From contig JAQUSJ010000001.1 of assembly GCA_028715175.1 (NCBI GenBank), positions 546,386 to 610,385 on the forward strand: a stretch of DNA of 64,000 nucleotides, given 5' to 3'. The notes under the pieces are model-generated. The model did not search any database. It had not been told where the DNA came from and worked only from the letters and a program-made list of their open reading frames with translations. Position 1 is the stretch's first letter. Every line of letters begins with the position of its first letter. The translations under genes were made by a program, and so were the position numbers. Shown piece after piece: positions 1-64,000 of the stretch. This stretch comes from Candidatus Daviesbacteria bacterium (GTDB lineage: Bacteria > Patescibacteriota > Microgenomatia > Daviesbacterales > UBA10151).

Positions 1-224
1 CTTAACCCTGCTTTTGTTATCGTGCTGAGATTTTGGCGGAGCATATTTGCCACATAATTTGCGAACTGAACATCTCCAGCATAACCCAATGCAATATTAT
101 CCTTGATTGGAAGAATCTTTTGAAGTTTATCTTCAACAACTCCCGGAGCTGATGCACGGCTGTCAGAAAGCATTACAGCCTCTTTATCTGCTTTAAATCC
201 AACAACAACTGTCATAATTGACAT
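1..224 (-). CDS. Partial (C-terminus beyond window start) proteasome/HslV-type Ntn-hydrolase peptidase
   Basis: Minus-strand translation from ATG at 222-224 gives MSIMTVVVGFKADKEAVMLSDSRASAPGVVEDKLQKILPIKDNIALGYAGDVQFANYV... The T-V-V-VGxK ... D-R ... GxxxD pattern resembles N-terminal-Thr hydrolases (HslV / 20S beta). It is absent from the ORF table because it has no stop in the window. Confidence 0.4.
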   Translation of the reverse strand, partial: MSIMTVVVGFKADKEAVMLSDSRASAPGVVEDKLQKILPIKDNIALGYAGDVQFANYVANMLRQNLSTITKAGL

Positions 225-363
225 TATACTCCTATAAGGTTCGATTCCGGTCACCGGTATAAAACTTTTGAGGCTAGAGAAAATCAGTTAAAAATTTAGG
301 CTCGGACTTGGGAAAATGTTGCTTTGAAGAGGAAAAATGTCAGTAGTTAAAAACAAGTCCGGT

Positions 364-379
364 TTGGAGCGGGTGAGGG
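364..379. repeat. 16-bp direct repeat (ttggagcgggtgaggg) identical to the 3' end of tRNA-Gly(UCC) at 10725..10740; putative attL of the integrated element
   Basis: Exact 16/16 match read directly from both loci. The distal copy is a displaced tRNA 3' fragment, typical of tRNA-targeted integration. Confidence 0.6.
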
Positions 380-516
380 TATTAGAGTCGGACTCCAAAA
401 CTTCTTTAATGATACCTCAGAGGAAGCTAAATTACTAGCTTTTCAGCTTCAACTTCTCAAGGATCATTTAGGAGGGAGTCTTCAGGTTTATTCTAGCTAA
501 CTGCTATAATTCCAAT

Positions 517-1302
517 ATGCATAGTTTACCTGTTTATACTGCGAATAAAAGGAAAGGGAATATAGGTGAAGCATTAGCCCAATACATTTTTTCTAAGTTT
601 TGCTTAGTTCACAAAATTGATGGAAGTAATGATCTTGGAAATGATTTTATCTGTGAGTTAATAAGAGATCAACATCCCACTAATCTATTGTTTTATGTAC
701 AAGTGAAATACACAAATAATCCGCCCAGGATAAAGGAAGAAACAAAGGAATATTGGAAAAGTTCACCAATTCCTGTCTATATTTTTTGGATAAAAGATAA
801 AAAACCACCCGTGATTTTTGATCCTGATCTTTTTAGAAAAGCTAAAACTTACTATAAAAGGTTAACTCCATTACTTCATAATGAAAGCAAACATAAAAAC
901 GAAAAGTTCAAACCTTACAAAGAAATTGATTTTAAAAGAGACCTGATAGTAGATTATGTGAGAACACAATATAAAGAAGGATTTACTCCTATTATAGAAC
1001 CAAGGGCCTTTTTGAACATAGATGAAAAACTGCAAACAGACCTACCTCAGTATGCCTTCTATATTAGGGACGTCATACCTGAATATTCAGAGGATATTTT
1101 ATCTAAGGGTTGGGCTAATTTATTTTCTTTGGCAGTTATTTTATATAAAAAAGGAGACAGAGAGAATTTGGAGCTTGCTCACCACCTAATAGATTTGGCA
1201 ATTACTCTTTATAAAAAAGAAAGAGGAGAAGATGATTCTAGAATCTATAATTCTATGGTTGAATATGAAATAGATATTGCTGATCTACTAAACAGATCTT
1301 AA
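517..1302 (+). CDS. Hypothetical protein, possible PD-(D/E)xK / HamA(DUF4365)-like nuclease fold
   Basis: 261-aa ORF with N-terminal DLGNDFICEL...LFYVQVKYT, a D...E...(Q/E)xK-like arrangement. It is convergent with, and 14 nt from, the SF2 helicase gene. No other recognisable motif. Confidence 0.45.
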   Translation: MHSLPVYTANKRKGNIGEALAQYIFSKFCLVHKIDGSNDLGNDFICELIRDQHPTNLLFYVQVKYTNNPPRIKEETKEYWKSSPIPVYIFWIKDKKPPVIFDPDLFRKAKTYYKRLTPLLHNESKHKNEKFKPYKEIDFKRDLIVDYVRTQYKEGFTPIIEPRAFLNIDEKLQTDLPQYAFYIRDVIPEYSEDILSKGWANLFSLAVILYKKGDRENLELAHHLIDLAITLYKKERGEDDSRIYNSMVEYEIDIADLLNRS

Positions 1303-1316
1303 TTAGCATTAATTAT

Positions 1317-4300
1317 CTAAAGGCTTGAAACAACTCCCAAATTAACAGCATATGTTTCTTGTAAATATAATTCCGTTACAGCAAGCAGTGATAATTGGCT
1401 ATTTGTTGCCTTTGTTTTGGAAAGTCCAGGCTGGACAATAAACACTTTGAGCTCAGGAACTAAAAATGAGCTCTTGTTCTCTATTTCTTCAAGTTTTATC
1501 AAGTCTCCTTTTTCAAATCGGGATACTCCGTATTTATTGTTCCTACTTATTTCTCTTTTACGCATATGCTTCATAAGAACCTTAAAATCGCTTTTCCATA
1601 AAACGCTTTTTTGTGCCTGACCGCAGACAGCATAAAGGTCATCAATGCGTGCAGCTGCTCTCCCTTCTTTTGCGTATTTACAATGGTAGAAGTGGGCAAT
1701 TAAGCGGTTACCCAAAATTTTAAGTGCCACAATGTCAGCAGCTTCATAAGCGTCATCATCGTCAAAAATAATATCGTAGTTGTCAGCGTAACTCTTTTGT
1801 TGGATTTTTTTGAGCACATGATATTGAATTGACCGTTTGTTTCTCTGATAAGTTTGTGACTCTTCAGACAAATTAACACCTGTCCAATCCCACGTTTCAA
1901 TCCTGTTCCTATTAAAAGAGTCTTTCCCTGCATTTTTGACTGTGTATACCTCGTTATAGATGAGAAAAGTTCCATCTTCAAAACGTATTGTCGGAGGGGC
2001 TTTTTGCATCCAATCTGATAACAATTCTTTTTTGCCTCTTACTTGTATGGATACAACTTCTTTGCCGGTGGGTAAATAATCCACTTTTCCTTTGAGGATT
2101 TTAATCATGTATTCTACGCTTTTATTGTTTGTGAAAACCTTAAACTTTAGTGAACCCTGTTTATTATTGTCTGTAAGCTCTAATCCTACTTCATAAAAAG
2201 GTACGACATCTCCTGCAACATCAAATTTGATTACGTCTTCAGCTCTAAGGAAAATATCTTCAGACCATTCAATTGTCAGAGGAACTAAATTCGGTCTTGC
2301 TTGTATTTTCTTGGGGATTATGGCATTTTCAATAATCTGATCAACTTTTATCCTATTATTTAGCAGCTTGGAACCGATATGTTTGCACCATTCTATCCAT
2401 TCAGAGATGTTGTCCGCAACCATATGAGCCCATATTTTCCCTCTCCTTGAACATCCAATGCTTATTTTTTCTCCGTTTTCAAAACCGGTTCCGAAGGCGT
2501 TTACTTTGATTGTATTATTAACTTGTGCCTCTGGCATGCCTTCTCTAACATCTGAACCAACGCGCATTGTATAGCTTGTGGTCCGACTGAAGGCAGGTTT
2601 TAAACCAAGATTGATTAGTATTAGCCTGTTTATTGAAAACAGAGTACGGAATACTTGTTCCCCTTGGACAAGTGCTACATCTTCACCAACAACTGCTTTT
2701 GCCAAAGCTGCATGATAGGAACTTTTGTCAGAACTGTTTATATATAATAGTTGTTGTGTTGGATCCCAATAAAGTAGATATAAATCCCAAACTGTATTAT
2801 ACACACCCTTAGTGTCTGCCCATTCAACAAGTTCGCGGGTGGAAGTAATAAATAAAGCTACCTTGTTTTTATTGTTTATTGTTGGTTTAGCGTAAAGATC
2901 AGACTCCTTAATAAGGTCTTTTATTCTATCCGGCCTCCATCTTATACACTTGGTTTGGTATACAACAGTGCTCATTTTTGGCAAGATATTTTGTATTGGG
3001 ATTTCAGATGGCAAGTCGTCAAAGTCTTCTAAAAACTCTGCTGCCTTTTTTTGTTCTTCAGTAGCTCCTTCACTGAGGTTGTGCAGTATAGAGTTCCAAT
3101 CCGAACCGTCTGCATATAACTCCCGAAGTGCATCTGCAATCTCGGGGTTTGCGACATTTGCGATAATTGTTGCATCTCCAATATTTGGATTGGTTCTGGT
3201 AAAACGTCCTGTAAATTGAATAGTAATAGCCAAGCTTTTATGCGCATCATGCAAAGCGGCAATTTTTAATTCAGGAAAATCAAAGCCTTCTCCAAACATA
3301 TCAACACAAACTATAATTCTTGATTGTCTGGTTCTGAGCTTCTGGAGGGCAGCTGTACGCTCGGTTTTTGTTTGCCTGCTATTAACAACCACTGGTTCAT
3401 ATTTTCTTCCAAGTTGCTGATATATTTTTACAACGTTATTTGCTCGTTCAATGTTGTTTACCCTTGCCATTACTATATGGTCTAAACCTTTTTTTATGTC
3501 CTTTTTCAATTGGGCTATTGCCACTTTGGCAATCGGTTCATCCTGGTTTTCCGTGTTATATACTCTTAGTGAGACAAAATTAATGCGCTTAAAATAACCT
3601 TCATCTTGAGCCTTTTTCAAAGGGAAATCAAATATAATTTTTCCATCAACCTGACGACCATCATTCCGGTAAGGAGTAGCCGTAAATTGGAGAATTATCT
3701 TATCCGTAAAGTTTTTGCGGAACTTTTCCCAAGTAGGGGCTGTTATATGATGGGCTTCGTCAATAAAAAGGGAATGGCATAGATTTGCAACCTGTTTCTG
3801 CATATCTTCATCAAAACCATTTATAACCTGCATAGTTGCCACTATTACGTTGCAAGACTTAAAGAAATGTTCAACCTCAGAGACTGAGCGTAATTTGTGT
3901 TCAAGTATGCCTACCACAGGATATGCCGCTTCTTTACCAACAATCCCTAAACTTTTTAGCAAACCAAGATTTATGAATTTATTTGCTATCTGGGTACGCA
4001 AAGCATCATTCGGAACAACTACCAACAATCTTTCTATGCGTTGGTTGATCAAAAGAGCAAGCATGGTTTCCGTTTTACCTGTACCTGTTGGCATTACAAT
4101 AGTTGCAGGTTTAGTACGTGCCTTCCAGTAGCCTATGGTTGTATGAAGTGCACCACTTTGTGCAGATCTTAAACCTGGTTTATCAGGTTCTTTTTCTTCT
4201 TCAACAAAGAAAAACTGCCCCTTCCAGGATTTACGGACGCTGGTACAATAATCCTGCATAGCTACTTGATTAGTAAGCTCTATAGTGTTTGTTTTAGGTT

Positions 4301-4592
4301 TAAGCCACTGCATTTTTTCCCTCAATGTTAAGAATTGTTCTTCATTGGCTGGGATTGTCGCTTGGGGGGATAATAAAACATCATATTTCCCAGGAATTAT
4401 CTTTTTTGTGCGTAGAACTAAAACATCCTTTTCACCCTTTCGTTGTATAAGTTTTGCTCTAGTATGCCTTATACGCCCATTTGAAATATTAGCATTACAG
4501 ATGATTTCTGGCTGGCTAAGTTGTAGGATATTATTCTTAAATAGCTTTCCTTTAATTAAGTACCTACTGGGTAAGTAGACTGGAGTATCCAT
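1317..4592 (-). CDS. SF2 DEAH/ResIII-type helicase (1091 aa) with a ~600-aa uncharacterised C-terminal domain, possibly a nuclease
   Basis: Walker A VMPTGTGKTET, DEAH box LFIDEAHH, motif III QFTATP, motif VI QFTGRFTR. The C-terminus has an acidic patch DDDDAYEAADIVALK...HCKYAKEGRAAARIDD. Confidence 0.85.
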   Translation of the reverse strand: MDTPVYLPSRYLIKGKLFKNNILQLSQPEIICNANISNGRIRHTRAKLIQRKGEKDVLVLRTKKIIPGKYDVLLSPQATIPANEEQFLTLREKMQWLKPKTNTIELTNQVAMQDYCTSVRKSWKGQFFFVEEEKEPDKPGLRSAQSGALHTTIGYWKARTKPATIVMPTGTGKTETMLALLINQRIERLLVVVPNDALRTQIANKFINLGLLKSLGIVGKEAAYPVVGILEHKLRSVSEVEHFFKSCNVIVATMQVINGFDEDMQKQVANLCHSLFIDEAHHITAPTWEKFRKNFTDKIILQFTATPYRNDGRQVDGKIIFDFPLKKAQDEGYFKRINFVSLRVYNTENQDEPIAKVAIAQLKKDIKKGLDHIVMARVNNIERANNVVKIYQQLGRKYEPVVVNSRQTKTERTAALQKLRTRQSRIIVCVDMFGEGFDFPELKIAALHDAHKSLAITIQFTGRFTRTNPNIGDATIIANVANPEIADALRELYADGSDWNSILHNLSEGATEEQKKAAEFLEDFDDLPSEIPIQNILPKMSTVVYQTKCIRWRPDRIKDLIKESDLYAKPTINNKNKVALFITSTRELVEWADTKGVYNTVWDLYLLYWDPTQQLLYINSSDKSSYHAALAKAVVGEDVALVQGEQVFRTLFSINRLILINLGLKPAFSRTTSYTMRVGSDVREGMPEAQVNNTIKVNAFGTGFENGEKISIGCSRRGKIWAHMVADNISEWIEWCKHIGSKLLNNRIKVDQIIENAIIPKKIQARPNLVPLTIEWSEDIFLRAEDVIKFDVAGDVVPFYEVGLELTDNNKQGSLKFKVFTNNKSVEYMIKILKGKVDYLPTGKEVVSIQVRGKKELLSDWMQKAPPTIRFEDGTFLIYNEVYTVKNAGKDSFNRNRIETWDWTGVNLSEESQTYQRNKRSIQYHVLKKIQQKSYADNYDIIFDDDDAYEAADIVALKILGNRLIAHFYHCKYAKEGRAAARIDDLYAVCGQAQKSVLWKSDFKVLMKHMRKREISRNNKYGVSRFEKGDLIKLEEIENKSSFLVPELKVFIVQPGLSKTKATNSQLSLLAVTELYLQETYAVNLGVVSSL

Positions 4593-4831
4593 AATTTTTA
4601 ATCTTAATTTTCCAGCTCATTGTAACAGAACTTATGTAAGAACACGACAATAGTAAATTACTATTTGACATCAGAGGTTAGGCTGCTACACTTAAACTAT
4701 AACAATAATTATTAAGATTAGATTGATATGACAATGAAAACTATTAGTTTCCTACCATGTAATTCCTACGATAATCATCTTCTTAATTATCTGAATCTTT
4801 GCAAATTTATGAAAGGAAGGGGGTGAACCTC

Positions 4832-5197
4832 GTGATTGAGTTATATTTGTCAACTGATGGCAAACATACAATTCATCTCCAAACAGTAAGCCAGGAAGAA
4901 ATGGATAAGCTATTCCCTTATGCCAAGCAGTTATACCAAAAGATAGTTGATGAACTAGGGACAAAAGCCCAGATGTGGCATGACGCTATAAATAGCAACG
5001 GTAATGGAGTTAAAAAGAATGGTCTAGTTAAAGTTAACAATGCTCCTATGTGTTCTATCCATAAAACACATATGCAACTAAGAAGTGGTAAGTATGGGGA
5101 ATTTTGGAGCTGCGGGACAAAATTATTAAATGGGAGTTGGTGTAGGGAAACATCTAGTGAAATCAACTCAAATGCGCAGAAATCTCTAGCAATCTAG
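4832..5197 (+). CDS. Small zinc-ribbon protein with a topoisomerase-type C4 zinc finger
   Basis: C-terminal CSIHKTHMQLRSGKYGEFWSCGTKLLNGSWC matches the zf-C4_Topoisom pattern C..C...R.G.yG.FwgC..yP.C. The likely start is GTG at 4832, 7 nt after the RBS ggaaggggg; the table ORF begins at 4799. Confidence 0.5.
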   Translation: MIELYLSTDGKHTIHLQTVSQEEMDKLFPYAKQLYQKIVDELGTKAQMWHDAINSNGNGVKKNGLVKVNNAPMCSIHKTHMQLRSGKYGEFWSCGTKLLNGSWCRETSSEINSNAQKSLAI

Positions 5198-5246
5198 TGA
5201 TATCTGAGATAAATTTGCAAAATTTGCAGAAGCTGAAGGATGAATT

Positions 5247-5951
5247 ATGAAGCAACAAGTATTACTAAAGGTTCCTGTTGAAACAGAGGAGCAAAAGATA
5301 GCAAAATATCACGGATTTGAACTGAAAACAGCAAATGGCTACAAATTAGATGAAGTAGTAAGTGCATTACAGAAAGCCTGTAGACGCGGGGAAGAAGAAA
5401 GGGCCCTCTTTTGGGCATATGAGATGATCCATGGAGGGTATATAGCCTACTTTTGGAGAAGGATGGCTGTAATTGTGGTAGAGGACATAGGTTTAGCTAA
5501 TGTGGAGGCTGCAATTCTTATCAACTCCCTAGCCCAACTAAATGAAAGGGTTAACAGGAAGGACTATGTAGAAACTTTTCACCCGACAATGGCAGTTCTT
5601 TATCTTTGTAGAAGTAACAAATCACGAGAAATTGACTTCGCTAATGACTGGATTGATCGCAACAGAGAGCTTGGATGGAGGGAAAAGATAGAAATTCAAG
5701 ATTTGGACGAACACAATGACCAAGGGAGGCAAAGGATTAAAAAGATGGGAGGTAATTACCAGCGTAAAAAAGATGAGATATTCTATTATGAGTCAATCCT
5801 TCTTAATAATCCTGTTTCAATAGCTAAGGACAAATATAAAAAGCTCGTTTGGCAGTTAAGGAAACTAGATAAAAAGAAACTTAAACTAAAGTATGCACCT
5901 AAAAAGAAGCTAAAAGGATCTATGCGGAGTCAATACCGGACAGCACAGTAG
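5247..5951 (+). CDS. Standalone RarA/MgsA C-terminal-domain-like protein (AAA_assoc_2 + MgsA_C) without an ATPase domain
   Basis: VSALQKACRRGEEERALFWAYEMIHGGYIAYFWRRMAVIVVEDIGLANVEAAI...LYLCRSNKS parallels the RarA C-terminal pattern KSIRGSDPDAALYWLARML..G.DP.FIARRL.I.ASEDIGLADP...LAVAPKSN. The C-terminus is a Lys-rich tail. Confidence 0.5.
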   Translation: MKQQVLLKVPVETEEQKIAKYHGFELKTANGYKLDEVVSALQKACRRGEEERALFWAYEMIHGGYIAYFWRRMAVIVVEDIGLANVEAAILINSLAQLNERVNRKDYVETFHPTMAVLYLCRSNKSREIDFANDWIDRNRELGWREKIEIQDLDEHNDQGRQRIKKMGGNYQRKKDEIFYYESILLNNPVSIAKDKYKKLVWQLRKLDKKKLKLKYAPKKKLKGSMRSQYRTAQ

Positions 5952-6087
5952 GTAGTGATGGTCATTTTCTAGCTTCGGATTGAGGCTAAAGAACAGTGAA
6001 GAAAACTATGAAGATACAGTATAGAAAAGGTCACAGAGGGTATGAGGAGAAAGGATAAGTTTCAATTTACCCTTGCAGCATAGAGAT

Positions 6088-6297
6088 TTATGAAGAGAGG
6101 AGGTCAGAAGAAGTGTTACCAAATACTTTTGCGATTTTGTTTAATGTTTTAAGAGTAGGGTTTTTCCTTTTAGCATGCTCAATTTCTATTATTGTCTTTG
6201 GATCAACATCAGCCAGCTCTGCAAGTTTTTCTTGGGTTAAATCTTTATCTTTCCTTAACTTTCTGATTTTCTCACCTAATTTTCTTAAGCTCGCCAT
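6088..6297 (-). CDS. XRE-family helix-turn-helix transcriptional regulator
   Basis: LRKLRKDKDLTQEKLAELADVDPKTIIEIE... is a Cro/C1-type HTH; 69 aa. Confidence 0.7.
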   Translation of the reverse strand: MASLRKLGEKIRKLRKDKDLTQEKLAELADVDPKTIIEIEHAKRKNPTLKTLNKIAKVFGNTSSDLLSS

Positions 6298-6400
6298 TGA
6301 CAGAATTATGGAATATATGCCAGACTGTGAACAGGAAATATATTCCAGATTTACGCATGAAATTAAGGCTGAAAGACGACTTGCAGGATTGCAGTAAAAT

Positions 6401-6721
6401 ATGAGGCTAGCGAATACTAAAATAGTAATAGGCTTATTAGTTTTGATTGCTGTTTCGGTTGCCTACTTCTTTCTGATTTATCTTCCGAAACAACAAGAAT
6501 TTAGATTACGACAACAGGAAACTACTCTTAGAAAACAAACTTATGAACTCTGCTTGAAAGAATGGAATGGTATGTATGATAAGGCAGGAGAACTTTTTGT
6601 AAGGGAAAACCCAGAAATTACAAAACAGGAATTGGGAGACAAATTGATACCTATCATCAATAAGAAAGATGAGATTATAACAAATTGTGTTGAGAAAAGG
6701 CTTCAAGAATATAAAAAATAG
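6401..6721 (+). CDS. Hypothetical membrane-anchored protein
   Basis: N-terminal TM helix IVIGLLVLIAVSVAYFFLIYL; no known domain. Confidence 0.45.
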   Translation: MRLANTKIVIGLLVLIAVSVAYFFLIYLPKQQEFRLRQQETTLRKQTYELCLKEWNGMYDKAGELFVRENPEITKQELGDKLIPIINKKDEIITNCVEKRLQEYKK

Positions 6722-6732
6722 GAGGTGAAAAG

Positions 6733-6969
6733 ATGAAAAGAACTATAATTTGGGCTATTGTACTGGTTATTTTTATACTGATCCTGTTCCAACAGTTTTA
6801 CCGATATGGTGAGCTTTCAATCAAAGAGGCCGAAGTTGAAAAACAGCTTTGGAAGGAGCGTTCTAACTATTTCCAGCTGTTGGATAAATACTGTAAAGAC
6901 AAGGGTTTCCAGAGTGCTCAGACTAATAAGGATGGTGTAATAACCTGCATTCCTTTAGATGGAAAGTAA
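6733..6969 (+). CDS. Hypothetical small membrane protein
   Basis: N-terminal TM helix TIIWAIVLVIFILILF; the RBS ggaggtg lies upstream. Confidence 0.45.
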   Translation: MKRTIIWAIVLVIFILILFQQFYRYGELSIKEAEVEKQLWKERSNYFQLLDKYCKDKGFQSAQTNKDGVITCIPLDGK

Positions 6970-7564
6970 AATGAAGGCTAAAGTAAAGTATTTGATCTTA
7001 GCAATTGTGATGCTAATTATTGTTCTAACTGCTCAAAAGCTGTATTTAACCCCTTCTCCGCAGAAACCACCCAATCTACCACCTGAAGCAACAAAAGCCG
7101 TTCAGTTGGAGTTAGAGTACCCTTATGAAGTCAAAAATGTAGCGGATCAGGAGAAAGTAGCGGTTTTACAACTTGTTAGGACTTTTGAAACTTTACAATA
7201 TGAAAGAAAAGCAAAAGAAGTATTAGCCTTATTCACTCCCCCCTCTAACGACAACGAGAGAAATGATTTGGATTTTCTGGAGGGAAAAGACTTGAATTCA
7301 AGCCCAAGACTTTATGTTACAGCAGGATATCCATGGTCTCTAAATTGGTACATGGTAAGAAAGATAGAGAAACAAAATGATAAGTTGCAAATAACTTTGA
7401 AAGAATTAAGAACTTATTATGCTAATTCTGATGGTGATTATACTGGTGATAACCAAAACCTGATCCTTGTAATTATTGAAAGTAGTGGAAGCTATAAAAT
7501 TGATCAATATTTCCATGAAAAGCTCTCGCCAAATGTGAATCGTAAATATGAGGGATTTAATTGA
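6959..7564 (+). CDS. Hypothetical membrane-anchored protein
   Basis: N-terminal TM helix YLILAIVMLIIVLTA. It overlaps the previous gene by 11 nt, consistent with a translationally coupled operon. Confidence 0.5.
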   Translation: MESKMKAKVKYLILAIVMLIIVLTAQKLYLTPSPQKPPNLPPEATKAVQLELEYPYEVKNVADQEKVAVLQLVRTFETLQYERKAKEVLALFTPPSNDNERNDLDFLEGKDLNSSPRLYVTAGYPWSLNWYMVRKIEKQNDKLQITLKELRTYYANSDGDYTGDNQNLILVIIESSGSYKIDQYFHEKLSPNVNRKYEGFN

Positions 7565-7750
7565 CAATGTCTGTTATAGAACCTGCCACCCCGACACAGT
7601 AGCTGATTGTTCAGTAGATAGCAAGGTAAGTATTATCTCACTCTAAATGTGCTTCATTTTAAGCCATATTTCCAACTGCAAAACTTTGCATTTGGATTGA
7701 TACAACAATCTAAACCTTGACAAAGATGTAAAAATTTTGTACTGTCAATA

Positions 7751-8227
7751 TTGATGAATATAAGTATTAATATGTTGCCCATAAAAATTTTCACTTCCGA
7801 TAAAAGGAAATTTCAAGAAATATCTAAGATAGTTGATCACTCGGAATTTCAAGAAGAATTTTTGAGACTAGCAAAAAAGTGGCGAGGGAAAACCATAGAA
7901 AGTTTAGACGAGGATTACCAAAAAGATATACTCGGTTCACTTTCCAAACTGAAGTTGCCAAATTCCCTTTATGATCTTCTATCGGATTGTGTTATTTCTG
8001 GCATTCTTTGGAAAAATTATAACTTAAGTGGTACAGAGATTTTAGAAATTCTCTTGGTTCGTTCAAGAAAATCTAAGACTTTAACAGACTTTCCCAGAGA
8101 TAGAGATTGGTATTGGAGGCATAAGTTTGGTGAAGGATATGGTGCAATCGCAAAAAGGGATGATGTGGGAAAGCACATGGTATTGAATGCAATTAAACGC
8201 TACAAGACAATGACTGGTAACGGATAA
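7751..8227 (+). CDS. Hypothetical protein
   Basis: 158-aa ORF with no recognisable motif. Confidence 0.4.
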   Translation: MMNISINMLPIKIFTSDKRKFQEISKIVDHSEFQEEFLRLAKKWRGKTIESLDEDYQKDILGSLSKLKLPNSLYDLLSDCVISGILWKNYNLSGTEILEILLVRSRKSKTLTDFPRDRDWYWRHKFGEGYGAIAKRDDVGKHMVLNAIKRYKTMTGNG

Positions 8228-8298
8228 TTCCCTAATCTAATTACTCCCTAAAACTATTAAGCTTCTATAAACTCCAATTAAAACAAGTTCTGATTAGC

Positions 8299-8532
8299 AT
8301 GAAATCTAATACATTTGAATTAACTGATTTTGAGGTTGCCACGATCTTGATTATTGAAGGATTTAATCTTCTAGAAGTTGACAAGTCTAATCCTCACAAA
8401 GCCAGCTTTATATTTGAAAACAATCCCAGAATAGCCGAAGTCATCAATTCCTACTTTAATGATAAGTTATCTGTTAATCCACGCATGCTCTTCATGGAAA
8501 GTAAAACATTAAAAAACAGACTGTATTTGTAG
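8299..8532 (+). CDS. Hypothetical protein
   Basis: 77-aa ORF with no recognisable motif. Confidence 0.35.
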   Translation: MKSNTFELTDFEVATILIIEGFNLLEVDKSNPHKASFIFENNPRIAEVINSYFNDKLSVNPRMLFMESKTLKNRLYL

Positions 8533-8791
8533 ATTTTAAGAGTCTCTGCAGCGACAAGAAAGTCATAGATAGTCTTTCAGCATACCGTATGACTTAAAAC
8601 TGCGGTCTGGCCTAAAAGGTAACTTAGGGCTCTGGTGGGGAGCGTCGCTAGTACCAGTATCAGAAAGACTAGTTACCGCCGAAAGAGAAATCTTTTGAAA
8701 CGTTAGACCCTTCTTGTAGCGATACAAGCTAACAATGACGTTCCCTGATAACTAAATAATTTCTATTTAGGAGATCAGGGAGGGAAGGCAT

Positions 8792-8959
8792 ATGGGGATG
8801 AGGAAAAAAATTGAAAGTAAACAAGTTAACAAAGAAGATACTAGTTTAGTCAGGATAAATACTGGCTTAAAGGATTCGCTTAAAGAAAAGGCAGCAGCCA
8901 AAAAAACAACCATCAAAGCTCTAGTAGAGGGTGCAGTTGCAGAGATTGAAGGGATTTAA
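8792..8959 (+). CDS. Small ribbon-helix-helix (CopG/Arc-like) protein, 55 aa, below the ORF-table cut-off
   Basis: Hand-translated as MGMRKKIESKQVNKEDTSLVRINTGLKDSLKEKAAAKKTTIKALVEGAVAEIEGI. The N-terminal beta-strand (SLVRINT) plus a two-helix pattern fits an RHH fold. It is preceded by ggagatcagggaggg and sits immediately upstream of the recombinase module. Confidence 0.4.
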   Translation: MGMRKKIESKQVNKEDTSLVRINTGLKDSLKEKAAAKKTTIKALVEGAVAEIEGI

Positions 8960-8961
8960 GG

Positions 8962-9147
8962 TTGGTTATGTTGACTAAAGAGGAAGTTGCTGAATTTAGG
9001 AGGTTGGTTCTAGAAGTTTATGGGATTAAGCTAACAACTGGAGAAGCTACGGATCAAGGTTCACGTCTAATTCAATTATTTGAGCTCATCTTGAAAAATA
9101 AGAAGCTTGTAATGATGGATGGAAAGGTGGTACAAAGTAATGAGTAG
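8962..9147 (+). CDS. Hypothetical small protein (possible recombination directionality / accessory factor)
   Basis: 61-aa ORF directly upstream of, and overlapping, the serine recombinase start by 29 nt. Confidence 0.3.
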   Translation: MVMLTKEEVAEFRRLVLEVYGIKLTTGEATDQGSRLIQLFELILKNKKLVMMDGKVVQSNE

Positions 9148-10789
9148 CAATAATTTAAATGACAATGATATGGATAATCTAGCTTTGGCTTACTGCCGGA
9201 AGTCAGAAGAAGATAAAAAGAGACAGATACTATCCCTTGATGATCAAGTTGAAGAATGTAATAAGCTAGTTGACGATCACAGTCTCACTTTAGCAACTCC
9301 TCATTTTAAAGAAGAGAAATCAGCAAAAAAAGCAGGCATGAGAATTGAGTTTTACAGAATGCTTAGCCTGCTTAAAAGCGGTAAGGCTAAGGTAATAGTC
9401 TGCTGGAATGCTAACCGTCTAGCCAGAAATATGATAGATGGTAGTGAAATAATTGATTTAGTCCAGCATAAAGAGCTTAGGATTATTACACCATACACGC
9501 AGTATGATTACTCCAACTGGTTCATGCTTCTAATAGAATTCGGAATGTCTACAGACTTCAGCTTGAAGCTCTCTAAAGACGTCAAAAGGGGCTTAGAATC
9601 AAAAGTAGCTAAAGGAATAAGGCCAGGCTTAACGCCACTTGGATATTTGAATGTAGGAGAAATTAAGGGTGAAAAAAGTATTGAGGTAGACCCTCAGAGA
9701 TATGAATTATGTGCTAGATGGTGGGGAATGATGTTAACCGGTAAATATACTGTTGAGCAGTCTTTACAGGAAATAACAGTAATGGGTTTGCGGGATAGGA
9801 GAGGAGATAAAATCTCCAGAACTGCTGCTTTTAAAATTTTCCATAATATCTTTTATGCAGGGTACTTTAACTATTTAGGTCAAATCCATAAAGGAATCCA
9901 AAAGCCAATGATTACACTTGATGAGTTCAATAAGGTTCAGGACATCATTACTGGTAAATTTGGTGGTAGATATAAACATGAAACCGAAAGGAAATCTCTT
10001 CCTCTATCTGGATTTATAAAATGTTCTGAATGCGGAGCTACTATCACCTGTGAGCGAAAAACCAAGCATTACAAAAACGGTACAACCCAGGAATTTAGCT
10101 GGTACAGATGCAAGAAAAACAAAAATCACCCTTGTAGCCAACTGTATATGCCTTCAGAAGAGTTGGAAAAACAAGTAGGAGCGTATATAAACAATCTGGA
10201 ACTTGATCCAAGATTTATTGGTTGGGTTAAGACTGTTTTAAGAAGAAGGAATCAAGACGAGTTTGAATTTGACCGCAAACAAAGGGAATTACTGATGAAA
10301 AAACTTCAAGAGCTAAGCAGTAGGAAAGAGATAATCTTCGGGATGAAAATTGACGGACTTTACCAAGACGCAGAATACAAACAAAAAGTTGCAGAAGTTT
10401 TAAGGGAAGAAGCAGATATTAAGGAAAAACTCAATTCCAATAGAATATCTTATTGGGAAGGGGTTATTGACCAAACTTTAGATTTTGCTCAAACTGTATT
10501 TGAATTATTCAATAATAAAGATCCTTATGTCAAACGGTTAGTACTTCAAATTCTTGGGTCGGACCTAAAAATAAGGGACAAATATCTTTATCTTGAAGCT
10601 AAATCTGTATTTATCTTCTTAAGAAACAAACAAAACACCCTTTTTGAAAAACACGGAATAGTCGGACTCAAAGATGGGCTGCTACGACAACCTAAACAGG
10701 ATAATTATATCCTTCCAATTCCTCTTGGAGCGGGTGAGGGGAGTCGAACCCCTTACGTCCACTTTGGAAAAGTGGCATTCTACCGGTGA
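9119..10789 (+). CDS. Large serine recombinase (resolvase/invertase N-terminal domain + recombinase domain + zinc ribbon)
   Basis: N-terminal LAYCRKSEEDKKRQILSLDDQ...AKVIVCWNANRLARN resembles the catalytic-Ser resolvase domain. The C-terminal region has CSECGATITC...YRCKK zinc ribbon and coiled-coil. Its last ~21 codons read through the tRNA-Gly gene on the opposite strand. Confidence 0.85.
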   Translation: MERWYKVMSSNNLNDNDMDNLALAYCRKSEEDKKRQILSLDDQVEECNKLVDDHSLTLATPHFKEEKSAKKAGMRIEFYRMLSLLKSGKAKVIVCWNANRLARNMIDGSEIIDLVQHKELRIITPYTQYDYSNWFMLLIEFGMSTDFSLKLSKDVKRGLESKVAKGIRPGLTPLGYLNVGEIKGEKSIEVDPQRYELCARWWGMMLTGKYTVEQSLQEITVMGLRDRRGDKISRTAAFKIFHNIFYAGYFNYLGQIHKGIQKPMITLDEFNKVQDIITGKFGGRYKHETERKSLPLSGFIKCSECGATITCERKTKHYKNGTTQEFSWYRCKKNKNHPCSQLYMPSEELEKQVGAYINNLELDPRFIGWVKTVLRRRNQDEFEFDRKQRELLMKKLQELSSRKEIIFGMKIDGLYQDAEYKQKVAEVLREEADIKEKLNSNRISYWEGVIDQTLDFAQTVFELFNNKDPYVKRLVLQILGSDLKIRDKYLYLEAKSVFIFLRNKQNTLFEKHGIVGLKDGLLRQPKQDNYILPIPLGAGEGSRTPYVHFGKVAFYR

Positions 10790-10800
10790 ATTACACCCGC
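10726..10800 (-). tRNA. tRNA-Gly (anticodon UCC)
   Basis: Reverse complement GCGGGTG TA ATTC ACCGGTA GAAT G CCACT TTTCCAA AGTGG ACGTA AGGGG TTCGACT CCCCT CACCCGC T CCA. Clean cloverleaf; CCA encoded. Confidence 0.8.
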
Positions 10801-10856
10801 GAAGTAAATTATATTGTACTCAAAAATGCTCTCTTTTTTCAAGAAAATAATGGATA

Positions 10857-11594
10857 TCAGTAAATTTCGTAGCTTAGGGTAACTATTACTTTAATCTCGG
10901 AAGACCCTGGTTCCACTGCTGTTTTTAAGTTTACACTTTCAGCCGGTGCCCCAACCGCCATCCGCAACGGCTGAGGGCTTAAGTCAAAGTTTTCCGAGTA
11001 ATTAACTATTCTGCCCAACCTGAATCCGGCAATTCTAGCAGCACTTTCAGCTTTCTTTTTGGCCGCAGCCACTGCTTTTTGTCTGGCTTCATCTTCTAAT
11101 TTGCTTTTATCATCTACATCAAAACTGATTCCTCCTATTTGATTTGCTCCGTTTCCTGTAGCCGAATCTATCACTTGATTAACATTATCAATACTGCGGA
11201 CTTTTATTGACAAATTAGTTGAAGCCGAGTAACCGGTAATGCGTTGTGAGCCACTCGAATAGTCATAAGTAGGATTAATGTTGTAGCTTGCTGTCTGAAT
11301 ATCTTTTTGTTCAACACCAGATTTTTTAATGGCAGCTGCCACATTATTGATAGTGGAATTGATCTGGTCTTGCGCGACTTTGACTGTATTGGCCTCCGCT
11401 TGAATACCGACAACCAGAATTGCCATATCCGGTTTTGCAACTGCAACACCTTCACCCGAAACATTAAAAGTATCTGTTTTAGTTGTGTTTACACTATTTA
11501 CTGAAAAGGGGATTGGCCCAAAAACTTTAGTGTAAATGAGTAAAAGCACAAAAAATGCCAGAATGGAAATGATAAAAGTGGCAAGACTTCTCAT
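10857..11594 (-). CDS. SIMPL-domain (DUF541) periplasmic/membrane-anchored protein
   Basis: Signal/TM N-terminus, then GVAVAKPDMAILVVGIQAEANTV...INPTYDY, characteristic of the SIMPL/26-kDa periplasmic immunogenic protein family. Confidence 0.65.
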   Translation of the reverse strand: MRSLATFIISILAFFVLLLIYTKVFGPIPFSVNSVNTTKTDTFNVSGEGVAVAKPDMAILVVGIQAEANTVKVAQDQINSTINNVAAAIKKSGVEQKDIQTASYNINPTYDYSSGSQRITGYSASTNLSIKVRSIDNVNQVIDSATGNGANQIGGISFDVDDKSKLEDEARQKAVAAAKKKAESAARIAGFRLGRIVNYSENFDLSPQPLRMAVGAPAESVNLKTAVEPGSSEIKVIVTLSYEIY

Positions 11595-11623
11595 ACAGTA
11601 GTATTATAACATCTAAATCTATA

Positions 11624-12733
11624 ATGATAAAAACCAATTTTGTCCGTTTTCTTTATCAAAACTTGTTAAAACCAGTCTTTTTCAAGATAGACCCGGAATC
11701 AATCCATGATTTTATGACCTGGGTTGGCATGCTCCTGGGTAAAAGCAAAATCACAAAAAGCATTACCGCCTTTTTTCTTACTTATTCCCATCCCTCTCTG
11801 GAGCAGAAAATTTTAGGGATAAAATTTAATAACCCTGTCGGGTTGGCTGCAGGATTTGATAAAAATGCCAGGCTCACACAAATTTTACCCTCGGTTGGAT
11901 TTGGCTTTACCGAAATCGGCACAATCACAGGTGAGCCTTGTTCCGGCAATCCCAAACCCCGCCTTTGGCGGTTAAAGGAGTCTAAAAGTTTGCTGGTCTA
12001 TTACGGCCTTAAAAATGACGGTTGTGAAACGATTTCAAACAGGCTGGAAAAAGAAAAATTTACCATTCCCGTTATTACCAGTATTGGAAAAACTAATTGT
12101 CAAGAAACTGTTGATAGAGAAGCCGGGATTAAAGATTATGTTAAAGCTTACAAACGCTTTACTGACATCGGACATTTTTTTGATATAAACTTAAGTTGTC
12201 CCAATGCCTTTGGCGGCCAACCATTTTCTGATCCCCAAAGTCTAGATCAACTATTAGAGGAGATAGATAAAATTGCCACCCAAAAACCCGTTTTTCTAAA
12301 AGTTTCTCCTGATTTGACTGATCAACAAATTGATGAAATCTTAAGTGTAGTCTCAAAACATAAAGTCGCAGGATTTATTTGTACTAACTTAACTAAAGAT
12401 TTCCAAAAAGCAAAAGCAAAAATCTCTGACAAAAAGTTTCCGGAAAAAGGCGGGATCAGCGGCAAAGTGGTGGAGGATTTAGCAAATGATTTAATACAAA
12501 AAATTTATCTAAAAACTAAAGGGGAATATATCATTATTGGCTGTGGGGGAGTTTTTTCTGCAGAAGACGCCTATAAAAAGATTAAACTCGGGGCTTCGCT
12601 TGTAGAGCTGATAACAGGAATGATTTTTGAAGGTCCCCAACTAATTTCCGAAATCAACCAGGGATTGGTGAAACTTTTGCAAAAAGACGGCTACAAAAAT
12701 ATCTCAGAGGCAGTTGGTGCTAATAACCCTTAG
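11624..12733 (+). CDS. pyrD: Dihydroorotate dehydrogenase (quinone), class 2
   Basis: GIKFNNPVGLAAGFDKNARL...GFGFTEIGTITGEPCSGNPKPRLWRL...NDG...SIGK...INLSCPN...GG match PyrD motifs. Confidence 0.8.
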   Translation: MIKTNFVRFLYQNLLKPVFFKIDPESIHDFMTWVGMLLGKSKITKSITAFFLTYSHPSLEQKILGIKFNNPVGLAAGFDKNARLTQILPSVGFGFTEIGTITGEPCSGNPKPRLWRLKESKSLLVYYGLKNDGCETISNRLEKEKFTIPVITSIGKTNCQETVDREAGIKDYVKAYKRFTDIGHFFDINLSCPNAFGGQPFSDPQSLDQLLEEIDKIATQKPVFLKVSPDLTDQQIDEILSVVSKHKVAGFICTNLTKDFQKAKAKISDKKFPEKGGISGKVVEDLANDLIQKIYLKTKGEYIIIGCGGVFSAEDAYKKIKLGASLVELITGMIFEGPQLISEINQGLVKLLQKDGYKNISEAVGANNP

Positions 12734-12814
12734 GTCGAATCGTTAGATCCGCCTCCGCTTCGCTTCGGCCAGGTCTTCTACTTTCGGCCGAAACTCTAAA
12801 ATTGTCGAATGATA

Positions 12815-12835
12815 ACTATAGTATGTAGAACTACA
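12815..12835. promoter_or_regulatory. Candidate C-box-like operator (palindromes ACTATAGT and TGTAG-AA-CTACA) overlapping the -35 position upstream of the C-protein gene; -10 TATAAT at 12849..12854
   Basis: Palindromes read directly from the sequence. The -10 sits 12 nt upstream of ATG 12866. Controller proteins of R-M systems bind inverted repeats at this position. Confidence 0.35.
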
Positions 12836-12865
12836 ATTAGCAAATACGTATAATTCATTCGTTAT

Positions 12866-13081
12866 ATGAAGAAAGATATCCTGATTAGATTTGGTAAAAA
12901 GATTCGTGAAGAACGGAAGAAGCTAGGTTTGTCGCAAGAAGAATTTGCTGATAGGGCAAGTGTTCATAGAACATATATAGGAATGGTCGAGCGTGGAGAG
13001 AAAAATATCACCCTTGAAAGCATCGAAAAAGTGATTAAAGCGCTCAACCTGAAATTATCGGACTTTTTCAGAGACTTTTAA
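12866..13081 (+). CDS. XRE-family HTH regulator, likely controller (C) protein of the adjacent R-M system
   Basis: LGLSQEEFADRASVHRTYIGMVERGEKNITLESIEKV; 71 aa. Its stop is 1 nt before the next gene, a C-R-M operon layout. Confidence 0.7.
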   Translation: MKKDILIRFGKKIREERKKLGLSQEEFADRASVHRTYIGMVERGEKNITLESIEKVIKALNLKLSDFFRDF

Positions 13082-13082
13082 T

Positions 13083-13913
13083 ATGACATCCTTTGATCAG
13101 TTTTTAAGTAAGTTGGAACAAAGTTTTAAAGGCAAGAACCCGATTATTTGCAGCGTATTAGCTAACGTTTTCTCTATGCGGATCATTGGCAACAAAACGC
13201 ATGGAGATCTTGCCGAAATTGCCCTTACTGAATACATCAATCAATTCGTTGACGGTTTTTCTGCACGTCATACCGGCAAGGAAAAATTTAGAGCAAAAGA
13301 ATTTGAGGAAGACATTAGAGTTAAAGATCTTAAGACGAAATCAGAAATTCCTGTGAGCATAAAAACTTATGGTGCTGGTCCATTGCAATTATCTACAAAT
13401 AAAGACGGTTCTATGTTTGCACTACTACAAAAGATTGTGAACGATCAAAACATTAGCGACATAGGTAAAATCAGAAAAATTTTGAATGGACGCTGTTTTG
13501 CAGATTTCAGCGCAGTAAATGTTCTTCCACTCATTTATAACGAGAGGCAAATGAATTTCAAAATTGTGGTGTTTAACTTAATTCATGCTTATCAATCTGT
13601 TAGACAAATCAAATTTTTCCCGCCAAGAAGATTGGGATCTAAACAAACATTCCCTATATATAAATTCTATACTGGAAAGGGGCAATACATTTTTGAAGTA
13701 AGATACGGTGGAGTAAGTGCTAATGCACTACAAAGAGGTATGTGGACACACACGGAAAATGCTAATCCCTACTTTAGGGAACTGCTTGCAGGCTCATATA
13801 GAATCAATGAGCCATTAATCAATTTAATTTCAAAGATCCTTGTTTCTCCAAAAGAGAAGCACGAAGAAATATTGAAGCTATTCCCGAAATCTAAAGAAAA
13901 ATCTGTAATATAA
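13083..13913 (+). CDS. Putative Type II restriction endonuclease
   Basis: 276-aa orphan ORF lying between the C-protein and methyltransferase genes in an operon. No conserved domain recognised; the call rests on position only. Confidence 0.45.
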   Translation: MTSFDQFLSKLEQSFKGKNPIICSVLANVFSMRIIGNKTHGDLAEIALTEYINQFVDGFSARHTGKEKFRAKEFEEDIRVKDLKTKSEIPVSIKTYGAGPLQLSTNKDGSMFALLQKIVNDQNISDIGKIRKILNGRCFADFSAVNVLPLIYNERQMNFKIVVFNLIHAYQSVRQIKFFPPRRLGSKQTFPIYKFYTGKGQYIFEVRYGGVSANALQRGMWTHTENANPYFRELLAGSYRINEPLINLISKILVSPKEKHEEILKLFPKSKEKSVI

Positions 13914-13967
13914 CTCTCGATATATATAATACCCGGTTTCTGCTAAAATAATAACGAGGATATTGAC

Positions 13968-15161
13968 ATGCAAACTCAGGGTATTAAATATACAGGATCA
14001 AAAAGAGAAATAATACCTACTCTACTTAAATTAGTAGCTTCGTTAAATGTTAGAACCATTTTTGATGGATTCTCTGGTACCACAAGAGTTTCGCAAGCTT
14101 TCAAAAATGCCGGTTATACTGTATACGCAAATGATATTGCCATATGGTCTAAAGTTTTTGGGCAGTGCTATCTCCTGAATAGAAAATCCGCCTCTTATTA
14201 TCTACCATTGATTGACCATCTAAATAAAATTCCGGGTAAACCAGGCTGGTTTTCAGAACACTATGGCGGAGAAGCAAATGGTGGTAGTGCCGTAAATAAA
14301 GACGGAAGAAAAAGAATGTGGCAATTACACAATACTATGAAGCTTGATGCTATACGAGAGGAAATCGATAAAATTGCTAATGACGAAATTGAAAAATCAG
14401 TACTTCTCACTAGTCTAATTTTAGCGATGGATAAAGTTGATAGTTCTGTTGGTCACCACGTTTCTTATCTAAAACAATGGGCTTCTCGTGCTTACAATTT
14501 AATGAAAATGGAGATTCCAAGATTAATAATCGATGATAAAAATCACAAGGTTTTCAATGATGATATTTTTGATTTACTTGATCAAGTAGAAGTTGATTTG
14601 GCTTATTATGATCCACCATACGGTTCATCTAATGAACTCATGCCCCCATCGCGTGTGCGATACGCTTCTTACTACCATATTTGGAAAACTGTTTGTATTA
14701 ACGATAAACCAAAAGTTGTAGGTGTTGCCAATCGACGCGAAGATGTAAGCGATGTGATTGCCGGATCCGTTTTTGAGGAGTTTAGGAAAAACGAAGACGG
14801 TAGATATATTGTTATAAACGCTCTTAAGAAACTAATAGAAAAGACGAAAGCAAAATATATTGTTTTGTCATATAGCAATAATGGAAGAGCAACGCTTGAT
14901 GCAATTCTTGAAATTTTACAAGAACTTAACATACCATGTTCTATTTTTGAAATGGATTATAAGAAAAACGTTATGGCAACAATGACGTGGACAAATGAAT
15001 GGCTTAACGGAGGAAATGCGCATAATCTACAAAATAAAGAATTTCTTTTCCTGATACAAAAGGGTGGAGTTGCTAAGACGGTAGGAGAAATTAAGATTGA
15101 AAAAATTAACTTGCGAGAAATAATAGATAAGAATCAACAGAAATTACCCTATTTTAATTAG
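13968..15161 (+). CDS. DNA methyltransferase (N6-adenine or N4-cytosine; DPPY motif)
   Basis: Motif I FDGFSGTTRV (FxGxG) and motif IV LAYYDPPYGSS; 397 aa. Confidence 0.8.
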   Translation: MQTQGIKYTGSKREIIPTLLKLVASLNVRTIFDGFSGTTRVSQAFKNAGYTVYANDIAIWSKVFGQCYLLNRKSASYYLPLIDHLNKIPGKPGWFSEHYGGEANGGSAVNKDGRKRMWQLHNTMKLDAIREEIDKIANDEIEKSVLLTSLILAMDKVDSSVGHHVSYLKQWASRAYNLMKMEIPRLIIDDKNHKVFNDDIFDLLDQVEVDLAYYDPPYGSSNELMPPSRVRYASYYHIWKTVCINDKPKVVGVANRREDVSDVIAGSVFEEFRKNEDGRYIVINALKKLIEKTKAKYIVLSYSNNGRATLDAILEILQELNIPCSIFEMDYKKNVMATMTWTNEWLNGGNAHNLQNKEFLFLIQKGGVAKTVGEIKIEKINLREIIDKNQQKLPYFN

Positions 15162-15261
15162 GAAATTAATCATTTGCTGCATTTTTTGACTAAATAATCT
15201 TTATTCAACCGCCCCCATCCGCGCAGAACCAATCCAAGCTCAATTCTGCGGATTCACTTTC

Positions 15262-15335
15262 GGTCGGGGTGGAGAGAATTGAACTCTCTACATCTGCGTC
15301 CCAAACGCAGCGGTCTACCGATGACCTACACCCCG
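15262..15335 (-). tRNA. tRNA-Pro (anticodon UGG)
   Basis: Reverse complement CGGGGTG TA GGTC ATCGGTA GACC G CTGCG TTTGGGA CGCAG ATGTA GAGAG TTCAATT CTCTC CACCCCG A CC. Confidence 0.8.
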
Positions 15336-15422
15336 TGGTGCCCAGGGAGGGACTCGAACCCTCACGTCCTTGCGGACAACAGCTCTTAAGGCTGCACTGT
15401 CTACCAATTCCAGCACCTGGGC
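15336..15422 (-). tRNA. tRNA-Leu (anticodon UAA), long variable arm
   Basis: Reverse complement GCCCAGG TG CTGGAATTGGTAGACAG ... GCAGC CTTAAGA GCTGT TGTCCGCAAGGACGT GAGGG TTCGAGT CCCTC CCTGGGC A CCA. It abuts tRNA-Pro with 0-nt spacing. Confidence 0.8.
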
Positions 15423-15504
15423 TTCTCACTTCGTTCGAAGTAAACTAGAGTATTGTAACAAAAAAGTATTGACATTTGAAAGAACGTGCATTATTCTACT
15501 CCTG

Positions 15505-16173
15505 ATGTCAAACCTCCAGAAAAAAATATTCTTTTTAGCGCTTTTTTCTATCTTAGGCTTTATTGCCCTGCAAATCCCTTTTAATAAAGTTATGGGTTCT
15601 AATGTATCTTTTACCATGTTTGATTTCTTCGGGCCAATGGCAGGAGGATTTTTAGGGCCTGTCTTGGGGATAGCCTCTGTATTTGCCGTAGAAACAGTTA
15701 ATATCTGGATTAAACAAACTCCGCTTACGACAAGCACAATTATCAGGCTTTTCCCGACGCTTTTTGCGGTTTTCTATTTTGCGGTCATTACCAACAAAAA
15801 ATATCAGGGAAGATGGATTTTGGCTGTTCCTGTCCTCTGTATCCTTTTCTTTATAGTACACCCGATTGGTAGACAAGTTCCATATTATCCTTTAATGTTT
15901 TGGTGGATTCCTGTTGCTGCTTATTTTAAAAGAAGCAATCTGTTCCTGAGAAGTTTGGGCGCTACTTTCACAGCCCATGCCGTAGGCAGCACTGCTTTCC
16001 TTTATGCCTTAAATCTGCCGGTGACTGTTTGGCAAAGCTTGCCTCCGATAGTAGTTTGTGAAAGGCTGCTTTTTGCCACAGGAATTACCGTATCTTACTT
16101 GGCAGTAAAATACACGCTTTCATTCCTGGCCTCTAAAAAACTGCTTCCAAAGCTGGAAATAGCTTCCTCCTGA
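15505..16173 (+). CDS. Hypothetical polytopic membrane protein
   Basis: The table ORF begins at 15370 and overlaps tRNA-Leu, so the first non-overlapping ATG (15505, MSNLQKKIFFLALFS...) is used. About 6 predicted TM helices. Confidence 0.5.
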   Translation: MSNLQKKIFFLALFSILGFIALQIPFNKVMGSNVSFTMFDFFGPMAGGFLGPVLGIASVFAVETVNIWIKQTPLTTSTIIRLFPTLFAVFYFAVITNKKYQGRWILAVPVLCILFFIVHPIGRQVPYYPLMFWWIPVAAYFKRSNLFLRSLGATFTAHAVGSTAFLYALNLPVTVWQSLPPIVVCERLLFATGITVSYLAVKYTLSFLASKKLLPKLEIASS

Positions 16174-16260
16174 AAAAATCCTACTAAAAATCCATGCCTT
16201 TCATCACTAAAAAGCACAGATTCTAGCTTTACTTATACTACAAGTTAACCGGGAAAAATT

Positions 16261-16521
16261 TTAACGGTCTTCTCTTGGTCTGGCAATGTTAACAACGATC
16301 TTACGACCATCAACATCTGCACCGTTTAAGTTTTTGACTGCGTTTTGAGCTTCCTCATCGGTTGACATCTCAACGAAACCAAATCCTCTTGACCTTCCTG
16401 TTTCGCGGTCTTTAACAACTTGTGCGCTGATAACATTACCTGCTTGAGCAAAAAGCTCAGCAAGCTTGGCATCATCAACACCCCAAGGCAGGGAACCTAC
16501 GAATAATTTCTTATTGTTCAA
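16261..16521 (-). CDS. RNA-binding protein with an RRM domain
   Basis: RNP-2 LFVGSL and RNP-1 RGFGFVEM; 86 aa; TTG start. Confidence 0.8.
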   Translation of the reverse strand: MNNKKLFVGSLPWGVDDAKLAELFAQAGNVISAQVVKDRETGRSRGFGFVEMSTDEEAQNAVKNLNGADVDGRKIVVNIARPREDR

Positions 16522-16527
16522 AAAAAT

Positions 16528-16565
16528 TCACCTCTCTTTCTTTTTAGATTTTGTGGAGGTGAATT
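16528..16565 (-). promoter_or_regulatory. 5'-UTR hairpin pairing the SD-like GAGGTGA with an upstream anti-SD (10-bp perfect stem aattcacctc/gaggtgaatt, 18-nt loop), followed by a U7 run directly before the RRM gene start
   Basis: Inverted repeat read directly from the sequence; on the mRNA the SD-proximal arm is GAGAGGUGAAUU-UUUUUUU-UUG. Confidence 0.4.
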
Positions 16566-16644
16566 ACTGTAAAAACACTAAATACACTCTACTCACATAA
16601 ATAGTATCACACATCTCCCGCAAAATAGCAAATACCCCAAAATT

Positions 16645-16678
16645 ATCACGCAATAATCGCGCAACTTATCGCGCATTA
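16645..16678. repeat. 34-bp perfect direct repeat, copy A (atcacgcaataatcgcgcaacttatcgcgcatta); contains the Fic stop codon
   Basis: 34/34 identity to 17749..17782; contains the internal tandem half-sites AATCGCGCA / TATCGCGCA. Confidence 0.85.
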
Positions 16679-17736
16679 TGCAGGGCATAGTAGGAACTGG
16701 GACCTTTACCGTTCAATTTAAGAAGACCCTTGCCTGATAAATTCTGCAATTTAAGTTGTGCCGTTCTTTTAGCCACCTTTAAAATATCCACCACATCTTC
16801 CGAAGTAATTCTACCAGTGGTGGTTAAAAAATCCATAATTTGAATCTCATCCCTGTCCAAAAAGATCTGCTCGCTCTTTTTACTAACCTTGCCAAATCCA
16901 ATAGATTGAATTTGTTCCAGTACTTTTCTTGCCTCAATCAAAAATCCGGTGGTAAAATATTCCAGCCACAAGGTAAAATCCATATCCGCTGAGTAGGTTT
17001 TGCCTTGAGATTTGTTTTCAGCGCTGTAATAAGACATTCTATCTCTGTTGTAGTAGTCTTCCAAAACCAGGATTTTCCTGAAATCCCAGCCATCTCTGTA
17101 CAACTGAAGCTGGGTTAAAAGTCTTGCTACCCTGCCATTGCCGTCTGTAAATGGATGGATAGTCACAAATTGCAAGTGCAGGATGCCGGCCCTGATGATT
17201 GGATGAACACCTTCTTTTTTCGATTCCTTAAACCACTTCAGCAAATCATCAACCATTTTTTTCACCTTACCGGCAGGGGGAGCTTTAAATCTGACCATTT
17301 CACGGCCATCACCCAAATCATCCAAAACATACACATCGGCAGGTCTAAATTTACCGGTTTTTTCTTTGTCCACCAAACCGGAAATTACTATCCTGTGCAA
17401 ATGTAAAACTTCCTCAAGCGTAATATCTCCTTTCTTTTTAGCCATTTCATCAAGGAGTTTTAACGCATTATAATAATTTTCTACCTCCAGGATATCTTTT
17501 TGAGAAGCCCTTACGGTTTTTCCCTCCAATACCTTTCCCACTTCAAATTGAGCAAGCTTATTTCCCTCAATGCTGGTTGAGGTATGGGCCATACGGAGTA
17601 TTGCCTGACGACGCAATTGTGCTTCGTTTAGGGGGAGCACCCTTGACCTTTCAACAGCGGCTTTTATTTCAGCAATCTCTGCAATCCGGGAAAGTATGGT
17701 CGAGGTAATATTATATTGAGGTTTTAACATATGCAT
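16666..17736 (-). CDS. Fic-family protein (AMPylation/adenylyltransferase fold) with a C-terminal winged-helix DNA-binding domain
   Basis: Canonical Fic motif HPFTDGNGRVARLL. The table ORF starts at 17781 inside the repeat; the likely native start is M16/M18 (MHMLKPQYNIT...), at 17736 or 17730. Confidence 0.8.
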   Translation of the reverse strand: MHMLKPQYNITSTILSRIAEIAEIKAAVERSRVLPLNEAQLRRQAILRMAHTSTSIEGNKLAQFEVGKVLEGKTVRASQKDILEVENYYNALKLLDEMAKKKGDITLEEVLHLHRIVISGLVDKEKTGKFRPADVYVLDDLGDGREMVRFKAPPAGKVKKMVDDLLKWFKESKKEGVHPIIRAGILHLQFVTIHPFTDGNGRVARLLTQLQLYRDGWDFRKILVLEDYYNRDRMSYYSAENKSQGKTYSADMDFTLWLEYFTTGFLIEARKVLEQIQSIGFGKVSKKSEQIFLDRDEIQIMDFLTTTGRITSEDVVDILKVAKRTAQLKLQNLSGKGLLKLNGKGPSSYYALHNAR

Positions 17737-17748
17737 ATTATACCATAT

Positions 17749-17782
17749 AATCACGCAATAATCGCGCAACTTATCGCGCATT
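17749..17782. repeat. 34-bp perfect direct repeat, copy B; contains an ATG in frame with the Fic gene
   Basis: Identical to copy A; both copies are in the same orientation. Confidence 0.85.
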
Positions 17783-17803
17783 AGTCTATGGTAATATCTT
17801 TAC

Positions 17804-19459
17804 ATGCGGGTGAAAATTCTGCTTTTATTTTTTGTTTTCTCTTTTCTTTTTAAAACCGACCACTCATTTGACCAGGATTTGGGACGGCATTTAAAACTGG
17901 GTGAAATTATCTGGCAAACTAAAAACGTACCCCCAACCAACCTATTTTCTTATACATATCCTGATTTCCCGTTTATTAACAGCCATTGGTTGTTTGAAGT
18001 CCTGGTATATCTGGGACAACAAACAATCGGTCTGCAAGCAGTTTTGGTTCTAAAAATTCTTACCATACTGTTGGCTGTTTGGTTAGTTCTTGAAACAATC
18101 CCTAAAAAACAATACTTACTGCTGCCTGTTGCCTTTATTTTTTTACATACCCTAAGAGAAAGACCGGAGTTGAGACCGGAGATATTCAGCTTCCTTTTTA
18201 CAGCTCTTACTATTTATCTTTTAGATAAATTTGAAAAAACCAGAACCAAGTTGGTCAGCTTATTGCCGGTAATTCAACTTCTTTGGGTCAATATTCATAT
18301 TTATTTCATCATCGGCATTATCCTGCAAGCAATTTTCTTACTACATCTAAGTTACCAATACTTACGTTTACACCCCAAGGGTGTAAAGCTAAAGTTACTG
18401 GGAATTATTTTTACACTCTCGGTAGCGGTAAGTCTTATCAATCCTAGCGGATTGAAAGGGGTACTAAACCCCTTTCTCTATAGTACAAATTACGGCTATA
18501 CCATTGTTGAAAACCAGACAATGTTCCTCCTGGAAAGCATCAATTTTAGAAACCCTAATTTTTTGTTTGTAAAACTAGCCTCTGCGGCTATTCTTTTATC
18601 AATCGCAGTAGCCTTGTTTAAAAAAAGGCTTTTGATTAAAAATCTTCTTCTTGCCGTTTTTGGGCTAACTCTTGCCTTAGCGAATGTACGTAGCTTCCCT
18701 TATCTTGTATTCATTTCACTACCGGCAATTTTGGAAAATTTCGGTACACCCAAACTCACTCTGTTGCACAAGTTTTTTATTGTAATAACAGTTCCGCTGC
18801 TTTGTTTAGAAAGCTTTTTCTATTTAAACGGGGATTATTATCAATACACCAGCAGCGACAACCGGCCAAGATTAGAATTTAAAGAAAGCGGCAAGAATGC
18901 TTTGGATTTTGTTTTAAAAAATGATTTGCCTCAACCTGTTTTTAACAATTTTGATATCGGAAGCTACATTACATATCGTGGCTGGCCCAAATACCGTGTT
19001 TTTATTGACGGCAGACCGGGGGAGTATCCTAAAGAATTTTTCCAAAGTGTTTATATTCCGATGCAATCGGACCCGCAAAAATTCAAGGAGGTAGAACAAA
19101 AATTTGGCTTTAAGACCATTATTTTTTCCCACACAGATCAAACCCCCTGGGGAAAAGCTTTTTTAGCATCAATAGTCAAAGATCCTGACTGGAAAATAGT
19201 TTATGTAGATGATTTTATGATTATACTAGTAAAAAACAATGTTGTAGCCTCGCAAGGCCTAGCCTTGCAAACTCTTAGTCCGGTTACTTATTCTTTTGAT
19301 TCTTATGTTTCTTATCTCAGACTATCTTTATTCCTGGCTCAAACCGGAAACCCTCAGTCTGCCCAAAAGTTTGCTGAGAAAGCATTATCTCTTTTTCCAA
19401 AAAGCCCTTTGGGCAATGCCCTTTTTGGAATCAGTACCCCAAACAAATTCTTCTGGTAA
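17804..19459 (+). CDS. Hypothetical polytopic membrane protein (possibly GT-C-like) with a TPR-like C-terminus; carries a family-1 palindromic insert
   Basis: About 10 TM helices and a C-terminal AQTGNPQSAQKFAEKALSLFPKSP. The insert encodes LRLHPKGVKL. Confidence 0.55.
   Translation: MRVKILLLFFVFSFLFKTDHSFDQDLGRHLKLGEIIWQTKNVPPTNLFSYTYPDFPFINSHWLFEVLVYLGQQTIGLQAVLVLKILTILLAVWLVLETIPKKQYLLLPVAFIFLHTLRERPELRPEIFSFLFTALTIYLLDKFEKTRTKLVSLLPVIQLLWVNIHIYFIIGIILQAIFLLHLSYQYLRLHPKGVKLKLLGIIFTLSVAVSLINPSGLKGVLNPFLYSTNYGYTIVENQTMFLLESINFRNPNFLFVKLASAAILLSIAVALFKKRLLIKNLLLAVFGLTLALANVRSFPYLVFISLPAILENFGTPKLTLLHKFFIVITVPLLCLESFFYLNGDYYQYTSSDNRPRLEFKESGKNALDFVLKNDLPQPVFNNFDIGSYITYRGWPKYRVFIDGRPGEYPKEFFQSVYIPMQSDPQKFKEVEQKFGFKTIIFSHTDQTPWGKAFLASIVKDPDWKIVYVDDFMIILVKNNVVASQGLALQTLSPVTYSFDSYVSYLRLSLFLAQTGNPQSAQKFAEKALSLFPKSPLGNALFGISTPNKFFW
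18365..18393. repeat. Family-1 in-frame palindromic element, copy 1 (cgTTTACACCCcaaGGGTGTAAagctaaa) inside a membrane-protein gene
   Basis: 8-bp perfect stem / 3-nt loop hairpin; 29/29 identical to 37209..37237; encodes RLHPKGVKLK. Confidence 0.8.
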
Positions 19460-19476
19460 AACTAATGGTGTGTGCG

Positions 19477-19499
19477 TATCCCACCCCAGGGGTGGGATA
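19477..19499. terminator. Perfect 11-bp-stem hairpin (tatcccacccc-a-ggggtgggata) between convergent genes; candidate bidirectional terminator, but no clear U-tract
   Basis: Palindrome read directly; it lies 18 nt after the stop of 17804..19459 and 18 nt before the stop of 19517..20425. Confidence 0.35.
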
Positions 19500-19516
19500 G
19501 GTTGACACCGTATCTT

Positions 19517-20425
19517 TTAAGCTAAGGCTTTTTTGGATTTTAGGAAGAAATAACCTACTACCAGAGCTGTTACAACAGGAGAGAGCCAGGAGGGGATATG
19601 AAAACCAAAACTATCCAAAACCATGATTACTCCCAAAAAGAAAATTGAATACATGGCCCCGTTTTTTAAAAAAATATACTTTTTAATTCTGTCTATATTA
19701 TGAATTGTAATCTCCCTGACTACAAAAGCACCAATCCCGTTGCCTATTAGAATTAAGGGGACTACAAGGGTAAAAGCAAAGGCTCCGATTACTCCATCTA
19801 TGGAAAAAGTAGCATCAATTACTTCCAAATAAAATAGCTTGCTTAAATCAGACCTGCCGGAAGAAAAAAGTTTTTTTTCCTGATCCTGGGCATTTTGCTT
19901 AAACCCATGGGTGATAAAAAAAGCAGTTGAGCCCACCACTGCTCCAAAAGCCATTAAGGGATTTACCTTTAGCGCAAACCAGACAACCGCAGATAAAATT
20001 ACGGAGGTAACTGCATAGAACCAGACGCCCTGAGAAAGCAGGAACCGCTCACCCCTGAGGCCAAAATTCTTAGTTTCCAAAAACAGCCAGTGAAAAAAGA
20101 GAAAAATCAAAAAAGTGCCCCCGCCGATTAGTAAAACAGGCGCCGAACTCTCAATTGCCTCCACCACCACAGGGTCGCTTGAAAAAGTTGCTGACAAAAT
20201 ACCCGCAACCCCTAAATCAGGGTTGGCAATCCAGACTATCAAAAAAGGCAGCAATCCTCTTATCAAAAAAACGGCTATCAGTAAACCCCAAAGAAGAAAC
20301 CATCTTTTAGCCCTCTCTCCCATGGTCGATAAAACCTGGGCATTAATAATGGCATTGTCCACCGAAGAGATAGTTTCAAATAAAACCAGGCCGGAAACTA
20401 TTAAAATTATGGTTAAAATATCCAC
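19517..20425 (-). CDS. TerC/DUF475-family integral membrane protein
   Basis: N-terminal LVLFETISSVDNAIINAQVL matches the TerC-family (E..LS.DNA.V) motif; multiple TM helices. Confidence 0.5.
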   Translation of the reverse strand: MDILTIILIVSGLVLFETISSVDNAIINAQVLSTMGERAKRWFLLWGLLIAVFLIRGLLPFLIVWIANPDLGVAGILSATFSSDPVVVEAIESSAPVLLIGGGTFLIFLFFHWLFLETKNFGLRGERFLLSQGVWFYAVTSVILSAVVWFALKVNPLMAFGAVVGSTAFFITHGFKQNAQDQEKKLFSSGRSDLSKLFYLEVIDATFSIDGVIGAFAFTLVVPLILIGNGIGAFVVREITIHNIDRIKKYIFLKNGAMYSIFFLGVIMVLDSFGFHIPSWLSPVVTALVVGYFFLKSKKALA

Positions 20426-20445
20426 TTGTTTTATTATATACTAAG

Positions 20446-21738
20446 ATGGTGAAATTTAAGATTCCCAAGTCCTTTCCAAAGACTTTTATTATACTTTTAG
20501 TGGTTTTTGCTTTGGGCGTTGGTGTTGGACAAAAATTCATCGGGATCACCCAAAATAAACCTCAGGTAAACTTTGAGAAAAATACCCCGAAGGCTTTTAC
20601 TTCCGAAATCTATGACAAGATTAAAGAAAATTATTGGAATAATATCTCTGACGGCGAACTGCTGGATCTTTTTAGATTATCCATAGACAAAAATGGCGGC
20701 AGTACCGGCGTTGCCAAATTTGAAAACAAAGAAAAATTGCTGGAAACTATCAATAAATCAATCTCAGGCATGGATGAGGATCAAAGAAATAAATTCCTGG
20801 TCTCCGTTGCCGGAGTGGTTTTAAATTCATTAACCCCCCAGGGCAGATCCGGATTGTTTACTGAAAAACAGGAAGCGCAGCTTAAAAATACTGTTTCCAA
20901 TATTAATCCGGAAAAAGATTTATATAAAGATTTAAGGTTAGCCAAAGGGGCCTCTGAGGCAGCAGTACAACAGGCTTATCAAACAGAAGAGGCCAAATTA
21001 GCTAATGATAAATCACCCGAAGCAAAGGAAAAGTTGAAGCAAATTGCTTATGCCAGGGACACTTTAACCCAAAAAGATACCAAACAAAGATATGATCAAA
21101 ATCAAGTAGAACCCACTATTTTTGCAAAAATTGTCCCGCCGGCTACCTTATATGTGGAATTTAAAAAATTCTCGCCCACTTCTTTAGAGGAATTTCAAAA
21201 AGCTTTTGACAGTTATAAAGACCAACAGCTTAACGCCTTAATCTTTGACCTTAGGGGAAATATCGGCGGAGCTATTGATGCCACTGCCTACTTTTTAGGT
21301 TTTTTCCTGGGAAAAGACCAGTACGCGTTTGATTTTTACCATAAAGGCGAATATCTGCCATTTAAGACTGCTGCGGATAAGCTAGCCAGCCTTTCTAAAT
21401 ATAAACAGGTAGTAGTGTTGGTGGACCAAAACTCACAATCTTCTGCCGAGATGATAACAGCGTCTTTGAAAAAATATCATGCGGGAGTGGTGATAGGAGT
21501 TCCTACTAAAGGATGGGGGACGGTTGAGAGGGTTTTCCCCCTGGATAACCAAATCAGCCAGAATGAAAAATACTCACTGTTTTTAGTTCATTCTGTAACT
21601 TTAAGGGATGATAATCAGCCGATTGAGGGCCGGGGAGTAGACCCGGATATCAGCATTAAAGATCCGGCATGGCCGCAAAAACTGCTTTTATATTTTAACA
21701 ATCAAACTTTAGTTGATGCAGTAAAAACAGTGCTATAA
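20446..21738 (+). CDS. S41-family (C-terminal processing) peptidase with an N-terminal TM helix and a degenerate J-like segment
   Basis: LIFDLRGNIGGAID (S41 IDLRnNgGG-like) and SQSSAEMIT (catalytic GxSASA.E). The mid-region KDLYKDLRLAKGASEAAVQQAYQ...AYARDTL is J-domain-like without HPD. Confidence 0.6.
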   Translation: MVKFKIPKSFPKTFIILLVVFALGVGVGQKFIGITQNKPQVNFEKNTPKAFTSEIYDKIKENYWNNISDGELLDLFRLSIDKNGGSTGVAKFENKEKLLETINKSISGMDEDQRNKFLVSVAGVVLNSLTPQGRSGLFTEKQEAQLKNTVSNINPEKDLYKDLRLAKGASEAAVQQAYQTEEAKLANDKSPEAKEKLKQIAYARDTLTQKDTKQRYDQNQVEPTIFAKIVPPATLYVEFKKFSPTSLEEFQKAFDSYKDQQLNALIFDLRGNIGGAIDATAYFLGFFLGKDQYAFDFYHKGEYLPFKTAADKLASLSKYKQVVVLVDQNSQSSAEMITASLKKYHAGVVIGVPTKGWGTVERVFPLDNQISQNEKYSLFLVHSVTLRDDNQPIEGRGVDPDISIKDPAWPQKLLLYFNNQTLVDAVKTVL

Positions 21739-21745
21739 TAGTATC

Positions 21746-22144
21746 TTGGAGGTGATAGAAATGGCAGGTTATATCATCAATATTGAAGAAAAAACGCTCC
21801 AGAATGACTATTTTCGTGAAGTTTTATTTACTGCCCCCCATAGCCAGCTGGTGGTGATGAGTCTTTTGCCCGGTGAAGAAATTGGCATGGAAGTGCATGA
21901 AACTGTTGACCAGTTTTTGCGGATCGAAGAAGGGGAGGGAAAAGCTATTCTAAACGGAGAAGAACATCCCATCTCAGATGGTTTTGCAATTGTCGTGCCG
22001 GCAGGGACACAGCACAATGTCGTTAATACGTCTGCGGATAAAAAGCTTAAGCTGTATACAATTTACAGCCCGGCTGAGCACAGGGATAAAACTGTTCACA
22101 AAACTAAACAGGAAGCTCTTGCAGATACAGAAGACCATCCGTAA
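21746..22144 (+). CDS. Cupin-domain protein
   Basis: SLLPGEEIGMEVHETVDQFLRIEEGEGKAILNGEEHPISDGFAIVVPAGTQHNVVN shows the two cupin motifs. Confidence 0.65.
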   Translation: MEVIEMAGYIINIEEKTLQNDYFREVLFTAPHSQLVVMSLLPGEEIGMEVHETVDQFLRIEEGEGKAILNGEEHPISDGFAIVVPAGTQHNVVNTSADKKLKLYTIYSPAEHRDKTVHKTKQEALADTEDHP

Positions 22145-22150
22145 TATACT

Positions 22151-22837
22151 ATGTTCGGGTCATTGCTGCTACTTTTGACGCTCGTTTTAAATTCGTGGAC
22201 CTGGCAACTGGTTAAACAGAATCTGTTTTTAGCCTTTATTCTTTTAACAATAACAATATCCCTTTTTGCTTTAACATTTGCCGCAGAAAAATCTTTACGG
22301 AAGATTGCTTTTTTAGTACTTTTGTTAACTTTTTGCGTAGGGTCTTTTTACTTTTTACAGGGAAATTTTGACAGATCGCTAAGAGAAAAAAATCCGACTG
22401 AAGTAAGTATTGCTCTAAAACGGCATGGTTATTTCGCTGAGGGGTTAGGGAAGTTGTTTACCAATAAATTCAGTTTACAGTTTTTTAGCAACTGGTACTA
22501 TCCGATTACCAACTATTCAAGAAACATTTCTTATAGCATTGATCCAAATCTGTATTTTTTTATGAGTCACCCCAGAGAAAAATCAGGTATTGATGAATTC
22601 GGGAAATATTCACCGCTGCTGTTGCCTGTTTTTTTACTGGGGCTATTTACTCATTTTCTATCTTTGAGCAAATACAAAACATTAACCGCCTATTTAATTA
22701 CAGCAATAATCATAACCGGTTTTGCAACTCCATATTATAAATTAGGACCGGTTTTTTTATTTCCTTATCTTAATCTGATAATAGTACTGGGAGGAATAAA
22801 TTTCTTAAATTTTGTAAGAAAAAAATATGAAACTTAA
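22151..22837 (+). CDS. Hypothetical membrane protein
   Basis: Multiple TM helices; overlaps the next gene by 11 nt. Confidence 0.5.
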   Translation: MFGSLLLLLTLVLNSWTWQLVKQNLFLAFILLTITISLFALTFAAEKSLRKIAFLVLLLTFCVGSFYFLQGNFDRSLREKNPTEVSIALKRHGYFAEGLGKLFTNKFSLQFFSNWYYPITNYSRNISYSIDPNLYFFMSHPREKSGIDEFGKYSPLLLPVFLLGLFTHFLSLSKYKTLTAYLITAIIITGFATPYYKLGPVFLFPYLNLIIVLGGINFLNFVRKKYET

Positions 22838-24464
22838 AGAAATCATGGCAGTTACTCTTATTATAGCAATGACGGCTTTAGTCAGGTTAACGACTTTGGA
22901 TCAAGTACCGGCAGGACTGTATGTAGACGAGGCCTCAATAGGCTACAATGCTTTTTCGATCGTTGAAACAGGTAAAGATGAGTACGGCAAACCTTTCCCG
23001 CTGTTTTTTAGGTCTTTTGCCACTTTTCAGGCCCCTCTTTATACATATCTAACAACCATCCCAATTTTGATTTTTGGATTAAATATATTTTCGGTACGGC
23101 TTGTTTCCGCTCTGTCGGGAATTTTACTTATTTTGATAACCTACTTTTTTGTAAAAAAATTGCAAACTAAAAACAGCACAAAACTTGCTTTTTTATCCAT
23201 TGTTGTTTTGGGATTTTCTCCCTGGGCAATATTTCAAAGCCGTGTCGCCGTTGAAGCAAATTTGGCTCTTACATTACTTATCCTCAGTTTGTATATATTC
23301 TTATTGTCACTTAAAAAGATTATTTATTTTGTTCCGGCTTGCATAACTTTAGCTATATCCAGTTATGCATATCACGGCCAGAGAATACTGGTCTTTGTTT
23401 TTTTGGCCTTTATTCTGCTTTGGTTTAATAAATATTTACGAGATCACAAAAGATTTGTAGCGTTGGGCGTTGGGTTTTTTCTTTTGATTTTAATACCGCA
23501 ACTATTGCTTTCCACCACCTCCGGATCTTTACAACGATTCAGCACGCAAGGATATATGCAACAGGAAGTTTTTGAAAAATTTGGAGCCGGCTTCAAGCAA
23601 ATTCCATTAGCTGGAAGATATTTATACATAACCAGAAAATTTGTTGCTCAGTATATTTCTTCTTATTCTCCACGGAGTTTATTTTTTGAACCGGAAAATC
23701 AGCTTTTCCGGTCAATGTCTAACTTAAGTACTTTTTATATTTGGATGATCATACCTTTTTTTCTAGGAATAAAACAGATCTGGGAAAATAAAAACGACCC
23801 GGTTATCAGGCTTATTTTAGCTTGTATTGTTTTAGGTCCGCTACCTGCCACACTGACAGGAGACCCATTCTATACCTTAAGAATGCTGCCAATGCTCTGG
23901 GGGTTAAGTATTTTAATCGCCTTTGGACTTTTTTATATTTTTAAAAAGATGCATTTAAAATTTTTTAAGTTAGGATTAGGTTTGTTGCTTATTGCGCTGT
24001 CTTGTTTTATGTTCTATACCTCATACTTTATCCTGTTTAAGAAAGAAAGATCATCTGCTTTTGGGCAACCATATTTAAAATTTGCCCAACAAACCGAACA
24101 AATGAAAGATAAAAAATTCCTTTTGGATTCTGAAATGTATGATGCGCCATACATTTTAATGGCTTTCTACAAAAAACTTGATCCTTTCAAGATGCAGCTG
24201 CAAACTGATCCGGTTTTGCTAAAGGATTATTATACAAATACCGGCTTTAACAAATACCGGGTAGTTGAAAATGTGGCTGTAAAACCGCTGAATTGGTCTT
24301 TAGATCCTTGTATAGATCAAATCATAGTGGGGGATGCAGGAACATTATCAGAAAGTCAGGCAAATGAACATTTCTTTACGCTGGTTTCAGAATATAAAGA
24401 CCTGGAAGGAAAAATAATTTTATGGGCATATCAAACTAACCCGGTAAAAGCCTGTAAAAAATAA
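22827..24464 (+). CDS. GT-C fold glycosyltransferase, family 39/83-like (ArnT/PMT-type)
   Basis: First-loop DE motif in LYVDEASIGYNAFSIVETGKDEYGKPFPLFFRSF, followed by 10+ TM helices. Confidence 0.6.
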   Translation: MKLKEIMAVTLIIAMTALVRLTTLDQVPAGLYVDEASIGYNAFSIVETGKDEYGKPFPLFFRSFATFQAPLYTYLTTIPILIFGLNIFSVRLVSALSGILLILITYFFVKKLQTKNSTKLAFLSIVVLGFSPWAIFQSRVAVEANLALTLLILSLYIFLLSLKKIIYFVPACITLAISSYAYHGQRILVFVFLAFILLWFNKYLRDHKRFVALGVGFFLLILIPQLLLSTTSGSLQRFSTQGYMQQEVFEKFGAGFKQIPLAGRYLYITRKFVAQYISSYSPRSLFFEPENQLFRSMSNLSTFYIWMIIPFFLGIKQIWENKNDPVIRLILACIVLGPLPATLTGDPFYTLRMLPMLWGLSILIAFGLFYIFKKMHLKFFKLGLGLLLIALSCFMFYTSYFILFKKERSSAFGQPYLKFAQQTEQMKDKKFLLDSEMYDAPYILMAFYKKLDPFKMQLQTDPVLLKDYYTNTGFNKYRVVENVAVKPLNWSLDPCIDQIIVGDAGTLSESQANEHFFTLVSEYKDLEGKIILWAYQTNPVKACKK

Positions 24465-24478
24465 AGTCTTAAGAATAA

Positions 24479-24709
24479 TTATTTTTTACTGTGTAAACCC
24501 AGGAGACTTACGATGAAAACAACCAGATACATTACTAATCCATAAACACAAGCGGGCAAACCTGCAATCGGCTTAGAATTCACCCCACAGCTGACAAACA
24601 AAAAATTACAGCTACCAACAAAAAGTTCCTGGTAGGAAAGGAAGCCTGAAAAAAGAATTCCTATCAAGGAGATAATTAAGATTACTTTTAATGCTCTTTC
24701 TTTTACCAT
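24479..24709 (-). CDS. Small hypothetical membrane protein
   Basis: 76 aa with two TM helices. Confidence 0.35.
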   Translation of the reverse strand: MVKERALKVILIISLIGILFSGFLSYQELFVGSCNFLFVSCGVNSKPIAGLPACVYGLVMYLVVFIVSLLGLHSKK

Positions 24710-24836
24710 TATATTTAGTATTTCACTTTAATTTTCCCCCGTCAAGCATGGCGGAACAAAGAATTGCTGTAACAGGAAATCTCAATTGACACACTTTTAG
24801 GAAGTCTGAATTGATACAACTAGAGACCAGTAAACT

Positions 24837-24903
24837 GTCATTCTGGGGAACGAAGTGACTCCAGAATCAAACCTAGAAAGGATTCTGGACAAGCCAGAAT
24901 GAC
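24837..24903. promoter_or_regulatory. Structured intergenic element with four ATTCTGG/CCAGAAT arms (outer 10-bp arms gtcattctgg/ccagaatgac; inner 8-bp arms ccagaatc/gattctgg)
   Basis: Read directly from the sequence. It allows either one nested long hairpin or two tandem 7-bp hairpins, and lies about 135-200 nt upstream of the efflux operon start. Confidence 0.4.
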
Positions 24904-24925
24904 ATGGTTAATAACAAGCTAATTT

Positions 24926-24968
24926 GTTACATTTGAGATTTCCGTTTTATGTAACATTTCAGATTTCC
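24926..24968. promoter_or_regulatory. Two 18-bp direct repeats (GTTACATTTGAGATTTCC / GTAACATTTCAGATTTCC) with 25-bp periodicity; candidate operator
   Basis: 16/18 identity; located 70-110 nt upstream of ATG 25037. Confidence 0.35.
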
Positions 24969-25036
24969 CTTAACAATCTAAGGATTAGACAAAAAGTGCC
25001 GGAAATGCGAAAATAATTAATATTAAGATTAAGAAA

Positions 25037-26221
25037 ATGTTGAAAAAAATAGTTAATTTTATTCCCGGGGCAATTGGCTGGTTTTTCAAGACTTCATGGA
25101 AGAAGAAGCTTGTTGTTACTCTGCTGATTTTGATTGCCGGTTTTTTTATAGGTTATAAAATCATTTCCGGCAGTAAAGAAGGATATACTTTGGGCACAGT
25201 CCAAAAACATACTGTAACTGAAATAGTTACCGAATCGGGTATTGTCGCTACAAACGGCAGTGTAAATATTTACTCTCCAACTAACGGGGTAATTGATCAG
25301 GTTTTTGTGGCAAATGGGGAAAGTATTAACGAAAATCAAGTACTGTTTACCGTCAAAAGTACCGCGACCTCGCAAGAGAAGACTACAGCATATGCCGCTT
25401 ACGAGGCTGCAGTAGCGGCTGTCAAACAAGCGGAGAATACTCACCGTGAGACTTTAGCAACAGTAGAACGTGTCCATGATGATGTTAAAAATCACAGTAA
25501 GGATGAGTCTTTCCTGCAAAAAGAGACCCGGACTACTGCGGAGGTAGCTAATGATAATGCTTATGACGCTCTGACAGCTGCGCGTGCGAAGTTACTTTCC
25601 GCCCAAGTTGCGTATCAGGCAACACAAAATTCGAAAGTTGTAGCACCGGTTTCCGGTACGGTTTCTAACCTGTCTGTGGTTAAAGGAAGCAGTGTGGTTG
25701 TAAATAACGTTCTTGTCCCGACTGTACCGGTATTGGTAATTAGCGGTCCAGGAGAAACTGAAATAGTGGTATCTGTTGGTGAAAATGACATCGATAAGAT
25801 AAAAACCGGTCAGGAAGTTGAAATTAAACTGGATGCGATAGATGACAGGATTTACAAAGGTATGGTCAAGAGGTTTGATAATAATGGAACCATAACGCAA
25901 GGCGTTGTTAAGTTTAACGTATATATCATACTAACAGATTCGGATGACAGGATTAAATCCGGGATGACGGCGGACGTCGATATTGTCACGAATAAGCTGA
26001 CAGACGTGCTTGCTGTGCCAAACTCTGCAATAAAACCTTATCAAAAAGGCCGTGCAGTCAGAAAACTAGGAAGCAACGGCAAACTAGAGTTTATACCGGT
26101 TAAAATTGGCCTCCGGGGAAAAGAGTTTACACAAATTATTGAAGGGTTAACAGAAAACCAGGAAATTGTAGTGTCGCTTACCAACGAGAAGACTGGTAGA
26201 AAAAGCCTCTTAGGATTTTAA
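25037..26221 (+). CDS. Efflux periplasmic adaptor (HlyD/MacA family)
   Basis: N-terminal TM, coiled-coil region, and beta-barrel motifs (VPNSAIKPYQKGRAV... C-terminal domain); it is the first gene of an ABC efflux operon. Confidence 0.75.
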   Translation: MLKKIVNFIPGAIGWFFKTSWKKKLVVTLLILIAGFFIGYKIISGSKEGYTLGTVQKHTVTEIVTESGIVATNGSVNIYSPTNGVIDQVFVANGESINENQVLFTVKSTATSQEKTTAYAAYEAAVAAVKQAENTHRETLATVERVHDDVKNHSKDESFLQKETRTTAEVANDNAYDALTAARAKLLSAQVAYQATQNSKVVAPVSGTVSNLSVVKGSSVVVNNVLVPTVPVLVISGPGETEIVVSVGENDIDKIKTGQEVEIKLDAIDDRIYKGMVKRFDNNGTITQGVVKFNVYIILTDSDDRIKSGMTADVDIVTNKLTDVLAVPNSAIKPYQKGRAVRKLGSNGKLEFIPVKIGLRGKEFTQIIEGLTENQEIVVSLTNEKTGRKSLLGF

Positions 26222-26223
26222 TA

Positions 26224-26928
26224 ATGATAAAAAATAATATACCCCTTATTAGCCTGGAAGGAGTTATTAAAAGATATCCAATTGGAATAAACGACTATTA
26301 TCAAGCTCTTAACGGTATTGATTTAAAAATCAATGAAGGAGAATTCGTAGCAATTATGGGCCCTTCAGGAAGCGGTAAATCCTCTCTTATGCATATAATA
26401 GGCGCTTTGGACAGAGTCACAGAAGGTAAGCAGTTTTTTAAAGGTAAAAACATAGCCAGCTTCAGTGAAGATCATCTCGCGGAAATAAGAAATAAGGAAA
26501 TCGGTTTCGTATTTCAGTTTTTTAATTTACTTCCCAGGATGACTGTTTTTAAAAATGTTGAGCGTCCGATGCTTTATGGAAAAATTCCGGCCAGTGAGCG
26601 TAAAAAGCGTGTCATGAATGCCTTGAATATTGTGGGTATAGCTGAAAAGGCGGAAAATCTGTCCAATCATATATCCGGAGGTCAGATACAAAGAGTGGCA
26701 ATTGCCAGAGCCTTGATCATGGAACCCTCAGTTATACTCGCAGATGAACCTACAGGGAATTTAGATACCAAAACTGCTCATGAAATTATGAGTATTTTAA
26801 CAAATTTAAATAAGGAAGGTCACACCATTGTAATTATCACTCATGAGGATGATATAGCGAGCTTTGCAAAAAGAAGAATTAGATTAGTTGACGGGAAAAT
26901 TGTGTCAGATACTGATAATAAAAGATAA
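26224..26928 (+). CDS. ABC transporter ATP-binding protein (MacB/LolD-like)
   Basis: Walker A GPSGSGKSS, signature LSGGQIQRVAIARAL, Walker B ILADEPTGNLD. Confidence 0.85.
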   Translation: MIKNNIPLISLEGVIKRYPIGINDYYQALNGIDLKINEGEFVAIMGPSGSGKSSLMHIIGALDRVTEGKQFFKGKNIASFSEDHLAEIRNKEIGFVFQFFNLLPRMTVFKNVERPMLYGKIPASERKKRVMNALNIVGIAEKAENLSNHISGGQIQRVAIARALIMEPSVILADEPTGNLDTKTAHEIMSILTNLNKEGHTIVIITHEDDIASFAKRRIRLVDGKIVSDTDNKR

Positions 26929-26930
26929 TT

Positions 26931-28136
26931 ATGGAACTTAGGGAAACTTTAAAATCTGCAATACAGGCTTTACGCATAAACGCCCTCAGATCATCCTTAA
27001 CCATGCTGGGTATCATTATAGGTATTACCGCGGTGATACTTATTTCCTCTGTCGGGCAGGGAACAGTAGCTTTCATTTCCAACGAGTTGACCTCATTTGG
27101 TACTAATTTTTTTTCAATTAATCCGGGAAATAACTTTATAAGTACAATAACCGGTGGGGGTGAACCATTAACAACTGCAGATATAGAAGCAATCAAAGAT
27201 GCCAACATCCCAAACATTGAAAACATTGCTGCTTTTTCTTATACGAGCAAAGTCGTTTCTGCCGACGAAGAGTCAAAAAGAACGAGCGTATATGGGATGA
27301 CACCGGAGGCACAAGAAATGCTTAAACCCGATTTAATTTACGGTGAATTCTTATCAGAGGATGACAGCAATAATCGTGTAGTTGTTCTCGGTTCGGATGT
27401 AGTGGAAGATTTATTTGGAAAAGATACAAATCCGGTAGGCGAATCTGTGAAAATTGATGATATCCGCTTTGTGGTAATTGGTGTTTCAAAAAGCGGTGGC
27501 AGCTTGTTTGGAAGTTTTTTTAACACTGCAGTTAATATTCCGCTTGGAACATTGCAAAATCAGATCACCGGTAATGATGAAATCAATGAGATTGATATTG
27601 GTGTCCGGAACATTGATCTTCTCAACGAAACTATGGATGAGGTCGAGTTGGTGTTAAGAGACCACCGACACATCAGTGATATGGAAGAAAATGATTTTGT
27701 TTTACAGAGTTTTGAGGGTGCTCTGGACACATTCGAAACTATTACTACTTTACTGACCGTTTTCATCACCGGAATTTCTGCCATATCGCTTTTGGTCGGC
27801 GGGGTGGGGGTTATGAACATAATGCTTGTGTCTGTTACCGAGAGAACAAAAGAGATAGGTCTTCTGAAAGCAATCGGGGCCAAACGCAAAGATATCCTGA
27901 CTCAGTTTCTGATCGAGTCGGCGGTGATGACTACAATTGGTGGATTCGCCGGTATTATATTGGGACTTGGAGGCACATTTCTGATATCTGTTACTGTCGG
28001 TATCCCTTTCATAATAAGTGTGCCCTGGATACTTTTGGGGGTTGGCATATCGACACTAGTCGGGCTTGTATTTGGTATATACCCGGCAAGAAAAGCTGCC
28101 GACCTGCTTCCTATAGATGCCTTGCGCTATGAATGA
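26931..28136 (+). CDS. ABC transporter permease (FtsX/MacB family)
   Basis: N-terminal TM, a large periplasmic domain, and a C-terminal 3-TM FtsX-like region GVGVMNIMLVSVTERTKEIGLLKAIGA. Confidence 0.8.
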   Translation: MELRETLKSAIQALRINALRSSLTMLGIIIGITAVILISSVGQGTVAFISNELTSFGTNFFSINPGNNFISTITGGGEPLTTADIEAIKDANIPNIENIAAFSYTSKVVSADEESKRTSVYGMTPEAQEMLKPDLIYGEFLSEDDSNNRVVVLGSDVVEDLFGKDTNPVGESVKIDDIRFVVIGVSKSGGSLFGSFFNTAVNIPLGTLQNQITGNDEINEIDIGVRNIDLLNETMDEVELVLRDHRHISDMEENDFVLQSFEGALDTFETITTLLTVFITGISAISLLVGGVGVMNIMLVSVTERTKEIGLLKAIGAKRKDILTQFLIESAVMTTIGGFAGIILGLGGTFLISVTVGIPFIISVPWILLGVGISTLVGLVFGIYPARKAADLLPIDALRYE

Positions 28137-28299
28137 ACCATACAGAGAATTTGTAAAAATTATTCAATTGGATGTTTCGCCCATGCTGGTATAGTGCGAA
28201 CATCTTCAACATTAAGTCTGTATGACCAATAATTTCTCCATCTATCAAGCGTAGACTTAAACCAATAATTAGCATCGGCAATAATTAATTCAAAACCCT

Positions 28300-28725
28300 T
28301 CATAGGTCTATATACCCCGGATATTCTGGTTTTAAACTAGTTCTACACACAAGTAATGCATCCACAAGTGGCCAGCCTGTTTGATTTGCAATGCGTTCAT
28401 ATACATTTACTGTATCTGAAACTCTTTTGCTCGTCTCCAAAAAATACCAATTTTCATTATCTGCATCTAAAGCAATACCGTGCCCCATCATAATCATTGC
28501 TGAAGTTATAAATTCTAACTCTTTACCTCGCTCTGTCAAAACTAACAATTGACTGTGAAAAACATGAGGAAATCCAGATACTTCCAGATAAGTTGAGTGA
28601 CCTCTTCTTGCCAAATTTATATCTTCTACAGGGCATCCCAGTTTAATACCCCAGGTTTCCAGCTCAACATCTAATTTCGGGTTTCCGGTTGTTGGAGTTG
28701 GAAATATTATTTCAGGAGTCTCCAT
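28300..28725 (-). CDS. Hypothetical protein
   Basis: 141-aa ORF with no recognised motif. Confidence 0.4.
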   Translation of the reverse strand: METPEIIFPTPTTGNPKLDVELETWGIKLGCPVEDINLARRGHSTYLEVSGFPHVFHSQLLVLTERGKELEFITSAMIMMGHGIALDADNENWYFLETSKRVSDTVNVYERIANQTGWPLVDALLVCRTSLKPEYPGYIDL

Positions 28726-28829
28726 CAGTAAATTATAGCAAGTATAGTAAAAAGTTCTAACAAAGTAGACTGAGGTTATTTAAAAAAGCTGCGGGTCTTA
28801 AACCAAGTTAGAATTTCTTTAATGAGTGT

Positions 28830-29540
28830 TTAAGACTTAACTTTTAACCCCCAAATATTAAAAGTATCACGTAATTGTCCACTTACTTGGCTTTCTACCG
28901 TTACATTTTTACTTGCCATAATTTTAACTCCACTGTGTTGCAAAAGATCAGATAGTTCATCACTTCTAAAATGATGCGCAATAAACCATATTCCTCCATC
29001 ACGAGTATTATGCACAACAACACTACCATATTCTCCGATAACATTACTGTCCCTTGTATAAACATCAACCCACCGTCGGTTATCATAATGTGTCCTTTGA
29101 AAAGGATCGTTAATTAAAGCAAACTCAGCTACATAAATTAATCCTCCGTCTTTTAAGACTCTCATGGTTTCATTTAATATTTCTTCTCTTTGGTTTCTAT
29201 TTACCGCTCCTAAAACACCGAGCATCACAGCTCCATCAAAAGTATCAGGGGGAAAGGGCTGATACTCTCCGTATGCCTGAAGAAAAGACAACTCTGGAAA
29301 TTCTGCTTTACCAGTCAATAGTTCTTGAAGATTTGGGTCAAAAGCGACAGCCCTTGCACCTAAAATATCAAGTTGGTGTGTGACTCTTCCGTGAGCACAA
29401 CCAATATCTAAAAACAAATCCCCTGGTTTTACGAGTGATATAAAATTTGCATGTAAGGTGGTGGAAGCAGGTGCATGAACACCAGTATCTTTGAGCCGAT
29501 AAATTGTTTCTAAAGAGGCAGATTCTGTTTCTACAAACAT
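28830..29540 (-). CDS. Class I SAM-dependent methyltransferase
   Basis: Motif I LDIGCAHGRVT, a downstream acidic residue, and motif post-I/II. Confidence 0.7.
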   Translation of the reverse strand: MFVETESASLETIYRLKDTGVHAPASTTLHANFISLVKPGDLFLDIGCAHGRVTHQLDILGARAVAFDPNLQELLTGKAEFPELSFLQAYGEYQPFPPDTFDGAVMLGVLGAVNRNQREEILNETMRVLKDGGLIYVAEFALINDPFQRTHYDNRRWVDVYTRDSNVIGEYGSVVVHNTRDGGIWFIAHHFRSDELSDLLQHSGVKIMASKNVTVESQVSGQLRDTFNIWGLKVKS

Positions 29541-29737
29541 CTGCTTTACCCCGATTTGATTATAGTATACCAGAAATTCTAATGTCCAAGTCCCTTATTT
29601 TAGAAAGGATTGTCAGGACAATCTAATCCAGTCTTGCTGCCGGACTAGGAGTCGGACCTAGATAGACACATCCAAAGTGTGTCGTCCTACCATTAGACGA
29701 TCCGGCAATTATTTTTTGGCTGGCATTTTTCTTAATA

Positions 29738-30031
29738 TTAAACTAAATAAACTTCCGTACCTGGTTTTGTGGGTTGATCTACTTTCAGGCCAAATGAATC
29801 TCCTTTTTTGACAGAATCTACATCTTGGTGATCTACCTGCAGACTGTCAATTTTTTGAACAAACTCTTCATCTCCTCTTTTAAATTTAACTTCATCTCCT
29901 ACTTTCAACCCGCCTGATTCCAAATCCACAATAGCCACTCCTAACTTATCATAGTAGTGAACAACTTTGCCTATAGATTTACTATCTTTACAGCAACCAT
30001 CTCCTGATTTATCCAAATTTATCACCTCCAA
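29738..30031 (-). CDS. Hypothetical small protein (beta-barrel-like)
   Basis: 97 aa with Gly/Lys-rich repeated KVGDEV / KKGDSF motifs. Confidence 0.4.
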   Translation of the reverse strand: MEVINLDKSGDGCCKDSKSIGKVVHYYDKLGVAIVDLESGGLKVGDEVKFKRGDEEFVQKIDSLQVDHQDVDSVKKGDSFGLKVDQPTKPGTEVYLV

Positions 30032-30150
30032 TTCTAATTATTCTGTACACATTATACCTTAAATACTCCAATAAGGTATGGTATTGACTATGATTTAAAA
30101 GTATGCCAACAATGGAAGTAGAGTTTTTAAAAAGAGGAGGTGATAAATAC

Positions 30151-30345
30151 ATGAATACAAAACAACTGGTAGCTTGGATATTAGTGCTTGGTGCTCTTAA
30201 CATGGGATTGGTTGGACTTTTAGGCCTTAATGTTGTTGAGACAGTTTTAGGAGCTGGTACATTACTCACCAAAGTAGTCTACATGGTGGTAGGTTTGGCA
30301 GGGCTGTATAAAGCATATTGTTTGATTGGTGGGAAGTGTAAGTAA
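30151..30345 (+). CDS. DUF378-family small membrane protein
   Basis: MNTKQLVAWILVLGALNMGLVGLLGLNVV...VVYMVVGLAGLY matches the DUF378 pattern. RBS aggagg lies 10 nt upstream of ATG 30151; the table ORF starts earlier, at 30103. Confidence 0.55.
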   Translation: MNTKQLVAWILVLGALNMGLVGLLGLNVVETVLGAGTLLTKVVYMVVGLAGLYKAYCLIGGKCK

Positions 30346-30387
30346 AAAATATATTGGCTAGCCGATATATTTTGGTAATTATTTAAA

Positions 30388-30416
30388 ATCCGGCCGTTTA
30401 TCGGCCGGATTTTTTG
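30388..30416 (+). terminator. Rho-independent terminator (9-bp stem atccggccg / cggccggat, loop tttat, then T5)
   Basis: Read directly; it follows the DUF378 gene and its T-tract abuts the 3' end of the tRNA-Gly(GCC) gene on the opposite strand. Confidence 0.6.
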
Positions 30417-30489
30417 GAGCGGGAGACGGGATTCGCACCCGCGACCTCCTACTTGGCAAGCAGGCATTCTGCTACTGAACTACTCCCGC
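30415..30489 (-). tRNA. tRNA-Gly (anticodon GCC)
   Basis: Reverse complement GCGGGAG TA GTTC AGTAGCA GAAT G CCTGC TTGCCAA GTAGG AGGTC GCGGG TGCGAAT CCCGT CTCCCGC T CCA. The D-stem contains a G-T pair. Confidence 0.7.
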
Positions 30490-30511
30490 ACTTCATCCGC
30501 CTCTGGCGGAT

Positions 30512-30760
30512 TCAGTGTAAACTATCGACCAATTTCTGTTTTTTAACTCTAGACCAACCCTTAATCTCTTTTTCTCTCTTAGCTGCAAGATATCTGTCTT
30601 TAAACCTTTCCCAATAAACCAGCCTAACAGGTATCTTGCTTAGCTGTAAACAACTCTTAATTCTACTATTATGCTCCTTTATTCTTCTTTTAAGATCCCA
30701 CGTTATCCCCGTATACAAAGACTCATCTTTACATCTTAGTATGTATGTAAACCAAGCCAT
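30512..30760 (-). CDS. GIY-YIG nuclease-family small protein
   Basis: MAWFTYILRCKDESLYTGITWDLKRRIKEHN... is a GIY-YIG motif (YIL...LYTG). The table ORF begins upstream at 30865; the internal start at 30760 matches family length (~83 aa). Confidence 0.6.
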   Translation of the reverse strand: MAWFTYILRCKDESLYTGITWDLKRRIKEHNSRIKSCLQLSKIPVRLVYWERFKDRYLAAKREKEIKGWSRVKKQKLVDSLH

Positions 30761-30889
30761 AGAGCAGTTTACACAGAGCGAAGCGAAGTGTGCCTCGACC
30801 CAGAATCGGACTGAGATAATCCGCTCTTCAGGCGGACGCCTTGACCACGTTGGCAATCGAGGCAAACTTAAGAAGATTTTACCACATAA

Positions 30890-32674
30890 TTATTTAACTG
30901 TAACGCTTTTAGCTATGTTTCTGGGTTTGTCTACATTATGACCTAATTCCACAGCCATATAATAAGCCAGAAGCTGCAAGGGGATTATATTCATGATGGC
31001 AGAGGTTTCACCGGTATCCGGAACAGGAATATAGTGGTCAAAGACAGCACAGGCAGCGGGAGAAATGCCGATTACTGTTGCACCTCTTGCCTTAACCTGA
31101 TTGACTGCATTTATCACGTCATCCCTGGCCAAATCCTCCGATACCACCGCAATCACCGGCACGCCTTTTTCCATCAAGGTTATTGCATAGTGCTTTAAAT
31201 CTCCTGCGGGGATACCATGAGCATGTATGTATGATCCTTCTATTATTTTAACCATTCCTTCACTGATAATATTAAAATTTTGATATTTGCCCAGCAGAAA
31301 GATATCTTTATGTTTAGCTAAAATTTTTGCCAGATTCTTAATCGTTTCGTGGTTTGCATTTGTATTCAAGTATTTATCCATCTCCTCAACTAACTTTTTT
31401 AAGTTAACCCTTCCTTCTTTGCTTTTTCCGCTTGCCACTTTTGCTATCAGATATCCCCAGGCAATTTGTGAGGTAAAAACTTTAGTGGACATCACACAAA
31501 TCTCCGGTCCTGCGTGCGCAGAATACGGGTGATCGGAAATACGCGCCATAGTAGAACCCGGCATATTAACATACGAAGCAATCTTAACACCTTTCTTTTT
31601 GGCAATTTCTAAAACTTCCAAAACATCTGCTGTTTCACCGGATTGTGAAGGAGCAATTATCAAGTCATCCTTGGTTAATAAATCATAGTAGTCATACATA
31701 TCAGCGCCTATGACGCTTCTTGCGTTAACTTGAGCAAATACCCGAAGGTAAAAAGCGACCTCCGATGCGGCGATGCCGGCTGTACCAGACCCGATTGTGT
31801 AGACATTTTTGGCTTCTTTTAATGTTTTGATGAAATCCTCGTATAACTTAAAGTCTTGATTTAAAACCTGACTGACAACATAAGGGCTCTCATGAATTTC
31901 CTTAAGCATGAAATGATCATAACCTTCTTTATCAACTTTGCTGTTTTTAAAATCAATCTTCTCTAAATGATAAGGCAAATCTTTGTTGGACTTGATATCC
32001 CTAAGTTGCAGCTTGCCATTCCAGGTTATCATCTGCCCGTTTTCTACAACTAGTATTCTGTTTACATAAGGAGCAAACGATAGCGTGTCGGAAGAGAAAA
32101 ATATCTCTTCACCATTAACTCCCACCACCAAAGGGGAACCGTTTCGGCAAGCTATAATCCGGCCCGCTTTTGTCACAAGAATAATGGTATTTCGTCCCTC
32201 CAATTCTAAAAACGCCAGCCTCACCGCTTCCTTTAAATCTACTTTCCCACTCGTCAAGTGGGAAGCTGTTTTTAATTTATCTTCTATTAGTCGAACAATC
32301 ACTTCTGTGTCTGTTTCTGTTTGAAATTTATAGCCTTTTTTTTGCAAAGCAGATTTCAACTTCTGATAATTTTCCACAATGCCGTTTTGCGCAAGGACAA
32401 AAGATTTGTCTGAAGAAAAATGCGGATGGGCGTTTGTGACATTTACCCCACCATGGGTAGCCCAGCGGGTATGACCAATCCCTGCATTGGATCTCGGCAG
32501 ATTAATGAGTTGGTTCAAGTCGCCAATCGCTCCAACTTTTTTGTCAATCTTGATCTGGTCTGCCACCACTGCAATACCCCAGGAATCGTAACCCCGATAT
32601 TCCAGCCTTTTTAAACCTTCCAGAATAACTTCAGAAGCATTTTTTGATCCAATATAGCCAAATATTCCACACAT
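30890..32674 (-). CDS. glmS: Glutamine--fructose-6-phosphate aminotransferase
   Basis: N-terminal MCGIFGYIG (Cys1 nucleophile), two SIS domains, 594 aa. It contains a family-2 palindromic insert encoding ASHLTSGK. Confidence 0.9.
   Translation of the reverse strand: MCGIFGYIGSKNASEVILEGLKRLEYRGYDSWGIAVVADQIKIDKKVGAIGDLNQLINLPRSNAGIGHTRWATHGGVNVTNAHPHFSSDKSFVLAQNGIVENYQKLKSALQKKGYKFQTETDTEVIVRLIEDKLKTASHLTSGKVDLKEAVRLAFLELEGRNTIILVTKAGRIIACRNGSPLVVGVNGEEIFFSSDTLSFAPYVNRILVVENGQMITWNGKLQLRDIKSNKDLPYHLEKIDFKNSKVDKEGYDHFMLKEIHESPYVVSQVLNQDFKLYEDFIKTLKEAKNVYTIGSGTAGIAASEVAFYLRVFAQVNARSVIGADMYDYYDLLTKDDLIIAPSQSGETADVLEVLEIAKKKGVKIASYVNMPGSTMARISDHPYSAHAGPEICVMSTKVFTSQIAWGYLIAKVASGKSKEGRVNLKKLVEEMDKYLNTNANHETIKNLAKILAKHKDIFLLGKYQNFNIISEGMVKIIEGSYIHAHGIPAGDLKHYAITLMEKGVPVIAVVSEDLARDDVINAVNQVKARGATVIGISPAACAVFDHYIPVPDTGETSAIMNIIPLQLLAYYMAVELGHNVDKPRNIAKSVTVK
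32244..32267. repeat. Family-2 in-frame palindromic element (TTCCCACT-cgtca-AGTGGGAA-gct) inside glmS
   Basis: 8-bp stem / 5-nt loop; encodes ASHLTSGK on the minus strand, at a site where GlmS homologs are about 5 residues shorter. Confidence 0.8.
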
Positions 32675-32702
32675 GTTATTCAGGGATTATATCATGTACA
32701 CC

Positions 32703-32735
32703 TACAAGTGGGTGCTGAGGGATTTGAACCCCCGA
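32703..32735 (-). other. Orphan tRNA 3' fragment (T-arm + acceptor 3' strand: GTCGGGGGTTCAAATCCCTCAGCACCCA) with no 5' half
   Basis: The reverse complement shows a GGGGG-TTCAAAT-CCCTC T-arm and a 7-nt acceptor strand. tRNA-Val begins 7 nt away, so no room exists for a 5' half. Confidence 0.45.
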
Positions 32736-32742
32736 CATCTTC

Positions 32743-32819
32743 TGGTGGACAAGACAGGACTCGAACCTGTGACCTCCTCAGTGTAAATGAGGCGCTCTAA
32801 CCAACTGAGCTACTTGTCC
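32743..32819 (-). tRNA. tRNA-Val (anticodon UAC)
   Basis: Reverse complement GGACAAG TAGCTCAGTTGGTTAGAGC GCCTC ATTTACA CTGAGG AGGTC ACAGG TTCGAGT CCTGT CTTGTCC A CCA. Confidence 0.8.
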
Positions 32820-32891
32820 AAATCAGCGCTCTTCCCGGTGTGTCAATCTATCCCACCCCTGGTGTGTGTTAGCTTCACACCGTAGGGTATG

Positions 32892-32974
32892 TGCCGGGAA
32901 GAGGAGTTGAACCTCCACGCCCTTACGGGCACTACCACCTCAAGGTAGCGTGTATACCATTTCACCATCCCGGC
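32892..32974 (-). tRNA. tRNA-Leu (anticodon GAG), long variable arm
   Basis: Reverse complement GCCGGGA ... CTACC TTGAGGT GGTAG T GCCCGTAAGGGCGT GGAGG TTCAACT CCTCT TCCCGGC A. Confidence 0.7.
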
Positions 32975-33052
32975 TTGCTTAGAGTATCTGATAATTTTAT
33001 CAGTTTAATGCAGGCATATCAATCTGAAACAGAGGATTAGTAACTCTTTTTC

Positions 33053-34279
33053 CTAAAGGGAATTTTGTTTTTTTGAATGCTCTGGATATAAAACTAATAT
33101 AATTCTTTCCCAGGCTACTAGAAACCTTTTCATCTCATCCATTGCTGCATCATATTCCGGTGTATCTTTATCTTGTCTAATAAAAGTTGTTTGTCTTTTC
33201 TTTAGACCGTTTCTGTAAATGCTTCTTGCTTCTTCGTAAGACATATCTTCTTCTACCCCTATTAATTCTAAAGCTTCAGCATAGTTTTTACTGGCATTTT
33301 CAAATAAATCTTCAATTCTAGATTCATCCGACCCTCTCTTTGCCTCTTCAGCTTTCCTTTCCCGTTCTTCTTGTTTAACACCAAAATTATGATACCTAAA
33401 ATGCGCATCAAAATCATAGCCTCTAGAAAAACGCATTTGACTCAACTTTGCTGGATCTATTTTAAAATCATCAGGAACTTCTCCAGCGGAAGGTTTGTTT
33501 GTACCATATTTAATCTGGGCATAGGCTTTCATTAGATCAAAATCAAAACCATTAGCTTGATATTGCCCGCTTAAAAATTCATAGGTGGCAAGGGCTTGTA
33601 ATGCCTCTATATTTTCTTCAGGTTTTTTCCCATTAGCCTGATAGGCTAAAACTATGGCTTGACGGGCTTTGATCCTCATATTAAATCTCCCCATGACTTC
33701 CTTAGCTTCCTCAAAAGATTTGCCTTCAAACTCTTGTTCTTTCGCATTCACATCCTTAAGCCGATCATCAATTTCATTTGCTACTAAAAGGACTGAATTA
33801 ATTAAATGTTTATCTGGTTGTCTAGAGTTCGGACGTGGATTATATAAAATGCTTCTTATCGTATAGAAACTTCCCTCTACAAGTAATGCATCTTGCAATG
33901 AATTTAATTCTGGAAAACCTTCTGACGTATCAATCACATATTGAACTAATCCTTCGGGATTACGAAGCTTTGCTATCCTGGATGTCTCTCTTTGAAGAAT
34001 CTCCAAGCCTTGAATGCCATACATCAAGCCGTCTTCAGAACCTTCCAATGCATCATATAGTTTGAGCATTATTTCCGGATTATCCCCGGTGTAAGGATGT
34101 CGACCAATAGCTTCACGTAGACCACCCCATTCTGTGGGCTGATCAACTGCTATACCTATAGCCCGATTTACAGCCTTAGGATCATCTAAAGAACCATCAA
34201 AGAACTGTACAAAACCTTCAATTATATTTTCCATAAAAAATCCAAGAACGAGTATAAAATTTTTATATAAAAATTTCAA
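33053..34279 (-). CDS. Hypothetical protein (408 aa), acidic/helical, with a J-domain-like C-terminal segment lacking HPD
   Basis: ORF flanked by tRNA genes; no confident domain call. Confidence 0.45.
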   Translation of the reverse strand: MKFLYKNFILVLGFFMENIIEGFVQFFDGSLDDPKAVNRAIGIAVDQPTEWGGLREAIGRHPYTGDNPEIMLKLYDALEGSEDGLMYGIQGLEILQRETSRIAKLRNPEGLVQYVIDTSEGFPELNSLQDALLVEGSFYTIRSILYNPRPNSRQPDKHLINSVLLVANEIDDRLKDVNAKEQEFEGKSFEEAKEVMGRFNMRIKARQAIVLAYQANGKKPEENIEALQALATYEFLSGQYQANGFDFDLMKAYAQIKYGTNKPSAGEVPDDFKIDPAKLSQMRFSRGYDFDAHFRYHNFGVKQEERERKAEEAKRGSDESRIEDLFENASKNYAEALELIGVEEDMSYEEARSIYRNGLKKRQTTFIRQDKDTPEYDAAMDEMKRFLVAWERIILVLYPEHSKKQNSL

Positions 34280-34305
34280 CTATGGGGCATTGCGCTTTTG
34301 AGTAG

Positions 34306-34389
34306 TGCCCCAAGGGAGATTCGAACTCCCACGCCATTTCTGGCACTGACTTCTGAGGCCAGCCTGTCTACCAATTCCAGCATCGGGGC
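34306..34389 (-). tRNA. tRNA-Leu (anticodon CAG), long variable arm
   Basis: Reverse complement GCCCCGA TG CTGGAATTGGTAGACAG GCTGG CCTCAGAA? parsed as stem CTGGC / loop CTCAGAA / GTCAG, variable arm TGCCAGAAATGGCGT, T-arm GGGAG TTCGAAT CTCCC, acceptor TTGGGGC A. Confidence 0.75.
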
Positions 34390-34447
34390 TTTATTCTCAT
34401 ATTTTAGCACTATTCCACTTTTGCAGGTAGTGTATAATACTTTCTTA

Positions 34448-35458
34448 ATGGCAAAGTATCCTTTCCAGCAAAAAATAGTCACTTTTGGCGGAGGGACAGG
34501 ACATTTCTCCCTCCTTCGCGGTTTGGTAGAACTCAACCAGCCGGAACTGATCAGTGCAGTTGTAGGCACCTGGGATTCGGGCGGATCATCAGGCAGATTA
34601 AGAACCGAACTGGGAGTTTTACCTCCCGGAGATATCAGGCAATGCCTGCTGGCTTTAATGGAAGATCCAAAACAGCGTCAGGTTGCCCAAAAGCTTTTTG
34701 ATGACAGGTTAGCAAACATTGAAGGCCCGCTAAAAGGTCATAGTTTGGGCAACTTAATTGCCGCCAGGTTAGAACACATTTATAAGGGCGCGGATAGAGG
34801 TGTGGAGGCAGAACGCTTGCTTTTTAGAATCAGATCTAGGGTTTTACCTGTGAGCATATCAGAACTAAACTTAATGGCAAAACTGGAAGGCGGAGAGGAA
34901 TTAGATGGAGAAACTAATATAGATTTAAGAGGGGAAAAGGAGAACTATGATAAAAAGAAGAAAATCACCAGGGTTTATTTTGAAACCAATGCAGACCCAA
35001 ACCCGGAAGTACTGCAAGTTATTACCGATGCTGAAAAAATAGTCTTCTCTATGGGCGATTTGTACACCAGCGTTTTACCCCATCTTTTGGTTGCCGGAAT
35101 AAAAGAGGCAATTGAGGGATCAAAAGCAAAAGTAATCCTTGTGCTCAACTTGATGACCAAAATAGGGGAAACGGACAACTTTAAAGCCTCTGATTATTTA
35201 AAAAGCTTCTCATACTACCTGGGTGGCAAAAACAGGATAGATGTGATGGTTGCAAACTCCAATGGGTTAGACAGCGAGATCTTAAAAGTCTATAAAAAAG
35301 ATAAGCAGCAACCTGTAGCAGTAGACGAAGCTGAATGCAGAAAAATTTCCCCTGGCATAAAAATAGTGCAAAAACCTTTGGCTGTTTATCATATCAGGGA
35401 ACATCTTTTCCGCCACGATCCGCAAAAATTAGCCGGCACCATTTTAGAAGTGGAATAG
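34448..35458 (+). CDS. YvcK/CofD-like (UPF0052) gluconeogenesis-factor family protein
   Basis: KIVTFGGGTGHFSLLRGL...GTWDSGGSSGRLRTELGVLPPGDIRQCL matches the YvcK/CofD pattern. The table ORF starts at 34298 inside the tRNA, so the internal ATG at 34448 (MAKYPFQQ) is used. Confidence 0.7.
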   Translation: MAKYPFQQKIVTFGGGTGHFSLLRGLVELNQPELISAVVGTWDSGGSSGRLRTELGVLPPGDIRQCLLALMEDPKQRQVAQKLFDDRLANIEGPLKGHSLGNLIAARLEHIYKGADRGVEAERLLFRIRSRVLPVSISELNLMAKLEGGEELDGETNIDLRGEKENYDKKKKITRVYFETNADPNPEVLQVITDAEKIVFSMGDLYTSVLPHLLVAGIKEAIEGSKAKVILVLNLMTKIGETDNFKASDYLKSFSYYLGGKNRIDVMVANSNGLDSEILKVYKKDKQQPVAVDEAECRKISPGIKIVQKPLAVYHIREHLFRHDPQKLAGTILEVE

Positions 35459-35544
35459 CCTCAAAAATACCTGCACGCAGGTCGCCGAAGTATTGACAAA
35501 AGACAAAAATTCTGGTTACTATCAATTGCAGAAATTTTTAGCAG

Positions 35545-36147
35545 ATGGACAATCTCAACCTTAAAACCAATGTGTGGTTTGTTGCTGCCTGGTTTGCAGC
35601 AGCAACTACCGCTTTAATATTTTCACTTACTTTTACCTTGTACCTCTCAAACGCTAAAATAATTAATCCCAATCCGCCGGCTGGCGGACAAAGCTTTAAG
35701 TTATATGCAGCTTTACCTAAGTCTGAAACATTTATTACAGACGAAATAAACTATGCTGACGGCAGGGCAAAAATAATTGAGGATTTTTTGAAAAATTACA
35801 AATCACCCTTATCCGATTATAGCCATATTTTTATCCAGGTTGCCGATAAATACCAGTTAGACTACCGGTTATTGCCTTCAATCGCCATGCAGGAATCAAA
35901 CGGCGGGAAAAAAGTTATTAATCACTCCTATAATCCATTCGGATACGGCATATATGGCAGTATGGTGCTCAAATTTAATTCATGGGAAGAGGCGATTGAA
36001 AGGGTTGGCAAAGCCCTGCGCGAGGACTACTTAAATCAGGGCTTGAAAACACCATACCAGATAATGACCAAATACACACCTCCGTCTCTGCTCGTGGACG
36101 GAAGTTGGGCTAAAGGCGTTTTTACCTTCATGGAAGAACTGCGATAA
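35545..36147 (+). CDS. Membrane-anchored glucosaminidase-domain (GH73/FlgJ-like) protein, paralog 1
   Basis: LLPSIAMQESNGGKK...NPFGYGIYG...YLNQGLKTPYQIMTKYTP. Confidence 0.6.
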   Translation: MDNLNLKTNVWFVAAWFAAATTALIFSLTFTLYLSNAKIINPNPPAGGQSFKLYAALPKSETFITDEINYADGRAKIIEDFLKNYKSPLSDYSHIFIQVADKYQLDYRLLPSIAMQESNGGKKVINHSYNPFGYGIYGSMVLKFNSWEEAIERVGKALREDYLNQGLKTPYQIMTKYTPPSLLVDGSWAKGVFTFMEELR

Positions 36148-36157
36148 TTCTTGCAGT

Positions 36158-36190
36158 CACCTCGAAAGTGAGCTTTGGCTCCTTCGAGGT
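36158..36190. repeat. Family-3 hairpin element (cacctcgaaagtg ... ttcgaggt), intergenic copy
   Basis: 8-bp stem with a 16-nt loop; related to the pheT internal copy. Confidence 0.55.
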
Positions 36191-36196
36191 AATAGT

Positions 36197-36225
36197 TTGA
36201 CTTCTGATCCCCTTTCTGCTATACT
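36197..36225 (+). promoter_or_regulatory. Sigma70-like promoter TTGACT-N17-TATACT
   Basis: -35 at 36197..36202 and -10 at 36220..36225, with exact 17-nt spacing; read directly. Confidence 0.5.
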
Positions 36226-36239
36226 ATCGGTCTTAAAAA

Positions 36240-36265
36240 CCTGTACCCTCTGGTACGGGTTTTTT
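36240..36265 (+). terminator. Terminator-like hairpin (cctgtacc-ctct-ggtacggg) + T6, located between the promoter and the start codon of glucosaminidase paralog 2; possible attenuator
   Basis: 8-bp stem with one G-U pair, 4-nt loop and T-tract at 36260..36265; ATG at 36273. Confidence 0.45.
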
Positions 36266-36272
36266 AAAAGCT

Positions 36273-36869
36273 ATGAAAACAAAAAAATTAAAAATTTTTT
36301 ATTTTTTATTAACTCTTCTATTTCTTTTCCCAAACATGCAAGTTCGGGCGGAAAAAAAGATGGAAATTACTGACCAGGTTATCCAGGTGCAATCCAGAAA
36401 ATTGGATAGCAAAGCAGAAATTTTAGCTGCCTATTTGGAAAAATTCGATTCTCCGCTGCAATATCATGCGCAGGATTTTATTGATGCTGCCAACGAATAT
36501 AATTTAGACTGGAAACTTTTACCCTCAATTGCAGGCGTTGAATCCACTTTCGGAAAAGCTATCCCGGGAGGATTTAATGGATGGGGTTGGGGAGTTTATG
36601 GCACCCAGGCTATTTATTTTAGTTCATGGAAAGAAGCTATTTTTACTGTCGCTAAAGGTTTACGCGAAAATTACTTAAACAAAGGTTTAACAAACCCTTA
36701 TTCCATAAACAGAGTTTATGCTGCTTCCCCTTATTGGGGCGGAAAGGTTTCATATTTCATGAATGATTTAGAAAAGTTCGCAAACGCTTTTGAAGGCGGA
36801 GATATGCAGGCAAATATCGGTTTTGTTCCAAAAATAGCTGCCATCTCGGGCCAATTAGCCTTAAGATAA
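36273..36869 (+). CDS. Secreted glucosaminidase-domain (GH73/FlgJ-like) protein, paralog 2
   Basis: Signal peptide MKTKKLKIFYFLLTLLFLFPNMQVRA; LLPSIAGVESTFGKA...NGWGWGVYG...YLNKGLTNPYSINRVYAASPYWG. Confidence 0.6.
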   Translation: MKTKKLKIFYFLLTLLFLFPNMQVRAEKKMEITDQVIQVQSRKLDSKAEILAAYLEKFDSPLQYHAQDFIDAANEYNLDWKLLPSIAGVESTFGKAIPGGFNGWGWGVYGTQAIYFSSWKEAIFTVAKGLRENYLNKGLTNPYSINRVYAASPYWGGKVSYFMNDLEKFANAFEGGDMQANIGFVPKIAAISGQLALR

Positions 36870-36872
36870 ATA

Positions 36873-36899
36873 ACTAGTGACTAGTGACTGGTGACTAGT
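36873..36899. repeat. Tandem TGACTAG / ACTAGT (SpeI-site) triple repeat: actagtgactagtgactggtgactagt
   Basis: Read directly; intergenic, immediately upstream of murT. Confidence 0.5.
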
Positions 36900-36911
36900 T
36901 ATAATGCCCAT

Positions 36912-38270
36912 ATGAAACTCATTCTAGCTATTCTTCTAGGTAAACTAATCCTTTTTCTCACGCGTAATTTTAAAATCGGAGGAGGCTCAGCTGCTCCGGG
37001 TTTATATGCCCTGTCTATTGAACCGGATCTGGTTGCAAAATTAGCTGCTAAAATCCCCAAAAATGTAGTGATAACCGGAACTAACGGCAAAACTACTACT
37101 GCCAAAATGCTGGCCCATTTTGCGAAAGAAACAGGGCTTAAAGTTATCAGAAACCATACCGGTTCCAATCTTGAACGCGGTATCGCCTCAGCTTTTATTC
37201 AAAACCTCCGTTTACACCCCAAGGGTGTAAAGCTAAACCATGATATTGGCATTTGGGAACTGGATGAAGCAGCTTTTAATGCCGTTGCCCCAAAACTGCA
37301 ACCTGACATTGTTGTATTTTTGAATGTCTTCCGTGATCAACTTGACCGTTATGGTGAAATTGATACTGTAATCAAAAACTGGTACCAGGCGTTAAAAAAA
37401 CTCTCTTCGGAAACTGCGGTTTTAGTTAACGGCGACGATGCCAACATATTAAAACTGGCTGCCTGTTTTAGAGGTAAAGTTCAAACATTCGGGGTTCAAA
37501 ATTGCAAAATCGCGGGGGAGGAAATTGAGCGTCAAAAAGAACAGGAAAACCTTGATTTTGAAGCAAAAAATGTCAAAACAAGCGGATTAACCGGCAGTTT
37601 ATTTCAATTAACTATTAACAATGAACTATTAACTGTTAACCTACCTCTTCCCGGTATCTACCATATCTATGATTTTTTGGCTGCCTTTACTACAGGAACA
37701 ATATTAAATATAGATCCTGATAAAATGGTTTTGTCCTTGAAAACCTATTCACCTGCCTTTGGCAGGGTCGAGAAATTCCATTTAAACCCTACGTTTCATC
37801 GTACTCCTACCTCCGAGGTAGAATACATGGGGTATATTTTCCTGATCAAAAATCCGGCCGGAGCTACCCAGGTCTTTAAAACTATTGCGCCAAATATCAA
37901 ACCCGGGGACAGAATCCTTCTGGCATTAAATGACAACATTGCGGACGGTACAGACGTATCATGGATCTGGGATGCGAATTTCGAATCACTTCGAAATTCG
38001 TCGAATCTTTCTGAACGAGCGCAGTCGAGGGACTATACAATAATTACTTCTGGAATCAGAGCAAATGATCTGGCGCTCCGCTTGAAATATGCCAATTTTA
38101 ATCCTAAAGAAATAGTTGTAGAACCGGACCTGAAACAGGCCCTGAAACAAGCTGGAGTGGGCTTAAAAGGCAAATTGTTCATCCTTCCCACATATACTGC
38201 CATGCTGAAACTGCAATCAATCCTGACTAAAGCCAGCATCAAGAAACATTACTGGGAGGAGGATAATTAG
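36912..38270 (+). CDS. murT: Mur-ligase-family protein, MurT-like (lipid II isoglutaminyl synthase ligase subunit)
   Basis: VVITGTNGKTTTAKML is the Mur ligase P-loop; the C-terminal DUF1727-like region is followed by a GatD-like partner gene. The table ORF uses GTG 36891; ATG 36912 (MKLILAIL) is preferred. It contains a family-1 palindromic insert encoding LRLHPKGVKL. Confidence 0.65.
   Translation: MKLILAILLGKLILFLTRNFKIGGGSAAPGLYALSIEPDLVAKLAAKIPKNVVITGTNGKTTTAKMLAHFAKETGLKVIRNHTGSNLERGIASAFIQNLRLHPKGVKLNHDIGIWELDEAAFNAVAPKLQPDIVVFLNVFRDQLDRYGEIDTVIKNWYQALKKLSSETAVLVNGDDANILKLAACFRGKVQTFGVQNCKIAGEEIERQKEQENLDFEAKNVKTSGLTGSLFQLTINNELLTVNLPLPGIYHIYDFLAAFTTGTILNIDPDKMVLSLKTYSPAFGRVEKFHLNPTFHRTPTSEVEYMGYIFLIKNPAGATQVFKTIAPNIKPGDRILLALNDNIADGTDVSWIWDANFESLRNSSNLSERAQSRDYTIITSGIRANDLALRLKYANFNPKEIVVEPDLKQALKQAGVGLKGKLFILPTYTAMLKLQSILTKASIKKHYWEEDN
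37209..37237. repeat. Family-1 in-frame palindromic element, copy 2, inside murT
   Basis: Identical 29-mer; encodes RLHPKGVKLN. Confidence 0.8.
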
Positions 38271-38350
38271 CTATCAGTCTTCAGCTATCAGATGTTAGAT
38301 GATTTATCTGACGACTGACAGCGAAGCGATACTGAAAGCTGACGACTATT
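38271..38350 (+). repeat. Structured leader repeat, copy X (core AGCTATCAGTCTTCAGCTATCAGAT ... TCTGACGACTGA ... CTGAAAGCTGACGACTATT) directly 5' of gatD ATG
   Basis: Shares a 25-nt core (24/25) and a 19-nt block with the atpE-atpF spacer (61570..61646), in matching orientation relative to the downstream gene. Confidence 0.6.
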
Positions 38351-39073
38351 ATGAAGCTTGTAATCGGTTATCTTTACGGCGACCTAATGAATATCTATGG
38401 AGATACAGGCAATATCATTGCCCTGAAAAAGCGGGCAGAATGGAGAGGGATTAAAGTAATAATCAAAATGTTCACGATCGGAAATGAAATGAAAAAAGGT
38501 ATGGCTGATATTTACTTTTTCGGAGGCGGGCAAGACCAGGCTCAGGAATTAGTAGCAAGGGATTTAGTTGTAAGCGGTAAGGGAAAAGTCATCAAATCAG
38601 AGGTTGAAAGAGGAGTACCACTGCTTTCTGTTTGCGGAGGATATCAGTTACTGGGTGATTATTACAAACCTCACAAAGGTCCTAAACTTCCAGGCGTAGG
38701 ACTATTTCCAGCATATACTGTAGCAAGCCATGACCGGATGATCGGCAATATCATAATCGAATCTATGTTTGGCAAATTAATTGGTTTTGAAAATCATTCC
38801 GGAAAAACTTACCTGAAAAAAGGCGCTTTACCTTTAGGCATGATAGTAAAAGGTTTTGGCAATGGCGGCACTGTCCAGACTGAAGGCTGTATTTATAAAA
38901 ATGCCGTTGGTACTTATATGCATGGCTCGCTTCTGCCTAAAAATCCCAAATTAGCAGACTGGCTGCTGAAAAAAGCTCTGGAAGTAAAATATGGAAAAGA
39001 GTTGGAGCTAAAGCAACTCGATGACACTCTTGAACTCCAAGCCCACTATAAAGCAATCCAAAAATTCGGCTAA
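38351..39073 (+). CDS. gatD: CobB/CobQ-like glutamine amidotransferase, GatD-like (glutaminase partner of MurT)
   Basis: SVCGGYQLLG (catalytic Cys in the CGGYQ context) and ...YMHGSLLPKNPKLAD (His region); 240 aa; immediately downstream of murT. Confidence 0.65.
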   Translation: MKLVIGYLYGDLMNIYGDTGNIIALKKRAEWRGIKVIIKMFTIGNEMKKGMADIYFFGGGQDQAQELVARDLVVSGKGKVIKSEVERGVPLLSVCGGYQLLGDYYKPHKGPKLPGVGLFPAYTVASHDRMIGNIIIESMFGKLIGFENHSGKTYLKKGALPLGMIVKGFGNGGTVQTEGCIYKNAVGTYMHGSLLPKNPKLADWLLKKALEVKYGKELELKQLDDTLELQAHYKAIQKFG

Positions 39074-39178
39074 GATAGTCTTACAACTACAATATATTGT
39101 ATCCTTTGGGACAAAAATATTACGATCGTATATAGTTTGTCCAATAAAGAGTGTTCATGAAGTGGAAAAGGGATAATG

Positions 39179-40024
39179 CTACTTACCTGTAGGTAACTTT
39201 AATAGAAGATGAGACTCTAATGCATCATTCTTCATAAATCGATCAAGTTGCCAAAAATATAGTCTTAGTCCAGGGTCATCAGGAATAACCAAATCCTTCA
39301 AGGTACCCAGCTTATGGATATTACACCAAACGAACAATAGCCCATTTTCCACCCCACTTGATAAATCTAGTGAGTTAGGATGGCCTCTTTTTATAGTTCT
39401 ATTGAAGTGTATGCTACTTACCGCAACATCATGGATTCCAAATATTCCGGCATTCCTACTTGTCCCTGGTGATTGCGAGTATACCCATCTCTCCTGAGCA
39501 TCTTGAGCGTGAATTTCCAAATCTAAAACAGCATTATCTAAACCTTCTCCTTGAAATGCGATAGACATTCCATCAAGTTTAGCCATAAAGCGTCCATGGA
39601 AAAAAACATGCGGTGTTATCATGAATTTTACATCCTGTGAGTCAAGAGGAACCATTGGTGTCCAGAAAGATACCCCTGATTGGTATGTTATGAAATAATC
39701 TCTACCATCATTTGGTTTTGGACGAACCGCAGAAATTAAAGAGTGCTGATAATCTTCAAGCATGTCTGCTGGTACATCTAAAGCATATAGTCTATTCGCG
39801 AGGACAGATTCTTCAAGAAGATGTCTAATGTTAAAGTGTTTATCCCACAAGTTCACTTCATCATCAAGCATCGGTCTAACTGCTTCTCCATGAATTCCAC
39901 CATAAGATAGACTACGGAAACCTACGGCTCCTCTTATTGCTTTATGAAGCAAACGTCCAAAGCTCGTTAGTATTTCCCTAATTCTCTGATCCGATATTAG
40001 TAGTTCATTGTCGGGTGTAATCAT
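39179..40024 (-). CDS. Hypothetical protein
   Basis: The table ORF (to 40105) overlaps tRNA-Leu(UAG); the first non-overlapping ATG gives 39179..40024. No motif recognised. Confidence 0.4.
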   Translation of the reverse strand: MITPDNELLISDQRIREILTSFGRLLHKAIRGAVGFRSLSYGGIHGEAVRPMLDDEVNLWDKHFNIRHLLEESVLANRLYALDVPADMLEDYQHSLISAVRPKPNDGRDYFITYQSGVSFWTPMVPLDSQDVKFMITPHVFFHGRFMAKLDGMSIAFQGEGLDNAVLDLEIHAQDAQERWVYSQSPGTSRNAGIFGIHDVAVSSIHFNRTIKRGHPNSLDLSSGVENGLLFVWCNIHKLGTLKDLVIPDDPGLRLYFWQLDRFMKNDALESHLLLKLPTGK

Positions 40025-40078
40025 CACGCCGCAATTATAAATTGTAGCTCGTATAAATTCAACTTCTATCTGTTTTTG

Positions 40079-40161
40079 TGCCCAGGGGGAGAGTTGAACT
40101 CCCACGCCCTTGCGGGCATAGCGCCCTAAACGCTACGTGTCTGCCATTCCACCACCTGGGC
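40079..40161 (-). tRNA. tRNA-Leu (anticodon UAG), long variable arm
   Basis: Reverse complement GCCCAGG TG GTGGAATGGCAGACACG TAGCG TTTAGGG CGCTA TGCCCGCAAGGGCGT GGGAG TTCAACT CTCCC CCTGGGC A. Confidence 0.75.
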
Positions 40162-40248
40162 TATTCCAAGCATATTTTACCAGTTAATTTGACATATATC
40201 TATTAAGTTGTAAAATATGCTCGTTTAATTGTTTAATTAATAATTAAT

Positions 40249-40569
40249 ATGAGGAATACGACTCCAATTTCATTAATACTATCAAAAATAGAAAAACTTG
40301 TAGGGGTAGAGCAGCCTACTATTGTTAACGAAAGTCCTGTTAATCCCGAACAATTAAGACAGACAACTGGACCTGGATGGATAGAAATTAGAAATCCCCA
40401 AGCCGAAGAATCCACTTCTAATACAACAGGTGGAGTAATAACTTTTAAGCGTGCTCTTTTACCAACTACTGATCCAAAAAGGACTATAGAAGCAGCAATT
40501 AGCAGTGGAGATTCCATAGCAAATCGTACTGAGCAATTACGCGCAGCTTTGTCTCCCGAGCAAAAATAG
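40249..40569 (+). CDS. Hypothetical protein
   Basis: 106-aa ORF; no motif. Confidence 0.35.
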   Translation: MRNTTPISLILSKIEKLVGVEQPTIVNESPVNPEQLRQTTGPGWIEIRNPQAEESTSNTTGGVITFKRALLPTTDPKRTIEAAISSGDSIANRTEQLRAALSPEQK

Positions 40570-40594
40570 GTAAAAAGGTGTAAAATATATACCT

Positions 40595-41194
40595 ATGAAC
40601 ATTCGCCGTAATATTTTGGGCGGTATTCTGGGTTCGTTTGATGAGGATGAGTTTGAAAAGGAAACTCCTCTTTTATCCACTGTTACTCAAGGAGTTGGTG
40701 GAATTTTTGCAGATATTCTCAGCCTAGGCCAGGACGTAGCAGGAGTTGAAGCAAAAACACAGTCAAATGAAAACGGAAAATTTCCCACCACCGGCACTAT
40801 TGAGTTTACTAAAAAGCAGATGGAAACTGAAGAAAAACAAAAAACAGAAACAGACAGAAAAAAAGCTTTTTACCAGACTCTGAAAGAAGATCAAGAAAGA
40901 GCCAGAAGAGCAAAAGAGCAGTTGTTGTTTGAAGAAGAGATGGATGACATTGTCACTAATTTACCAACCGAGCAAAAGAACCGTTTATTGCATTATCAAG
41001 CCAGTTATAGAGATCGAAGTATCTATCAACGAGCCGAACTCCGGAAGAAACTTATCGAAGAACGGAAGAGAGACGAAAAACAACAAAAAGAAGCTTCCGT
41101 TCCCAGTCCGGCCAAACAACCAAATTCTCTGGAGGTTGCATTTGAAGGAGCCTCCGGTTCGAAAGGTAATCTCTCCTTCCAGGCAGTAGGCTGA
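40595..41194 (+). CDS. Hypothetical charged/low-complexity protein
   Basis: 199 aa, E/K/Q-rich coiled-coil-like. Confidence 0.4.
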   Translation: MNIRRNILGGILGSFDEDEFEKETPLLSTVTQGVGGIFADILSLGQDVAGVEAKTQSNENGKFPTTGTIEFTKKQMETEEKQKTETDRKKAFYQTLKEDQERARRAKEQLLFEEEMDDIVTNLPTEQKNRLLHYQASYRDRSIYQRAELRKKLIEERKRDEKQQKEASVPSPAKQPNSLEVAFEGASGSKGNLSFQAVG

Positions 41195-41199
41195 TTCTG

Positions 41200-41272
41200 T
41201 GGGCGGTACAGGGATCGAACCTGTGACCTCATTCACGTCAAGAATGCGCTCTACCAGCTGAGCTAACCACCC
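41200..41272 (-). tRNA. tRNA-Val (anticodon GAC)
   Basis: Reverse complement GGGTGGT TA GCTC AGCTGGTA GAGC G CATTC TTGACGT GAATG AGGTC ACAGG TTCGATC CCTGT ACCGCCC A. Confidence 0.75.
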
Positions 41273-41331
41273 GAACTTTCAAATTCTATCACCTCTTTAC
41301 ATAACCCACAAGCAAACAGTAATATACGAGT

Positions 41332-42558
41332 ATGGATCAAAAGAAATTAAAGGATCACAAACAAATCGGTCAGGAGCTTGAACTTTTTTTTACAGACGAT
41401 ATTGCTCCCGGCGCTCCATTCTGGCTTCCAAAAGGAATGGTTATTTTTAAAGAGCTGGAAAAATATATCAGAGAACTAACTGAAAAAGCAGGATATCTGG
41501 AAACTTCAACACCAATTATGGTCAAAAGCGAAATATTTAAGCAATCCGGACACTGGGAAAAATTCGGTGAGCATAATATGTATAACCTTCAGCTTTCTGA
41601 CGAAACAGATGATTCTAAACCAGTTAGCTACACCTTAAAACCAATGAACTGCCCCGAATCAACTATCCTCTATAGATTCAGGCCCAGAAGCTACCGTGAG
41701 CTACCTTTAAGGCTTTCTGAAATCGGCAGGTTGCACAGAAGAGAAAAATCAGGGGAGGTCAACGGATTACTACGGGTCCGCCAACTGACTATGGATGATG
41801 CCCACATTTATGCTACAGAAGACCAAATACCGGACGAGGTGGGAAGTATTTTAGATATGATGATTGAATTCTACAAAAGTTTTAATTTTGAATACGAATT
41901 CAGGTTGGCAACCAGACCGGATATAAGAGCAGGAACTGATGAAAATTGGGGGAAAGCTGAAAAAGCTCTGGAGAATGTTTTGAAGGAAAAAGGATTAAAA
42001 GCCGGAGATAAAAAGGGTGACGGTGCATTTTATGGGCCTAAGATCGATGTACATATTAAAGATGCTCAAGGAAGAGATTGGCAACTGGCCACCGTCCAGC
42101 TTGACTTTCATCAACCTGAAGCATTTAAACTGGAATATACCGATGAAAAAGGGAATAAGCCGCGCCCGGTCATGATCCACAGAGCTATCTTTGGTTCTTT
42201 TGAAAGGTTTATAGCTATTTTAACCGAACATTTCCAGGGGGTTTTCCCAACCTGGCTCTCTCCAATCCAGGTACAAATTATACCCATTGCAGATCGGCAT
42301 CAAAAATATAGTCAAATTGTACTCGAACAATTAAAGGATGCAAATATCAGGGCAGAGCTTGATAACAGGCAAGAAACTATGCAAGCAAAAATTAGGGATG
42401 CCCAAACACAAAAAATTCCATATATGATTATCGTGGGCGACCGCGAAGAAAAAGAAAAGAAAATCGCTGTTAGGACAAAAATGGGGCAGGACTTAGGTGC
42501 ATTGGGGGTTGAAGAATTTTTAACAAGAATTAATTCGGAGATTGAATCTAAGGTATAA
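41332..42558 (+). CDS. thrS: Threonine--tRNA ligase, catalytic core + anticodon-binding domain only (no N-terminal TGS/editing domains)
   Basis: The start aligns to the class II core: FWLPKGMVIFKELEKYIRE... motifs 2/3 (RVRQLTMDDAHIY, FYGPKID, HRAIFGSFERF). 408 aa against ~640 aa in canonical bacteria. Confidence 0.8.
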   Translation: MDQKKLKDHKQIGQELELFFTDDIAPGAPFWLPKGMVIFKELEKYIRELTEKAGYLETSTPIMVKSEIFKQSGHWEKFGEHNMYNLQLSDETDDSKPVSYTLKPMNCPESTILYRFRPRSYRELPLRLSEIGRLHRREKSGEVNGLLRVRQLTMDDAHIYATEDQIPDEVGSILDMMIEFYKSFNFEYEFRLATRPDIRAGTDENWGKAEKALENVLKEKGLKAGDKKGDGAFYGPKIDVHIKDAQGRDWQLATVQLDFHQPEAFKLEYTDEKGNKPRPVMIHRAIFGSFERFIAILTEHFQGVFPTWLSPIQVQIIPIADRHQKYSQIVLEQLKDANIRAELDNRQETMQAKIRDAQTQKIPYMIIVGDREEKEKKIAVRTKMGQDLGALGVEEFLTRINSEIESKV

Positions 42559-42603
42559 TCTGTGTTAATATCTACAAAAGCAACTATGAAGGAGGCTCGT
42601 TAA

Positions 42604-43155
42604 CTGGCCAAATTTTATCGTCTTAATGAGCATATCCAGGCTCCTAAGCTTAGGGTAATAGATTCCAAGGGCGAACAGCTGGGAATCTTAACTAAGACTG
42701 AGGCTTTGGAAAAAGCTAAGGCGTTAGGACAGGATGTGATAGAAATTGCTCCCAATGCACAGCCGCCTGTTGTCAAAATAGCTGATTTTCAGAAATTCAG
42801 GTACGAAGAGAATAAGAAGGATAGGGCATCAAAAAAGGGTACATCTGCAGGGGGATTGAAAGAATTGTGGCTGTCTCCACGGATTGCGGAACATGACCTT
42901 AAAGTCAGACTAACGAGAACTGAAGAGTTCTTAAAGGAAGGTTATAAGGTAAAGTTAACGGTTAAATTTAAGGGCAGGGAAATGGCTCACCCCGAACTTG
43001 GACGCCAGGTTTTACAAGAAGCTCTAACGCTTTTAGGGGATAATGTTGCAGTAGATAAGGAAGCTAAGTTTGAAGGAAGAAAATTATCAATGATCGTAGG
43101 AAAAGGAAGAAAGGATAAAAATGCCGAAGCAGAAAACAAACAAATCAATATTTAA
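42604..43155 (+). CDS. infC: Translation initiation factor IF-3 with a probable non-AUG (CUG) start
   Basis: The upstream in-frame extension of the table ORF (which starts at TTG 42706) encodes AKFYRLNEHIQAPKLRVIDSKGEQLGILTKTEALEKAKALGQDVIEIAPNAQPPVVKI, homologous to the IF3 N-domain. The in-frame stop is at 42601..42603 and SD gaaggagg at 42588..42595. The first possible codon is CTG 42604; the next in-frame non-AUG candidate is ATC 42634. Confidence 0.7.
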   Translation: MAKFYRLNEHIQAPKLRVIDSKGEQLGILTKTEALEKAKALGQDVIEIAPNAQPPVVKIADFQKFRYEENKKDRASKKGTSAGGLKELWLSPRIAEHDLKVRLTRTEEFLKEGYKVKLTVKFKGREMAHPELGRQVLQEALTLLGDNVAVDKEAKFEGRKLSMIVGKGRKDKNAEAENKQINI

Positions 43156-43318
43156 GAGAATCAAAATTACCTCAACAGGTAAGATTTTAAGAAGACACCA
43201 GCTTGGAGCCGGACATCTCAAACGGAACAAAAGCAAGGGAGCGCTCAACCGGCAAAAGAAAACAAGTGAATATTTTAAAGGAGAAGGCAAACATCTTAGA
43301 AAGATAATAGGACTCTAA
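43121..43318 (+). CDS. rpmI: 50S ribosomal protein L35
   Basis: MPKQKTNKSIFKRIKITSTGKILRRHQLGAGHLK... Confidence 0.8.
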   Translation: MPKQKTNKSIFKRIKITSTGKILRRHQLGAGHLKRNKSKGALNRQKKTSEYFKGEGKHLRKIIGL

Positions 43319-43453
43319 TGGGTAGAGAAACAAGGAATTTTAGACAAACCGGAAGATCAAGAGCAGGCAATTTATCGGCAAGAAATTATGCCGGGATTAA
43401 CCGTACAGGATATTGGGGAAAAATAATTAATTTTTTTAAGAAAGGCGGTTACT

Positions 43454-43798
43454 ATGGCAAGAGTTAAAAGAGGAGTTACATCGCATAGAAAACACAAAAA
43501 GGTATTGAAGTTAACTCGCGGCCACAGAGGCGGCAGAAGCAAGCTCGTGAGGGAGGCAAAATCTTCTTTACTTCATGCAGGAGAATACGCTTTTGCCGGC
43601 AGAAAGCTTAGAAAGCGGGACATGAGAAGACTTTGGATTACTCAAATGGGAATCGCCCTAAAAAACGAAGGGCTTTCGTATTCCAAATTCATGGCTTCTT
43701 TAAAAGCCAAAAAAATCTTGCTTGACCGAAAAATGCTGGCAGATTTGGCAGTTAACAATATTGATGACTTTAAAAAAATCATCTCCGAAGTAAAATAA
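43454..43798 (+). CDS. rplT: 50S ribosomal protein L20
   Basis: MARVKRGVTSHRKHKKVLKLTRGHRGGRSKL... Confidence 0.85.
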   Translation: MARVKRGVTSHRKHKKVLKLTRGHRGGRSKLVREAKSSLLHAGEYAFAGRKLRKRDMRRLWITQMGIALKNEGLSYSKFMASLKAKKILLDRKMLADLAVNNIDDFKKIISEVK

Positions 43799-43816
43799 TG
43801 TGCTAGAATTAAGCTC

Positions 43817-44857
43817 ATGCAGGATAAAATTTCCCAGATTAAAAAAGAGTATTTAGAAAAAATTGGTAAAGCTTCAAGTTTAAAAGAGCTGGACAGTCTT
43901 TTTTTGGCGCTTTTTGGAAAAAAAGGCGAGATTGCGCTTTTGCCAAAAGAGTTCCCCAAACTTTCAGATACGGAGCGGAGGAAAATCGGACCTGCGTTTA
44001 ATGCTGTCAAACAGGAGCTGGAAAAAGCAATAGAAAAAAAAAGGGAAGAGGTTAGAGAAGAGTCTTACAAAGCACTGGAAAATGAAAAACTTACTCTCCA
44101 AGGCGTCCCCCTGGAGGCTAGGAAGGGACATCTGCATCTGGCTACCCAATTTAAAAAAGAAATTATTGACCTGTTCAACAAATTAGGCTTTTATCAATTT
44201 GATGCTCCACACGTAGAATGGGATAAATATAATTTTGAATACCTGAATATCCCCAAGGATCACCCTTCCCGCGATATGTGGGATACGCTGTATGTAGATA
44301 CCTCCCGGCTGGAAGTTGAACCCGGGCAAATGCTGCTGCGCACCCATACTTCTAACTTTTGGCCGAGATTAATGGAGAAAGGCAAAGCTCCGATTAGAGC
44401 GATGAGTTTTGACCGCTGTTTTAGATACGAAGCAATTGATGCAAGACATTCACACACCTTTAACCAGTTTGAGGTGGCAGTTGTCGGCGAAAAGATAACT
44501 ATGGCTAATTTAAAATTCCTATCTGATTATCTTCTCAAAGCAATTTTGGGCAAAGAGGCCAAGTCTAGATTCAGGCCAAAATATTACCCATTTGTTGAAC
44601 CAGGAGTTGGAATAGATTGCCTGTGTGTATTTTGTCATGGACGCGGTTGTAAAATCTGTTCCGGAACAGGCTGGTTTGAAATAGCAGGAGCAGGCATGAT
44701 TCATCCGAATGTTTTTAAGTCTACAGACCTGGATCCTAAAAAATATACCGGTTTAGCTTGGGGTTTTGGACCTGACAGAATGCTAATGATAAAACATGAG
44801 ATAGAAGATATCAGATATTTCCTGGAAGGAGACCTAAAGTTCCTGCAAGAGTATTAA
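43817..44857 (+). CDS. pheS: Phenylalanine--tRNA ligase alpha subunit
   Basis: Class II motifs: FRPKYYPFVEPG, FNQFE, GAGMIHPNV...GLAWGFGPDRM. Confidence 0.9.
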   Translation: MQDKISQIKKEYLEKIGKASSLKELDSLFLALFGKKGEIALLPKEFPKLSDTERRKIGPAFNAVKQELEKAIEKKREEVREESYKALENEKLTLQGVPLEARKGHLHLATQFKKEIIDLFNKLGFYQFDAPHVEWDKYNFEYLNIPKDHPSRDMWDTLYVDTSRLEVEPGQMLLRTHTSNFWPRLMEKGKAPIRAMSFDRCFRYEAIDARHSHTFNQFEVAVVGEKITMANLKFLSDYLLKAILGKEAKSRFRPKYYPFVEPGVGIDCLCVFCHGRGCKICSGTGWFEIAGAGMIHPNVFKSTDLDPKKYTGLAWGFGPDRMLMIKHEIEDIRYFLEGDLKFLQEY

Positions 44858-44861
44858 TCTT

Positions 44862-46559
44862 ATGAGAGTTTCACTTTCCTGGCTCAAAGAATTAGTTGAT
44901 TATAAACTATCTCCTCAAGAACTGGCAGATAAATTGTCGCTTATTTCCATTGGAATAAAAAATCAAACACAAGACTCTCTGGAATTAGATTTAACATACA
45001 ATCGGGGTGACTTACTTTCCATGCGCGGAGTAGCCAGAGAAGTAGCTGCTGTAACAGGCTCTAAGCTATTATTTTCAAACCTCAAACCACCTACTTATCC
45101 TTGTTTGCCTGAAACCCCGGTACAAGTTGACAATAAAAGTCTTTGTCCGGTTTATTGTGTAGCTAAAATTGAAGGCATTAAGATTGAGCCATCGTCCGAT
45201 CAATGGGTAAAAAAATTAACGGATTGCGGTGTCAGATCTGTCAATAATATTGCTGATGTCACTAATTTGATCATGCTTGAGTATGGCCAACCCATGCATG
45301 CCTTTGATGCATCTCAAGTCAAAGACGGGATGCTGATTGTGAGAACTGCCAGGCAGGGTGAAAAAATTATGACACTTGATGGAAAGGATCGAATTTTAGA
45401 TGAAACTGACTTATTAATTGCGGATTCAGAAAAAGCTCTGGCGCTTGCCGGAGTAATGGGAGGAAAAGATTCTGAAATTACGCAAACTTCAACAACTATT
45501 CTCCTGGAGGCAGCCATTTTTGATCCTGTTTCCAATAGGAAAAGTTCTAAAAAACATGGCCTTTATTCTGAAAGCACAAAAAGATTCCAGCATGGCCTAA
45601 CTAAAACTAACTTGCTCCAGGCTCTTTCTGCTGCCATAAAAATGTATGAAGGTTTGGGTGGAAAACTGACTGCCATTACACTTACGGGAAACCTTCAGGA
45701 TCAAGTAAAAACCATCCAACTGACCCAGCAAAAGATCAATTCATTAATCGGGGTAGACATTCCATCAGGGGAGGTAGAATCATCCCTCAAAAAACTAGGA
45801 TTTAGACTAGAAGCAAAACACCTCGAAGGTGAAAAAATGCGATTACACCTTCGAGGTGGAATGGTTTGGGAAATAACAGTGCCTTATTGGAGACTGGATA
45901 TAGAAATTGAGGAGGATCTGATAGAAGAAGTAGCCAGAATGTATGGGTATGAAAAAATCCCCCCAAAAGCGCTTGAAGGGAATCTTCCGGAGAAAATCGA
46001 TCAAAGTTTTCCCAATTTTATTTATGATTTGAAAAAATCCTTAAAAGAGGCAGGTTTAACAGAAGTACAAACATATTCTTTTTATTCAACAAAAGTAATT
46101 GAAATCCGCCAGCTGGCGGAGAAAACTGAAAACTTAATTAAGATTGCTAATCCTATTTCATCTGAAACCGAGTATTTAAGGGACAATCTTTGGCCAAATC
46201 TGTTAGAAGTAGCTGCCAAAAATATCAGGAACGGAATAAAAGATATAGCTATTTTCGAGGTAGGCAAAGTGTATGCGCCACAAAAAGGTGATTTACCAAA
46301 AGAAACCTACCGATTGGCGATTGCTTTAGTAAACGGCACAGATAATCCCATCCAGGAGCTTAGTCAAATCTCCCAAAGTTTAGGATTACACCCCAAGGGT
46401 GTAATCGGGGGTTTACAGCTAAACCCAAGAGAATATTTTCATCCAACAAGGTATACAGATGATATAGCCGAAATTCACCCAAGATTTGTGAATAAATTCG
46501 GGATTGATCAAAGAGTGGCTGTTTTGGAAATAGAATTAAATCCTCTAACGAGGCCCTGA
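44862..46559 (+). CDS. pheT: Phenylalanine--tRNA ligase beta subunit (short, 565 aa), with two in-frame palindromic inserts
   Basis: N-terminal MRVSLSWLKELVDY; B3/4 and B5 regions present. Inserts at 45819..45858 (HLEGEKMRLHLRGG) and 46386..46423 (LHPKGVIGGLQLN). Confidence 0.85.
   Translation: MRVSLSWLKELVDYKLSPQELADKLSLISIGIKNQTQDSLELDLTYNRGDLLSMRGVAREVAAVTGSKLLFSNLKPPTYPCLPETPVQVDNKSLCPVYCVAKIEGIKIEPSSDQWVKKLTDCGVRSVNNIADVTNLIMLEYGQPMHAFDASQVKDGMLIVRTARQGEKIMTLDGKDRILDETDLLIADSEKALALAGVMGGKDSEITQTSTTILLEAAIFDPVSNRKSSKKHGLYSESTKRFQHGLTKTNLLQALSAAIKMYEGLGGKLTAITLTGNLQDQVKTIQLTQQKINSLIGVDIPSGEVESSLKKLGFRLEAKHLEGEKMRLHLRGGMVWEITVPYWRLDIEIEEDLIEEVARMYGYEKIPPKALEGNLPEKIDQSFPNFIYDLKKSLKEAGLTEVQTYSFYSTKVIEIRQLAEKTENLIKIANPISSETEYLRDNLWPNLLEVAAKNIRNGIKDIAIFEVGKVYAPQKGDLPKETYRLAIALVNGTDNPIQELSQISQSLGLHPKGVIGGLQLNPREYFHPTRYTDDIAEIHPRFVNKFGIDQRVAVLEIELNPLTRP
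45819..45858. repeat. Family-3 hairpin element (cacctcgaaggtg-N14-caccttcgaggtg), in-frame inside pheT
   Basis: 13-bp perfect stem; encodes HLEGEKMRLHLRGG. Confidence 0.6.
46386..46423. repeat. Family-1 in-frame palindromic element, copy 3 (variant with a 12-nt tcgggggtttac internal duplication), inside pheT
   Basis: ttacaccccaagggtgtaa + tcgggggtttac + agctaaa; the extra 12 nt keep the frame (LHPKGVIGGLQLN). Confidence 0.75.
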
Positions 46560-46771
46560 AGGAATTAGAAGTACAGCGTTAGGAACACCAGGCAGACACC
46601 TAGTTGATCCAGAAATAACACCTAGACTGCTTGGAGGAATGAATCTTCTTCCCATAGGCTCTTTATCTACTGGCTGCTCACTTGCTGATTCAGCAATACC
46701 AGTATTAGCTTCCGTTCCTTTTTTTACTTCAACCATATTTATTAGAATAAATTATATCATTTATTACAAAA

Positions 46772-49327
46772 TTACAAAGCCACAGTAACACCAATTGAGG
46801 AAGAAAAACTTCCGCCGTTATTATCTTCCAAAGTTATCGTGATTGTATGCGAACCTTTATCGCCAACTGGAAATTCCACATGCAGAGCAAAGGGCTCGGA
46901 AGTTTGAGTTGATTTTACCCCGCCGTCTATCAACCATGTAACTTTTTTAACACCTGCAGGTGAGTTAGCCCTGGCCAAAACATCAAAAACCCTTGGTACG
47001 TTGGCGCCGTTACTCACATTCACAATCTCCACAACTCCACCTCCGCCGGCAGTAAATCCGGGCACTCCGGAACAACCTCTGGTAGCACCCACCAAACGGG
47101 CATCAGCAGCTGTCAAAACCCACTGGTCTATACCGGTCTGCCATTTATTTGCTCCGGTCGGATCGTCTTCTTTTAAGACCACTACATCTTTTTCCTCGTT
47201 ATCTTCGTTATCATTAGCCAACCGGTGAGGATTGCTTTTACAGACTTTCTGGCGCTGATAAGCGCTTGATTCGTTTTTCGGCTCGGTTCCGGCTATAAAG
47301 TATTCTTTTCTGGTTGGAGAACCTGTATGCGGCTTTCCGGTCATCAAGCCGTCTACTTCAACTTGCACAACGTCATCCGGTCTTGGAAACGATTCATTAG
47401 GACTATTTTTAAGCACGGCAGCCATAATTTTATTCCAGATAGGGGAGGCGCCTGTTACGCCGGAAGCAACAACAGGACTCATTATAGAATTATCATTGTT
47501 GCCAACCCAAACTCCCACAACAACAGACGGCGTATATCCGATTGTCCAATTATCTCTTTTTTCATCAGTTGTTCCGGTTTTAACTGCCACGGTTTTACCG
47601 GACACGTTTAGGACTGAATTTGAACCAAAGGCTGCTGTCCTGGCGCCATTGTCAGAAAGGATATCTGAAATAATAAAAGCAATACTCGGATCCAAAACTT
47701 CTCTTCCCGCTGACTCATGGAATTCGAAAAGGGTTTTACCTTTACTGTCTGTAACTTTCAAAATAGAAACAGGATCAAGCTGGCGACCCTGGTTGGCAAA
47801 AACTGAATAGGCCGAGGTTAAATCAAGAAGCCTGACTTCTCTGCCTCCCAAAACAAGACTTAAGCCAACTGAAGCTACATTTTCATCCGAAGGCTCCCAG
47901 GTTGTTAGACCCATTTGATAACCCAGCGACAGCACATCTTTTACTCCAACCAGGCCTAAGTTCTTAACAGCAGCAATATTGTATGAATTACCCAGGGCAT
48001 ACCTCATCTGAACAACTCCGTGATATTGACCGTCGTAATTAACAGGAATATAGGTAGGTTTATTACCTCCGGGAAACTCGGTTTTAACATCCATGTAAAC
48101 TTGATTTGCCGTATATCCCTTTTGCAAAGCTTTAGAGTAGGCGATCGGTTTGGTTGCAGAACCGGGTTGCCTTGGGCTGGTGGCTACATTTACATTAGGT
48201 TCAAAGCTGCAAGTTATTCCTTCTTTACACCCGTCAGGCGCAGATTTACCAAAATAATCCCTGCTTCCAACCATAGCAAGAATCTGGCCGGTTTTTGGAT
48301 CCAACACCACAGCTGCTCCATTACCAACTTTGGCTGATGATAAGTTATCTACTTCTTTTTTAACTATCTTCTCTGTTTGTTCCTGCAAATCATAATCCAG
48401 CGTGGTAGTTACCTTTAAACCTCCGCCTTCCACCATCTTGTCTCCGAATTGCTCGATTAGCTTCTCCTTCACATAAAGAACAAAATGAGGCGCCTTGAAA
48501 CCCTGTTCACTTTGGCCTGTCCTGTAAATCAACTGCTCCGCTGTTGCTGTCGTAGCTTGATTTTCCGTAATAAACTTATCTTCAACCATCCTGTTCAAAA
48601 CTTCTTTTTGCCTGACTTGCGCCAGCTCAGGATGGCTGCCGTAGGGTGAGTAAACAGAAGGACGCTGAGGCAAACCTGCCAAAAGGGAGGCTTCCGCAAG
48701 ATCCAAATCCTTAGCGGATTTTCCAAAATATAAATTAGCTGCAGCCTCAATTCCGTAAGCTGTCCCGCCATAAGGAATTTCGTTCAAGTACATCTCTAAA
48801 ATTTCATCCTTAGAGTAAGTGCGTTCTACCTGCACTGCCAGAATGAATTCCTTAAGTTTCCGGGTTAGAGTCCTCTCACCGGAAAGCAAAGCATTTTTAA
48901 CCAGCTGTTGAGTCAACGTAGATCCACCTTCAACCCGACGGTGAATCACCAGTTCAAAAACAGACCTGATAATACCGGTAATAGAAAAACCGGAATGTTT
49001 GTAGAAATCCTTATCCTCAATAGCAATGGTCGCTTCTTTGACATATTCAGGGATTTCGGCTAATTTTATGGGGGTCCTGTTTTGGTTTTGGTAAATGTCA
49101 TAAAGCAATTGTCCTTTTCTATCATAAATTTTGGTGGCCTGGGCAATGTCGCGGTTTGATAAATCGGAAGGATTGGGTATTTGAGTTGCAAAAAAAATTA
49201 CGGATCCAAAAAGGAGCAACAAAAAACCTACTACAATAACCAGCATTCCGGTAGATAAATTTGATAAAAACTTAAACTTCCAGATCCTTTTATTTTCCTG
49301 TCTAGTTTTCCACGAACCCGGGGTCAT
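46772..49327 (-). CDS. Penicillin-binding protein 1A (bifunctional glycosyltransferase GT51 / transpeptidase) with a C-terminal Ig-like extension
   Basis: GT51 motifs EDKDFYKH, RVEGGSTLTQQLVKN; TPase SxxK GSATKP, SYN, KTGT; N-terminal TM. Confidence 0.85.
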   Translation of the reverse strand: MTPGSWKTRQENKRIWKFKFLSNLSTGMLVIVVGFLLLLFGSVIFFATQIPNPSDLSNRDIAQATKIYDRKGQLLYDIYQNQNRTPIKLAEIPEYVKEATIAIEDKDFYKHSGFSITGIIRSVFELVIHRRVEGGSTLTQQLVKNALLSGERTLTRKLKEFILAVQVERTYSKDEILEMYLNEIPYGGTAYGIEAAANLYFGKSAKDLDLAEASLLAGLPQRPSVYSPYGSHPELAQVRQKEVLNRMVEDKFITENQATTATAEQLIYRTGQSEQGFKAPHFVLYVKEKLIEQFGDKMVEGGGLKVTTTLDYDLQEQTEKIVKKEVDNLSSAKVGNGAAVVLDPKTGQILAMVGSRDYFGKSAPDGCKEGITCSFEPNVNVATSPRQPGSATKPIAYSKALQKGYTANQVYMDVKTEFPGGNKPTYIPVNYDGQYHGVVQMRYALGNSYNIAAVKNLGLVGVKDVLSLGYQMGLTTWEPSDENVASVGLSLVLGGREVRLLDLTSAYSVFANQGRQLDPVSILKVTDSKGKTLFEFHESAGREVLDPSIAFIISDILSDNGARTAAFGSNSVLNVSGKTVAVKTGTTDEKRDNWTIGYTPSVVVGVWVGNNDNSIMSPVVASGVTGASPIWNKIMAAVLKNSPNESFPRPDDVVQVEVDGLMTGKPHTGSPTRKEYFIAGTEPKNESSAYQRQKVCKSNPHRLANDNEDNEEKDVVVLKEDDPTGANKWQTGIDQWVLTAADARLVGATRGCSGVPGFTAGGGGVVEIVNVSNGANVPRVFDVLARANSPAGVKKVTWLIDGGVKSTQTSEPFALHVEFPVGDKGSHTITITLEDNNGGSFSSSIGVTVAL

Positions 49328-49446
49328 GTAGTGATTATAGCAGAAATTAGGTATAATACACTTGTTACGAGATAGAGATCATAATGGACTTTTCAGTAGA
49401 TTGACTAAATAATAGTTTGAGGTATGGACAGAAAAATCCAAATGAT

Positions 49447-49529
49447 CCGGAGGTGGCAGAGTGGCCAATTGCAGCTGACTGTAAATCAGCCGGGATTTCC
49501 CTGCGAGGGTTCGAATCCTTCCCTCCGGA
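49447..49529 (+). tRNA. tRNA-Tyr (anticodon GUA), long variable arm
   Basis: CCGGAGG TG GCAGAGTGGCCAATTGC A GCTGA CTGTAAA TCAGC CGGGATTTCCCTGC GAGGG TTCGAAT CCTTC CCTCCGG A. Confidence 0.8.
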
Positions 49530-49655
49530 CTTTGTAAAATTTGACCAGTCTAGTACTGGACAAATTTTTGCAATTTCGAGGATTAAGGATTTGAAGAGCG
49601 CACTTGCTTGCAAGTAAGTCTGTTCGTTCTTTTTGGCTCTTGTCAAAAAGGGTAT

Positions 49656-49676
49656 ATCATCCTCCCCTCCGGACTT
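49656..49676 (+). repeat. Partial duplicate of the tRNA-Tyr 3' end (atcctcccctccggactt vs atccttccctccggactt), 130 bp downstream of the tRNA
   Basis: 17/18 identity read directly; att-site-like repeat. Confidence 0.5.
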
Positions 49677-50077
49677 AAAATGTTATAATTATCATATAAA
49701 TAATATGGGTGGAAATAATTGTGAATTCCGAACAGGCTGTCCTTATAAAAGAGAATTTTTACTCCGGGATAAATGCGCAATGGGATCAGACGATAATGAT
49801 TCATCCAGTGCTGTAGAAACCTGTGGTCGTGTACTATCTGAACTGTTGCTTGGTAATAGACTCCTACGAAGAGGAACCAAAGATACAAGAGGTTGCGTTC
49901 CTCGTGTAGCGTCAGATGGTTCGTACTCTATAACTTTTAATCGACCTCCACGAGAGGATTAAAATCCTCTGCTCCCCATAGACTTAAACTCTAGCAACAC
50001 CCCCAGTTAAACCAATGTTAAAAGTTGACAAATTTAAGGAACTTGGAGTAGTGTAAAATTACAAAGATAACCCGAAA

Positions 50078-51238
50078 ATGCAAAGAGGAATTGCTACTTT
50101 TACACTAGACTGGGGAACCTGCCCTAAATGGCTTTTTGAAAGAATGGTCCGTTTGGGCAGGGAAATAACCAGGGTTTTGATCGAAGAATATGGCCCGGAT
50201 GAGTTTATCAAAAGAATTGCTGACCCTGTCTGGTTTCAAAGTTTAGGCACAGTTTTAGCCTTTGACTGGAATGCCTCGGGACTAACAACAATACTTACAG
50301 CAGCTCTCAAAGAGGCTATAAGGGGAGAGGAGCAGCATTTTGGGATTTTTATTTGTGGAGGCAAAGGTAAAACTTCCCGCAAAACTCCTGATGAAATTCT
50401 GAGATGGGGTGAAAGATTAAATCTACCTCCAGCTCATGCTAACAACTTAGTTTATAACTCCAGAATGTCTGCCAAAGTTGACTCTTCTCTTATCCAGGAC
50501 GGTTTTCAAATCTATCACCACAGTTTCTTTTTCTCTAATCCGCCGACTGGCGGAGGTGTCTGGGCAGTTGTTCAGCAAGGGATGAATACAGGTAATCTTA
50601 CTGCCAGAAGGTACCATTGGTACTCGGAAAATATTGATGATTTAGTTTGCGAACCTCACTCCGGCATCGTTACTCAAGCTGCTCAAAACGAGGTTTTAAA
50701 TTTAACTGCCAAAGCTAGTACCAAAACCCGAAACTTAAGCACGCAGTTAGTTTCTAACGGTTACCAGACTCTAATAAAAGATATTGAACTTTTAAGAAAA
50801 CATTCATCAAAGTTAAGCAAAATGATGAAAGTATCTATAAAAGGAGAGGAGCTGACTTTGTTAAAACTGGCAGGCAGTGAATTTCATCACCATCCGGTGG
50901 AAGATGAAGATTTCTGGGATAGTCCATATCTTAAAAAGATTCTGGAAAGATTATCAGGGGAAAAGCCCAAAACCTATGAAAGTCTTCTGGGAAGCCGAGG
51001 GGTGGGGCCAAAAACTATCAGGGCTTTAAGCTTGGTTTCAGAAGTAATTTATGGGGCCACACCTTCTTATGAAGACCCTGCCCGCTATAGTTTTGCCCAC
51101 GGCGGAAAAGATGCCACTCCTTATCCGGTAGACCGGCCAACCTATGATTCGACAATTGAAACTTTAAGAAAAGTGGTGATTAAATCAAGAATCAACCCTT
51201 GGGAAAAGGACAAAGTGCTGAGACGTCTGTCTCACTAA
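50078..51238 (+). CDS. DUF763-like hypothetical protein
   Basis: The N-terminus ATFTLDWGTCPKWLFERMVRLGREITRVLIEEYGPDEFIKRIADPVWFQSLGTVLAFDWNASGLTTI resembles DUF763 as I recall it; a TTGACA -35 lies at 50022..50027. Confidence 0.4.
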   Translation: MQRGIATFTLDWGTCPKWLFERMVRLGREITRVLIEEYGPDEFIKRIADPVWFQSLGTVLAFDWNASGLTTILTAALKEAIRGEEQHFGIFICGGKGKTSRKTPDEILRWGERLNLPPAHANNLVYNSRMSAKVDSSLIQDGFQIYHHSFFFSNPPTGGGVWAVVQQGMNTGNLTARRYHWYSENIDDLVCEPHSGIVTQAAQNEVLNLTAKASTKTRNLSTQLVSNGYQTLIKDIELLRKHSSKLSKMMKVSIKGEELTLLKLAGSEFHHHPVEDEDFWDSPYLKKILERLSGEKPKTYESLLGSRGVGPKTIRALSLVSEVIYGATPSYEDPARYSFAHGGKDATPYPVDRPTYDSTIETLRKVVIKSRINPWEKDKVLRRLSH

Positions 51239-51257
51239 CAGATTAGGAAGATCTTGT

Positions 51258-53063
51258 CTATCTGCATACCGGAGTTTTAACCCGGCCAAATTTTTGGCCT
51301 AAACGTAAAACTAAAGTCAGAAAAAAGTAATAAAATTTTCCATGGTAGTGTTTTGAGGATTCTATTAAATGCTCGTTAGCTTTTTCCTGACCAATCCTTT
51401 TGGTGGAACCACCATGGAAATGGATAAATTTGGCTGATGGAACAAAATAAATCGGTATCCCAAAGGCTTTAAGCCTCCTGGCATACTCAATATCCTCAAA
51501 GAAGATAAATGTTTCCTCGTTCAATAAACCAACCCTGTTTAAAATTTTTCTCGGAATTAAAAGACACGCCATTACCAATCCTTCAACTTTATACCACCTG
51601 GGAGGTGGGCTTTGACTCCTCCCAGGTGAATCAGGCAAAAACATGAAATATGAACCTTTTTGGGCAAGGAAATATTCTTTAAAAGCACCAGATAAAGTAG
51701 GGAGATGAAAAGCAGAGTCTTGGTCACTCGTGTCCGGAAACACTAATTTTCCACCCAAAACAGCGCTACCTCCAAATTCATCTTCAGCTTTTACCAACTC
51801 CGAAATCCCGTTTTTTAAAACTTCTATATCAGAATTAAACATCAAGTAATATTCACCCAGGGAAAACCTGATTGTCTTGTTATAACCTTTGGTAAACCCC
51901 TCATTCTCTTGATTTTGTAAATATTTAATCTTGGGCAGAAACTCTTTGATGACATCCTTGCAAGGATCAGTTAAACCATTATCCAAAACAATCACTTCCA
52001 TGTCACTGGGGCGAAAGCCGGAATCTATATTAAAAATACTTTCTAAAAGTTTCTTAGTTAGATCTGGCGTATTGTAATTAACTATGCCTATCGACAGCTT
52101 AAGCGGATACTCTGCATTCCCACTCGTCAAGTGGGAAGCTAAATTTCCATTACCTGTTACCCCTAAATAAAAATCCAAAATACCTCTTCTTTGAACAGGC
52201 CTGCCAAAAATCAAAAGCTTAACCGCCTCTCGAACCAGGGCAAATCTGGTCCTCAATCTTCCGTATTGCATGCCAAAAATTAACCTGTTCCTGGTGTGAT
52301 AATAATCTGTTATCTTGGAACCAATGCCGGTTGAGCTGGAAACTTTGTGGTAAACCGCTACTTGACCATTGTAGTAAGTTTTGAATCCATTGTCTTTGGC
52401 TCTTTTTACAAAATCACTATCCTCAAAATACAGAAAATATCTCTCATCAAATCCGCTCTCCGGCGGAGCGATTTTTTCCATGACTTCTTTTTTAATCAGG
52501 ACGCATGCACCGCTAATGATTTCCGCCTCTTCAACCTTATCGTATTGTCCCTTATCTACCTCATCAATTCCGCGGTGAATGGAGCCGATATTATCCCAGT
52601 CAAATCTTCCTCCCGCATACCAGATAATCCGGCCTGAATCCTGCTTCTTGTACCTGTCCCTATGAAACTCAAAACCAGGTGCAAAGTAAATCTTGGGGGA
52701 AACCAGACCAATTTTAGGATCAAACTGCGCTGTTTTCACCAGTTCTGAAGTTAAATTAGAATCTTTTATCAAACAGTCATTGTTGATGAGTAAAAAATAA
52801 TCTGCCCCCCAAATTCTGGCATATTCAACGCCTCGGTTGTAACCGCCAGCAAATCCCAAATTTTCTCCGGTTTGTAAAATATCAACCTCCGTAAATCTTT
52901 TTCTGATCTCAGAAACACTTCCATCCCAAGAGCCATTATCTACCACAATAGTTCGTAGTTTGTAGTTTGTAGTTTGTAGTTTGCCAAGAGATTCCAGAAA
53001 TTCCAGCGTATCTTTTTTACCATTATAATTTACAGTAATAATTGCAATTTTAGTCATATTCAT
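51258..53063 (-). CDS. Tandem double family-2 glycosyltransferase (two GT2 domains), with a family-2 palindromic insert in the inter-domain linker
   Basis: Domain 1 IAIITVNYNGKKDT...VVDNGSWDGS; domain 2 LSIGIVNYNTPDLT...VLDNG; the linker NLASHLTSGN is encoded by 52117..52140. Confidence 0.8.
   Translation of the reverse strand: MNMTKIAIITVNYNGKKDTLEFLESLGKLQTTNYKLRTIVVDNGSWDGSVSEIRKRFTEVDILQTGENLGFAGGYNRGVEYARIWGADYFLLINNDCLIKDSNLTSELVKTAQFDPKIGLVSPKIYFAPGFEFHRDRYKKQDSGRIIWYAGGRFDWDNIGSIHRGIDEVDKGQYDKVEEAEIISGACVLIKKEVMEKIAPPESGFDERYFLYFEDSDFVKRAKDNGFKTYYNGQVAVYHKVSSSTGIGSKITDYYHTRNRLIFGMQYGRLRTRFALVREAVKLLIFGRPVQRRGILDFYLGVTGNGNLASHLTSGNAEYPLKLSIGIVNYNTPDLTKKLLESIFNIDSGFRPSDMEVIVLDNGLTDPCKDVIKEFLPKIKYLQNQENEGFTKGYNKTIRFSLGEYYLMFNSDIEVLKNGISELVKAEDEFGGSAVLGGKLVFPDTSDQDSAFHLPTLSGAFKEYFLAQKGSYFMFLPDSPGRSQSPPPRWYKVEGLVMACLLIPRKILNRVGLLNEETFIFFEDIEYARRLKAFGIPIYFVPSAKFIHFHGGSTKRIGQEKANEHLIESSKHYHGKFYYFFLTLVLRLGQKFGRVKTPVCR
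52117..52140. repeat. Family-2 in-frame palindromic element inside the double-GT2 gene linker
   Basis: Identical 24-mer to the glmS copy; encodes ASHLTSGN. Confidence 0.8.
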
Positions 53064-53075
53064 AAATCATAAATC

Positions 53076-53993
53076 TTAAATCACTTTTAAACCTTCCAAA
53101 TAAACTCTGGCCCTTTTAGTTTTCCCTAAAACAGAAAAGGCGATTATTCTCAAGAGTAAACCGATGATTAAAAATAGTTTTACCAACCAATAAAAAGTTC
53201 TATAATGTTTTTTCAAATAAAACTTAATGCCTTTTAATTCATTGATAAAACTGGAACTTAAGTCAAAACTTGTGCTGGCTCCATGGAGATGAACCACCTC
53301 AATACGAGGAACATACCAAATTTTAAACTTGGCATCCTTGATTCTTTTACACCATTCTACTTCTTCCATATGCATAAATAAATTCTCGTCAAAACCGCCA
53401 ACTTTACTGTAAATTTCTCTTTTCAGCATAAAAAAAGCGCCCATAACCCAACCAACTTGATGAGCTTTGGAGAAAAACTTTCTATCTCTTGGATGAAAAG
53501 AAGCAGCCAATCTGTTGATGAAAGGTATTAGACTTAAACCAAAAATCCAAAAAAATATATTTAAAGGGGTAGGCAAATTACCGCAACTCGGCTGAAGTTC
53601 TCCGCTTGCATAATTTAATCTGGCGCCCAGGGAGTCGCAATTTAAATTAACCCTAAAGTAAGCCAGCGCTTTATATAAACTCTCTTCCTCAACGTAAACA
53701 TCGGAATTAAGCAGTAGAATATACGGATACTTAGACTGCCTCAAACATACATTATTTCCCTTGCTAAATCCCAGATTTTCCTTTGAAATAATCAATTTTA
53801 CCCGGGGATATTCTGATTTTATAAGACCAACTGAACCGTCGGAAGATCCGTTATCCAAAACTATCACTTCAATTTTATTACCCAGTCTTTTTTCACAATA
53901 GCTTTTGGCTTGCTCAAGCTTAATAAGACACCTGCGAGTTATGTCTTTTGTATTAAAGCTCAAAATGATAACTGATAAATCTAAATTATTCAT
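53076..53993 (-). CDS. Family-2 glycosyltransferase
   Basis: LSVIILSFNTKDITRRCL...VLDNGSSDGS. Confidence 0.8.
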   Translation of the reverse strand: MNNLDLSVIILSFNTKDITRRCLIKLEQAKSYCEKRLGNKIEVIVLDNGSSDGSVGLIKSEYPRVKLIISKENLGFSKGNNVCLRQSKYPYILLLNSDVYVEEESLYKALAYFRVNLNCDSLGARLNYASGELQPSCGNLPTPLNIFFWIFGLSLIPFINRLAASFHPRDRKFFSKAHQVGWVMGAFFMLKREIYSKVGGFDENLFMHMEEVEWCKRIKDAKFKIWYVPRIEVVHLHGASTSFDLSSSFINELKGIKFYLKKHYRTFYWLVKLFLIIGLLLRIIAFSVLGKTKRARVYLEGLKVI

Positions 53994-54990
53994 ATCTTAA
54001 CCCTGTAATTATCCTAAATTTTCTGTAATGCTCCAAAAGTTTAATTCCCCAAAGTACAAAATCACGGAATAGGGGAGGATATTTTTTGTAGTAGTGTTTT
54101 TTATAAAAAATCCTCATGGCAGAAACACCATGAACGGCAATTTTTAACCTTTTTTCTTTACTCACTTTTAACGCCGCTGTTTTCCAAAGACCCGAAGATG
54201 AACCTTTATAATGAATGATTTTTACTTCAGGATAAAAATAAATCTTCCAGCCTTTCATCTTTAGGCAGTAACAAAACTCGATATCCTCACCATTCCAGAA
54301 ATAATCCGTATCCCACCAGTTAATTTGATCTCCGGCAATTTTTCTAACCAGCAGAAATGCCCCTGTTGCACAGTCAATCTCGTGGGCTTTTCTAACGTCA
54401 AGATAAGAAACGGTATATCCGGAAAAAATAGGGGAGCGAGGAAAGAGTTTGGAAAGACCGGAAAAAAACATCAATGAATTCCATGGGGTAGGAAAACCCC
54501 TGTGACAGGAATAATCCAGTCTTCCGTCCGGTAATTCAACTCTACAAGTTAAAGCCCCATAATCGGGGTTGGAAAACAAAACTTCCAGCGATTTTTGGAT
54601 TACATGATCCACTATAACCGTATCCGGATTCAAAAATAAAACAACAGGAGCTTTGGCATATTTAACCCCTACATTGTTTCCGGCAGCGAATCCTAAATTC
54701 TCTCTATTTTCCACCAATTCAACTACGTTCCCACTTGACGAGTGGGAAGCTGTTTTGTATTTTTCTTTTACGGCTTCTACTGACCCATCAGAAGAAGCAT
54801 TATCCACCACAATTACCTGCCATCTATCCAGTTCACCTTTGCTTTGGAAAATAGATTCCAGACACCTCAGTAGCAGATCTTTGACATTATAGTTTAGGAT
54901 AATGATGGACAGCTCAGGATTTTCTAGACTTACCATGTAGGAATTATTGTATAACGACAGAAGTTTAATTACCAATCTAGAATTTGACAA
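53986..54990 (-). CDS. Family-2 glycosyltransferase, with a family-2 palindromic insert (ASHSSSGN)
   Basis: LSIIILNYNVKDLLLRCLESI...VVDNASSDGS; insert at 54728..54751. Confidence 0.8.
   Translation of the reverse strand: MSNSRLVIKLLSLYNNSYMVSLENPELSIIILNYNVKDLLLRCLESIFQSKGELDRWQVIVVDNASSDGSVEAVKEKYKTASHSSSGNVVELVENRENLGFAAGNNVGVKYAKAPVVLFLNPDTVIVDHVIQKSLEVLFSNPDYGALTCRVELPDGRLDYSCHRGFPTPWNSLMFFSGLSKLFPRSPIFSGYTVSYLDVRKAHEIDCATGAFLLVRKIAGDQINWWDTDYFWNGEDIEFCYCLKMKGWKIYFYPEVKIIHYKGSSSGLWKTAALKVSKEKRLKIAVHGVSAMRIFYKKHYYKKYPPLFRDFVLWGIKLLEHYRKFRIITGLRYE
54728..54751. repeat. Family-2 in-frame palindromic element (opposite orientation, loop tgacg) inside a GT2 gene
   Basis: Reverse-complement form of the 24-mer; encodes ASHSSSGN; shares the 3' flank gctgtttt with the glmS copy. 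Confidence 0.8.
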
Positions 54991-55020
54991 ATTACCCTAT
55001 AAGCATTAACATTCGCTATC

Positions 55021-55734
55021 ATGCCAACAGAAAGACCAGCGCTTACAAAAGAACAAGTTGCTCAGGCGGAAAGCAGGATAGGAATCACTCATCCTGTGCT
55101 TACTGTAATAGAAAACCATCTTCCTACACTCATTCAGCTCAGTAACGATTATCCCAAAACAAGCGATAATCAAGGACAAAGTCAATATATAAGAGAGCAT
55201 TACGGATTCCTGGCTGATGCATTTGTAGAAGCAGGTCCATACACTCTTGAACCACTCGATCTCATTGCAATTTGGTCTCGCGTAACAAGAGGAGTATTTC
55301 CATTATACGCCCGATACAGACTAGCTGGTATGGTTTCAAGTATCTATGCAATTCAAGGTGTTGAAAACCCAGAGTGGAGAAAATTCCCGAGACATTATCT
55401 TGAAACAGGTGAGTTACCTGAATGTGTCACAAGAGATAGAGGCGGATTACTATATGTGCAAAGTAGATTAAGACAGATTGGCGAAAGCCTAGAAGATATA
55501 GATTTCTATATTTATGGTACTAGAGAACCAGCTATGTCTTATGCCTTCCAGCTAGCCAAAAGAGAGGCAGAGGGCGACGAGGAGGCAAAGAAAAAGCTAG
55601 AAGCTTTGATACTTCATGAAAAAACTCATACGACACCGATATTAAGCGAACTTCTTGAGAATTTTGGCAATGGCTATGTGTCTCTCTACTGGCCAATCGA
55701 GAAGACCTTAGGAGTTCTAATTGAGACTACCTAA
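55021..55734 (+). CDS. Hypothetical protein
   Basis: 237-aa ORF; no motif. Confidence 0.45.
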   Translation: MPTERPALTKEQVAQAESRIGITHPVLTVIENHLPTLIQLSNDYPKTSDNQGQSQYIREHYGFLADAFVEAGPYTLEPLDLIAIWSRVTRGVFPLYARYRLAGMVSSIYAIQGVENPEWRKFPRHYLETGELPECVTRDRGGLLYVQSRLRQIGESLEDIDFYIYGTREPAMSYAFQLAKREAEGDEEAKKKLEALILHEKTHTTPILSELLENFGNGYVSLYWPIEKTLGVLIETT

Positions 55735-56137
55735 CTCTGTGGCGGCGTTTGACCCTAAGTTGGGCCAGGGATTTTTGCAGATTTGCAAAAGTCTCTGCAT
55801 ATTCTTCATCAGATAAAGTTTGGGTTAATGCTACCTCAGCCCGTTTTTTGGCTTCTTCAACAGCTCGTTCATCTATATCTGTGGCATAAGTTGCCAGATC
55901 TGTCATCACAGTCAAAGTATTATCCGCCACCTGCAAAAACCCGTCTCCGATTGCCATGGAATCTGCTTTGCCGTTTTTTTTAATCACCAGTTCTCCGGGT
56001 GAGAGCCTGGCCATCAAATTAGCATGATGGGGGAGTATGCCGATTTGCCCTTGCTGGGTTGAAACATTAACTTGTGAGACTTCCTCATCAAAAATAAGAC
56101 TTTCAGGAGTAACAATTTTCAACTGTAGCGAAGCCAT
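55727..56137 (-). CDS. atpC: ATP synthase F1 epsilon subunit
   Basis: LQLKIVTPESLIFDEEVSQVNVSTQQGQIGILPHHANLMARL. Confidence 0.85.
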   Translation of the reverse strand: MASLQLKIVTPESLIFDEEVSQVNVSTQQGQIGILPHHANLMARLSPGELVIKKNGKADSMAIGDGFLQVADNTLTVMTDLATYATDIDERAVEEAKKRAEVALTQTLSDEEYAETFANLQKSLAQLRVKRRHRVR

Positions 56138-56171
56138 ATATGATATTATACATTATTGTCTGGTGCGAAAT

Positions 56172-56540
56172 ATGAACATTCATACTTGCGAAGCAATTAT
56201 TGTCACCTGTATAGATTTTCGGTTTCAGGAATATATAAACAATTGGATTGCGGAAAATTTTGCAGCTAAAACATATGATAGGGTAGCAATAGCAGGAGGG
56301 GTATTTGATTTGGATTATATGTTAAAACAAGTGGATATCTCACGCACGCTGCACCATATTAAAAAAGTTATTTTAATAAACCACGAAGACTGTGGAGCAT
56401 ACGGAGAAGAAGGAACCCATGAACGGCATATCCAGGACTTGGAAGTTGCAAAAAATCAAATAGTAAATCTTGATAAAAACTTAAAGGTAGAAACAATTTA
56501 TCTTCACCTTGACAGCACTTTTGAAAAAGTCTCCAGCTAG
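56172..56540 (+). CDS. Beta-carbonic-anhydrase-like small protein (CxDxR / HxxC zinc-ligand motifs), antisense insert between atpD and atpC
   Basis: VTCIDFRF (CxDxR) and INHEDCGAYG (HxxCG). The table ORF starts at 56037 and overlaps atpC, so the internal ATG 56172 is used (122 aa, shorter than typical beta-CA). Confidence 0.4.
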   Translation: MNIHTCEAIIVTCIDFRFQEYINNWIAENFAAKTYDRVAIAGGVFDLDYMLKQVDISRTLHHIKKVILINHEDCGAYGEEGTHERHIQDLEVAKNQIVNLDKNLKVETIYLHLDSTFEKVSS

Positions 56541-56564
56541 TTCAGATAAAAACGAGTTAATTAC

Positions 56565-56798
56565 TTATCCTAAGTGGCTATCCCAACTTCTAATCAGCCT
56601 CCTTACTGCTTGAAGGTAGTTAAAAATTGGGTCAGACATACCTTCAGGCTTAATCCCTAACTCAAGATCCTTCTGATATGGTTCCAAATTCATTTTTATA
56701 TATGAAGAATATTCTCCACTGCTAAGCATCTCTTGCCAAGCACTATCAACTTCCTGCGAAACGGAGTCTTCAACCAATCTACGTTCAGTTCTTACCAT
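56565..56798 (-). CDS. Hypothetical small protein
   Basis: 77 aa, lying between atpD and the antisense gene; no motif. Confidence 0.3.
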   Translation of the reverse strand: MVRTERRLVEDSVSQEVDSAWQEMLSSGEYSSYIKMNLEPYQKDLELGIKPEGMSDPIFNYLQAVRRLIRSWDSHLG

Positions 56799-56839
56799 AA
56801 TAACAGCATTATATCAGTAAAGTGTTGTATGCAGTAATT

Positions 56840-58210
<1,371 letters not shown>

Positions 58211-58213
58211 TTA

Positions 58214-59155
58214 TTACTCCATAGCAAGCGCAGCCGTTGTTATTTCCAAAAGTTCTTTGGTAATTGAATCTTGTCGAGTTTGATTATAAGTAAGATTCAA
58301 ATCCTCCACAAGCTCTAAGGCACTGTCTGTGGCATTTTGCATAGCAATCATCCTGGCAGAATGTTCGGAAGCCTTAGTTTCCAGAAGAGACTGGTAAATT
58401 TTGATTTGAAGATGATGGACTAAAATATAATCCAATAATTTATCCGGATCCGGCTCAAAAAGAAATTCACTACCTCCTGTGTCATTCCCGCGCATGCGGG
58501 AATCTAATTCCGAACGAGACTCTTTTAATTGGATCCCTGCATCCGCAGGGATGACAGTTTCAAGATCAATGGGCAAGAGCTTAACTTTTAGGGCTTCCTG
58601 GCGGAGAGTTGAGCCGAAGTGAGGATAAACAATGTAAGCCTCTCCGATTTCTTTAGCTAAAAATGCATCCATCACCAGCTTTGCCAGCTGCGCTGCCTCT
58701 CTAAATGTCACTACATCCAAATTCTCAAAATCCGCCTGTAAATTTTTTCCGGACCTGGCTATAAAATTTCTGCCTTTCTTGCCAACCGTGTAAAAAACAG
58801 TATCAACAGAAAAAAATCCTGAAGCAGTTACTAACCTGAACAGATTAGTATTTAAAGCCCCGCACAGGCTTTTGTCTGTTGTCAGCAGAACCACTCCTGT
58901 TGTTTTTGTGTCGTTGCCGGAAAGCAAAGGATGAGATTCAATCTCTACCAAAGGCAAAAGCCTTTTTAAGGCTTCACCTAAATTAAAGCTGTAGGGCCTG
59001 CCGTTTAAAGCTTGGGATTGCGCCCGTTTCATTTTGGTTGCCGCCACCATCTGCATGGCTTTGGTAATCTGGGCTGTATTTTTAACAGACTTTATTCTTC
59101 TTCTTAGCTCTCTAGTGTTAGCCATAATGCTTAGTAATAAGTACAAAAGTAACAA
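58214..59155 (-). CDS. atpG: ATP synthase F1 gamma subunit with a ~25-aa insertion encoded by two palindromic elements
   Basis: N-terminal LRRRIKSVKNTAQITKAMQMVAATKMKRAQ. The insert VIPADAGIQLKESRSELDSRMRGNDTGG maps to the hairpins 58484..58503 and 58533..58552. Confidence 0.9.
   Translation of the reverse strand: MLLLYLLLSIMANTRELRRRIKSVKNTAQITKAMQMVAATKMKRAQSQALNGRPYSFNLGEALKRLLPLVEIESHPLLSGNDTKTTGVVLLTTDKSLCGALNTNLFRLVTASGFFSVDTVFYTVGKKGRNFIARSGKNLQADFENLDVVTFREAAQLAKLVMDAFLAKEIGEAYIVYPHFGSTLRQEALKVKLLPIDLETVIPADAGIQLKESRSELDSRMRGNDTGGSEFLFEPDPDKLLDYILVHHLQIKIYQSLLETKASEHSARMIAMQNATDSALELVEDLNLTYNQTRQDSITKELLEITTAALAME
58484..58503. repeat. Family-4 palindrome a (ATTCCCGC-gcat-GCGGGAAT) inside atpG
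   Basis: Perfect 8-bp stem / 4-nt loop; encodes DSRMRGN. Confidence 0.75.
58533..58552. repeat. Family-4 palindrome b (ATCCCTGC-atcc-GCAGGGAT) inside atpG
   Basis: Perfect 8-bp stem / 4-nt loop; encodes IPADAGI; same consensus ATYCCYGC-N4-GCRGGRAT as palindrome a. Confidence 0.75.
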
Positions 59156-59175
59156 GGCATAAGTTAGTTAACTTG

Positions 59176-60693
59176 TCACTTGTTACTTGTCTCTTTTTTA
59201 GCTCCTTTCATAAATATCCCTACAAATTCTTTAGTTATTTTCTCAAGTTCGCGAACTATCTTCTCATCCAATTCTTTCTTGGATGCTATTTCAGCAAGCA
59301 GTTTTTTCTCCCGAAGTTTAATATGAGCGATATACTTTTGTTCAAATTCCCGCACCTTATCAACTTCTATCTCATCCAAAAACCCGTTTGTGACTGCCCA
59401 AAGAGAAACCACTTGTTCTTCAACCGGAACAGGATTAAACGGAGCCTGCTTTAAGATTTCCGTAATCCTTTTTCCCCGTTCTATCTGGGATTTTGTGGCG
59501 GCATCCAAATCTGAGGAAAATTGGGCAAAAGCTTGCAAAGCCCTGAATTGGGCCAAATCTAACCGGAGTTTTCCTGCCACTGCCTTCATAGCTTTTATTT
59601 GAGCATCACCGCCAACCCTGGAAACAGATAAACCCACGTTAACAGCCGGCCTGATTCCGGCAAAAAACAGGTCTGATTCTAAATAGATCTGTCCATCGGT
59701 TATTGATATAACATTGGTCGGAATATACGCTGAAACATCACCTGCTTGTGTCTCAATAATCGGCAGGGCAGTAAACGATCCCCCTCCGAAGTCTTTGTTT
59801 AGTTTTGCAGCCCGCTCGAGTAATCTGGAGTGAAGATAAAATACGTCTCCGGGATAAGCTTCACGGCCTGACGGACGCCGAAGAAGCAGCGACATTTGTC
59901 TGTATGCCCAGGCATGTTTGGAAAGGTCATCGTAAATAATTAAAGCTTCCCTGCCTTGATCCATAAAATATTCACCCATGGCACAACCGCTGTATGGAGC
60001 CAGATACTGCATGGTGGCAGAATCAGAAGCGGAGGCGGAAACTACAATGGTGTGTTCCATGGCTCCGGATTCCTCCAATTTAGCTACCAGTTGGGCAACT
60101 TTGGAAGTTTTCTGACCGATTGCAACATAAATACAAATAACGTCTTTTTGATTAATAATCGTATCTATAGCAATGGTAGTTTTGCCGGTATTTCTATCAC
60201 CAATAATAAGCTCCCGCTGCCCCCGGCCAATCGGGATCATGGCATCAATTGCTTTAATGCCTGTTTGCAGCGGAGTATTGACTGATTGCCGGGTAATAAC
60301 ACCGGGCGCAATCTTTTCCACCGGGTAATGGTCTTTAACCTTGATTACCCCTTTACCGTCAATTGGATTGCCCAAAGCATCAACAACACGGCCAATTAAT
60401 TCTTTGCCAACCGGAACCTGTAAAACAGTACTTGTAGTTTTGACTTTGTCTCCCTCTTTTACTTTTGTAAAATCCCCAAAAATAACTGCCCCGACATTAT
60501 ATTGTTCCAAATTCAAAGCCAGGCCATAAATCCCATTACCAAAATCAATCAGTTCAGAGTATTGAACATCCGATAAACCTTCAATCCTTGCTACTCCGTC
60601 ACCAATTTCAGTAACCACACCCGCATTTTCTCTCTGAGCTTTAAGTTTAAGTCCTTTTATTTGATTTTCTATATCGGCAATTAAATCAGCCAC
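59176..60693 (-). CDS. atpA: ATP synthase F1 alpha subunit
   Basis: GDRNTGKTT (P-loop); 505 aa. Confidence 0.95.
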
Positions 60694-61078
60694 TGATTAC
60701 CTCCTTCACCTGGTTAATTCCCCCTAAAATCGATTCATCCCAAATCTCATCACCTACTTTTAATTTAAATCCGCCCAAGATTTCCGGGTTAATACTCACT
60801 AAAACTTTAGTGATTTCAGCTTTTTTCTCCATCAGCTTTTTTACCTTCTTAATTTGAGCAGGGGAGAGCGGCACCACTGTTTCGATATATAATGTATGTT
60901 CTCTTTCAATTCTTCGTATTCCTTTCAAATATTCCAATAAAGCATGAATCGCTTCATGCCTTGGTAGAAATTTGAGGGCTTTAATTGACCCGGTCACTTG
61001 ATGCTCAAGCATTCTGCCGTCTTTAAAGCTGCCGTTCACCAATTTAGCGACCTTTTTTCGTAACTCTTTTTTTGTCAT
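60686..61078 (-). CDS. atpH: ATP synthase F1 delta (OSCP) subunit, short form
   Basis: Lies between atpF and atpA and overlaps both; 130 aa. Confidence 0.7.
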
Positions 61079-61569
61079 GACAAGTTTTTAACACTCCTTT
61101 CAATTATCTCTCTTTGGTCTTTTTTGTTTAAAATCTTACCTGTTACTTTTTGTAATCCTACTGCCACAATCTCCGCTACCTTATTCATTACTTCCTGCTG
61201 CATTTTTGCAGTTTCAGCGCGAGCAGCTTCTTCGCTCTTTTTAATTAACTCTTCAGCCATTCTGCCGGCCCTTATTTTGGTCTCCTCAAGATACAATACA
61301 CCTTCTTTTTTTGATTCATCAATTATTTTCTGCGCTTCGTTTGCAGCTTTACCGATCATAGCATCTATTTTCTCATTGGTTTCCTGCAATCTTTTCTCAA
61401 TCTCTTCCGCATTTTTTAAACTTTCTGCGATCCTTTTTTTACGCTCCTCTAAAACTTTTAAGATTGGCTTATACATAAACTTCTTCAAGATAAAAAGAAG
61501 TATCGCAAAATTAACTGCCTGCGCGGCTAAAAGTATTGGATTTATCCCAAATTCGTTTAATATTTCCAT
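61075..61569 (-). CDS. atpF: ATP synthase Fo b subunit
   Basis: N-terminal TM INPILLAAQAVNFAILLFILKKFMY plus a long coiled-coil. Confidence 0.8.
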   Translation of the reverse strand: MEILNEFGINPILLAAQAVNFAILLFILKKFMYKPILKVLEERKKRIAESLKNAEEIEKRLQETNEKIDAMIGKAANEAQKIIDESKKEGVLYLEETKIRAGRMAEELIKKSEEAARAETAKMQQEVMNKVAEIVAVGLQKVTGKILNKKDQREIIERSVKNLS

Positions 61570-61646
61570 AAATAGCTATCAGCCATCAGACATCAGTCGT
61601 CAGACAATCACAATAAATCTGATAGCTGAAGACTGAAAGCTGACGA
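61570..61646 (-). repeat. Structured leader repeat, copy Y (atpE-atpF spacer), same family as 38271..38350
   Basis: Minus-strand AATAGTCGTCAGCTTTCAGTCTTCAGCTATCAGAT...TCTGACGACTGA...ATG(atpF); the plus strand shows interleaved inverted repeats tagctatcag/ctgatagct and cagtcgtcag/ctgacgactat. Confidence 0.6.
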
Positions 61647-61874
61647 CTATTTAATAAACGCTATCACCAAAGCATAAATGGCAATAGCTTCTGCAAAGGC
61701 CATGCCTAAAAGCATAACCGGCAAAATTTTAGTCTGTGCGTCTGGATTTCGGCCAATTGCTTCCATTGCTTTCATACCAATAATACCGATGGCTAAAGCC
61801 GGAAACATTGCTCCCAATGCAATAGTGAAACCTGATGCAAAATTTTCTGGCATTTTATCTCCTTTCTCGTCCAA
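61647..61874 (-). CDS. atpE: ATP synthase Fo c subunit
   Basis: GIIGMKAMEAIGRNPDA...LGMAFAEAIAIYALVIAF. Confidence 0.9.
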   Translation of the reverse strand: MDEKGDKMPENFASGFTIALGAMFPALAIGIIGMKAMEAIGRNPDAQTKILPVMLLGMAFAEAIAIYALVIAFIK

Positions 61875-61898
61875 AGGACGACTAATCTTTGGCTAATT

Positions 61899-62618
61899 TT
61901 AATGCGCTTCGTGTTTTTCTGACAATAACACCATAAAAACAAGCGTCAACATCATAAAAACAGCCGCCTGTACAAATCCTACAATAATTTCCAGAAAATA
62001 AAAAGGGAGCGGCGCTATAAAAGCAAAAATCGATGAAACTGTTGATAGCACCACTTCACCTGCAAATATATTACCAAAAAGCCTGAAAGATAAGGATACT
62101 ATTTTAGTCAACTCGGAAACGATCTCCAAAATTCCCACGAATAAAAATATCGGGTTTAAACTAAACCATTTACTTAAGTAACCTAAAAAACCCAGGTATC
62201 TTATTGCAAAAGAATGGGTTAAAAAAGCAGAAGTCAAGGCCAGAGCTAAAGTCATATTTAAATCAGAATTCATGGAACGAAGCAGCGGCTCTTTATCAAA
62301 AGTAATGGTTGCAAACCCTGGCAAAAGTCCGATCCAGTTTGCGGCCAAAATAAACAAAAAAAAGGTCATGACCACCGGAAAAAACACTTTGGCTTTTTTT
62401 TCTCCTGCCAAATCCGAAACTGTAGTGTATCCAAAATCTAACACCATCTCAAATAGATTTTGTAAACCGGAGGGAACAAGTTGCACCTTGCGGGTAGCAA
62501 GGATTGACAAGACAACAAGAATAAACATTGTGATCCAGCTTACCAAAAGAGTATTGGTGATCGGGAGATTTTTAAAATACCCCAAAATTTCAGGTTTTAA
62601 GACTATTGCACTTTCCAT
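61899..62618 (-). CDS. atpB: ATP synthase Fo a subunit
   Basis: Polytopic; the conserved Arg region ...FRLFGNIFAGEV... Confidence 0.85.
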   Translation of the reverse strand: MESAIVLKPEILGYFKNLPITNTLLVSWITMFILVVLSILATRKVQLVPSGLQNLFEMVLDFGYTTVSDLAGEKKAKVFFPVVMTFFLFILAANWIGLLPGFATITFDKEPLLRSMNSDLNMTLALALTSAFLTHSFAIRYLGFLGYLSKWFSLNPIFLFVGILEIVSELTKIVSLSFRLFGNIFAGEVVLSTVSSIFAFIAPLPFYFLEIIVGFVQAAVFMMLTLVFMVLLSEKHEAH

Positions 62619-62700
62619 GATTCTCTCCTGTCATCCCGTACTTGATACGGGATCTATATAGATATTGTGCTTGAATTCCCAACATTTTACAAGAAGAAAA

Positions 62701-63984
62701 TTAATCTAATTTTTCCCTTTGCGTCCTAAGGAAGAGGAACCATTGTTCAAAAAAGGCAAAAATTCCTTTGAATGGAGTTTCAATTATAAAATCAAATATA
62801 AAAAGAATTATGTTTATTTGTGAGATTGCCATCGTTAATCTTCTTCCGACCTGTATAACAGGCAGGAAGAAAAAGTTAAAAAATAAAGAGCCAAAATTAT
62901 CCTTCCTATCCTTCATGGTATACATATTGGCTGTCCGATTTATCCGATATGTCACAAACGATACAATTGCCAAGAAAAAGATAAAGATAGCCTGAGAAAG
63001 TGGATTAACGTGCAGCTTGGTCAAAATAAACACCATCGCCCCAAAGCTTACAACAAAAGTGGTAAGCCAAAGTAGGATAAACAGTGTCCAAAACACCGGC
63101 CCTGTTTTGCCAGGTTTTTTCTTAACCGCTAAAGGCGGATCTAACTCCGGAGGATCATCATATAAAATAGTATCTATTTTTCGGAGGATTCTCATTGAAT
63201 TATCTCTACCTGGACTTTTAATGAAAAACCCAACTATGATCATCAGAAGCGGCGGCGTGAGAGTATTTAATGCCATGGATGACCATATTACATAACCGTA
63301 AATGAATCTTTCAAAAGTTCCTTCCACAAGCAAAGCAAAAATTGCTTTTGTAAAAAATATAAAAATAACGCTCCTGATAATAGCTCTTCTGACTTTCCCT
63401 GCAATTGTCTTATATCTGAAATTGCAGGCTGAAAGCACCTCCGCATTCATAAGGTCTTCATCTGCTGCCAGCGCAGAAGCTTTTCCCCGATGTTTTCTTA
63501 AAACATCATCCAGAATCAAAAAGGGGATAACCTGGTTTTTAATGTATGTGTAAATCTTATCTTTGGCAGGATGTTTAAATTGATATTCTATTTGTGCCAG
63601 TGCTTTTGGAAAATGTTCAGCGATTTTGTCTAGATTGTCTTTATTTAATCTTTCAAAATACTGTTTGAATAAATGGTAGCGGAGGAGTGCCAAATCATCA
63701 CTGGCATATGCCCTTCTTGCAGCTATAAAAACCTGTAAATCCCGGGTTTCTTCAGAATCATCAGATATTGCAATTTTGTCCTTAAAAATCCTAAATATGA
63801 AGTTGCTCATGATATCTTTTGGATCATTTGGCTTTAGAATATGTTCAATTTCCGAAGACAAAAGATTCAAAATCCATTCACTTATTAATCCTTTGTTTAT
63901 GCGGTGCTTTTTATCGATCTCTGCCTCTAAATTCAAGTACAAATCTATAATCTCTGCGACTTCTGTTACTAAAGACTCCGGCAC
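62701..63984 (-). CDS. Hypothetical membrane protein upstream of the atp operon
   Basis: 427 aa with C-terminal TM helices; start near the window edge. Confidence 0.45.
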   Translation of the reverse strand: MPESLVTEVAEIIDLYLNLEAEIDKKHRINKGLISEWILNLLSSEIEHILKPNDPKDIMSNFIFRIFKDKIAISDDSEETRDLQVFIAARRAYASDDLALLRYHLFKQYFERLNKDNLDKIAEHFPKALAQIEYQFKHPAKDKIYTYIKNQVIPFLILDDVLRKHRGKASALAADEDLMNAEVLSACNFRYKTIAGKVRRAIIRSVIFIFFTKAIFALLVEGTFERFIYGYVIWSSMALNTLTPPLLMIIVGFFIKSPGRDNSMRILRKIDTILYDDPPELDPPLAVKKKPGKTGPVFWTLFILLWLTTFVVSFGAMVFILTKLHVNPLSQAIFIFFLAIVSFVTYRINRTANMYTMKDRKDNFGSLFFNFFFLPVIQVGRRLTMAISQINIILFIFDFIIETPFKGIFAFFEQWFLFLRTQREKLD

Positions 63985-64000
63985 CGATGAATCAGGAAAA

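Follow-up and report, generated by a model that had tools for sequence, protein, structure and literature searches.

Predicted operator arrays at both ends of a Fic gene in Candidatus Daviesbacteria and their probable recognition by the winged helix of the encoded protein

The window analyzed here, a 64,000-nt stretch of a Candidatus Daviesbacteria contig, carries on its minus strand a gene whose product, a Fic protein, is identical to the deposited MDD5415939.1 (Candidatus Daviesbacteria). Two perfect copies of the 34-mer ATCACGCAATAATCGCGCAACTTATCGCGCATTA, at 16645-16678 (copy A) and 17750-17783 (copy B), lie at the two ends of the gene, and no third copy was found within the window. The 1.1-kb unit contains Fic alone, and the genes around it encode an RRM protein, a membrane protein, tRNAs, and a methyltransferase. 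The features of the locus are as follows.

16261..16521, minus strand: gene for an RRM-type RNA-binding protein of 86 amino acids (Pfam RRM_1, 3.1e-23), downstream of Fic
16603..16631, minus strand: sigma-70-type promoter of the RRM gene (TTGCTA, 16631-16626; 17 nt; GATACT, 16608-16603)
16645..16678, minus strand: predicted 3' operator array (copy A), the identical 34 nt at the end of the Fic gene
16666..17730, minus strand: Fic gene, 354 amino acids plus stop (Pfam Fic, 6.5e-20)
17731..17781, minus strand: open-frame extension MRDKLRDYCVIIWYNMH from an ATG in the 5' array, judged untranslated
17737..17745, minus strand: extended -10 box TGGTATAAT of the Fic promoter, by sequence inspection
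17750..17783, minus strand: predicted 5' operator array (copy B), the same array being found upstream of Fic orthologs; on the Fic strand, TAA is followed by TGCGCGAT (17780-17773), AAGT, TGCGCGAT (17768-17761), TAT, and TGCGTGAT (17757-17750)
17789..17797, plus strand: extended -10 box TGGTAATAT of the divergent membrane-protein gene, whose ATG follows 6 nt later at 17804

The 34-mer pair was absent from 100 shuffles even when 3 mismatches were permitted, which rules out a chance origin. With one mismatch, the repeat extends to 37 nt (16642-16678 and 17747-17783; spacing, 1105). The initial annotation had described perfect 34-bp direct repeats built of two tandem half-sites, with copy B at 17749-17782; the two perfect copies do exist, although copy B lies one base further on, and each copy consists instead of three phased 8-mers. 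On the Fic strand these read TGCGCGAT, TGCGCGAT, and TGCGTGAT, spaced 12 and 11 bp, and on the plus strand ATCACGCA, ATCGCGCA, and ATCGCGCA, with starts 11 and 12 bp apart. Unit 1 of the 3' array forms the last two Fic codons, and the stop codon spans the last base of this unit and the first two spacer bases (GCG CGA TAA), while units 2 and 3 are noncoding. A search of positions 16200-18000 against Rfam gave nothing close to any gathering score.

The same annotation had let the Fic reading frame run exactly from one repeat to the other, which proved true only at the 3' end. There, the TAA stop (16666-16668) and the final residues N-A-R are indeed encoded within copy A, and the stop codon lies inside the 3' array also in orthologs. 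At the 5' end, the ATG at 17781 within copy B opens the longest open reading frame (371 amino acids), yet we rejected it as the initiation codon, since both the deposited annotation and every ortholog begin at MLKPQY/MFxPxY, which corresponds to 17730. The TGGTATAAT box sits between the 5' repeat and this start, and in the orthologs at two loci (L037 and L042) the frame is closed by TAG/TAA shortly before the conserved start.

The TGGTATAAT box is followed by 6 nt (ATGCAT) and then by the Fic start codon (17730-17728), before which no Shine-Dalgarno sequence was found. Since the start codon comes only six bases beyond an extended -10 box, the Fic mRNA is probably leaderless; the layout TATAAT-N6/7-ATG is repeated in Fic orthologs. 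The 5' array ends 7 nt upstream of the -10 box and hence would cover the spacer and the -35 region of the Fic promoter. On its other side, the box at 17789..17797 places the array between two back-to-back, leaderless-looking promoters. Equivalent divergent -10 boxes were seen in L005 (TGCTACAAT-N6-ATG), L049, and L041, but inserts of about 30 to 50 nt between the array and the divergent promoter in L041 and L037 indicate that this link is not fixed. A consensus scan had also proposed a plus-strand promoter, TTAACA-N16-TATAAT, at 17724-17751; its hexamers are not conserved in L037 or L049, and we therefore attribute it to the AT richness of the -10 region.

The protein is predicted from its sequence to be a Fic/Fido AMP-transferase of class II, in which the inhibitory helix lies N-terminal to the core in the same chain. 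It scored 72 bits against the Pfam Fic model (cut-off, 24 bits), and the active-site motif HxFx(D/E)GNGRxxR was found as HPFTDGNGRVAR at residues 192-203, invariant in the orthologs. Upstream of the core, the inhibitory motif (S/T)xxxE(G/N) (PMC9755527) occurs as S51-T-S-I-E55-G56-N57, and ST.IEGN is invariant in the ortholog alignment. More than 4,300 relatives were found at E values below 1e-20. The PADLOC model SoFic (PDLC03963), which stands for a single-gene anti-phage defense family in a profile library without curated cut-offs, matched the protein nearly full length (E 5.4e-55; residues 17-350 on profile positions 30-351 of 361). Against the NCBIfam SoFic equivalog NF046030, the protein reached 57.4 bits where the cut-off is 550 bits, which indicates a distant family member and not a SoFic equivalog.

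The similarity to solved relatives extends into the C-terminal domain. The alignment with CbFic2 of Coxiella burnetii (PDB 8cil), among the closest of these relatives, covers residues 50-350 and reaches its C-terminal helix-turn-helix (HTH) (E 2.6e-22), and CccR of Yersinia pseudotuberculosis (PDB 7xux) matched our profile A1 through its C-terminal domain (E 3e-23; profile positions 13-341); the alignments end at residue 350 for 8cil and 338-341 for 7xux. Residues 292-353 show weak similarity to ArsR/Lrs14-type HTH domains. In an AlphaFold model (alignment A2, 79-89% identical sequences; pLDDT 69), the C-terminal domain was poorly resolved, appearing with low confidence as helices followed by a beta hairpin (pLDDT below 50 at residues 277-318), and our conclusions do not lean on this model. 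By sequence alignment and general winged-helix knowledge, we place the residues KRTAQ in the putative recognition helix.

We searched 596 Gb of sequence with the strict pattern ATCRCGCA-N3-ATCGCGCA-N4-ATCGCGCA. It matched 59 loci, nearly all of them in Patescibacteria (candidate-phyla-radiation), where we estimate from the pattern length that about 0.01 would be expected by chance. A Fic ortholog of 32 to 95% identity adjoins 47 of these loci, the array usually lying 11 to 105 nt upstream of the Fic ATG in the same orientation; roughly 12 of the 59 lack a neighboring Fic gene of this family. Genomes with the strict pattern gave no more than one or two matching loci each, and this includes the 770-kb contig with L037. 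Many scattered copies with no association to Fic, which according to the initial annotation would have marked the 34-mer as a generic repeat, did not turn up in this search.

The association was also evident in a sample chosen by the protein alone, in which an array was called at five or fewer mismatches within 200 nt upstream. Fic proteins with a helix of the (K/R/Q)R(T/S/A)A type, to which KRTAQ belongs, had the array upstream in 14 of 15 testable loci, and the other Fic subfamilies in 0 of about 58. The other helix types have, at the same upstream place, their own triple direct repeat with a period of 11 to 12 bp, as the following pairs illustrate.

Helix SKQGA: repeat CTTGACTnA, three times
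Helix SAATA: TGAnTGATG-type repeats
Helix AKAT: repeat ATTCGTCnA, three times
Helix SPKTA (L074): repeat TGACCCGAT, three times

Even within Daviesbacteria, the helix AKRTAQ pairs with TGCGCGAT units, and KR(A/S)AQ helices (L005, L060, and L145-L148) pair with TTCGCGAT, which makes up many units of the 5' and 3' arrays alike. At loci that had not been chosen by the motif, the mean top-base frequency was 0.90 in the units versus 0.63 in the spacers, and we count this as support for selection on the units. A tblastn search of plasmids returned only Fic homologs of 28 to 37% identity, of which a Klebsiella homolog follows rsmI and has no array, and an Agrobacterium homolog has ATGGATG-type repeats upstream.

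Both arrays were present, in conserved synteny, at all 16 Daviesbacteria-type loci examined, each with its 3' array on the stop codon or shortly behind it. The two arrays of a locus were nonidentical in all 15 loci other than the window, with 4 to 6 positions different in L041, L149, and most relatives, and L013 and L035 carry their 5' array in the inverted orientation with respect to the 3' one. The window shares its 5' array with L149 (31/31), whose Fic ortholog is 89% identical, and its 3' array differs from that of L041 by a single base. Six loci (L143-L148) were chosen through the divergent membrane-protein neighbor alone (57 to 73% identity); Fic and both arrays adjoin this gene in all six, and none of them offered a Daviesbacteria locus lacking Fic. 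Among Parcubacteria-type orthologs, the majority lack a 3' array within 200 nt, and the pair is therefore not required for the family.

Two interpretations had been put forward at the outset: a cassette-like insertion or duplication, and paired operators for the C-terminal winged helix of Fic. The comparative evidence supports the latter well, and we consider the arrays probably to be cognate operators for autoregulation by Fic. This reading draws on the tight linkage to Fic, the position at the gene's own promoter, the covariation with the recognition helix, and the existence of two relatives that bind their own promoters; the repeats around the Fic gene of L098, described below, show the same phenomenon in a distant subfamily. 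The fact that these relatives, CccR and SoFic, bind DNA as dimers, whereas the arrays here consist of three direct repeats, counts against it.

If the repeats instead bounded a Fic cassette that could move or be excised, as attL/attR-like sites or a target duplication would, it would be understandable that perfect direct repeats bracket a single gene both in the window and in the unrelated L098, where a 40-nt direct repeat containing the local array stands on both sides of a Fic gene of a distant subfamily with a TTGAC-type operator, 1080 bp apart. A Fic-less orthologous locus with one remaining array, as such a cassette might leave, was found once, in a Woesebacteria pair with flanks 82 to 84% identical (L036 with Fic and L047 without it), which indicates that Fic can come or go while an array stays in place. 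Besides, a lone array lies between convergent genes in L002, and the arrays of L004 and L033 are followed by a relic that encodes only the winged-helix part. However, the location of Fic is fixed in every Daviesbacteria-type locus checked, and the synteny with the membrane-protein gene holds in all six neighbor-selected loci and in others at neighbor identities of 57 to 81%. The flanking repeats also lack the identity and the constant direct orientation expected of a mobile element: nonidentical pairs prevail in the relatives, the inverted arrays of L013 and L035 would be incapable of excision, and most orthologs possess the 5' array alone, L036 itself being without a 3' array. In addition, the promoter falls on the 5' copy, and no integrase or transposase was found among the window neighbors of Fic or in the gene tables of L143-L148. 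As a target duplication, 34 bp would be unusually long. A cassette is thus very improbable in our judgment.

The position of the 3' copy raises another question, namely, whether it serves mainly as the operator of the downstream promoter, so that the arrays would form a two-promoter regulon and not a gene-flanking pair. The RRM promoter, which we read by hand from the alignment and which was absent from the consensus-scan list, starts 13 nt beyond the last unit of the 3' array, and its layout, TTGCTA-N17-GAtAAT, is conserved 9 to 13 nt after the array in L041, L037, L038, L042, and L012. Moreover, a different gene in L049 has a TTGAAT-N17-TATAGT promoter 8 nt past the array, and the downstream genes of L013 and L035 are co-oriented. 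Nevertheless, the RRM gene does not belong to the module in every relative, since L049, L005, L143, L145, and L146 have another gene after Fic, and the 3' array persists beside a different downstream gene (L049), with the RRM gene displaced (L005), or with a convergent gene downstream (L014, L143, and L146). In many loci, unit 1 is tied to the stop codon of Fic, and a site at about -47 to -78 is not where a repressor acts. This explanation is improbable. OmpR/PhoB-type activators typically use 11-bp phased direct repeats that replace the -35 box, and a response regulator of this sort might read the arrays, with Fic as a mere target. Direct repeats have been described for PhoP (PMC2275107), and the few arrays without an adjacent Fic would also fit another regulator. 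Such a regulator could hardly be expected, though, from an operator sequence that tracks the Fic recognition helix both across subfamilies and within Daviesbacteria, from a strict pattern confined to one or two loci per genome, or from the finding that Fic is the sole gene consistently linked to the arrays in very different contexts and phyla, and we give it the least credence.

We therefore return to the cognate operators. [quoted passage not shown] Fic bound to the 5' array would control transcription of its own, potentially toxic, gene, as is implied by the place of this array immediately before a promoter that has an extended -10 box and is probably leaderless. By analogy with CccR, repression is the most likely sign of this regulation. 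Activation is possible instead; an insert of about 31 nt in L012, L144, and L146 puts the array at about -50 to -82 relative to the ATG, and the variable distance between array and ATG (11 to 105 nt) means that simple promoter occlusion cannot hold everywhere. The 3' array would be another cognate site, which the Daviesbacteria/Microgenomates lineage has retained together with the gene, and most likely cooperates with the 5' array, through bridging by Fic dimers or a block to read-through, and does not serve a specific downstream gene. The 34/34 identity of the two arrays here may reflect common origin, strong constraint, and homogenization instead of a target-site duplication, the 3' array of the nearest relative being one base off; constraint and one or two substitutions could explain it as well as conversion. 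We considered whether the C-terminus, longer by 2 residues (..HNAR), is a gene-conversion scar, and rejected this because P0007 (..YNAR) and P0091 (..TNAR) are equally long.

Winged-helix Fic enzymes with known DNA binding provide precedents. CccR, a Fic-HTH protein, represses its own promoter through sites near -35/-10 and so keeps the toxic AMP-transferase low (PMC9755527). It shares with the window protein the domain order of N-terminal helix, Fic domain, and C-terminal HTH, with full-length homology, and the predicted operator, with its period of 11 to 12 bp, suggests that the window protein works like CccR through an operator of another architecture. In CccR, a symmetric dimer reads the inverted repeat AGATAATCAT-N26-ATGATAATCT, whereas three direct 8-mers are found here, and the window gene also differs in having a further array at its 3' end. 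Furthermore, CccR is a secreted type VI effector, but we saw nothing suggesting secretion for the window Fic. SoFic of Shewanella oneidensis (SO_4266; PDB 3eqx), a class II Fic with a winged helix like the window protein, binds within the 100 bp that precede its own gene (bioRxiv 10.64898/2026.07.09.737422), which suggests autoregulation there too. EcSofic is accompanied by a small antitoxin gene downstream (PMC12249575), of which no counterpart was seen at the window Fic. The conserved chromosomal synteny is not typical of defense islands, although a defense role is possible. In CbFic2, DNA binding by the C-terminal HTH switches between AMPylation and deAMPylation (PMC10628234); this protein is studied as a host-directed effector, and no specific operator is described for it, unlike the window family with its conserved array at its own gene.

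A further, rather doubtful proposal is that Fic dimers, with two winged helices each, bridge the arrays and loop out the 1.1-kb gene; the DNA-bound oligomer may also be the enzymatically "safe" state, in line with the switch of CbFic2 from AMPylation to deAMPylation on DNA binding. The lambda repressor CI offers a functional analogy without homology: its three-site arrays OR1-3 and OL1-3, made of palindromic 17-mers, flank the repressor gene and can be bridged by the repressor. If looping were true, the flanks of the gene would be operator and antidote for a single-gene toxin or defense module, and a side effect would be clean gene loss by recombination that leaves one array, as in L047.

In the literature, we found no described direct-repeat operator of Fic-HTH proteins, and in the papers found, CccR is the only winged-helix Fic enzyme with a mapped specific DNA site. 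What appears new relative to the CccR and SoFic precedent is thus the predicted operator architecture of three direct repeats. To our knowledge, few comparable autoregulatory circuits are known in candidate-phyla-radiation bacteria, in which the present locus is likely to represent one. The second array flanking the gene is an unusual arrangement in which looping may be involved. Winged-helix Fic enzymes such as SoFic, CccR, and CbFic2 are actively studied as toxins, effectors, and anti-phage defense proteins, and short oligonucleotides make their DNA specificity, the stoichiometry on direct repeats, and the link between DNA binding and AMPylase control testable. The comparative data would amount to an operator code for a very large family, in which three direct repeats track the recognition helix.

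The 34-mer ATCACGCAATAATCGCGCAACTTATCGCGCATTA occurs twice, with an exact match, around the Fic gene (an AMP-transferase gene with a C-terminal winged helix), as follows.

16645-16678, plus strand: 34-mer, copy A (3' array, at the Fic stop)
17750-17783, plus strand: 34-mer, copy B (5' array, upstream of Fic)
16666-17781, minus strand: Fic open reading frame (Pfam Fic, 6.5e-20)
16666-16668, minus strand: Fic stop codon TAA, within the copy A region

The pair of identical repeats reported in the initial annotation is real, copy B having been placed one base too low. The copies lie 1105 bp apart and lengthen to 37 nt if one mismatch is allowed. No third copy was found in the window with 3 mismatches allowed, and the 34-mer had no occurrence in 100 shuffles. 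Instead of the two half-sites per copy initially described, we found three 8-mers, in plus-strand order ATCACGCA, ATCGCGCA, and ATCGCGCA, spaced 11 and 12 bp from start to start; in the Fic sense (minus strand) they read TGCGCGAT-AAGT-TGCGCGAT-TAT-TGCGTGAT. Exactly four exact copies of ATCGCGCA exist in the 64 kb, all within the two 34-mers.

Copy A does supply the Fic stop, with TAA and the A-R codons formed by the first unit plus the two following spacer bases. The part of the observation that failed is the start codon: the longest open reading frame begins with the ATG at 17781 in copy B, yet this ATG is ruled out as the Fic start by MDD5415939.1, the protein deposited for Candidatus Daviesbacteria (743,708-bp contig), which begins MLKPQY at position 17730, by the N-terminus M(F/L)xPxY of 47/47 aligned orthologs, and by in-frame stops immediately 5' of the conserved start in L037 and L042 (L numbers denote comparison loci from other genomes or metagenomes). 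Copy B is followed by TGGTATAAT, 6 nt, and the ATG; judged by its sequence, TGGTATAAT is a predicted extended -10 box, positioned for a leaderless Fic mRNA, and the TATAAT-N6/7-ATG arrangement was found again in Fic orthologs. At 17804-19459, the divergent membrane-protein gene (only weak TPR matches in Pfam) has an extended -10 box, TGGTAATAT, precisely 6 nt 5' of its ATG (17789-17806, plus strand), kept in L005, L049, and L041. Thus, both divergent genes look leaderless, with the array region shared between them.

We scanned one genome per species (596 Gb) for the three 8-mers with free spacers. The pattern matched 59 loci, nearly all from Patescibacteria of many classes, about 0.01 chance matches being estimated for 596 Gb. 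A Fic ortholog (32-95% identity) adjoins the array in 47 of the 59, and in most linked loci the array is upstream of Fic in the same orientation, its end 11-105 nt from the Fic ATG. Sequence resembling a tRNA T-arm (GGTTCAAATCCAACC) lies 3' of the array in L028 and L043, in place of a Fic gene. As for further copies, suggested earlier as a check, strict matches number one or two loci per genome, large contigs included (L037, 770 kb), so the array is not a dispersed repeat.

Two further samples were drawn independently of the motif. Among 80 metagenome loci picked by Fic protein similarity, an array (at most 5 mismatches, within 200 nt upstream of Fic) accompanied a (K/R/Q)R(T/S/A)A-type recognition helix in 14/15 testable loci and other Fic subfamilies in 0 of about 58. 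Besides, all six orthologs of the membrane-protein gene (57-73% identity) adjoin Fic with 5' and 3' arrays. In loci not chosen by motif, conservation was much stronger in units than in spacers (mean top-base frequency 0.90 versus 0.63).

Other Fic-winged-helix subfamilies have their own triple direct repeats at the equivalent position, with a period of 11-12 bp.

Recognition helices and repeat units of other Fic subfamilies
..SKQGA: three units CTTGACTnA
..SAATA: three units of TGAnTGATG type, ahead of TATAAT
..AKAT: three units ATTCGTCnA, overlapping TTGACA/TATAAT
..SPKTA (L074): three units TGACCCGAT

ATGGATG-type repeats also precede a Fic copy on an Agrobacterium plasmid. Within the Daviesbacteria clade, TGCGCGAT units are paired with the helix AKRTAQ, and KR(A/S)AQ helices with many TTCGCGAT units, in 5' and 3' arrays alike. 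In L033, L034, and L052, Fic is near the motif and not directly downstream, and its helix differs (AKPTRN or SKPARV). Of all the evidence for the Fic winged helix as the probable binder of both arrays, this covariation is the strongest. In L005, the Fic 5' region (about -105 to -20 from the ATG) holds a four-unit TGCGCGAT array and a second, promoter-proximal array, which has three units of the TTCGCGAT variant and is similar to the 3' array of the same genome; the operator number is thus not fixed at three.

Of the Daviesbacteria-type loci examined, 16/16 had the 3' array (the window, L041, L037, L038, L042, L049, L012, L005, L060, L061, L143-L147, and L149; L148 lies on the contig of L061), as did L014, L055, L056, L003, L013, L035, and L077; most Parcubacteria-type loci are without it. 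In many loci, its first unit carries the final codons and stop (..A-R-TAA/TAG). In six genomes it ends 9-13 nt 5' of the -35 box of the RRM gene (the 3' neighbor), whose promoter TTGCTA-N17-GAtAAT is conserved there. It is kept with a different (L049 and L145), displaced (L005), or convergent (L014, L143, and L146) downstream gene, and thus belongs to the Fic unit. It might bridge to the 5' array, act as a transcription roadblock, or have an added effect on the neighbor gene.

The RRM gene (16261-16521) has a 5' untranslated leader (16522-16600, minus strand) conserved across Daviesbacteria (GTGAGTAGAGTGTATTTAGTG...), in which AAUUCACCUC and the ribosome-binding site, GAGGUGAAUU, pair as a 10-bp hairpin. 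Such a leader might act as a switch for the RRM-type RNA-binding protein, responsive to temperature or to a protein; it matched no Rfam family, and its fold z-score is only -1.5. Also in the window are a D12-class N6-adenine DNA methyltransferase gene (13968-15161, plus strand; PADLOC type II methyltransferase model, 5.9e-139) and, after it, adjacent tRNA-Pro and tRNA-Leu genes (15262-15422, minus strand).

The two arrays, identical in the window, differ in relatives.

Arrays of two relatives, Fic sense
L041, 5' array: TGCGTGAT-TTAT-TGCGCGAT-TAT-TGCGTGAT
L041, 3' array: TGCGCGAT-AAGT-TGCGCGAT-TAT-TGCGCGAT
L149, 5' array: identical to the window 5' array, 31/31
L149, 3' array: TGCGCGAT-AATT-TGCGCGGT-TTT-TGCGCGAT

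The 5' and 3' arrays differ at 6/31 positions in L041 and at 4/31 in L149. Since the window 5' array equals that of L149 and its 3' array is one C-to-T change from that of L041, the identity would be sufficiently explained by a common origin, strong constraint, and one or two substitutions, or by a short gene-conversion tract. L098 contains a perfect 40-nt direct repeat, CGGTTGACTTATGAGTTGACATATGGTTGACATATAAATT (L098:2941-2980 and L098:4021-4060, 1080 bp apart), and array similarity within L055 covers about 55 nt; both reach beyond the units and suggest that homogenization or re-duplication takes place in the Fic family. In L098, from a high-GC organism, the repeat brackets a Fic gene of a distant subfamily, with the arrangement of the window and a different operator sequence.

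The initial annotation offered two readings, a cassette-like insertion or duplication and paired operators. A Fic-less locus keeping a single array, as a cassette might leave, was found once: the Woesebacteria loci L036 and L047 (compared at L036:1305-2390 and L047:3142-3205) have flanks 82-84% identical, and L047 lacks Fic and retains one array 30 nt 5' of a HAD-hydrolase gene, the gene found after Fic in L036. In L002 an array stands alone, and in L004 and L033 what comes after the array is a stretch of the winged-helix coding part alone, so the Fic unit is occasionally remodeled. That stretch (..RVVDILSCPKRTAQFHLQRLKKIGTIKQVGKGPAS..) represents either what remains of a deleted Fic or a free-standing mini-repressor; array and stretch are at L004 7024-7160 and L033 369-500 (positions re-oriented to the Fic sense), about 970 nt from one locus end in L004 and in the first 400 nt of L033, where a gene of a different Fic subfamily is found about 250 nt further on. 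Neither this remodeling nor the L036/L047 difference makes the Fic unit a mobile element. Furthermore, in the sub-clade of L013 and L035 (Fic 51-55% identical to that of the window), every 5' array, of which L035 has two, is inverted relative to the gene and the 3' array is direct, so that Fic is flanked by inverted arrays, which argues against site-specific excision as the conserved function. The cassette reading is not supported. The paired arrays as predicted operators for the Fic winged helix are well supported by the Fic linkage, the motif-independent samples, and the covariation of helix and operator.

Two small GC-rich insertions recur beside arrays and resemble miniature repeated elements belonging to the genomes concerned. 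One, of roughly 31 nt with an internal inverted repeat (CAGCCTCGACTAGACGTCGAGTCTAGGCGGG), lies between the array and the -10 box in L012, L144, and L146, so that the array stands about 30 nt farther from the promoter; the other, a CCCTGAGCGAAG..GTCGAA-like element on either strand, occurs in array flanks of L037, L061/L148, L062, and L143.

In the Fic protein, the inhibitory motif is of class II (S51-T-S-I-E-G), and the active site reads HPFTDGNGRVAR. The protein aligns with CbFic2 (8cil) and CccR (7xux), C-terminal domain included, and, with a profile, with SoFic through that domain; it matches the PADLOC SoFic model (5.4e-55) and scores far below the NCBIfam SoFic equivalog cutoff. CccR represses its own promoter via AGATAATCAT-N26-ATGATAATCT (PMC9755527), SoFic binds 5' of its own gene, to the first 100 bp (bioRxiv 10.64898/2026.07.09.737422), and CbFic2 activity is regulated by DNA binding (PMC10628234). 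Fic-HTH proteins that regulate their own genes are thus an already known kind of system, whereas the array here consists of three direct repeats, unlike the CccR operator. Our literature searches returned no description of a triple-direct-repeat operator or of a 3'-end array. What is new for this probably autoregulated Fic-HTH protein is the operator of three direct repeats, family-wide, together with a second array at the 3' end of the gene.

Follow-up and report, generated by a model that had tools for sequence, protein, structure and literature searches.

The window, that is, the whole 64-kb stretch of DNA analysed, carries short palindromes inside several protein-coding genes. The three genes that host the palindrome called family 1 here, together with the palindromes themselves and those of other families, are as follows.

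17804-19459, + strand: host gene 1, encoding a 551-aa polytopic membrane protein with no Pfam match, conserved in Daviesbacteria
18356-18397, + strand: family-1 REP-like copy 1, in frame in the membrane-protein gene, encoding (Y)LRLHPKGVKLK
32244-32264, - strand: family-2 palindrome TTCCCACTTGACGAGTGGGAA, in glmS, encoding ASHLTSG
36891-38270, + strand: host gene 2, murT, encoding a lipid II isoglutaminyl synthase subunit (Pfam MurT_C and Mur_ligase_M)
37200-37237, + strand: family-1 REP-like copy 2, in frame in murT, encoding (N)LRLHPKGVKLN, with its core hairpin at 37211-37231
44862-46559, + strand: host gene 3, pheT, a short 565-aa form (Pfam B3_4, B5 and CLM)
45816-45861, + strand: family-1b doublet in the B5 domain of pheT, AAACACCTCGAAGGTGAAA + TTACACCTTCGAGGTGGAA
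46384-46426, + strand: family-1 copy 3 (subfamily B), in frame near the pheT C-terminus, encoding GLHPKGVIGGLQLN
52117-52137, - strand: family-2 palindrome in a glycosyltransferase gene (51258-53063), encoding NLASHLTSGN
54728-54748, - strand: family-2 palindrome with its loop flipped and its flanks kept, in ORF 53986-54990

The true start of murT is probably M8, at 36912.

A 29-mer, CGTTTACACCCCAAGGGTGTAAAGCTAAA, occurs letter for letter at 18365-18393 (copy 1) and at 37209-37237 (copy 2), and TTACACCCCAAGGGTGTAA is found a third time at 46386-46404, in copy 3. With up to two mismatches allowed, TTACACCCCAAGGGTGTAA has three matches in the 64-kb window compared with 0.01 expected, and three were reached in none of 100 shuffles. 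These coordinates and sequences agree with the initial annotation, which also stated correctly that the host frame is kept: each of the three copies lies on the + strand inside a + strand ORF (3/3) and is read as RLHPKGVKLK (copy 1), RLHPKGVKLN (copy 2) or GLHPKGVIGGLQLN (copy 3). The likeness between copies 1 and 2 extends beyond the 29-mer to 38 nt. The perfect stem, first described as 8 bp, in fact has 9 bp in the first two copies and 10 bp in the third, with a 3-nt loop. The core hairpin of copy 1 (18367-18387) is TTTACACCC-CAA-GGGTGTAAA. When folded as DNA, copy 1 gives -7.8 kcal/mol (z = -2.4), copy 2 has z = -3.6 and copy 3 gives -14.5 kcal/mol (z = -5.2). Copy 3 is made up of GATTACACCCCAAGGGTGTAATC + GGGTTTACAGCTAAACCC and forms two hairpins, one at 46384-46406 (10-bp stem) and one at 46409-46426 (7-bp stem). 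It had been taken for a variant expanded by 12 nt, but a distinct subfamily with two hairpins describes it better. This form recurs, with 41 of 45 positions identical, directly upstream of a gene resembling a REP-associated tyrosine transposase (RAYT) in another Daviesbacteria genome (L001).

Family-1 elements are 29-45 nt long and their flanks are of the type ..TTACGT / AGCTAA.. or GA..TCGG; the ends of the palindromes carry no GTAG or CGTC tag. An Rfam search returned tRNAs only, with no family matching the hairpins. Several copies per genome are present in related metagenome-assembled genomes (MAGs), and the density in the window (3 copies in 64 kb) is below that of classical REP-rich genomes. 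A DNA-uptake sequence or a restriction-site palindrome was weighed on paper and set aside, the copy density being low for uptake sequences. Short direct repeats flank copy 1 (CTAAGTTAC / CTAAAGTTAC) and copy 3 (CAAG). We do not claim them as target-site duplications, because the outer arms are themselves partly palindromic and there is no virgin empty site for comparison. Genome contigs were also searched with a degenerate loop. In this search a 16-base palindrome is expected about 140 times by chance in 596 Gb, so that the total number of matches is uninformative and only clustering within a genome and adjacency to RAYT genes are informative.

The family-1b doublet consists of two hairpins whose loops have opposite orientations and which jointly form a larger, REPIN-like hairpin (-16.5 kcal/mol, z = -7.5); it encodes KHLEGEKMRLHLRGG, an insertion of 13 aa compared with PheT of S. 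haemolyticus. The family-2 copy in glmS is a clean 7-aa insertion and the closest relative has the empty site. GTAG is found 3' of two of the three family-2 copies (in the coding orientation). The glycosyltransferase site is occupied by family 2 in the window, by a different hairpin with a 12-bp stem in genome STB_119 and by family 1 in a Microgenomates genome (L096). Family-3 inserts, of 12 nt, are missing from the closest relative.

Around 120 orthologs were compared for each host gene, and ortholog DNA was obtained through exact-protein look-ups. A metagenome scan with the MurT alignment was also performed; its patterns (TGTNGKTT and WELDEAAF) matched Mur ligases generally and it provided one useful relative (L120, 52%). 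A given site may hold this palindrome, its loop-flipped form, a palindrome of another family or nothing. In the membrane protein a segment of about 14 aa is missing from at least 10 orthologs. The MurT site is hypervariable among 120 MurT orthologs. Structure-based and ortholog alignments place the MurT insert in a loop, where it adds 5 aa compared with S. pneumoniae MurT (6FQB), and the AF2 model shows it as coil with pLDDT <50. The initial annotation had proposed to check for surface loops; the MurT insert lies in a predicted loop.

The inserts are not simply the lineage-specific insertions that were first suggested. LHPKGVKL-like peptides recur at the same positions in Daviesbacteria orthologs (57-75% identity), which in part is the recurrence that had been named as a sign of ancestral protein sequence. 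However, the flipped form or an unrelated palindrome takes this place in further orthologs, some have no insert, and neither does the solved homolog; the host sites are therefore recurrent hot spots and not ancestral protein sequence. The same sites hold LHPKGV or LHPWGV and LHLRGV or LHLEGV, which are reverse complements of each other. As both orientations occur at the same sites, it is the palindrome that is conserved, not the peptide.

Turnover can be followed in the closest relative, whose pheT is about 88% identical at the DNA level. This genome has different palindromes at two of the three family-1 sites: another hairpin at the murT copy 2 site and a double HL(R)G hairpin at the C-terminal pheT site of copy 3. 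Many of the low-identity or indel islands that distinguish this genome from the window are due to palindromes. No clean empty family-1 site was found in a close relative; empty sites are confined to orthologs further removed, where they are seen in the protein sequences alone. On single-protein NJ trees, with crude state classes, site occupancy required 31 Fitch changes compared with 32 for shuffled tips, and 51 compared with 57. The occupant of a site carries almost no phylogenetic signal. The idea that one family fills all the sites of a genome was considered as a general rule and rejected: the closest relative and other genomes mix families.

Of 21 Daviesbacteria-like copies of the hairpin core, 12 lie inside genes, as do all three in the window, and LHP(K/G)GV is read in 11 of the 12. 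This frame bias is strong. The core is extragenic in 26 of 30 cases in Omnitrophota, in 19 of 20 in Saccharibacteria and in 13 of 13 in Clostridium, and some copies in relatives are located in apparently non-coding stretches covered by short ORFs only.

REP/REPIN elements are mobilised by RAYTs (Nunvar 2010; Bertels & Rainey 2011, PMC3116915; Bertels 2017, PMC5581495; Messing 2012, PMC3479197), and a gene resembling these accompanies the family-1 hairpin. In a syntenic Daviesbacteria-like genome (L202), a 223-aa gene with family-1-like hairpins on both sides matches Pfam Y1_Tnp with 40.4 bits (cut-off 23); its score against NCBIfam REP_Tyr_transpos is 50.9 bits, below the curated cut-off of 80. 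The right end of copy 1, GTGTAAAGCTAAAGTTA, has its match in the sequence that borders this genome's type-A RAYT gene. A tblastn analysis with the L202 protein identified homologs adjoining the hairpin in seven further loci, which had been fetched by the hairpin pattern alone. The loci with such homologs include members of the Daviesbacteria, Roizmanbacteria, Saccharibacteria and Berkelbacteria. Over the eight loci, an ACACCC-N-GGGTGT hairpin lies about 10-60 nt from one or both ends of the RAYT-like ORF (on both sides in most). The gene is single-copy, encodes about 215-225 aa and keeps HxH and RY(I/V)HLNP in all eight homologs. In two genomes the type-A RAYT gene adjoins a PMT_2 gene. No RAYT homolog was found by tblastn in the 64-kb window; we infer that the source genome itself still encodes one.

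We consider it likely that the three copies are REP-type single-strand hairpin repeats belonging to a REP/RAYT system of Candidatus Daviesbacteria. They are multi-copy, hairpin-forming and apparently selfish elements that lie in frame in unrelated housekeeping genes. The RAYT, an HUH/Y1 tyrosine transposase, would be the catalyst of hairpin movement and single-stranded DNA its substrate: the enzyme would recognise the ACACCC-N-GGGTGT hairpin, cut and rejoin the DNA beside it and, in doing so, could spread the hairpin, excise it or swap it for another palindrome. In a compact genome, in-frame copies in permissive surface loops, read as a tolerated turn-like LHPKGV, would escape purifying selection, and the same few loops (in MurT, PheT, the membrane protein, GlmS and the glycosyltransferase) would therefore be reoccupied by different families. 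Either a target preference or selection could give rise to such hot spots. Several observations weigh against this explanation: the window contains no RAYT homolog, the NCBIfam score falls short of its cut-off, the GTAG or CGTC tag is missing, and copies are sparse compared with classical REP-rich genomes.

Recurrence at the same sites might instead reflect selection on structure and not repeated insertion, the hairpins being kept for a function of the nucleic acid. They might, for example, act in the processing or stability of mRNA, make translation pause at domain boundaries or bind a nucleoid or uptake protein. Such a function could explain why three genomes have the same hairpin codons at the membrane-protein site while third-position identity is low (0.68 and 0.48), why the window and STB_119 agree at 100% of positions over about 95 nt at the pheT B5 doublet compared with 88% for the whole gene, why the stem core is conserved across phyla of the Candidate Phyla Radiation (CPR) and why the differing occupants of one site all form hairpins. 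We nevertheless regard it as improbable: the insert is wholly missing in many orthologs, unrelated families are exchanged without phylogenetic pattern, the core is extragenic and flanks RAYT genes in other lineages, and the hairpins have no Rfam match. A structural function could also have been added secondarily to mobility, and this is compatible with the main explanation.

An origin without a transposase is a poorer candidate still. Here, template switching would perfect the stems and flip the loops, and ectopic gene conversion or repair between stem-sharing copies would spread the palindromes. Flipped loops with their asymmetric flanks kept (family 2 at 54728 versus 32244, and family 1 in L095 versus the window) and hybrid ACGT/AGCT flank combinations are in its favour, but it leaves unexplained both the two-sided tie to intact RAYT-like genes (eight loci in several phyla) and the clean gain of a complete 21-nt hairpin at the empty glmS site; moreover, a stem of only 8-10 bp offers little length for homologous recombination. 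Finally, LHPKGVKL could be an ancestral functional protein sequence whose palindromy is incidental. LHPKGV-like peptides are indeed present at the same positions in orthologs down to about 57% identity, but this explanation is effectively refuted by the presence of the same 29-nt DNA in three unrelated proteins and by the different peptides that the reverse-complement forms give at the same sites. In addition, the segment is missing from many orthologs and solved homologs and is a low-confidence coil in the model, and copies are also found in apparently non-coding stretches and beside RAYT genes.

If the REP/RAYT explanation is correct, REP/RAYT biology reaches the CPR, and in a genome with almost no intergenic space the elements live in frame in surface loops of essential proteins. 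For annotation, such inserts would account for many of the differences in length and loops of low confidence among CPR proteins; when overlooked, they could mislead alignment, phylogeny and structure prediction. The reuse of loops by different families would show, as a natural map, where MurT, PheT and GlmS tolerate insertions, and the hairpin core common to the RAYT loci of several CPR phyla would be a concrete substrate for RAYT specificity. A bolder version, which we view as doubtful, is that the Daviesbacteria REP/RAYT system has moved from intergenic space into protein loops and that a conserved hairpin-specific transposase, with a hairpin core common to several CPR phyla, repeatedly swaps short palindromic cassettes in essential enzymes, always at the same permissive loops. 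REPs would then diversify loops systematically, and they might also have a secondary structural role in DNA or RNA.

Rickettsia palindromic elements (RPEs), to which the family was initially compared, were reportedly described by Ogata et al. in 2000. The comparison holds for in-frame, apparently selfish hairpins in unrelated housekeeping genes of a small-genome bacterium, tolerated in surface-exposed segments. It does not hold for the nature of the family, which is probably REP/RAYT, with a hairpin that flanks Y1/HUH genes. Most RPE families (for example, RPE-1) are about 100-150 nt long, whereas the present element has 29-45 nt and comes from a Daviesbacteria MAG; what the two share is the behaviour, in-frame insertion. 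To our knowledge, RPEs are not established as RAYT-associated, and we know of no RAYT link for the palindromes of Nostocales and organelles. The small dispersed repeats of Nostocales and the 'GC clusters' or coding palindromes of organelles (for example PMC6649704) resemble the present elements in being very short hairpins that can be intra-coding and seem to replace one another; their hosts differ, and the likeness goes no further than analogy.

The closest parallel is with REP/RAYT systems. Like these, family 1 is a dispersed, multi-copy imperfect palindrome of 20-45 nt, the same hairpin lies beside a transposase gene of the Y1/HUH kind in which the HUH and Tyr motifs are present, some copies form doublets that fold into a larger hairpin (45816-45861) and there are several families per genome. 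In contrast to them, the element lies within genes and in frame in all three window copies and in most of the Daviesbacteria-like ones. In most described REP families a conserved tetranucleotide, GTAG or CGTC, marks one end of the palindrome (Di Nocera et al. 2013, PMC3733652); family 1 is without this tag. Its RAYT match is below the NCBIfam cut-off. The Daviesbacteria RAYT-like protein (about 220 aa) is also longer than E. coli RayT. We found no published REP/RAYT system or in-frame palindrome of CPR/Patescibacteria in the literature searched. In-frame inserts were at first described as rarely reported outside Rickettsiales, but Di Nocera et al. (2013, PMC3733652) had already found REPs in frame within genes, among them those of Opitutus terrae and those in the tRNA synthetase genes of several species, and the Daviesbacteria element is a further REP-type palindrome. 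As in those cases, units or dimers interrupt functionally assigned genes, those for aminoacyl-tRNA synthetases among them, without loss of frame and add about 10-30 residues. The REPs described there are tagged and intragenic in a minority of cases (PMC3733652), whereas here the intragenic copies are the majority and the loops are reused by different families.

The 29-mer CGTTTACACCCCAAGGGTGTAAAGCTAAA is present in two identical copies (18365-18393 and 37209-37237) and its core, TTACACCCCAAGGGTGTAA, is found again at 46386-46404, in agreement with the initial annotation. With up to two mismatches allowed, the window contains exactly three family-1 matches against 0.01 expected, a number reached in none of 100 shuffles. 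Rfam gave no match at the family-1 positions. The ORFs that contain the three copies are on the + strand, as are the copies themselves, and all three are translated in the same frame. ORF translation thus bears out the proposal that they lie in frame in unrelated genes:

18356-18397, + strand, copy 1, peptide RLHPKGVKLK, in the gene for a 551-aa polytopic protein without a Pfam family
37200-37237, + strand, copy 2, peptide RLHPKGVKLN, in murT
46384-46426, + strand, copy 3, peptide GLHPKGVIGGLQLN, in the gene for a short PheT

The perfect stems measure 9, 9 and 10 bp, respectively, rather than the 8 bp originally given, and the copies are computed to form stable folds as single-stranded DNA. 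Rather than the simple 12-nt expansion it was taken for, copy 3 is a unit of two hairpins, GATTACACCCCAAGGGTGTAATC followed by GGGTTTACAGCTAAACCC. Two subfamilies of family 1 can be distinguished (..GTAAAGCTAAA versus GATTACACCC..TCGGRGGTTTAC).

Family 1 is not the only such repeat. The window includes 74 GC-containing perfect hairpins compared with about 38 in shuffled sequence. A second family (TTCCCAC-N5-GTGGGAA) occurs three times, translated as SHLTSG or, with the loop flipped, as SHSSSG, and a third (TCCGCC-N4-GGCGGA) occurs four times. In addition, pheT holds a doublet of the TTACACCT-TCGA type.

32244-32264, gene on - strand, family 2, in frame in glmS
52117-52137, gene on - strand, family 2, in frame in the glycosyltransferase gene 51258-53063
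54728-54748, gene on - strand, family 2, in frame in ORF 53986-54990, loop flipped with flanks unchanged
30495-30511, 35673-35688, 46105-46120, 50539-50554 and about 52450-52470, family 3 (TCCGCC-N3/4-GGCGGA)
19477-19499, hairpin TATCCCACCCCAGGGGTGGGATA, 10-bp stem, between convergent ORFs
37975-38000, long perfect hairpin CGAATTTCGAATCACTTCGAAATTCG, inside MurT in a low-confidence segment, single copy in the window
51595-51628, long perfect hairpin CACCTGGGAGG..CCTCCCAGGTG, inside the glycosyltransferase gene, single copy in the window

Other repeats were also noted. The 37-nt sequence ATWATCACGCAATAATCGCGCAACTTATCGCGCATTA, internally three ATCRCGCAA-like units, is directly repeated at 16642-16678 and 17747-17783 and brackets ORF 16666-17781 (- strand), whose orthologous gene in related loci has a Fic domain. 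Similar repeats are found at equivalent places in two of the compared loci (L201 and L202), which makes the repeat a possible operator or regulatory site. The direct-repeat families D1, D2, D4 and D7 are due to tRNA genes, of which there are 12 in the 64 kb (10726-49530), 11 of them on the - strand.

Alignments of about 120 orthologs were built for each family-1 host protein. In all three, the insert is flanked by highly conserved sequence (for example, ERGIASTLI[...]DLGIWELDEAAFN in MurT) while the content of the site varies widely. The occupants are:

LHPKGVKLN
LHPWGVKLN, the LHPKGVKLN palindrome with its loop reverse-complemented
LHLRGV or LHLEGV, depending on the orientation of TTACACCTTCGAGGTGTAA
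SHLTSG or SHSSSG, depending on the orientation of family 2
SHPWGG, encoded by TCCCACCCCWGGGGTGGGA
further repeats, or a short insert-free loop

Since the occupants vary and include both orientations of a palindrome, it is the palindromic DNA and not the peptide that is conserved. The alternative, that the peptide is ancestral protein sequence shared at the same positions by orthologs, holds within Daviesbacteria only in that the peptide does recur there; at the insert position the loop of S. pneumoniae MurT (6FQB) is shorter and unrelated, and the 13-aa B5 insert is absent from S. haemolyticus PheT. An AF2 model of the window MurT, moderate in quality (mean pLDDT 66.5), places the insert in a coil (residues 99-113) leading from helix to strand, with pLDDT <50. 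Elsewhere among Daviesbacteria, family 2 also fills the membrane-protein and PheT B5 sites, and at the MurT site the palindrome at 19477 (TCCCACCCCWGGGGTGGGA) is translated in frame as SHPWGG. The PheT of the window (44862-46559) is itself only 565 aa long and aligns to approximately residues 159-597 of the ~795-aa bacterial protein (2RHQ); judged from this alignment, it appears to lack both the N-terminal tRNA-binding domain and the C-terminal domain. The listed PheT orthologs are all ~495-591 aa.

The window derives from a Candidatus Daviesbacteria MAG (CPR, Microgenomates); its MurT and PheT match, at 100% identity, NCBI proteins encoded on a contig of 743,708 nt. The closest available genome, Daviesbacteria STB_119, was compared over about 50 kb of syntenic DNA (identity to the window: MurT 84%, PheT 88%, membrane protein 81%). 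A scan for islands of low identity indicates that palindromes account for much of the in-frame insertion, deletion and replacement. At the MurT site STB_119 carries a different hairpin (peptide CVNLCVNLKGCRLN), and at the C-terminal PheT site a double HLRG hairpin whose flanks are sharply conserved. In glmS, the family-2 hairpin inserts 7 aa cleanly in the window and has no counterpart in STB_119. One site in the glycosyltransferase gene is occupied by family 2 in the window, by an unrelated hairpin with a 12-bp stem in STB_119 and by family 1 in a Microgenomates genome. STB_119 lacks the 12-nt family-3 insertions at about 50539 and 52450; the pheT copy at 46105 corresponds to a diverged stretch there, also without the palindrome.

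Repeated occupation rather than vertical descent is also consistent with a crude test on neighbour-joining trees of the host proteins, where changes of occupant were about as numerous as with shuffled tips (31 versus 32 for MurT; 51 versus 57 for the membrane protein). Two observations count against turnover. At the membrane-protein site the hairpin codons are identical in three genomes although their third-position identities are as low as 0.68 and 0.48, and the pheT B5 doublet with its surroundings (45776-45870, ~95 nt) shows 100% identity between the window and STB_119, compared with 88% for the whole gene. Both observations point to one of two things: the sequences were recently re-inserted or converted, or their nucleotides are under selection. 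For the B5 region, recent transfer or conversion could explain the identity, as could strong nucleotide-level constraint.

In each orientation of the hairpin a stop codon closes one of three reading frames, leaving four frame/orientation combinations open. The LHP(K/G)GV reading is nevertheless used by all three window copies and, among the 12 intragenic Daviesbacteria-like ones, by 11; some of these are at orthologous sites and therefore not all independent. It looks as if selection has filtered for a turn-like peptide that is tolerated. Some copies have flipped loops with the asymmetric flanks retained, which one hairpin-templated inversion could produce. The hairpin core is intragenic in 12/21 Daviesbacteria-like cases, 4/30 in Omnitrophota, 1/20 in Saccharibacteria and 0/13 in Clostridium. 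Given these proportions, the intragenic habit is a feature of the lineage and not of the element.

The pattern TTACACCC-NNN-GGGTGTAA was scanned in one genome per species (596 Gb). The 118 loci retrieved are roughly the chance level for 16 fixed bases, but they cluster by genome: several Daviesbacteria and Microgenomates, an Omnitrophota MAG, a Saccharibacteria MAG and Clostridium species. The syntenic Daviesbacteria-like genome L202 carries, 8 kb from the membrane-protein ortholog, a gene for a 223-aa Y1_Tnp-domain protein with a family-1-like hairpin at either side. It scores 40 bits with Pfam PF01797 (above cut-off) and 50.9 bits with the NCBIfam REP-associated tyrosine transposase model (below the cut-off of 80). 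Used as a tblastn query against all fetched loci, this protein identified seven further homologs, in hosts including Daviesbacteria, Roizmanbacteria, Saccharibacteria and Berkelbacteria. Each adjoins the hairpin that had retrieved its locus, and for most the hairpin lies tens of bases from both start and stop. The HxH motif and the tyrosine of RY(I/V)HLNP are kept in all eight proteins. Hairpins placed in this way are what defines a RAYT gene and its REPs.

The Daviesbacteria genome JACPDA01 (L001 and L205, JACPDA010000004.1) has two RAYT-like paralogs, 49% identical, whose flanking hairpins match the two family-1 subfamilies of the window. Copy 3 is identical at 41/45 positions to the element upstream of one paralog, and copies 1 and 2 have the GGTGTAAAGCTA(AAGTTA) common to flanks of the other RAYT-like type. 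In two genomes the L202-type gene (type A) has the same PMT_2 gene as its neighbour, which fits vertical inheritance of a single-copy RAYT. No gene for the enzyme was found within the 64-kb window. We infer from these sequence matches that family 1 consists of REP-type repeats linked to a RAYT-like transposase.

Two groups of loci in this collection require comment. L012, L014, L016, L110, L115 and L202 (CAZKCV01, CAYQAW01) come from binchicken co-assemblies labelled 'uncultured Gammaproteobacteria' and encode Daviesbacteria-type proteins (membrane protein 72% identical, with the same gene order; PheT 62% identical; palindromes shared); the labels are probably wrong. Archaeal MAGs of marine group III/Thermoplasmatota (L008, L021, L022, L044, L051, L065, L080, L098 and L108) carry TTACACCC-GTA/GCA-GGGTGTAA, in several cases at a constant distance upstream of a conserved, TATA-like ..CCTTTATATC.. 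stretch. This palindrome looks like a conserved promoter operator and probably has no relation to the repeats in bacteria.

There are good descriptions of REP/RAYT systems and REPINs (PMC3116915, PMC5581495, PMC3479197), and in-frame intragenic REPs are known from several bacteria, including in tRNA synthetase genes (PMC3733652), so that the initial view of such inserts as rarely reported outside Rickettsiales calls for correction. The same study equates RPE-4 and RPE-6 of R. conorii with intragenic REPs (PMC3733652). The likening to RPEs was thus right as a functional intuition: the Daviesbacteria elements share RPE behaviour but, as REP-type repeats, are not themselves RPEs. They also lack both the GTAG and the CGTC tag of the described REP super-families. 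Our literature search found no description of such elements in CPR or Patescibacteria. What goes beyond the known picture is that in-frame copies predominate, that the same protein loops are reused repeatedly by different palindrome families, and that the hairpin core beside RAYT genes is conserved in several CPR phyla.

Follow-up and report, generated by a model that had tools for sequence, protein, structure and literature searches.

A short palindromic DNA element, which we call family 2, is a true dispersed repeat family that lies in-frame within genes of Daviesbacteria and of their relatives. Since the same hairpin brackets the gene of a Y1/HUH transposase in related genomes, family 2 is quite probably a REP-type hairpin, the cognate repeat of a RAYT-like enzyme in Daviesbacteria and in neighbouring Microgenomates. 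It is unusual among REPs in being mainly intragenic and in-frame, and we found no description of it in the literature on in-frame palindromes in CPR/Patescibacteria.

The window, that is the whole 64-kb stretch of DNA that was analysed, contains three exact matches to the 24-nt pattern TTCCCACT-N5-AGTGGGAAGCT, at 32244-32267 (loop CGTCA), 52117-52140 (loop CGTCA) and 54728-54751 (loop TGACG), in agreement with the positions and loops given for them in an earlier note on this DNA. Not one match occurred in 100 dinucleotide shuffles of the window (expected number 0), and a search of the window allowing up to three mismatches found no copy beyond these three, which corresponds to 3 copies in 64 kb or about one per 21 kb. 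When the window was scanned against Rfam and for tRNAs, only tRNAs were returned, with no match at the palindromic elements. The three host ORFs are all on the minus strand and read the copies in one common frame, as T-ASHLTSGK-V in GlmS, L-ASHLTSGN-A in the double GT2 protein and T-ASHSSSGN-V in the other GT2 protein. The copies and their hosts, with domains assigned by Pfam, which also places copy 2 in the inter-domain linker as the earlier note had it, are the following:

30890..32674, minus strand: glmS, 594 aa, carrying copy 1
32235..32273 (core 32244-32264), minus strand: copy 1 in glmS, reading AAATCTACT-core-GCTGTTTTT with tags and outer arms included; peptide with its context K-T-ASHLTSGK-V-D, plus-strand loop CGTCA
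51258..53063, minus strand: double GT2 glycosyltransferase gene, 601 aa, carrying copy 2
52108..52146 (core 52117-52137), minus strand: copy 2 in the double GT2 gene, in the linker between domains, encoding N-L-ASHLTSGN-A-E
52453-52470, within the double GT2 gene on the minus strand: additional hairpin insert, CCGCTCTCCGGCGGAGCG
53986..54990, minus strand: GT2 glycosyltransferase gene, 334 aa, carrying copy 3
54719..54757 (core 54728-54748), minus strand: copy 3 in the GT2 gene, encoding K-T-ASHSSSGN-V-V, plus-strand loop TGACG

The element is larger than the 24 nt first attributed to it: the consensus of 55 oriented copies, AAAwyYAGC-TTCCCACT-YGWCR-AGTGGGAA-YRYRRATTT, describes a unit of about 27-39 nt with an 8-bp stem, a 5-nt loop, tags that are asymmetric (AGC...CGT) and outer pairs rich in A/T. 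Because this consensus extends past 24 nt, the 'AGCT(AAA/GTTTT)' tail is seen to be the final base of the stem followed by a 3-nt tail and by an imperfectly paired outer arm. The stem begins with two A/T pairs (TTCCCACT, 5 nt, then AGTGGGAA and GCT), and the flanking tags are ACG/AGC and their variants, YAGC/YACG on one side and CGTAG/GCT on the other. A GTAG-type end can be recognized, one flank having the consensus Y-R-Y-R-R, mostly CGTAG or CGTAA, and the other YAGC, but the tag is variable. The arms are conserved at the nucleotide level while the loops vary, and near-copies differ mostly by compensatory changes at the innermost pair. As DNA, the hairpin of copy 1 has a folding energy of -7.6 kcal/mol (z = -4.2). 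Relative to transcription, the tags of family 2 occur in either orientation. Copy 3, which had been described as flipped, has its tags oriented as in copies 1 and 2, and only its loop is inverted. The peptides ASHLTSGK/N and ASHSSSGN were thus correctly translated, but the difference between LT and SS comes from an inversion of the loop in place and not from the orientation of the whole element. Orthologous glmS copies likewise differ by an inverted loop, with unchanged tags.

The genome census that the earlier note called for gave, for the perfect 21-nt core, about 75 copies in about 32 Microgenomates genomes, above chance. In the genome collection the core was present at 70 loci, of which about 64 are in low-GC Microgenomates MAGs and 6 in high-GC genomes, these 6 being close to the chance expectation. 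In about 599 kb of fetched sequence we counted 75 perfect copies and 13, 8 and 3 copies with one, two and three arm mismatches, for expected numbers of 0.005, 0.11 and 1.7 respectively. An assembly artefact is ruled out, as many independent MAGs carry the element, and so is an origin of the copies by gene duplication, as the host genes are unrelated; the proposal of a dispersed in-frame insertion in unrelated genes holds. Conservation throughout a clade, a preferred frame within genes and variants resembling 'dialects' at orthologous sites might also be expected of a DNA uptake sequence or of another genome-wide recognition motif, of the USS/DUS kind, spread by biased uptake and recombination. 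USS/DUS occur at roughly one per kb. A species-representative genome has only 1-11 perfect cores of family 2 and the window one per 21 kb, which is too sparse. Moreover family 2 causes length changes instead of arising by substitution, and several unrelated palindrome families stand side by side in one genome. Hence we rule out this explanation as very improbable.

Dispersed copies, which are singletons, lie within ORFs of at least 100 aa in 53 cases out of 61 (87%). The three frames are used 48:5:0 times among these 53 intragenic copies, so that 91% are in the frame encoding SH[LS][TS]SG, and the only combination of frame and loop which creates a stop is never found among them. Such a bias is what one would observe if the peptide ASH[LS][TS]SGN were itself selected as a short linear motif. 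This is hardly credible and we discarded it: the Ser, Gly and His codons are identical among the copies, while the same DNA is also read PTRQVG, or FPLDEWE inside the transposase gene, and some copies are intergenic.

The comparison of orthologues bears out the insertion polymorphism that had been suggested. In the closest relative, glmS (L071) is without copy 1, its protein being 93% identical and exactly 21 nt shorter in coding length; E. coli GlmS also has fewer residues at this site (shltsgk), so that the insert proposed earlier is real, E. coli being however shorter by exactly 7 residues and not by about 5. Out of 120 orthologues, the glmS site is empty in 83, occupied by family 2 in 11 and by another sequence in 26; the family-2 carriers are polyphyletic, and the site also houses other palindrome families. 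At the GT2-linker site the closest relative has another perfect 13-bp palindrome, CAATCCTGGTTTG-N7-CAAACCAGGATTG, and this linker is hypervariable in 120 orthologues, many of which have family-2, family-1-like or other hairpin peptides. Copy 3 is common to the closest relative (L072:8228, with one stem substitution) and to L052; at nearly the same position L013 has an element with opposite tags, and at this site L041 has an unrelated compound palindrome. In two unrelated genes the family-2 copy has a second palindrome nested within it, at the identical internal position. Replacement also concerns another hairpin of the window, family 1, at two places:

18364..18390, plus strand: family-1 hairpin ACG-TTTACACCCCAAGGGTGTAAA-GCT, read RLHPKGVKL, in ORF 17804-19459
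37208..37234, plus strand: family-1 hairpin in murT (36891-38270; murT by Pfam)

At the exact site of the first of these, orthologues L012 and L068 have family 2; at the murT site family 2 is present in L026 and L027, and the closest relative has a different sequence. Family 1 (ACG-TTTACACCCCAAGGGTGTAAA-GCTAAA, at 18367 and 37211) has the ACG...GCT tags of family 2, as had been remarked before, which fits a common mechanism.

These hairpins could be functional structures selected in place, for instance DNA sites for a host protein, or mRNA hairpins that set decay or make ribosomes pause between domains, the association with a transposase being then incidental or regulatory. The conserved arms with variable loops, the location of copy 2 between two domains and the presence of differing palindromes at the same sites across species, as if any hairpin sufficed, speak for this. 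We regard it as improbable nonetheless, since most orthologues (83 of 120) have no hairpin at the glmS site and the closest relative has lost or never had copy 1, since the positions within host genes are scattered and the tags face either way relative to transcription, and since selected structure alone does not predict identical 21-mers in unrelated genes of about 32 species.

The REP/RAYT reading of family 2 is best supported by a gene found in the relatives, including the closest one, STB_119 (P0251/L046); a search for a Y1 gene in the 64-kb window found none. This gene encodes a 215-aa protein which matches Pfam Y1_Tnp (PF01797) with 34.4 bits (cut-off 23), and whose sole NCBIfam match is the REP-associated tyrosine transposase (NF047646), with 39.4 bits against an equivalog cut-off of 80. 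Judging by these profile scores, it is a distant relative of the NF047646 RAYTs and not an equivalog. Among 120 homologues there is conservation of the motifs YHIYNRG, LMPNHFHLL (HUH) and SKYIHRN (Tyr). In 11 genomes a hairpin TTCCCAC-N7-GTGGGAA precedes the start by 8-34 nt and another one follows the stop after 4-28 nt; these are 8 loci which were selected through the hairpin and 3 genomes which were not, the stem being shortened to CCCAC...GTGGG on both flanks at one of the unselected loci. There is also a hairpin within the gene, just after the catalytic tyrosine, at codon 146-147 in 7 of the 8 selected loci and in 2 of the 3 unselected genomes; in the eighth selected locus it has one mismatch and lies at codon 154. 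In this internal hairpin the codons of the arms, TTC, CTT and GAA, are invariant in 8/8 species, versus 10 invariant columns among 96 comparable ones in the rest of the gene. The transposase is single-copy: the fetched loci include one per genome, and its gene neighbours are shared by 6-8 species. An orthologue with 44% identity occupies this chromosomal position too and is flanked by another hairpin, TTCCGATC-CGG-GATCGGAA. A profile search of PDB sequences with the transposase gave no match, and a single-sequence search gave only spurious matches to XRCC4, which were rejected. The AlphaFold model (mean pLDDT 46) is too poor for a comparison of folds.

A clean cut-and-paste of the core is not what filled and empty alleles display. 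The immediate flanks differ too at glmS, where filled alleles have about 39-45 nt in common, flanks included, which differ from the flanks of the nearest empty alleles; elsewhere the two kinds of allele differ in net length by +12 or about 0 nt. Flanks of filled alleles resemble the consensus of the element. Between filled and empty sites we found neither a target-site duplication nor a common target motif, the context being merely A/T-rich. The common patch and the varying length changes look like patch replacement, and loop inversion is a classic outcome of template switching; the spread of family 2 might then require no enzyme of its own and proceed by ectopic gene conversion, by quasi-palindrome template switching, or by transfer of alleles between species (transformation and homologous recombination). 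However a patch of at most about 45 nt is too short for ordinary RecA-dependent conversion, and such a spread leaves unexplained both why 11 genomes have the same hairpin around their conserved Y1 transposase gene and why another hairpin flanks the diverged orthologue. We therefore hold it to be quite improbable.

We infer that family 2 is mobilised by the RAYT-like enzyme, and we picture the choice of targets as follows. As in the IS200/IS605-RAYT superfamily, the enzyme would act on single-stranded DNA, recognizing the folded hairpin together with its tag, and would cut and rejoin adjacent to the hairpin; because of this, hairpin units could be gained or lost almost seamlessly, by preference at or inside existing hairpins. 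As the genomes are about 90% coding, most landings would be in genes, and a copy would survive only where a surface loop or linker tolerates it and the frame is preserved. This filter would explain why the frame used is mostly the one that gives the small, polar peptide (A)SH[LS][TS]SG(N). Loops would be inverted in place through template switching within the hairpin or through cruciform recombination, while the arms would stay fixed because the enzyme must recognize them. We know of no demonstration that any RAYT moves REPs in vivo. A further proposal, possible but doubtful, is that REP hairpins are a standing generator of diversity in the loops and linkers of proteins of streamlined CPR genomes, through site-specific insertion by the RAYT at or into existing hairpins. 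Such insertion would result in recurrent polyphyletic gains at one codon position of glmS, in the exchange of one family of palindromes for another among genomes that are 90% identical, and in the nested palindrome that two unrelated genes have at the identical point inside family 2. If this were true, the hairpin in the transposase coding sequence would be either an autoregulatory site or the source of the repeat family.

REP elements with their RAYTs, such as E. coli TnpA-REP, are a first point of comparison. Family 2 resembles these systems, including 'REPtrons' (PMC3733652), by its imperfect palindrome of 20-40 nt with short unpaired tags, by the several families per genome, by having its own repeat on both sides of a Y1/HUH transposase gene that is single-copy and vertically inherited, and by the pairing of a diverged enzyme with a different hairpin. 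It differs from them in that about 87% of its dispersed copies are intragenic and in-frame whereas REPs are extragenic, in that these are mostly singletons and not inverted doublets (REPINs), in having no clean 5' GTAG tag, in the copy which usually lies inside the transposase coding sequence, in a transposase below the NCBIfam RAYT cut-off, and in its host, a CPR lineage. Intragenic REPs and REP-flanked RAYT genes are nevertheless known from other phyla (PMC3733652). The CGTC-tagged REPs, including Rickettsia RPE-4 and RPE-6, have a matching architecture, with a stem of 8-9 bp starting from two A/T pairs, a loop of 4-5 nt and a 3-nt tail, and intragenic in-frame copies are known there (PMC3733652); the tag of family 2 is however not CGTC, TGTC or CCTC, and its tail is GCT rather than CCA. 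They reportedly have no dedicated transposase (PMC3733652), unlike family 2. With IS200/IS605 the system shares the superfamily (Pfam Y1_Tnp) and hairpins adjoining both ends of the gene, but the family-2 transposase is single-copy at a conserved position instead of a multi-copy IS, and what is dispersed is a bare single hairpin. RPE-1 has a length of roughly 100-150 bp, and no enzyme is known for it. Family 2, with 27-39 nt, is far shorter and is set apart by this length, and its turnover between 90%-identical genomes is much faster; RPE-1-type elements and other coding palindromes (mitochondrial, PMC6649704) have in common with it a selfish appearance and the fact of being tolerated in-frame in loops of housekeeping proteins.

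REPs are by name extragenic and their movement by RAYTs is still debated, whereas family 2, with its clear cognate RAYT-like gene, is almost wholly inside genes. Because of this location its gains, losses and replacements can be read directly from alignments of orthologues, even between genomes about 10% diverged, so that nature itself documents how REPs turn over and where they settle. The REP/RAYT reading would tie 'coding palindromes' of the Rickettsia style to a specific enzyme family, and some of the loops inserted in CPR proteins of particular lineages would come from mobile hairpins rather than from adaptation. It is also a warning for annotation, since short conserved peptides such as ASHLTSGN are repeats at the DNA level.

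Finally, the other hairpin families of the window were listed by sorting, a clustering of perfect hairpins by their outer 8 nt being too strict. The hairpins with a TGTC tag at 58484, 58533 and 62633 form a separate family.

The family-2 motif, TTCCCACTNGNCNAGTGGGAAGCT, matches exactly at window 32244, 52117 and 54728, the three copies reported in the earlier note, and has no match in shuffles of the window; with up to three mismatches allowed, we found no further family-2 copy within the window. All three copies lie in long minus-strand ORFs, whose Pfam domains agree with the hosts proposed for them (glmS, the linker of a double GT2 gene and another GT2 gene):

32244, minus strand: GlmS, with a GATase and two SIS domains (Pfam)
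52117, minus strand: two GT2 domains, with the family-2 element between them (Pfam)
54728, minus strand: single-domain GT2 (Pfam)

The copies have a common frame, GCT TCC CAC TYG WCR AGT GGG AAn, and each is a DNA hairpin with an 8-bp stem and a 5-nt loop (about -8 kcal/mol, z -3.5 to -4.2). The window's contig, from a Candidatus Daviesbacteria MAG, is 743,708 bp long. Twelve tRNA genes are scattered over window 10726-49530, and glmS is directly flanked by tRNA genes at 30790-30863, 32743-32819 and 32891-32974. The double GT2 gene holds a second hairpin insert, CCGCTCTCCGGCGGAGCG (52453-52470), a net gain of 12 nt compared with STB_119, the closest relative.

We used the asymmetric flanks to orient 55 copies and obtained the consensus AAAwyYAGC-TTCCCACT-YGWCR-AGTGGGAA-YRYRRATTT, whose 13-bp stem is interrupted by a 2x2 internal mismatch (GC opposite CG) that sets off the tag on each side; as protein, the consensus reads K-L-A-S-H-[LS]-[TS]-S-G-N-V-[DK]-F. 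The AGCT tail described earlier is present, but it belongs to the outer arm of this longer element. Families 1 and 2 do share an end, as had been suggested: family 1 (ACG-TTTACACCCCAAGGGTGTAAA-GCT, window 18367 and 37211) bears the same ACG...GCT tags. Variant copies mostly show a compensatory swap of the innermost pair (CACT..AGTG to CACA..TGTG), the loop being altered too. In 22 intragenic copies the loop reads CGTCA and in 18 TGACG, and 36 have AGC..YRY tags on the coding strand where 6 have them reversed; hence the orientation of the loop is free while that of the tags is not. Among the glmS copies in orthologues of four species, the loop is inverted between species and the tags are fixed. 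This means that the third window copy, previously taken for a flipped element, has only its loop inverted, its tags lying the same way round as in the others.

A scan with the 21-nt core, restricted to a single genome for each species, gave 70 loci. About 64 belong to low-GC Microgenomates (Daviesbacteria, Levybacteria, Shapirobacteria and unnamed Patescibacteria); the remaining six have high GC, about the number that we estimate chance to yield with 18 bases fixed across 596 Gb. Several fetched loci (L009, L010, L018, L022, L026, L033, L034, L037, L045, L053, L055-L057, L060, L062, L063, L068) come from MAGs labelled 'uncultured Gammaproteobacteria', whose 35-43% GC and orthologues 60-79% identical to, and syntenic with, those of Daviesbacteria make these labels look wrong. 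The hairpin-selected loci and the window together contain 73 perfect copies, 12 of them at the transposase locus described below. The other 61 copies are dispersed, and ORFs of 100 aa or more contain 53 of them (87%), a share close to the coding density of such genomes. The frame is strongly biased: the 53 intragenic copies read SHxxSG 48 times, PTRQVG 5 times and FPLxxWE never, and the sole combination of frame and loop yielding TGA was not found among them.

The glmS site shows presence/absence polymorphism. Among 120 GlmS orthologues, it is empty in 83, which confirms the indel, occupied by the family-2 peptide in 11 and by other short inserts in 26, many of these being palindrome-type peptides such as LPAGRQG and SRLRGNDKGG. 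The carriers of family 2 are polyphyletic, their nearest neighbours being empty. The element is present in the window protein (P0001) and missing from P0002, which is 93% identical to it; three further proteins with 89-90% mutual identity also differ at the site, P0054 having family 2, P0011 no insert and P0040 another palindrome. In STB_119 (loci L071 and L072, about 90% nucleotide identity to the window) glmS lacks the copy and is shorter by exactly 21 nt, the insertion polymorphism among close relatives that the earlier note had proposed to look for. The insertion relative to E. coli GlmS is likewise real, but it amounts to exactly seven residues instead of about five. Two independent filled alleles have TTA AAA AYA GCT-core-AAM GTA GAT TTA in common, while the nearest empty alleles have different flanks. 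Hence either the transferred unit measures about 39-45 nt or insertion entails local remodelling; the comparisons do not show clean cut-and-paste.

The same sites are reused by different palindromes. In STB_119, the GT2-linker site of the second copy holds an unrelated perfect 13-bp palindrome, and the third-copy site retains family 2, altered by a single stem substitution. Where the window has family 1, family 2 is found in L026/L027 (murT site) and in L012/L068 (ORF-17804 site). At 38489 the window has no insert, L057/L058 have family 2 and STB_119 has another hairpin. At one pheT site each of six species has its own sequence, and five of the six sequences are palindromic. In window pheT (44862-46559), 45818-45858 is an in-frame inverted dimer, ACACCTCGAAGGTG-N13-ACACCTTCGAGGTG, and the five other species have five other sequences, four palindromic (two family 2, one family-1-like). 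The C-terminal family-1-like variant GATTACACCCcaaGGGTGTAATC (46384-46406) corresponds to family 2 in L004 and L044, and to GCAACCTtccAGGTTGC then AAGCTAAAA in L057. In L013, a palindrome, CTATTCCACCtggagGGTGGGATAG, stands in the GT2 linker in place of family 2; it is related to TATCCCACCCcagGGGTGGGATA (window 19477-19499, in a 57-nt gap between convergent ORFs ending at 19459 and 19517), which may act as a terminator or belong to a third REP family. L033 and L004 have a GC-rich palindrome (CTCGCC...GCGGG) inside a family-2 copy, between AAG and TGGGAA; the two genes are unrelated and come from two species, and the insertion point within the hairpin is identical. This palindrome is either part of a composite element moving as a unit or a case of hairpins targeted into hairpins. 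This CTCGCCTCGC...GCGGG sequence encodes SPR(E/S)AGG in a recG-like gene (L033) and in pheT (L004). At L047:1378-1402, a GTAG-tagged hairpin, GTAG-ACCCCGATttaATCGGGGT-AGAT, directly follows a family-2 copy, and GTAGA is repeated on both sides.

Ten fetched loci contain a transposase ORF (...YHIYNRG...LMPNHFHLL...SKYIHRN-SFPLDEWE-GKVYPYSSY) which passes the Pfam Y1_Tnp cut-off (34.4 bits against 23), and whose only NCBIfam match, REP-associated tyrosine transposase (RAYT), scores 39.4 bits and falls short of the equivalog cut-off of 80 bits. Its homologues number more than 7,500 at E < 1e-10, and the N-terminal, HUH and tyrosine motifs are kept in 120 of them. In all eight hairpin-selected loci with the whole gene, a TTCCCAC-N7-GTGGGAA hairpin stands 21-34 nt ahead of the start and a second one 4-25 nt past the stop. 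An internal hairpin lies immediately 3' of the catalytic tyrosine motif, at codon 147 in seven of the eight (L045: codon 154, one mismatch). In three more genomes, one from Levybacteria, picked through the protein and not the hairpin, flanking hairpins are again found 8-28 nt from the gene ends; both stems of L078 are reduced to CCCAC...GTGGG, and its downstream hairpin, missed by the scan, was read from the flanking sequence. Two of these three also contain the internal hairpin, located at codon 146. Within the gene, all 8 of 8 species share the arm codons TTC, CTT and GAA unchanged; of 96 other columns with an invariant residue, only 10 retain a single codon, each time a preferred A/T-ending one. 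The transposase is encoded by a single-copy gene whose neighbours are conserved in 6-8 species. The orthologue at this position in L028, only 44% identical, has another hairpin on either side, TTCCGATC-CGG-GATCGGAA, of which a third copy is present elsewhere in that locus. The 64-kb window contains no Y1 gene.

Selection of hairpins in place for their structure, enzyme-free conversion, an uptake sequence or a peptide motif would each explain some of these features, but none of the four accounts for a conserved transposase gene bracketed by the hairpins together with polyphyletic gains. We concluded that family 2 represents a REP family and that its cognate enzyme is RAYT-like. By analogy with the IS200/IS605-RAYT superfamily, this enzyme would most likely act by hairpin-directed single-strand cleavage and joining; purifying selection would afterwards leave only in-frame copies in tolerant loops. 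The repeat family with its anatomy, its frame bias, its presence/absence polymorphism, the site reuse and the association of gene and hairpin are observed directly; catalysis by this enzyme and the choice of target are inferences.

RAYT genes bracketed by their own REPs have been described (PMC3733652), and the transposase locus has the same arrangement. Family 2 differs from that system in being overwhelmingly intragenic and in-frame, in occurring as singletons, in usually having one copy within the transposase gene and in its host lineage (CPR). It resembles CGTC-type REPs, which include Rickettsia RPE-4 and RPE-6, have known intragenic copies and are without known transposase (PMC3733652), in the layout of a tag, an 8-bp stem opening with two A/T pairs, a 5-nt loop and a 3-nt tail; the tag itself is however a different one, and family 2 has an associated transposase. 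We found no prior account of such an element in the searchable literature.

A CGTC-type REP dimer is present at window 58484-58503 (tgtcATTCCCGCgcatGCGGGAATcta) and 58533-58552 (ATCCCTGCatccGCAGGGATgaca), as TGTC-tagged hairpins, inverted and 49 nt apart, in ORF 58214-59155, which synteny with L072 identifies as ATP synthase gamma. The same pair occurs in L050. In STB_119 the first site is occupied by another palindrome, GGTCCGCCttGGCGGACC, and the second by another sequence that is weakly palindromic. Another TGTC-tagged hairpin, tgtcATCCCGTActtgaTACGGGATctatatag (62633-62653), occupies the short interval that separates ORFs 61899-62618 and 62701-63984, and its 'ctatatag' joint connects two inverted hairpins in L050 and L067. 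Two intragenic TCCGCC-N4-GGCGGA hairpins (46105-46120 and 50539-50554) are both absent from STB_119, with net gains of 6 and 12 nt. At 61867-61888 the window has 22 nt cleanly inserted compared with STB_119; this insertion contains hairpin TCGTCCaaaGGACGA and CTAATCT, and appears intergenic. Upstream of murT (36873-36897) there is a heptamer tandem repeat, ACTAGTG/ACTGGTG, to which STB_119 adds 9 bases, ACTCTAGTG, about one more unit.
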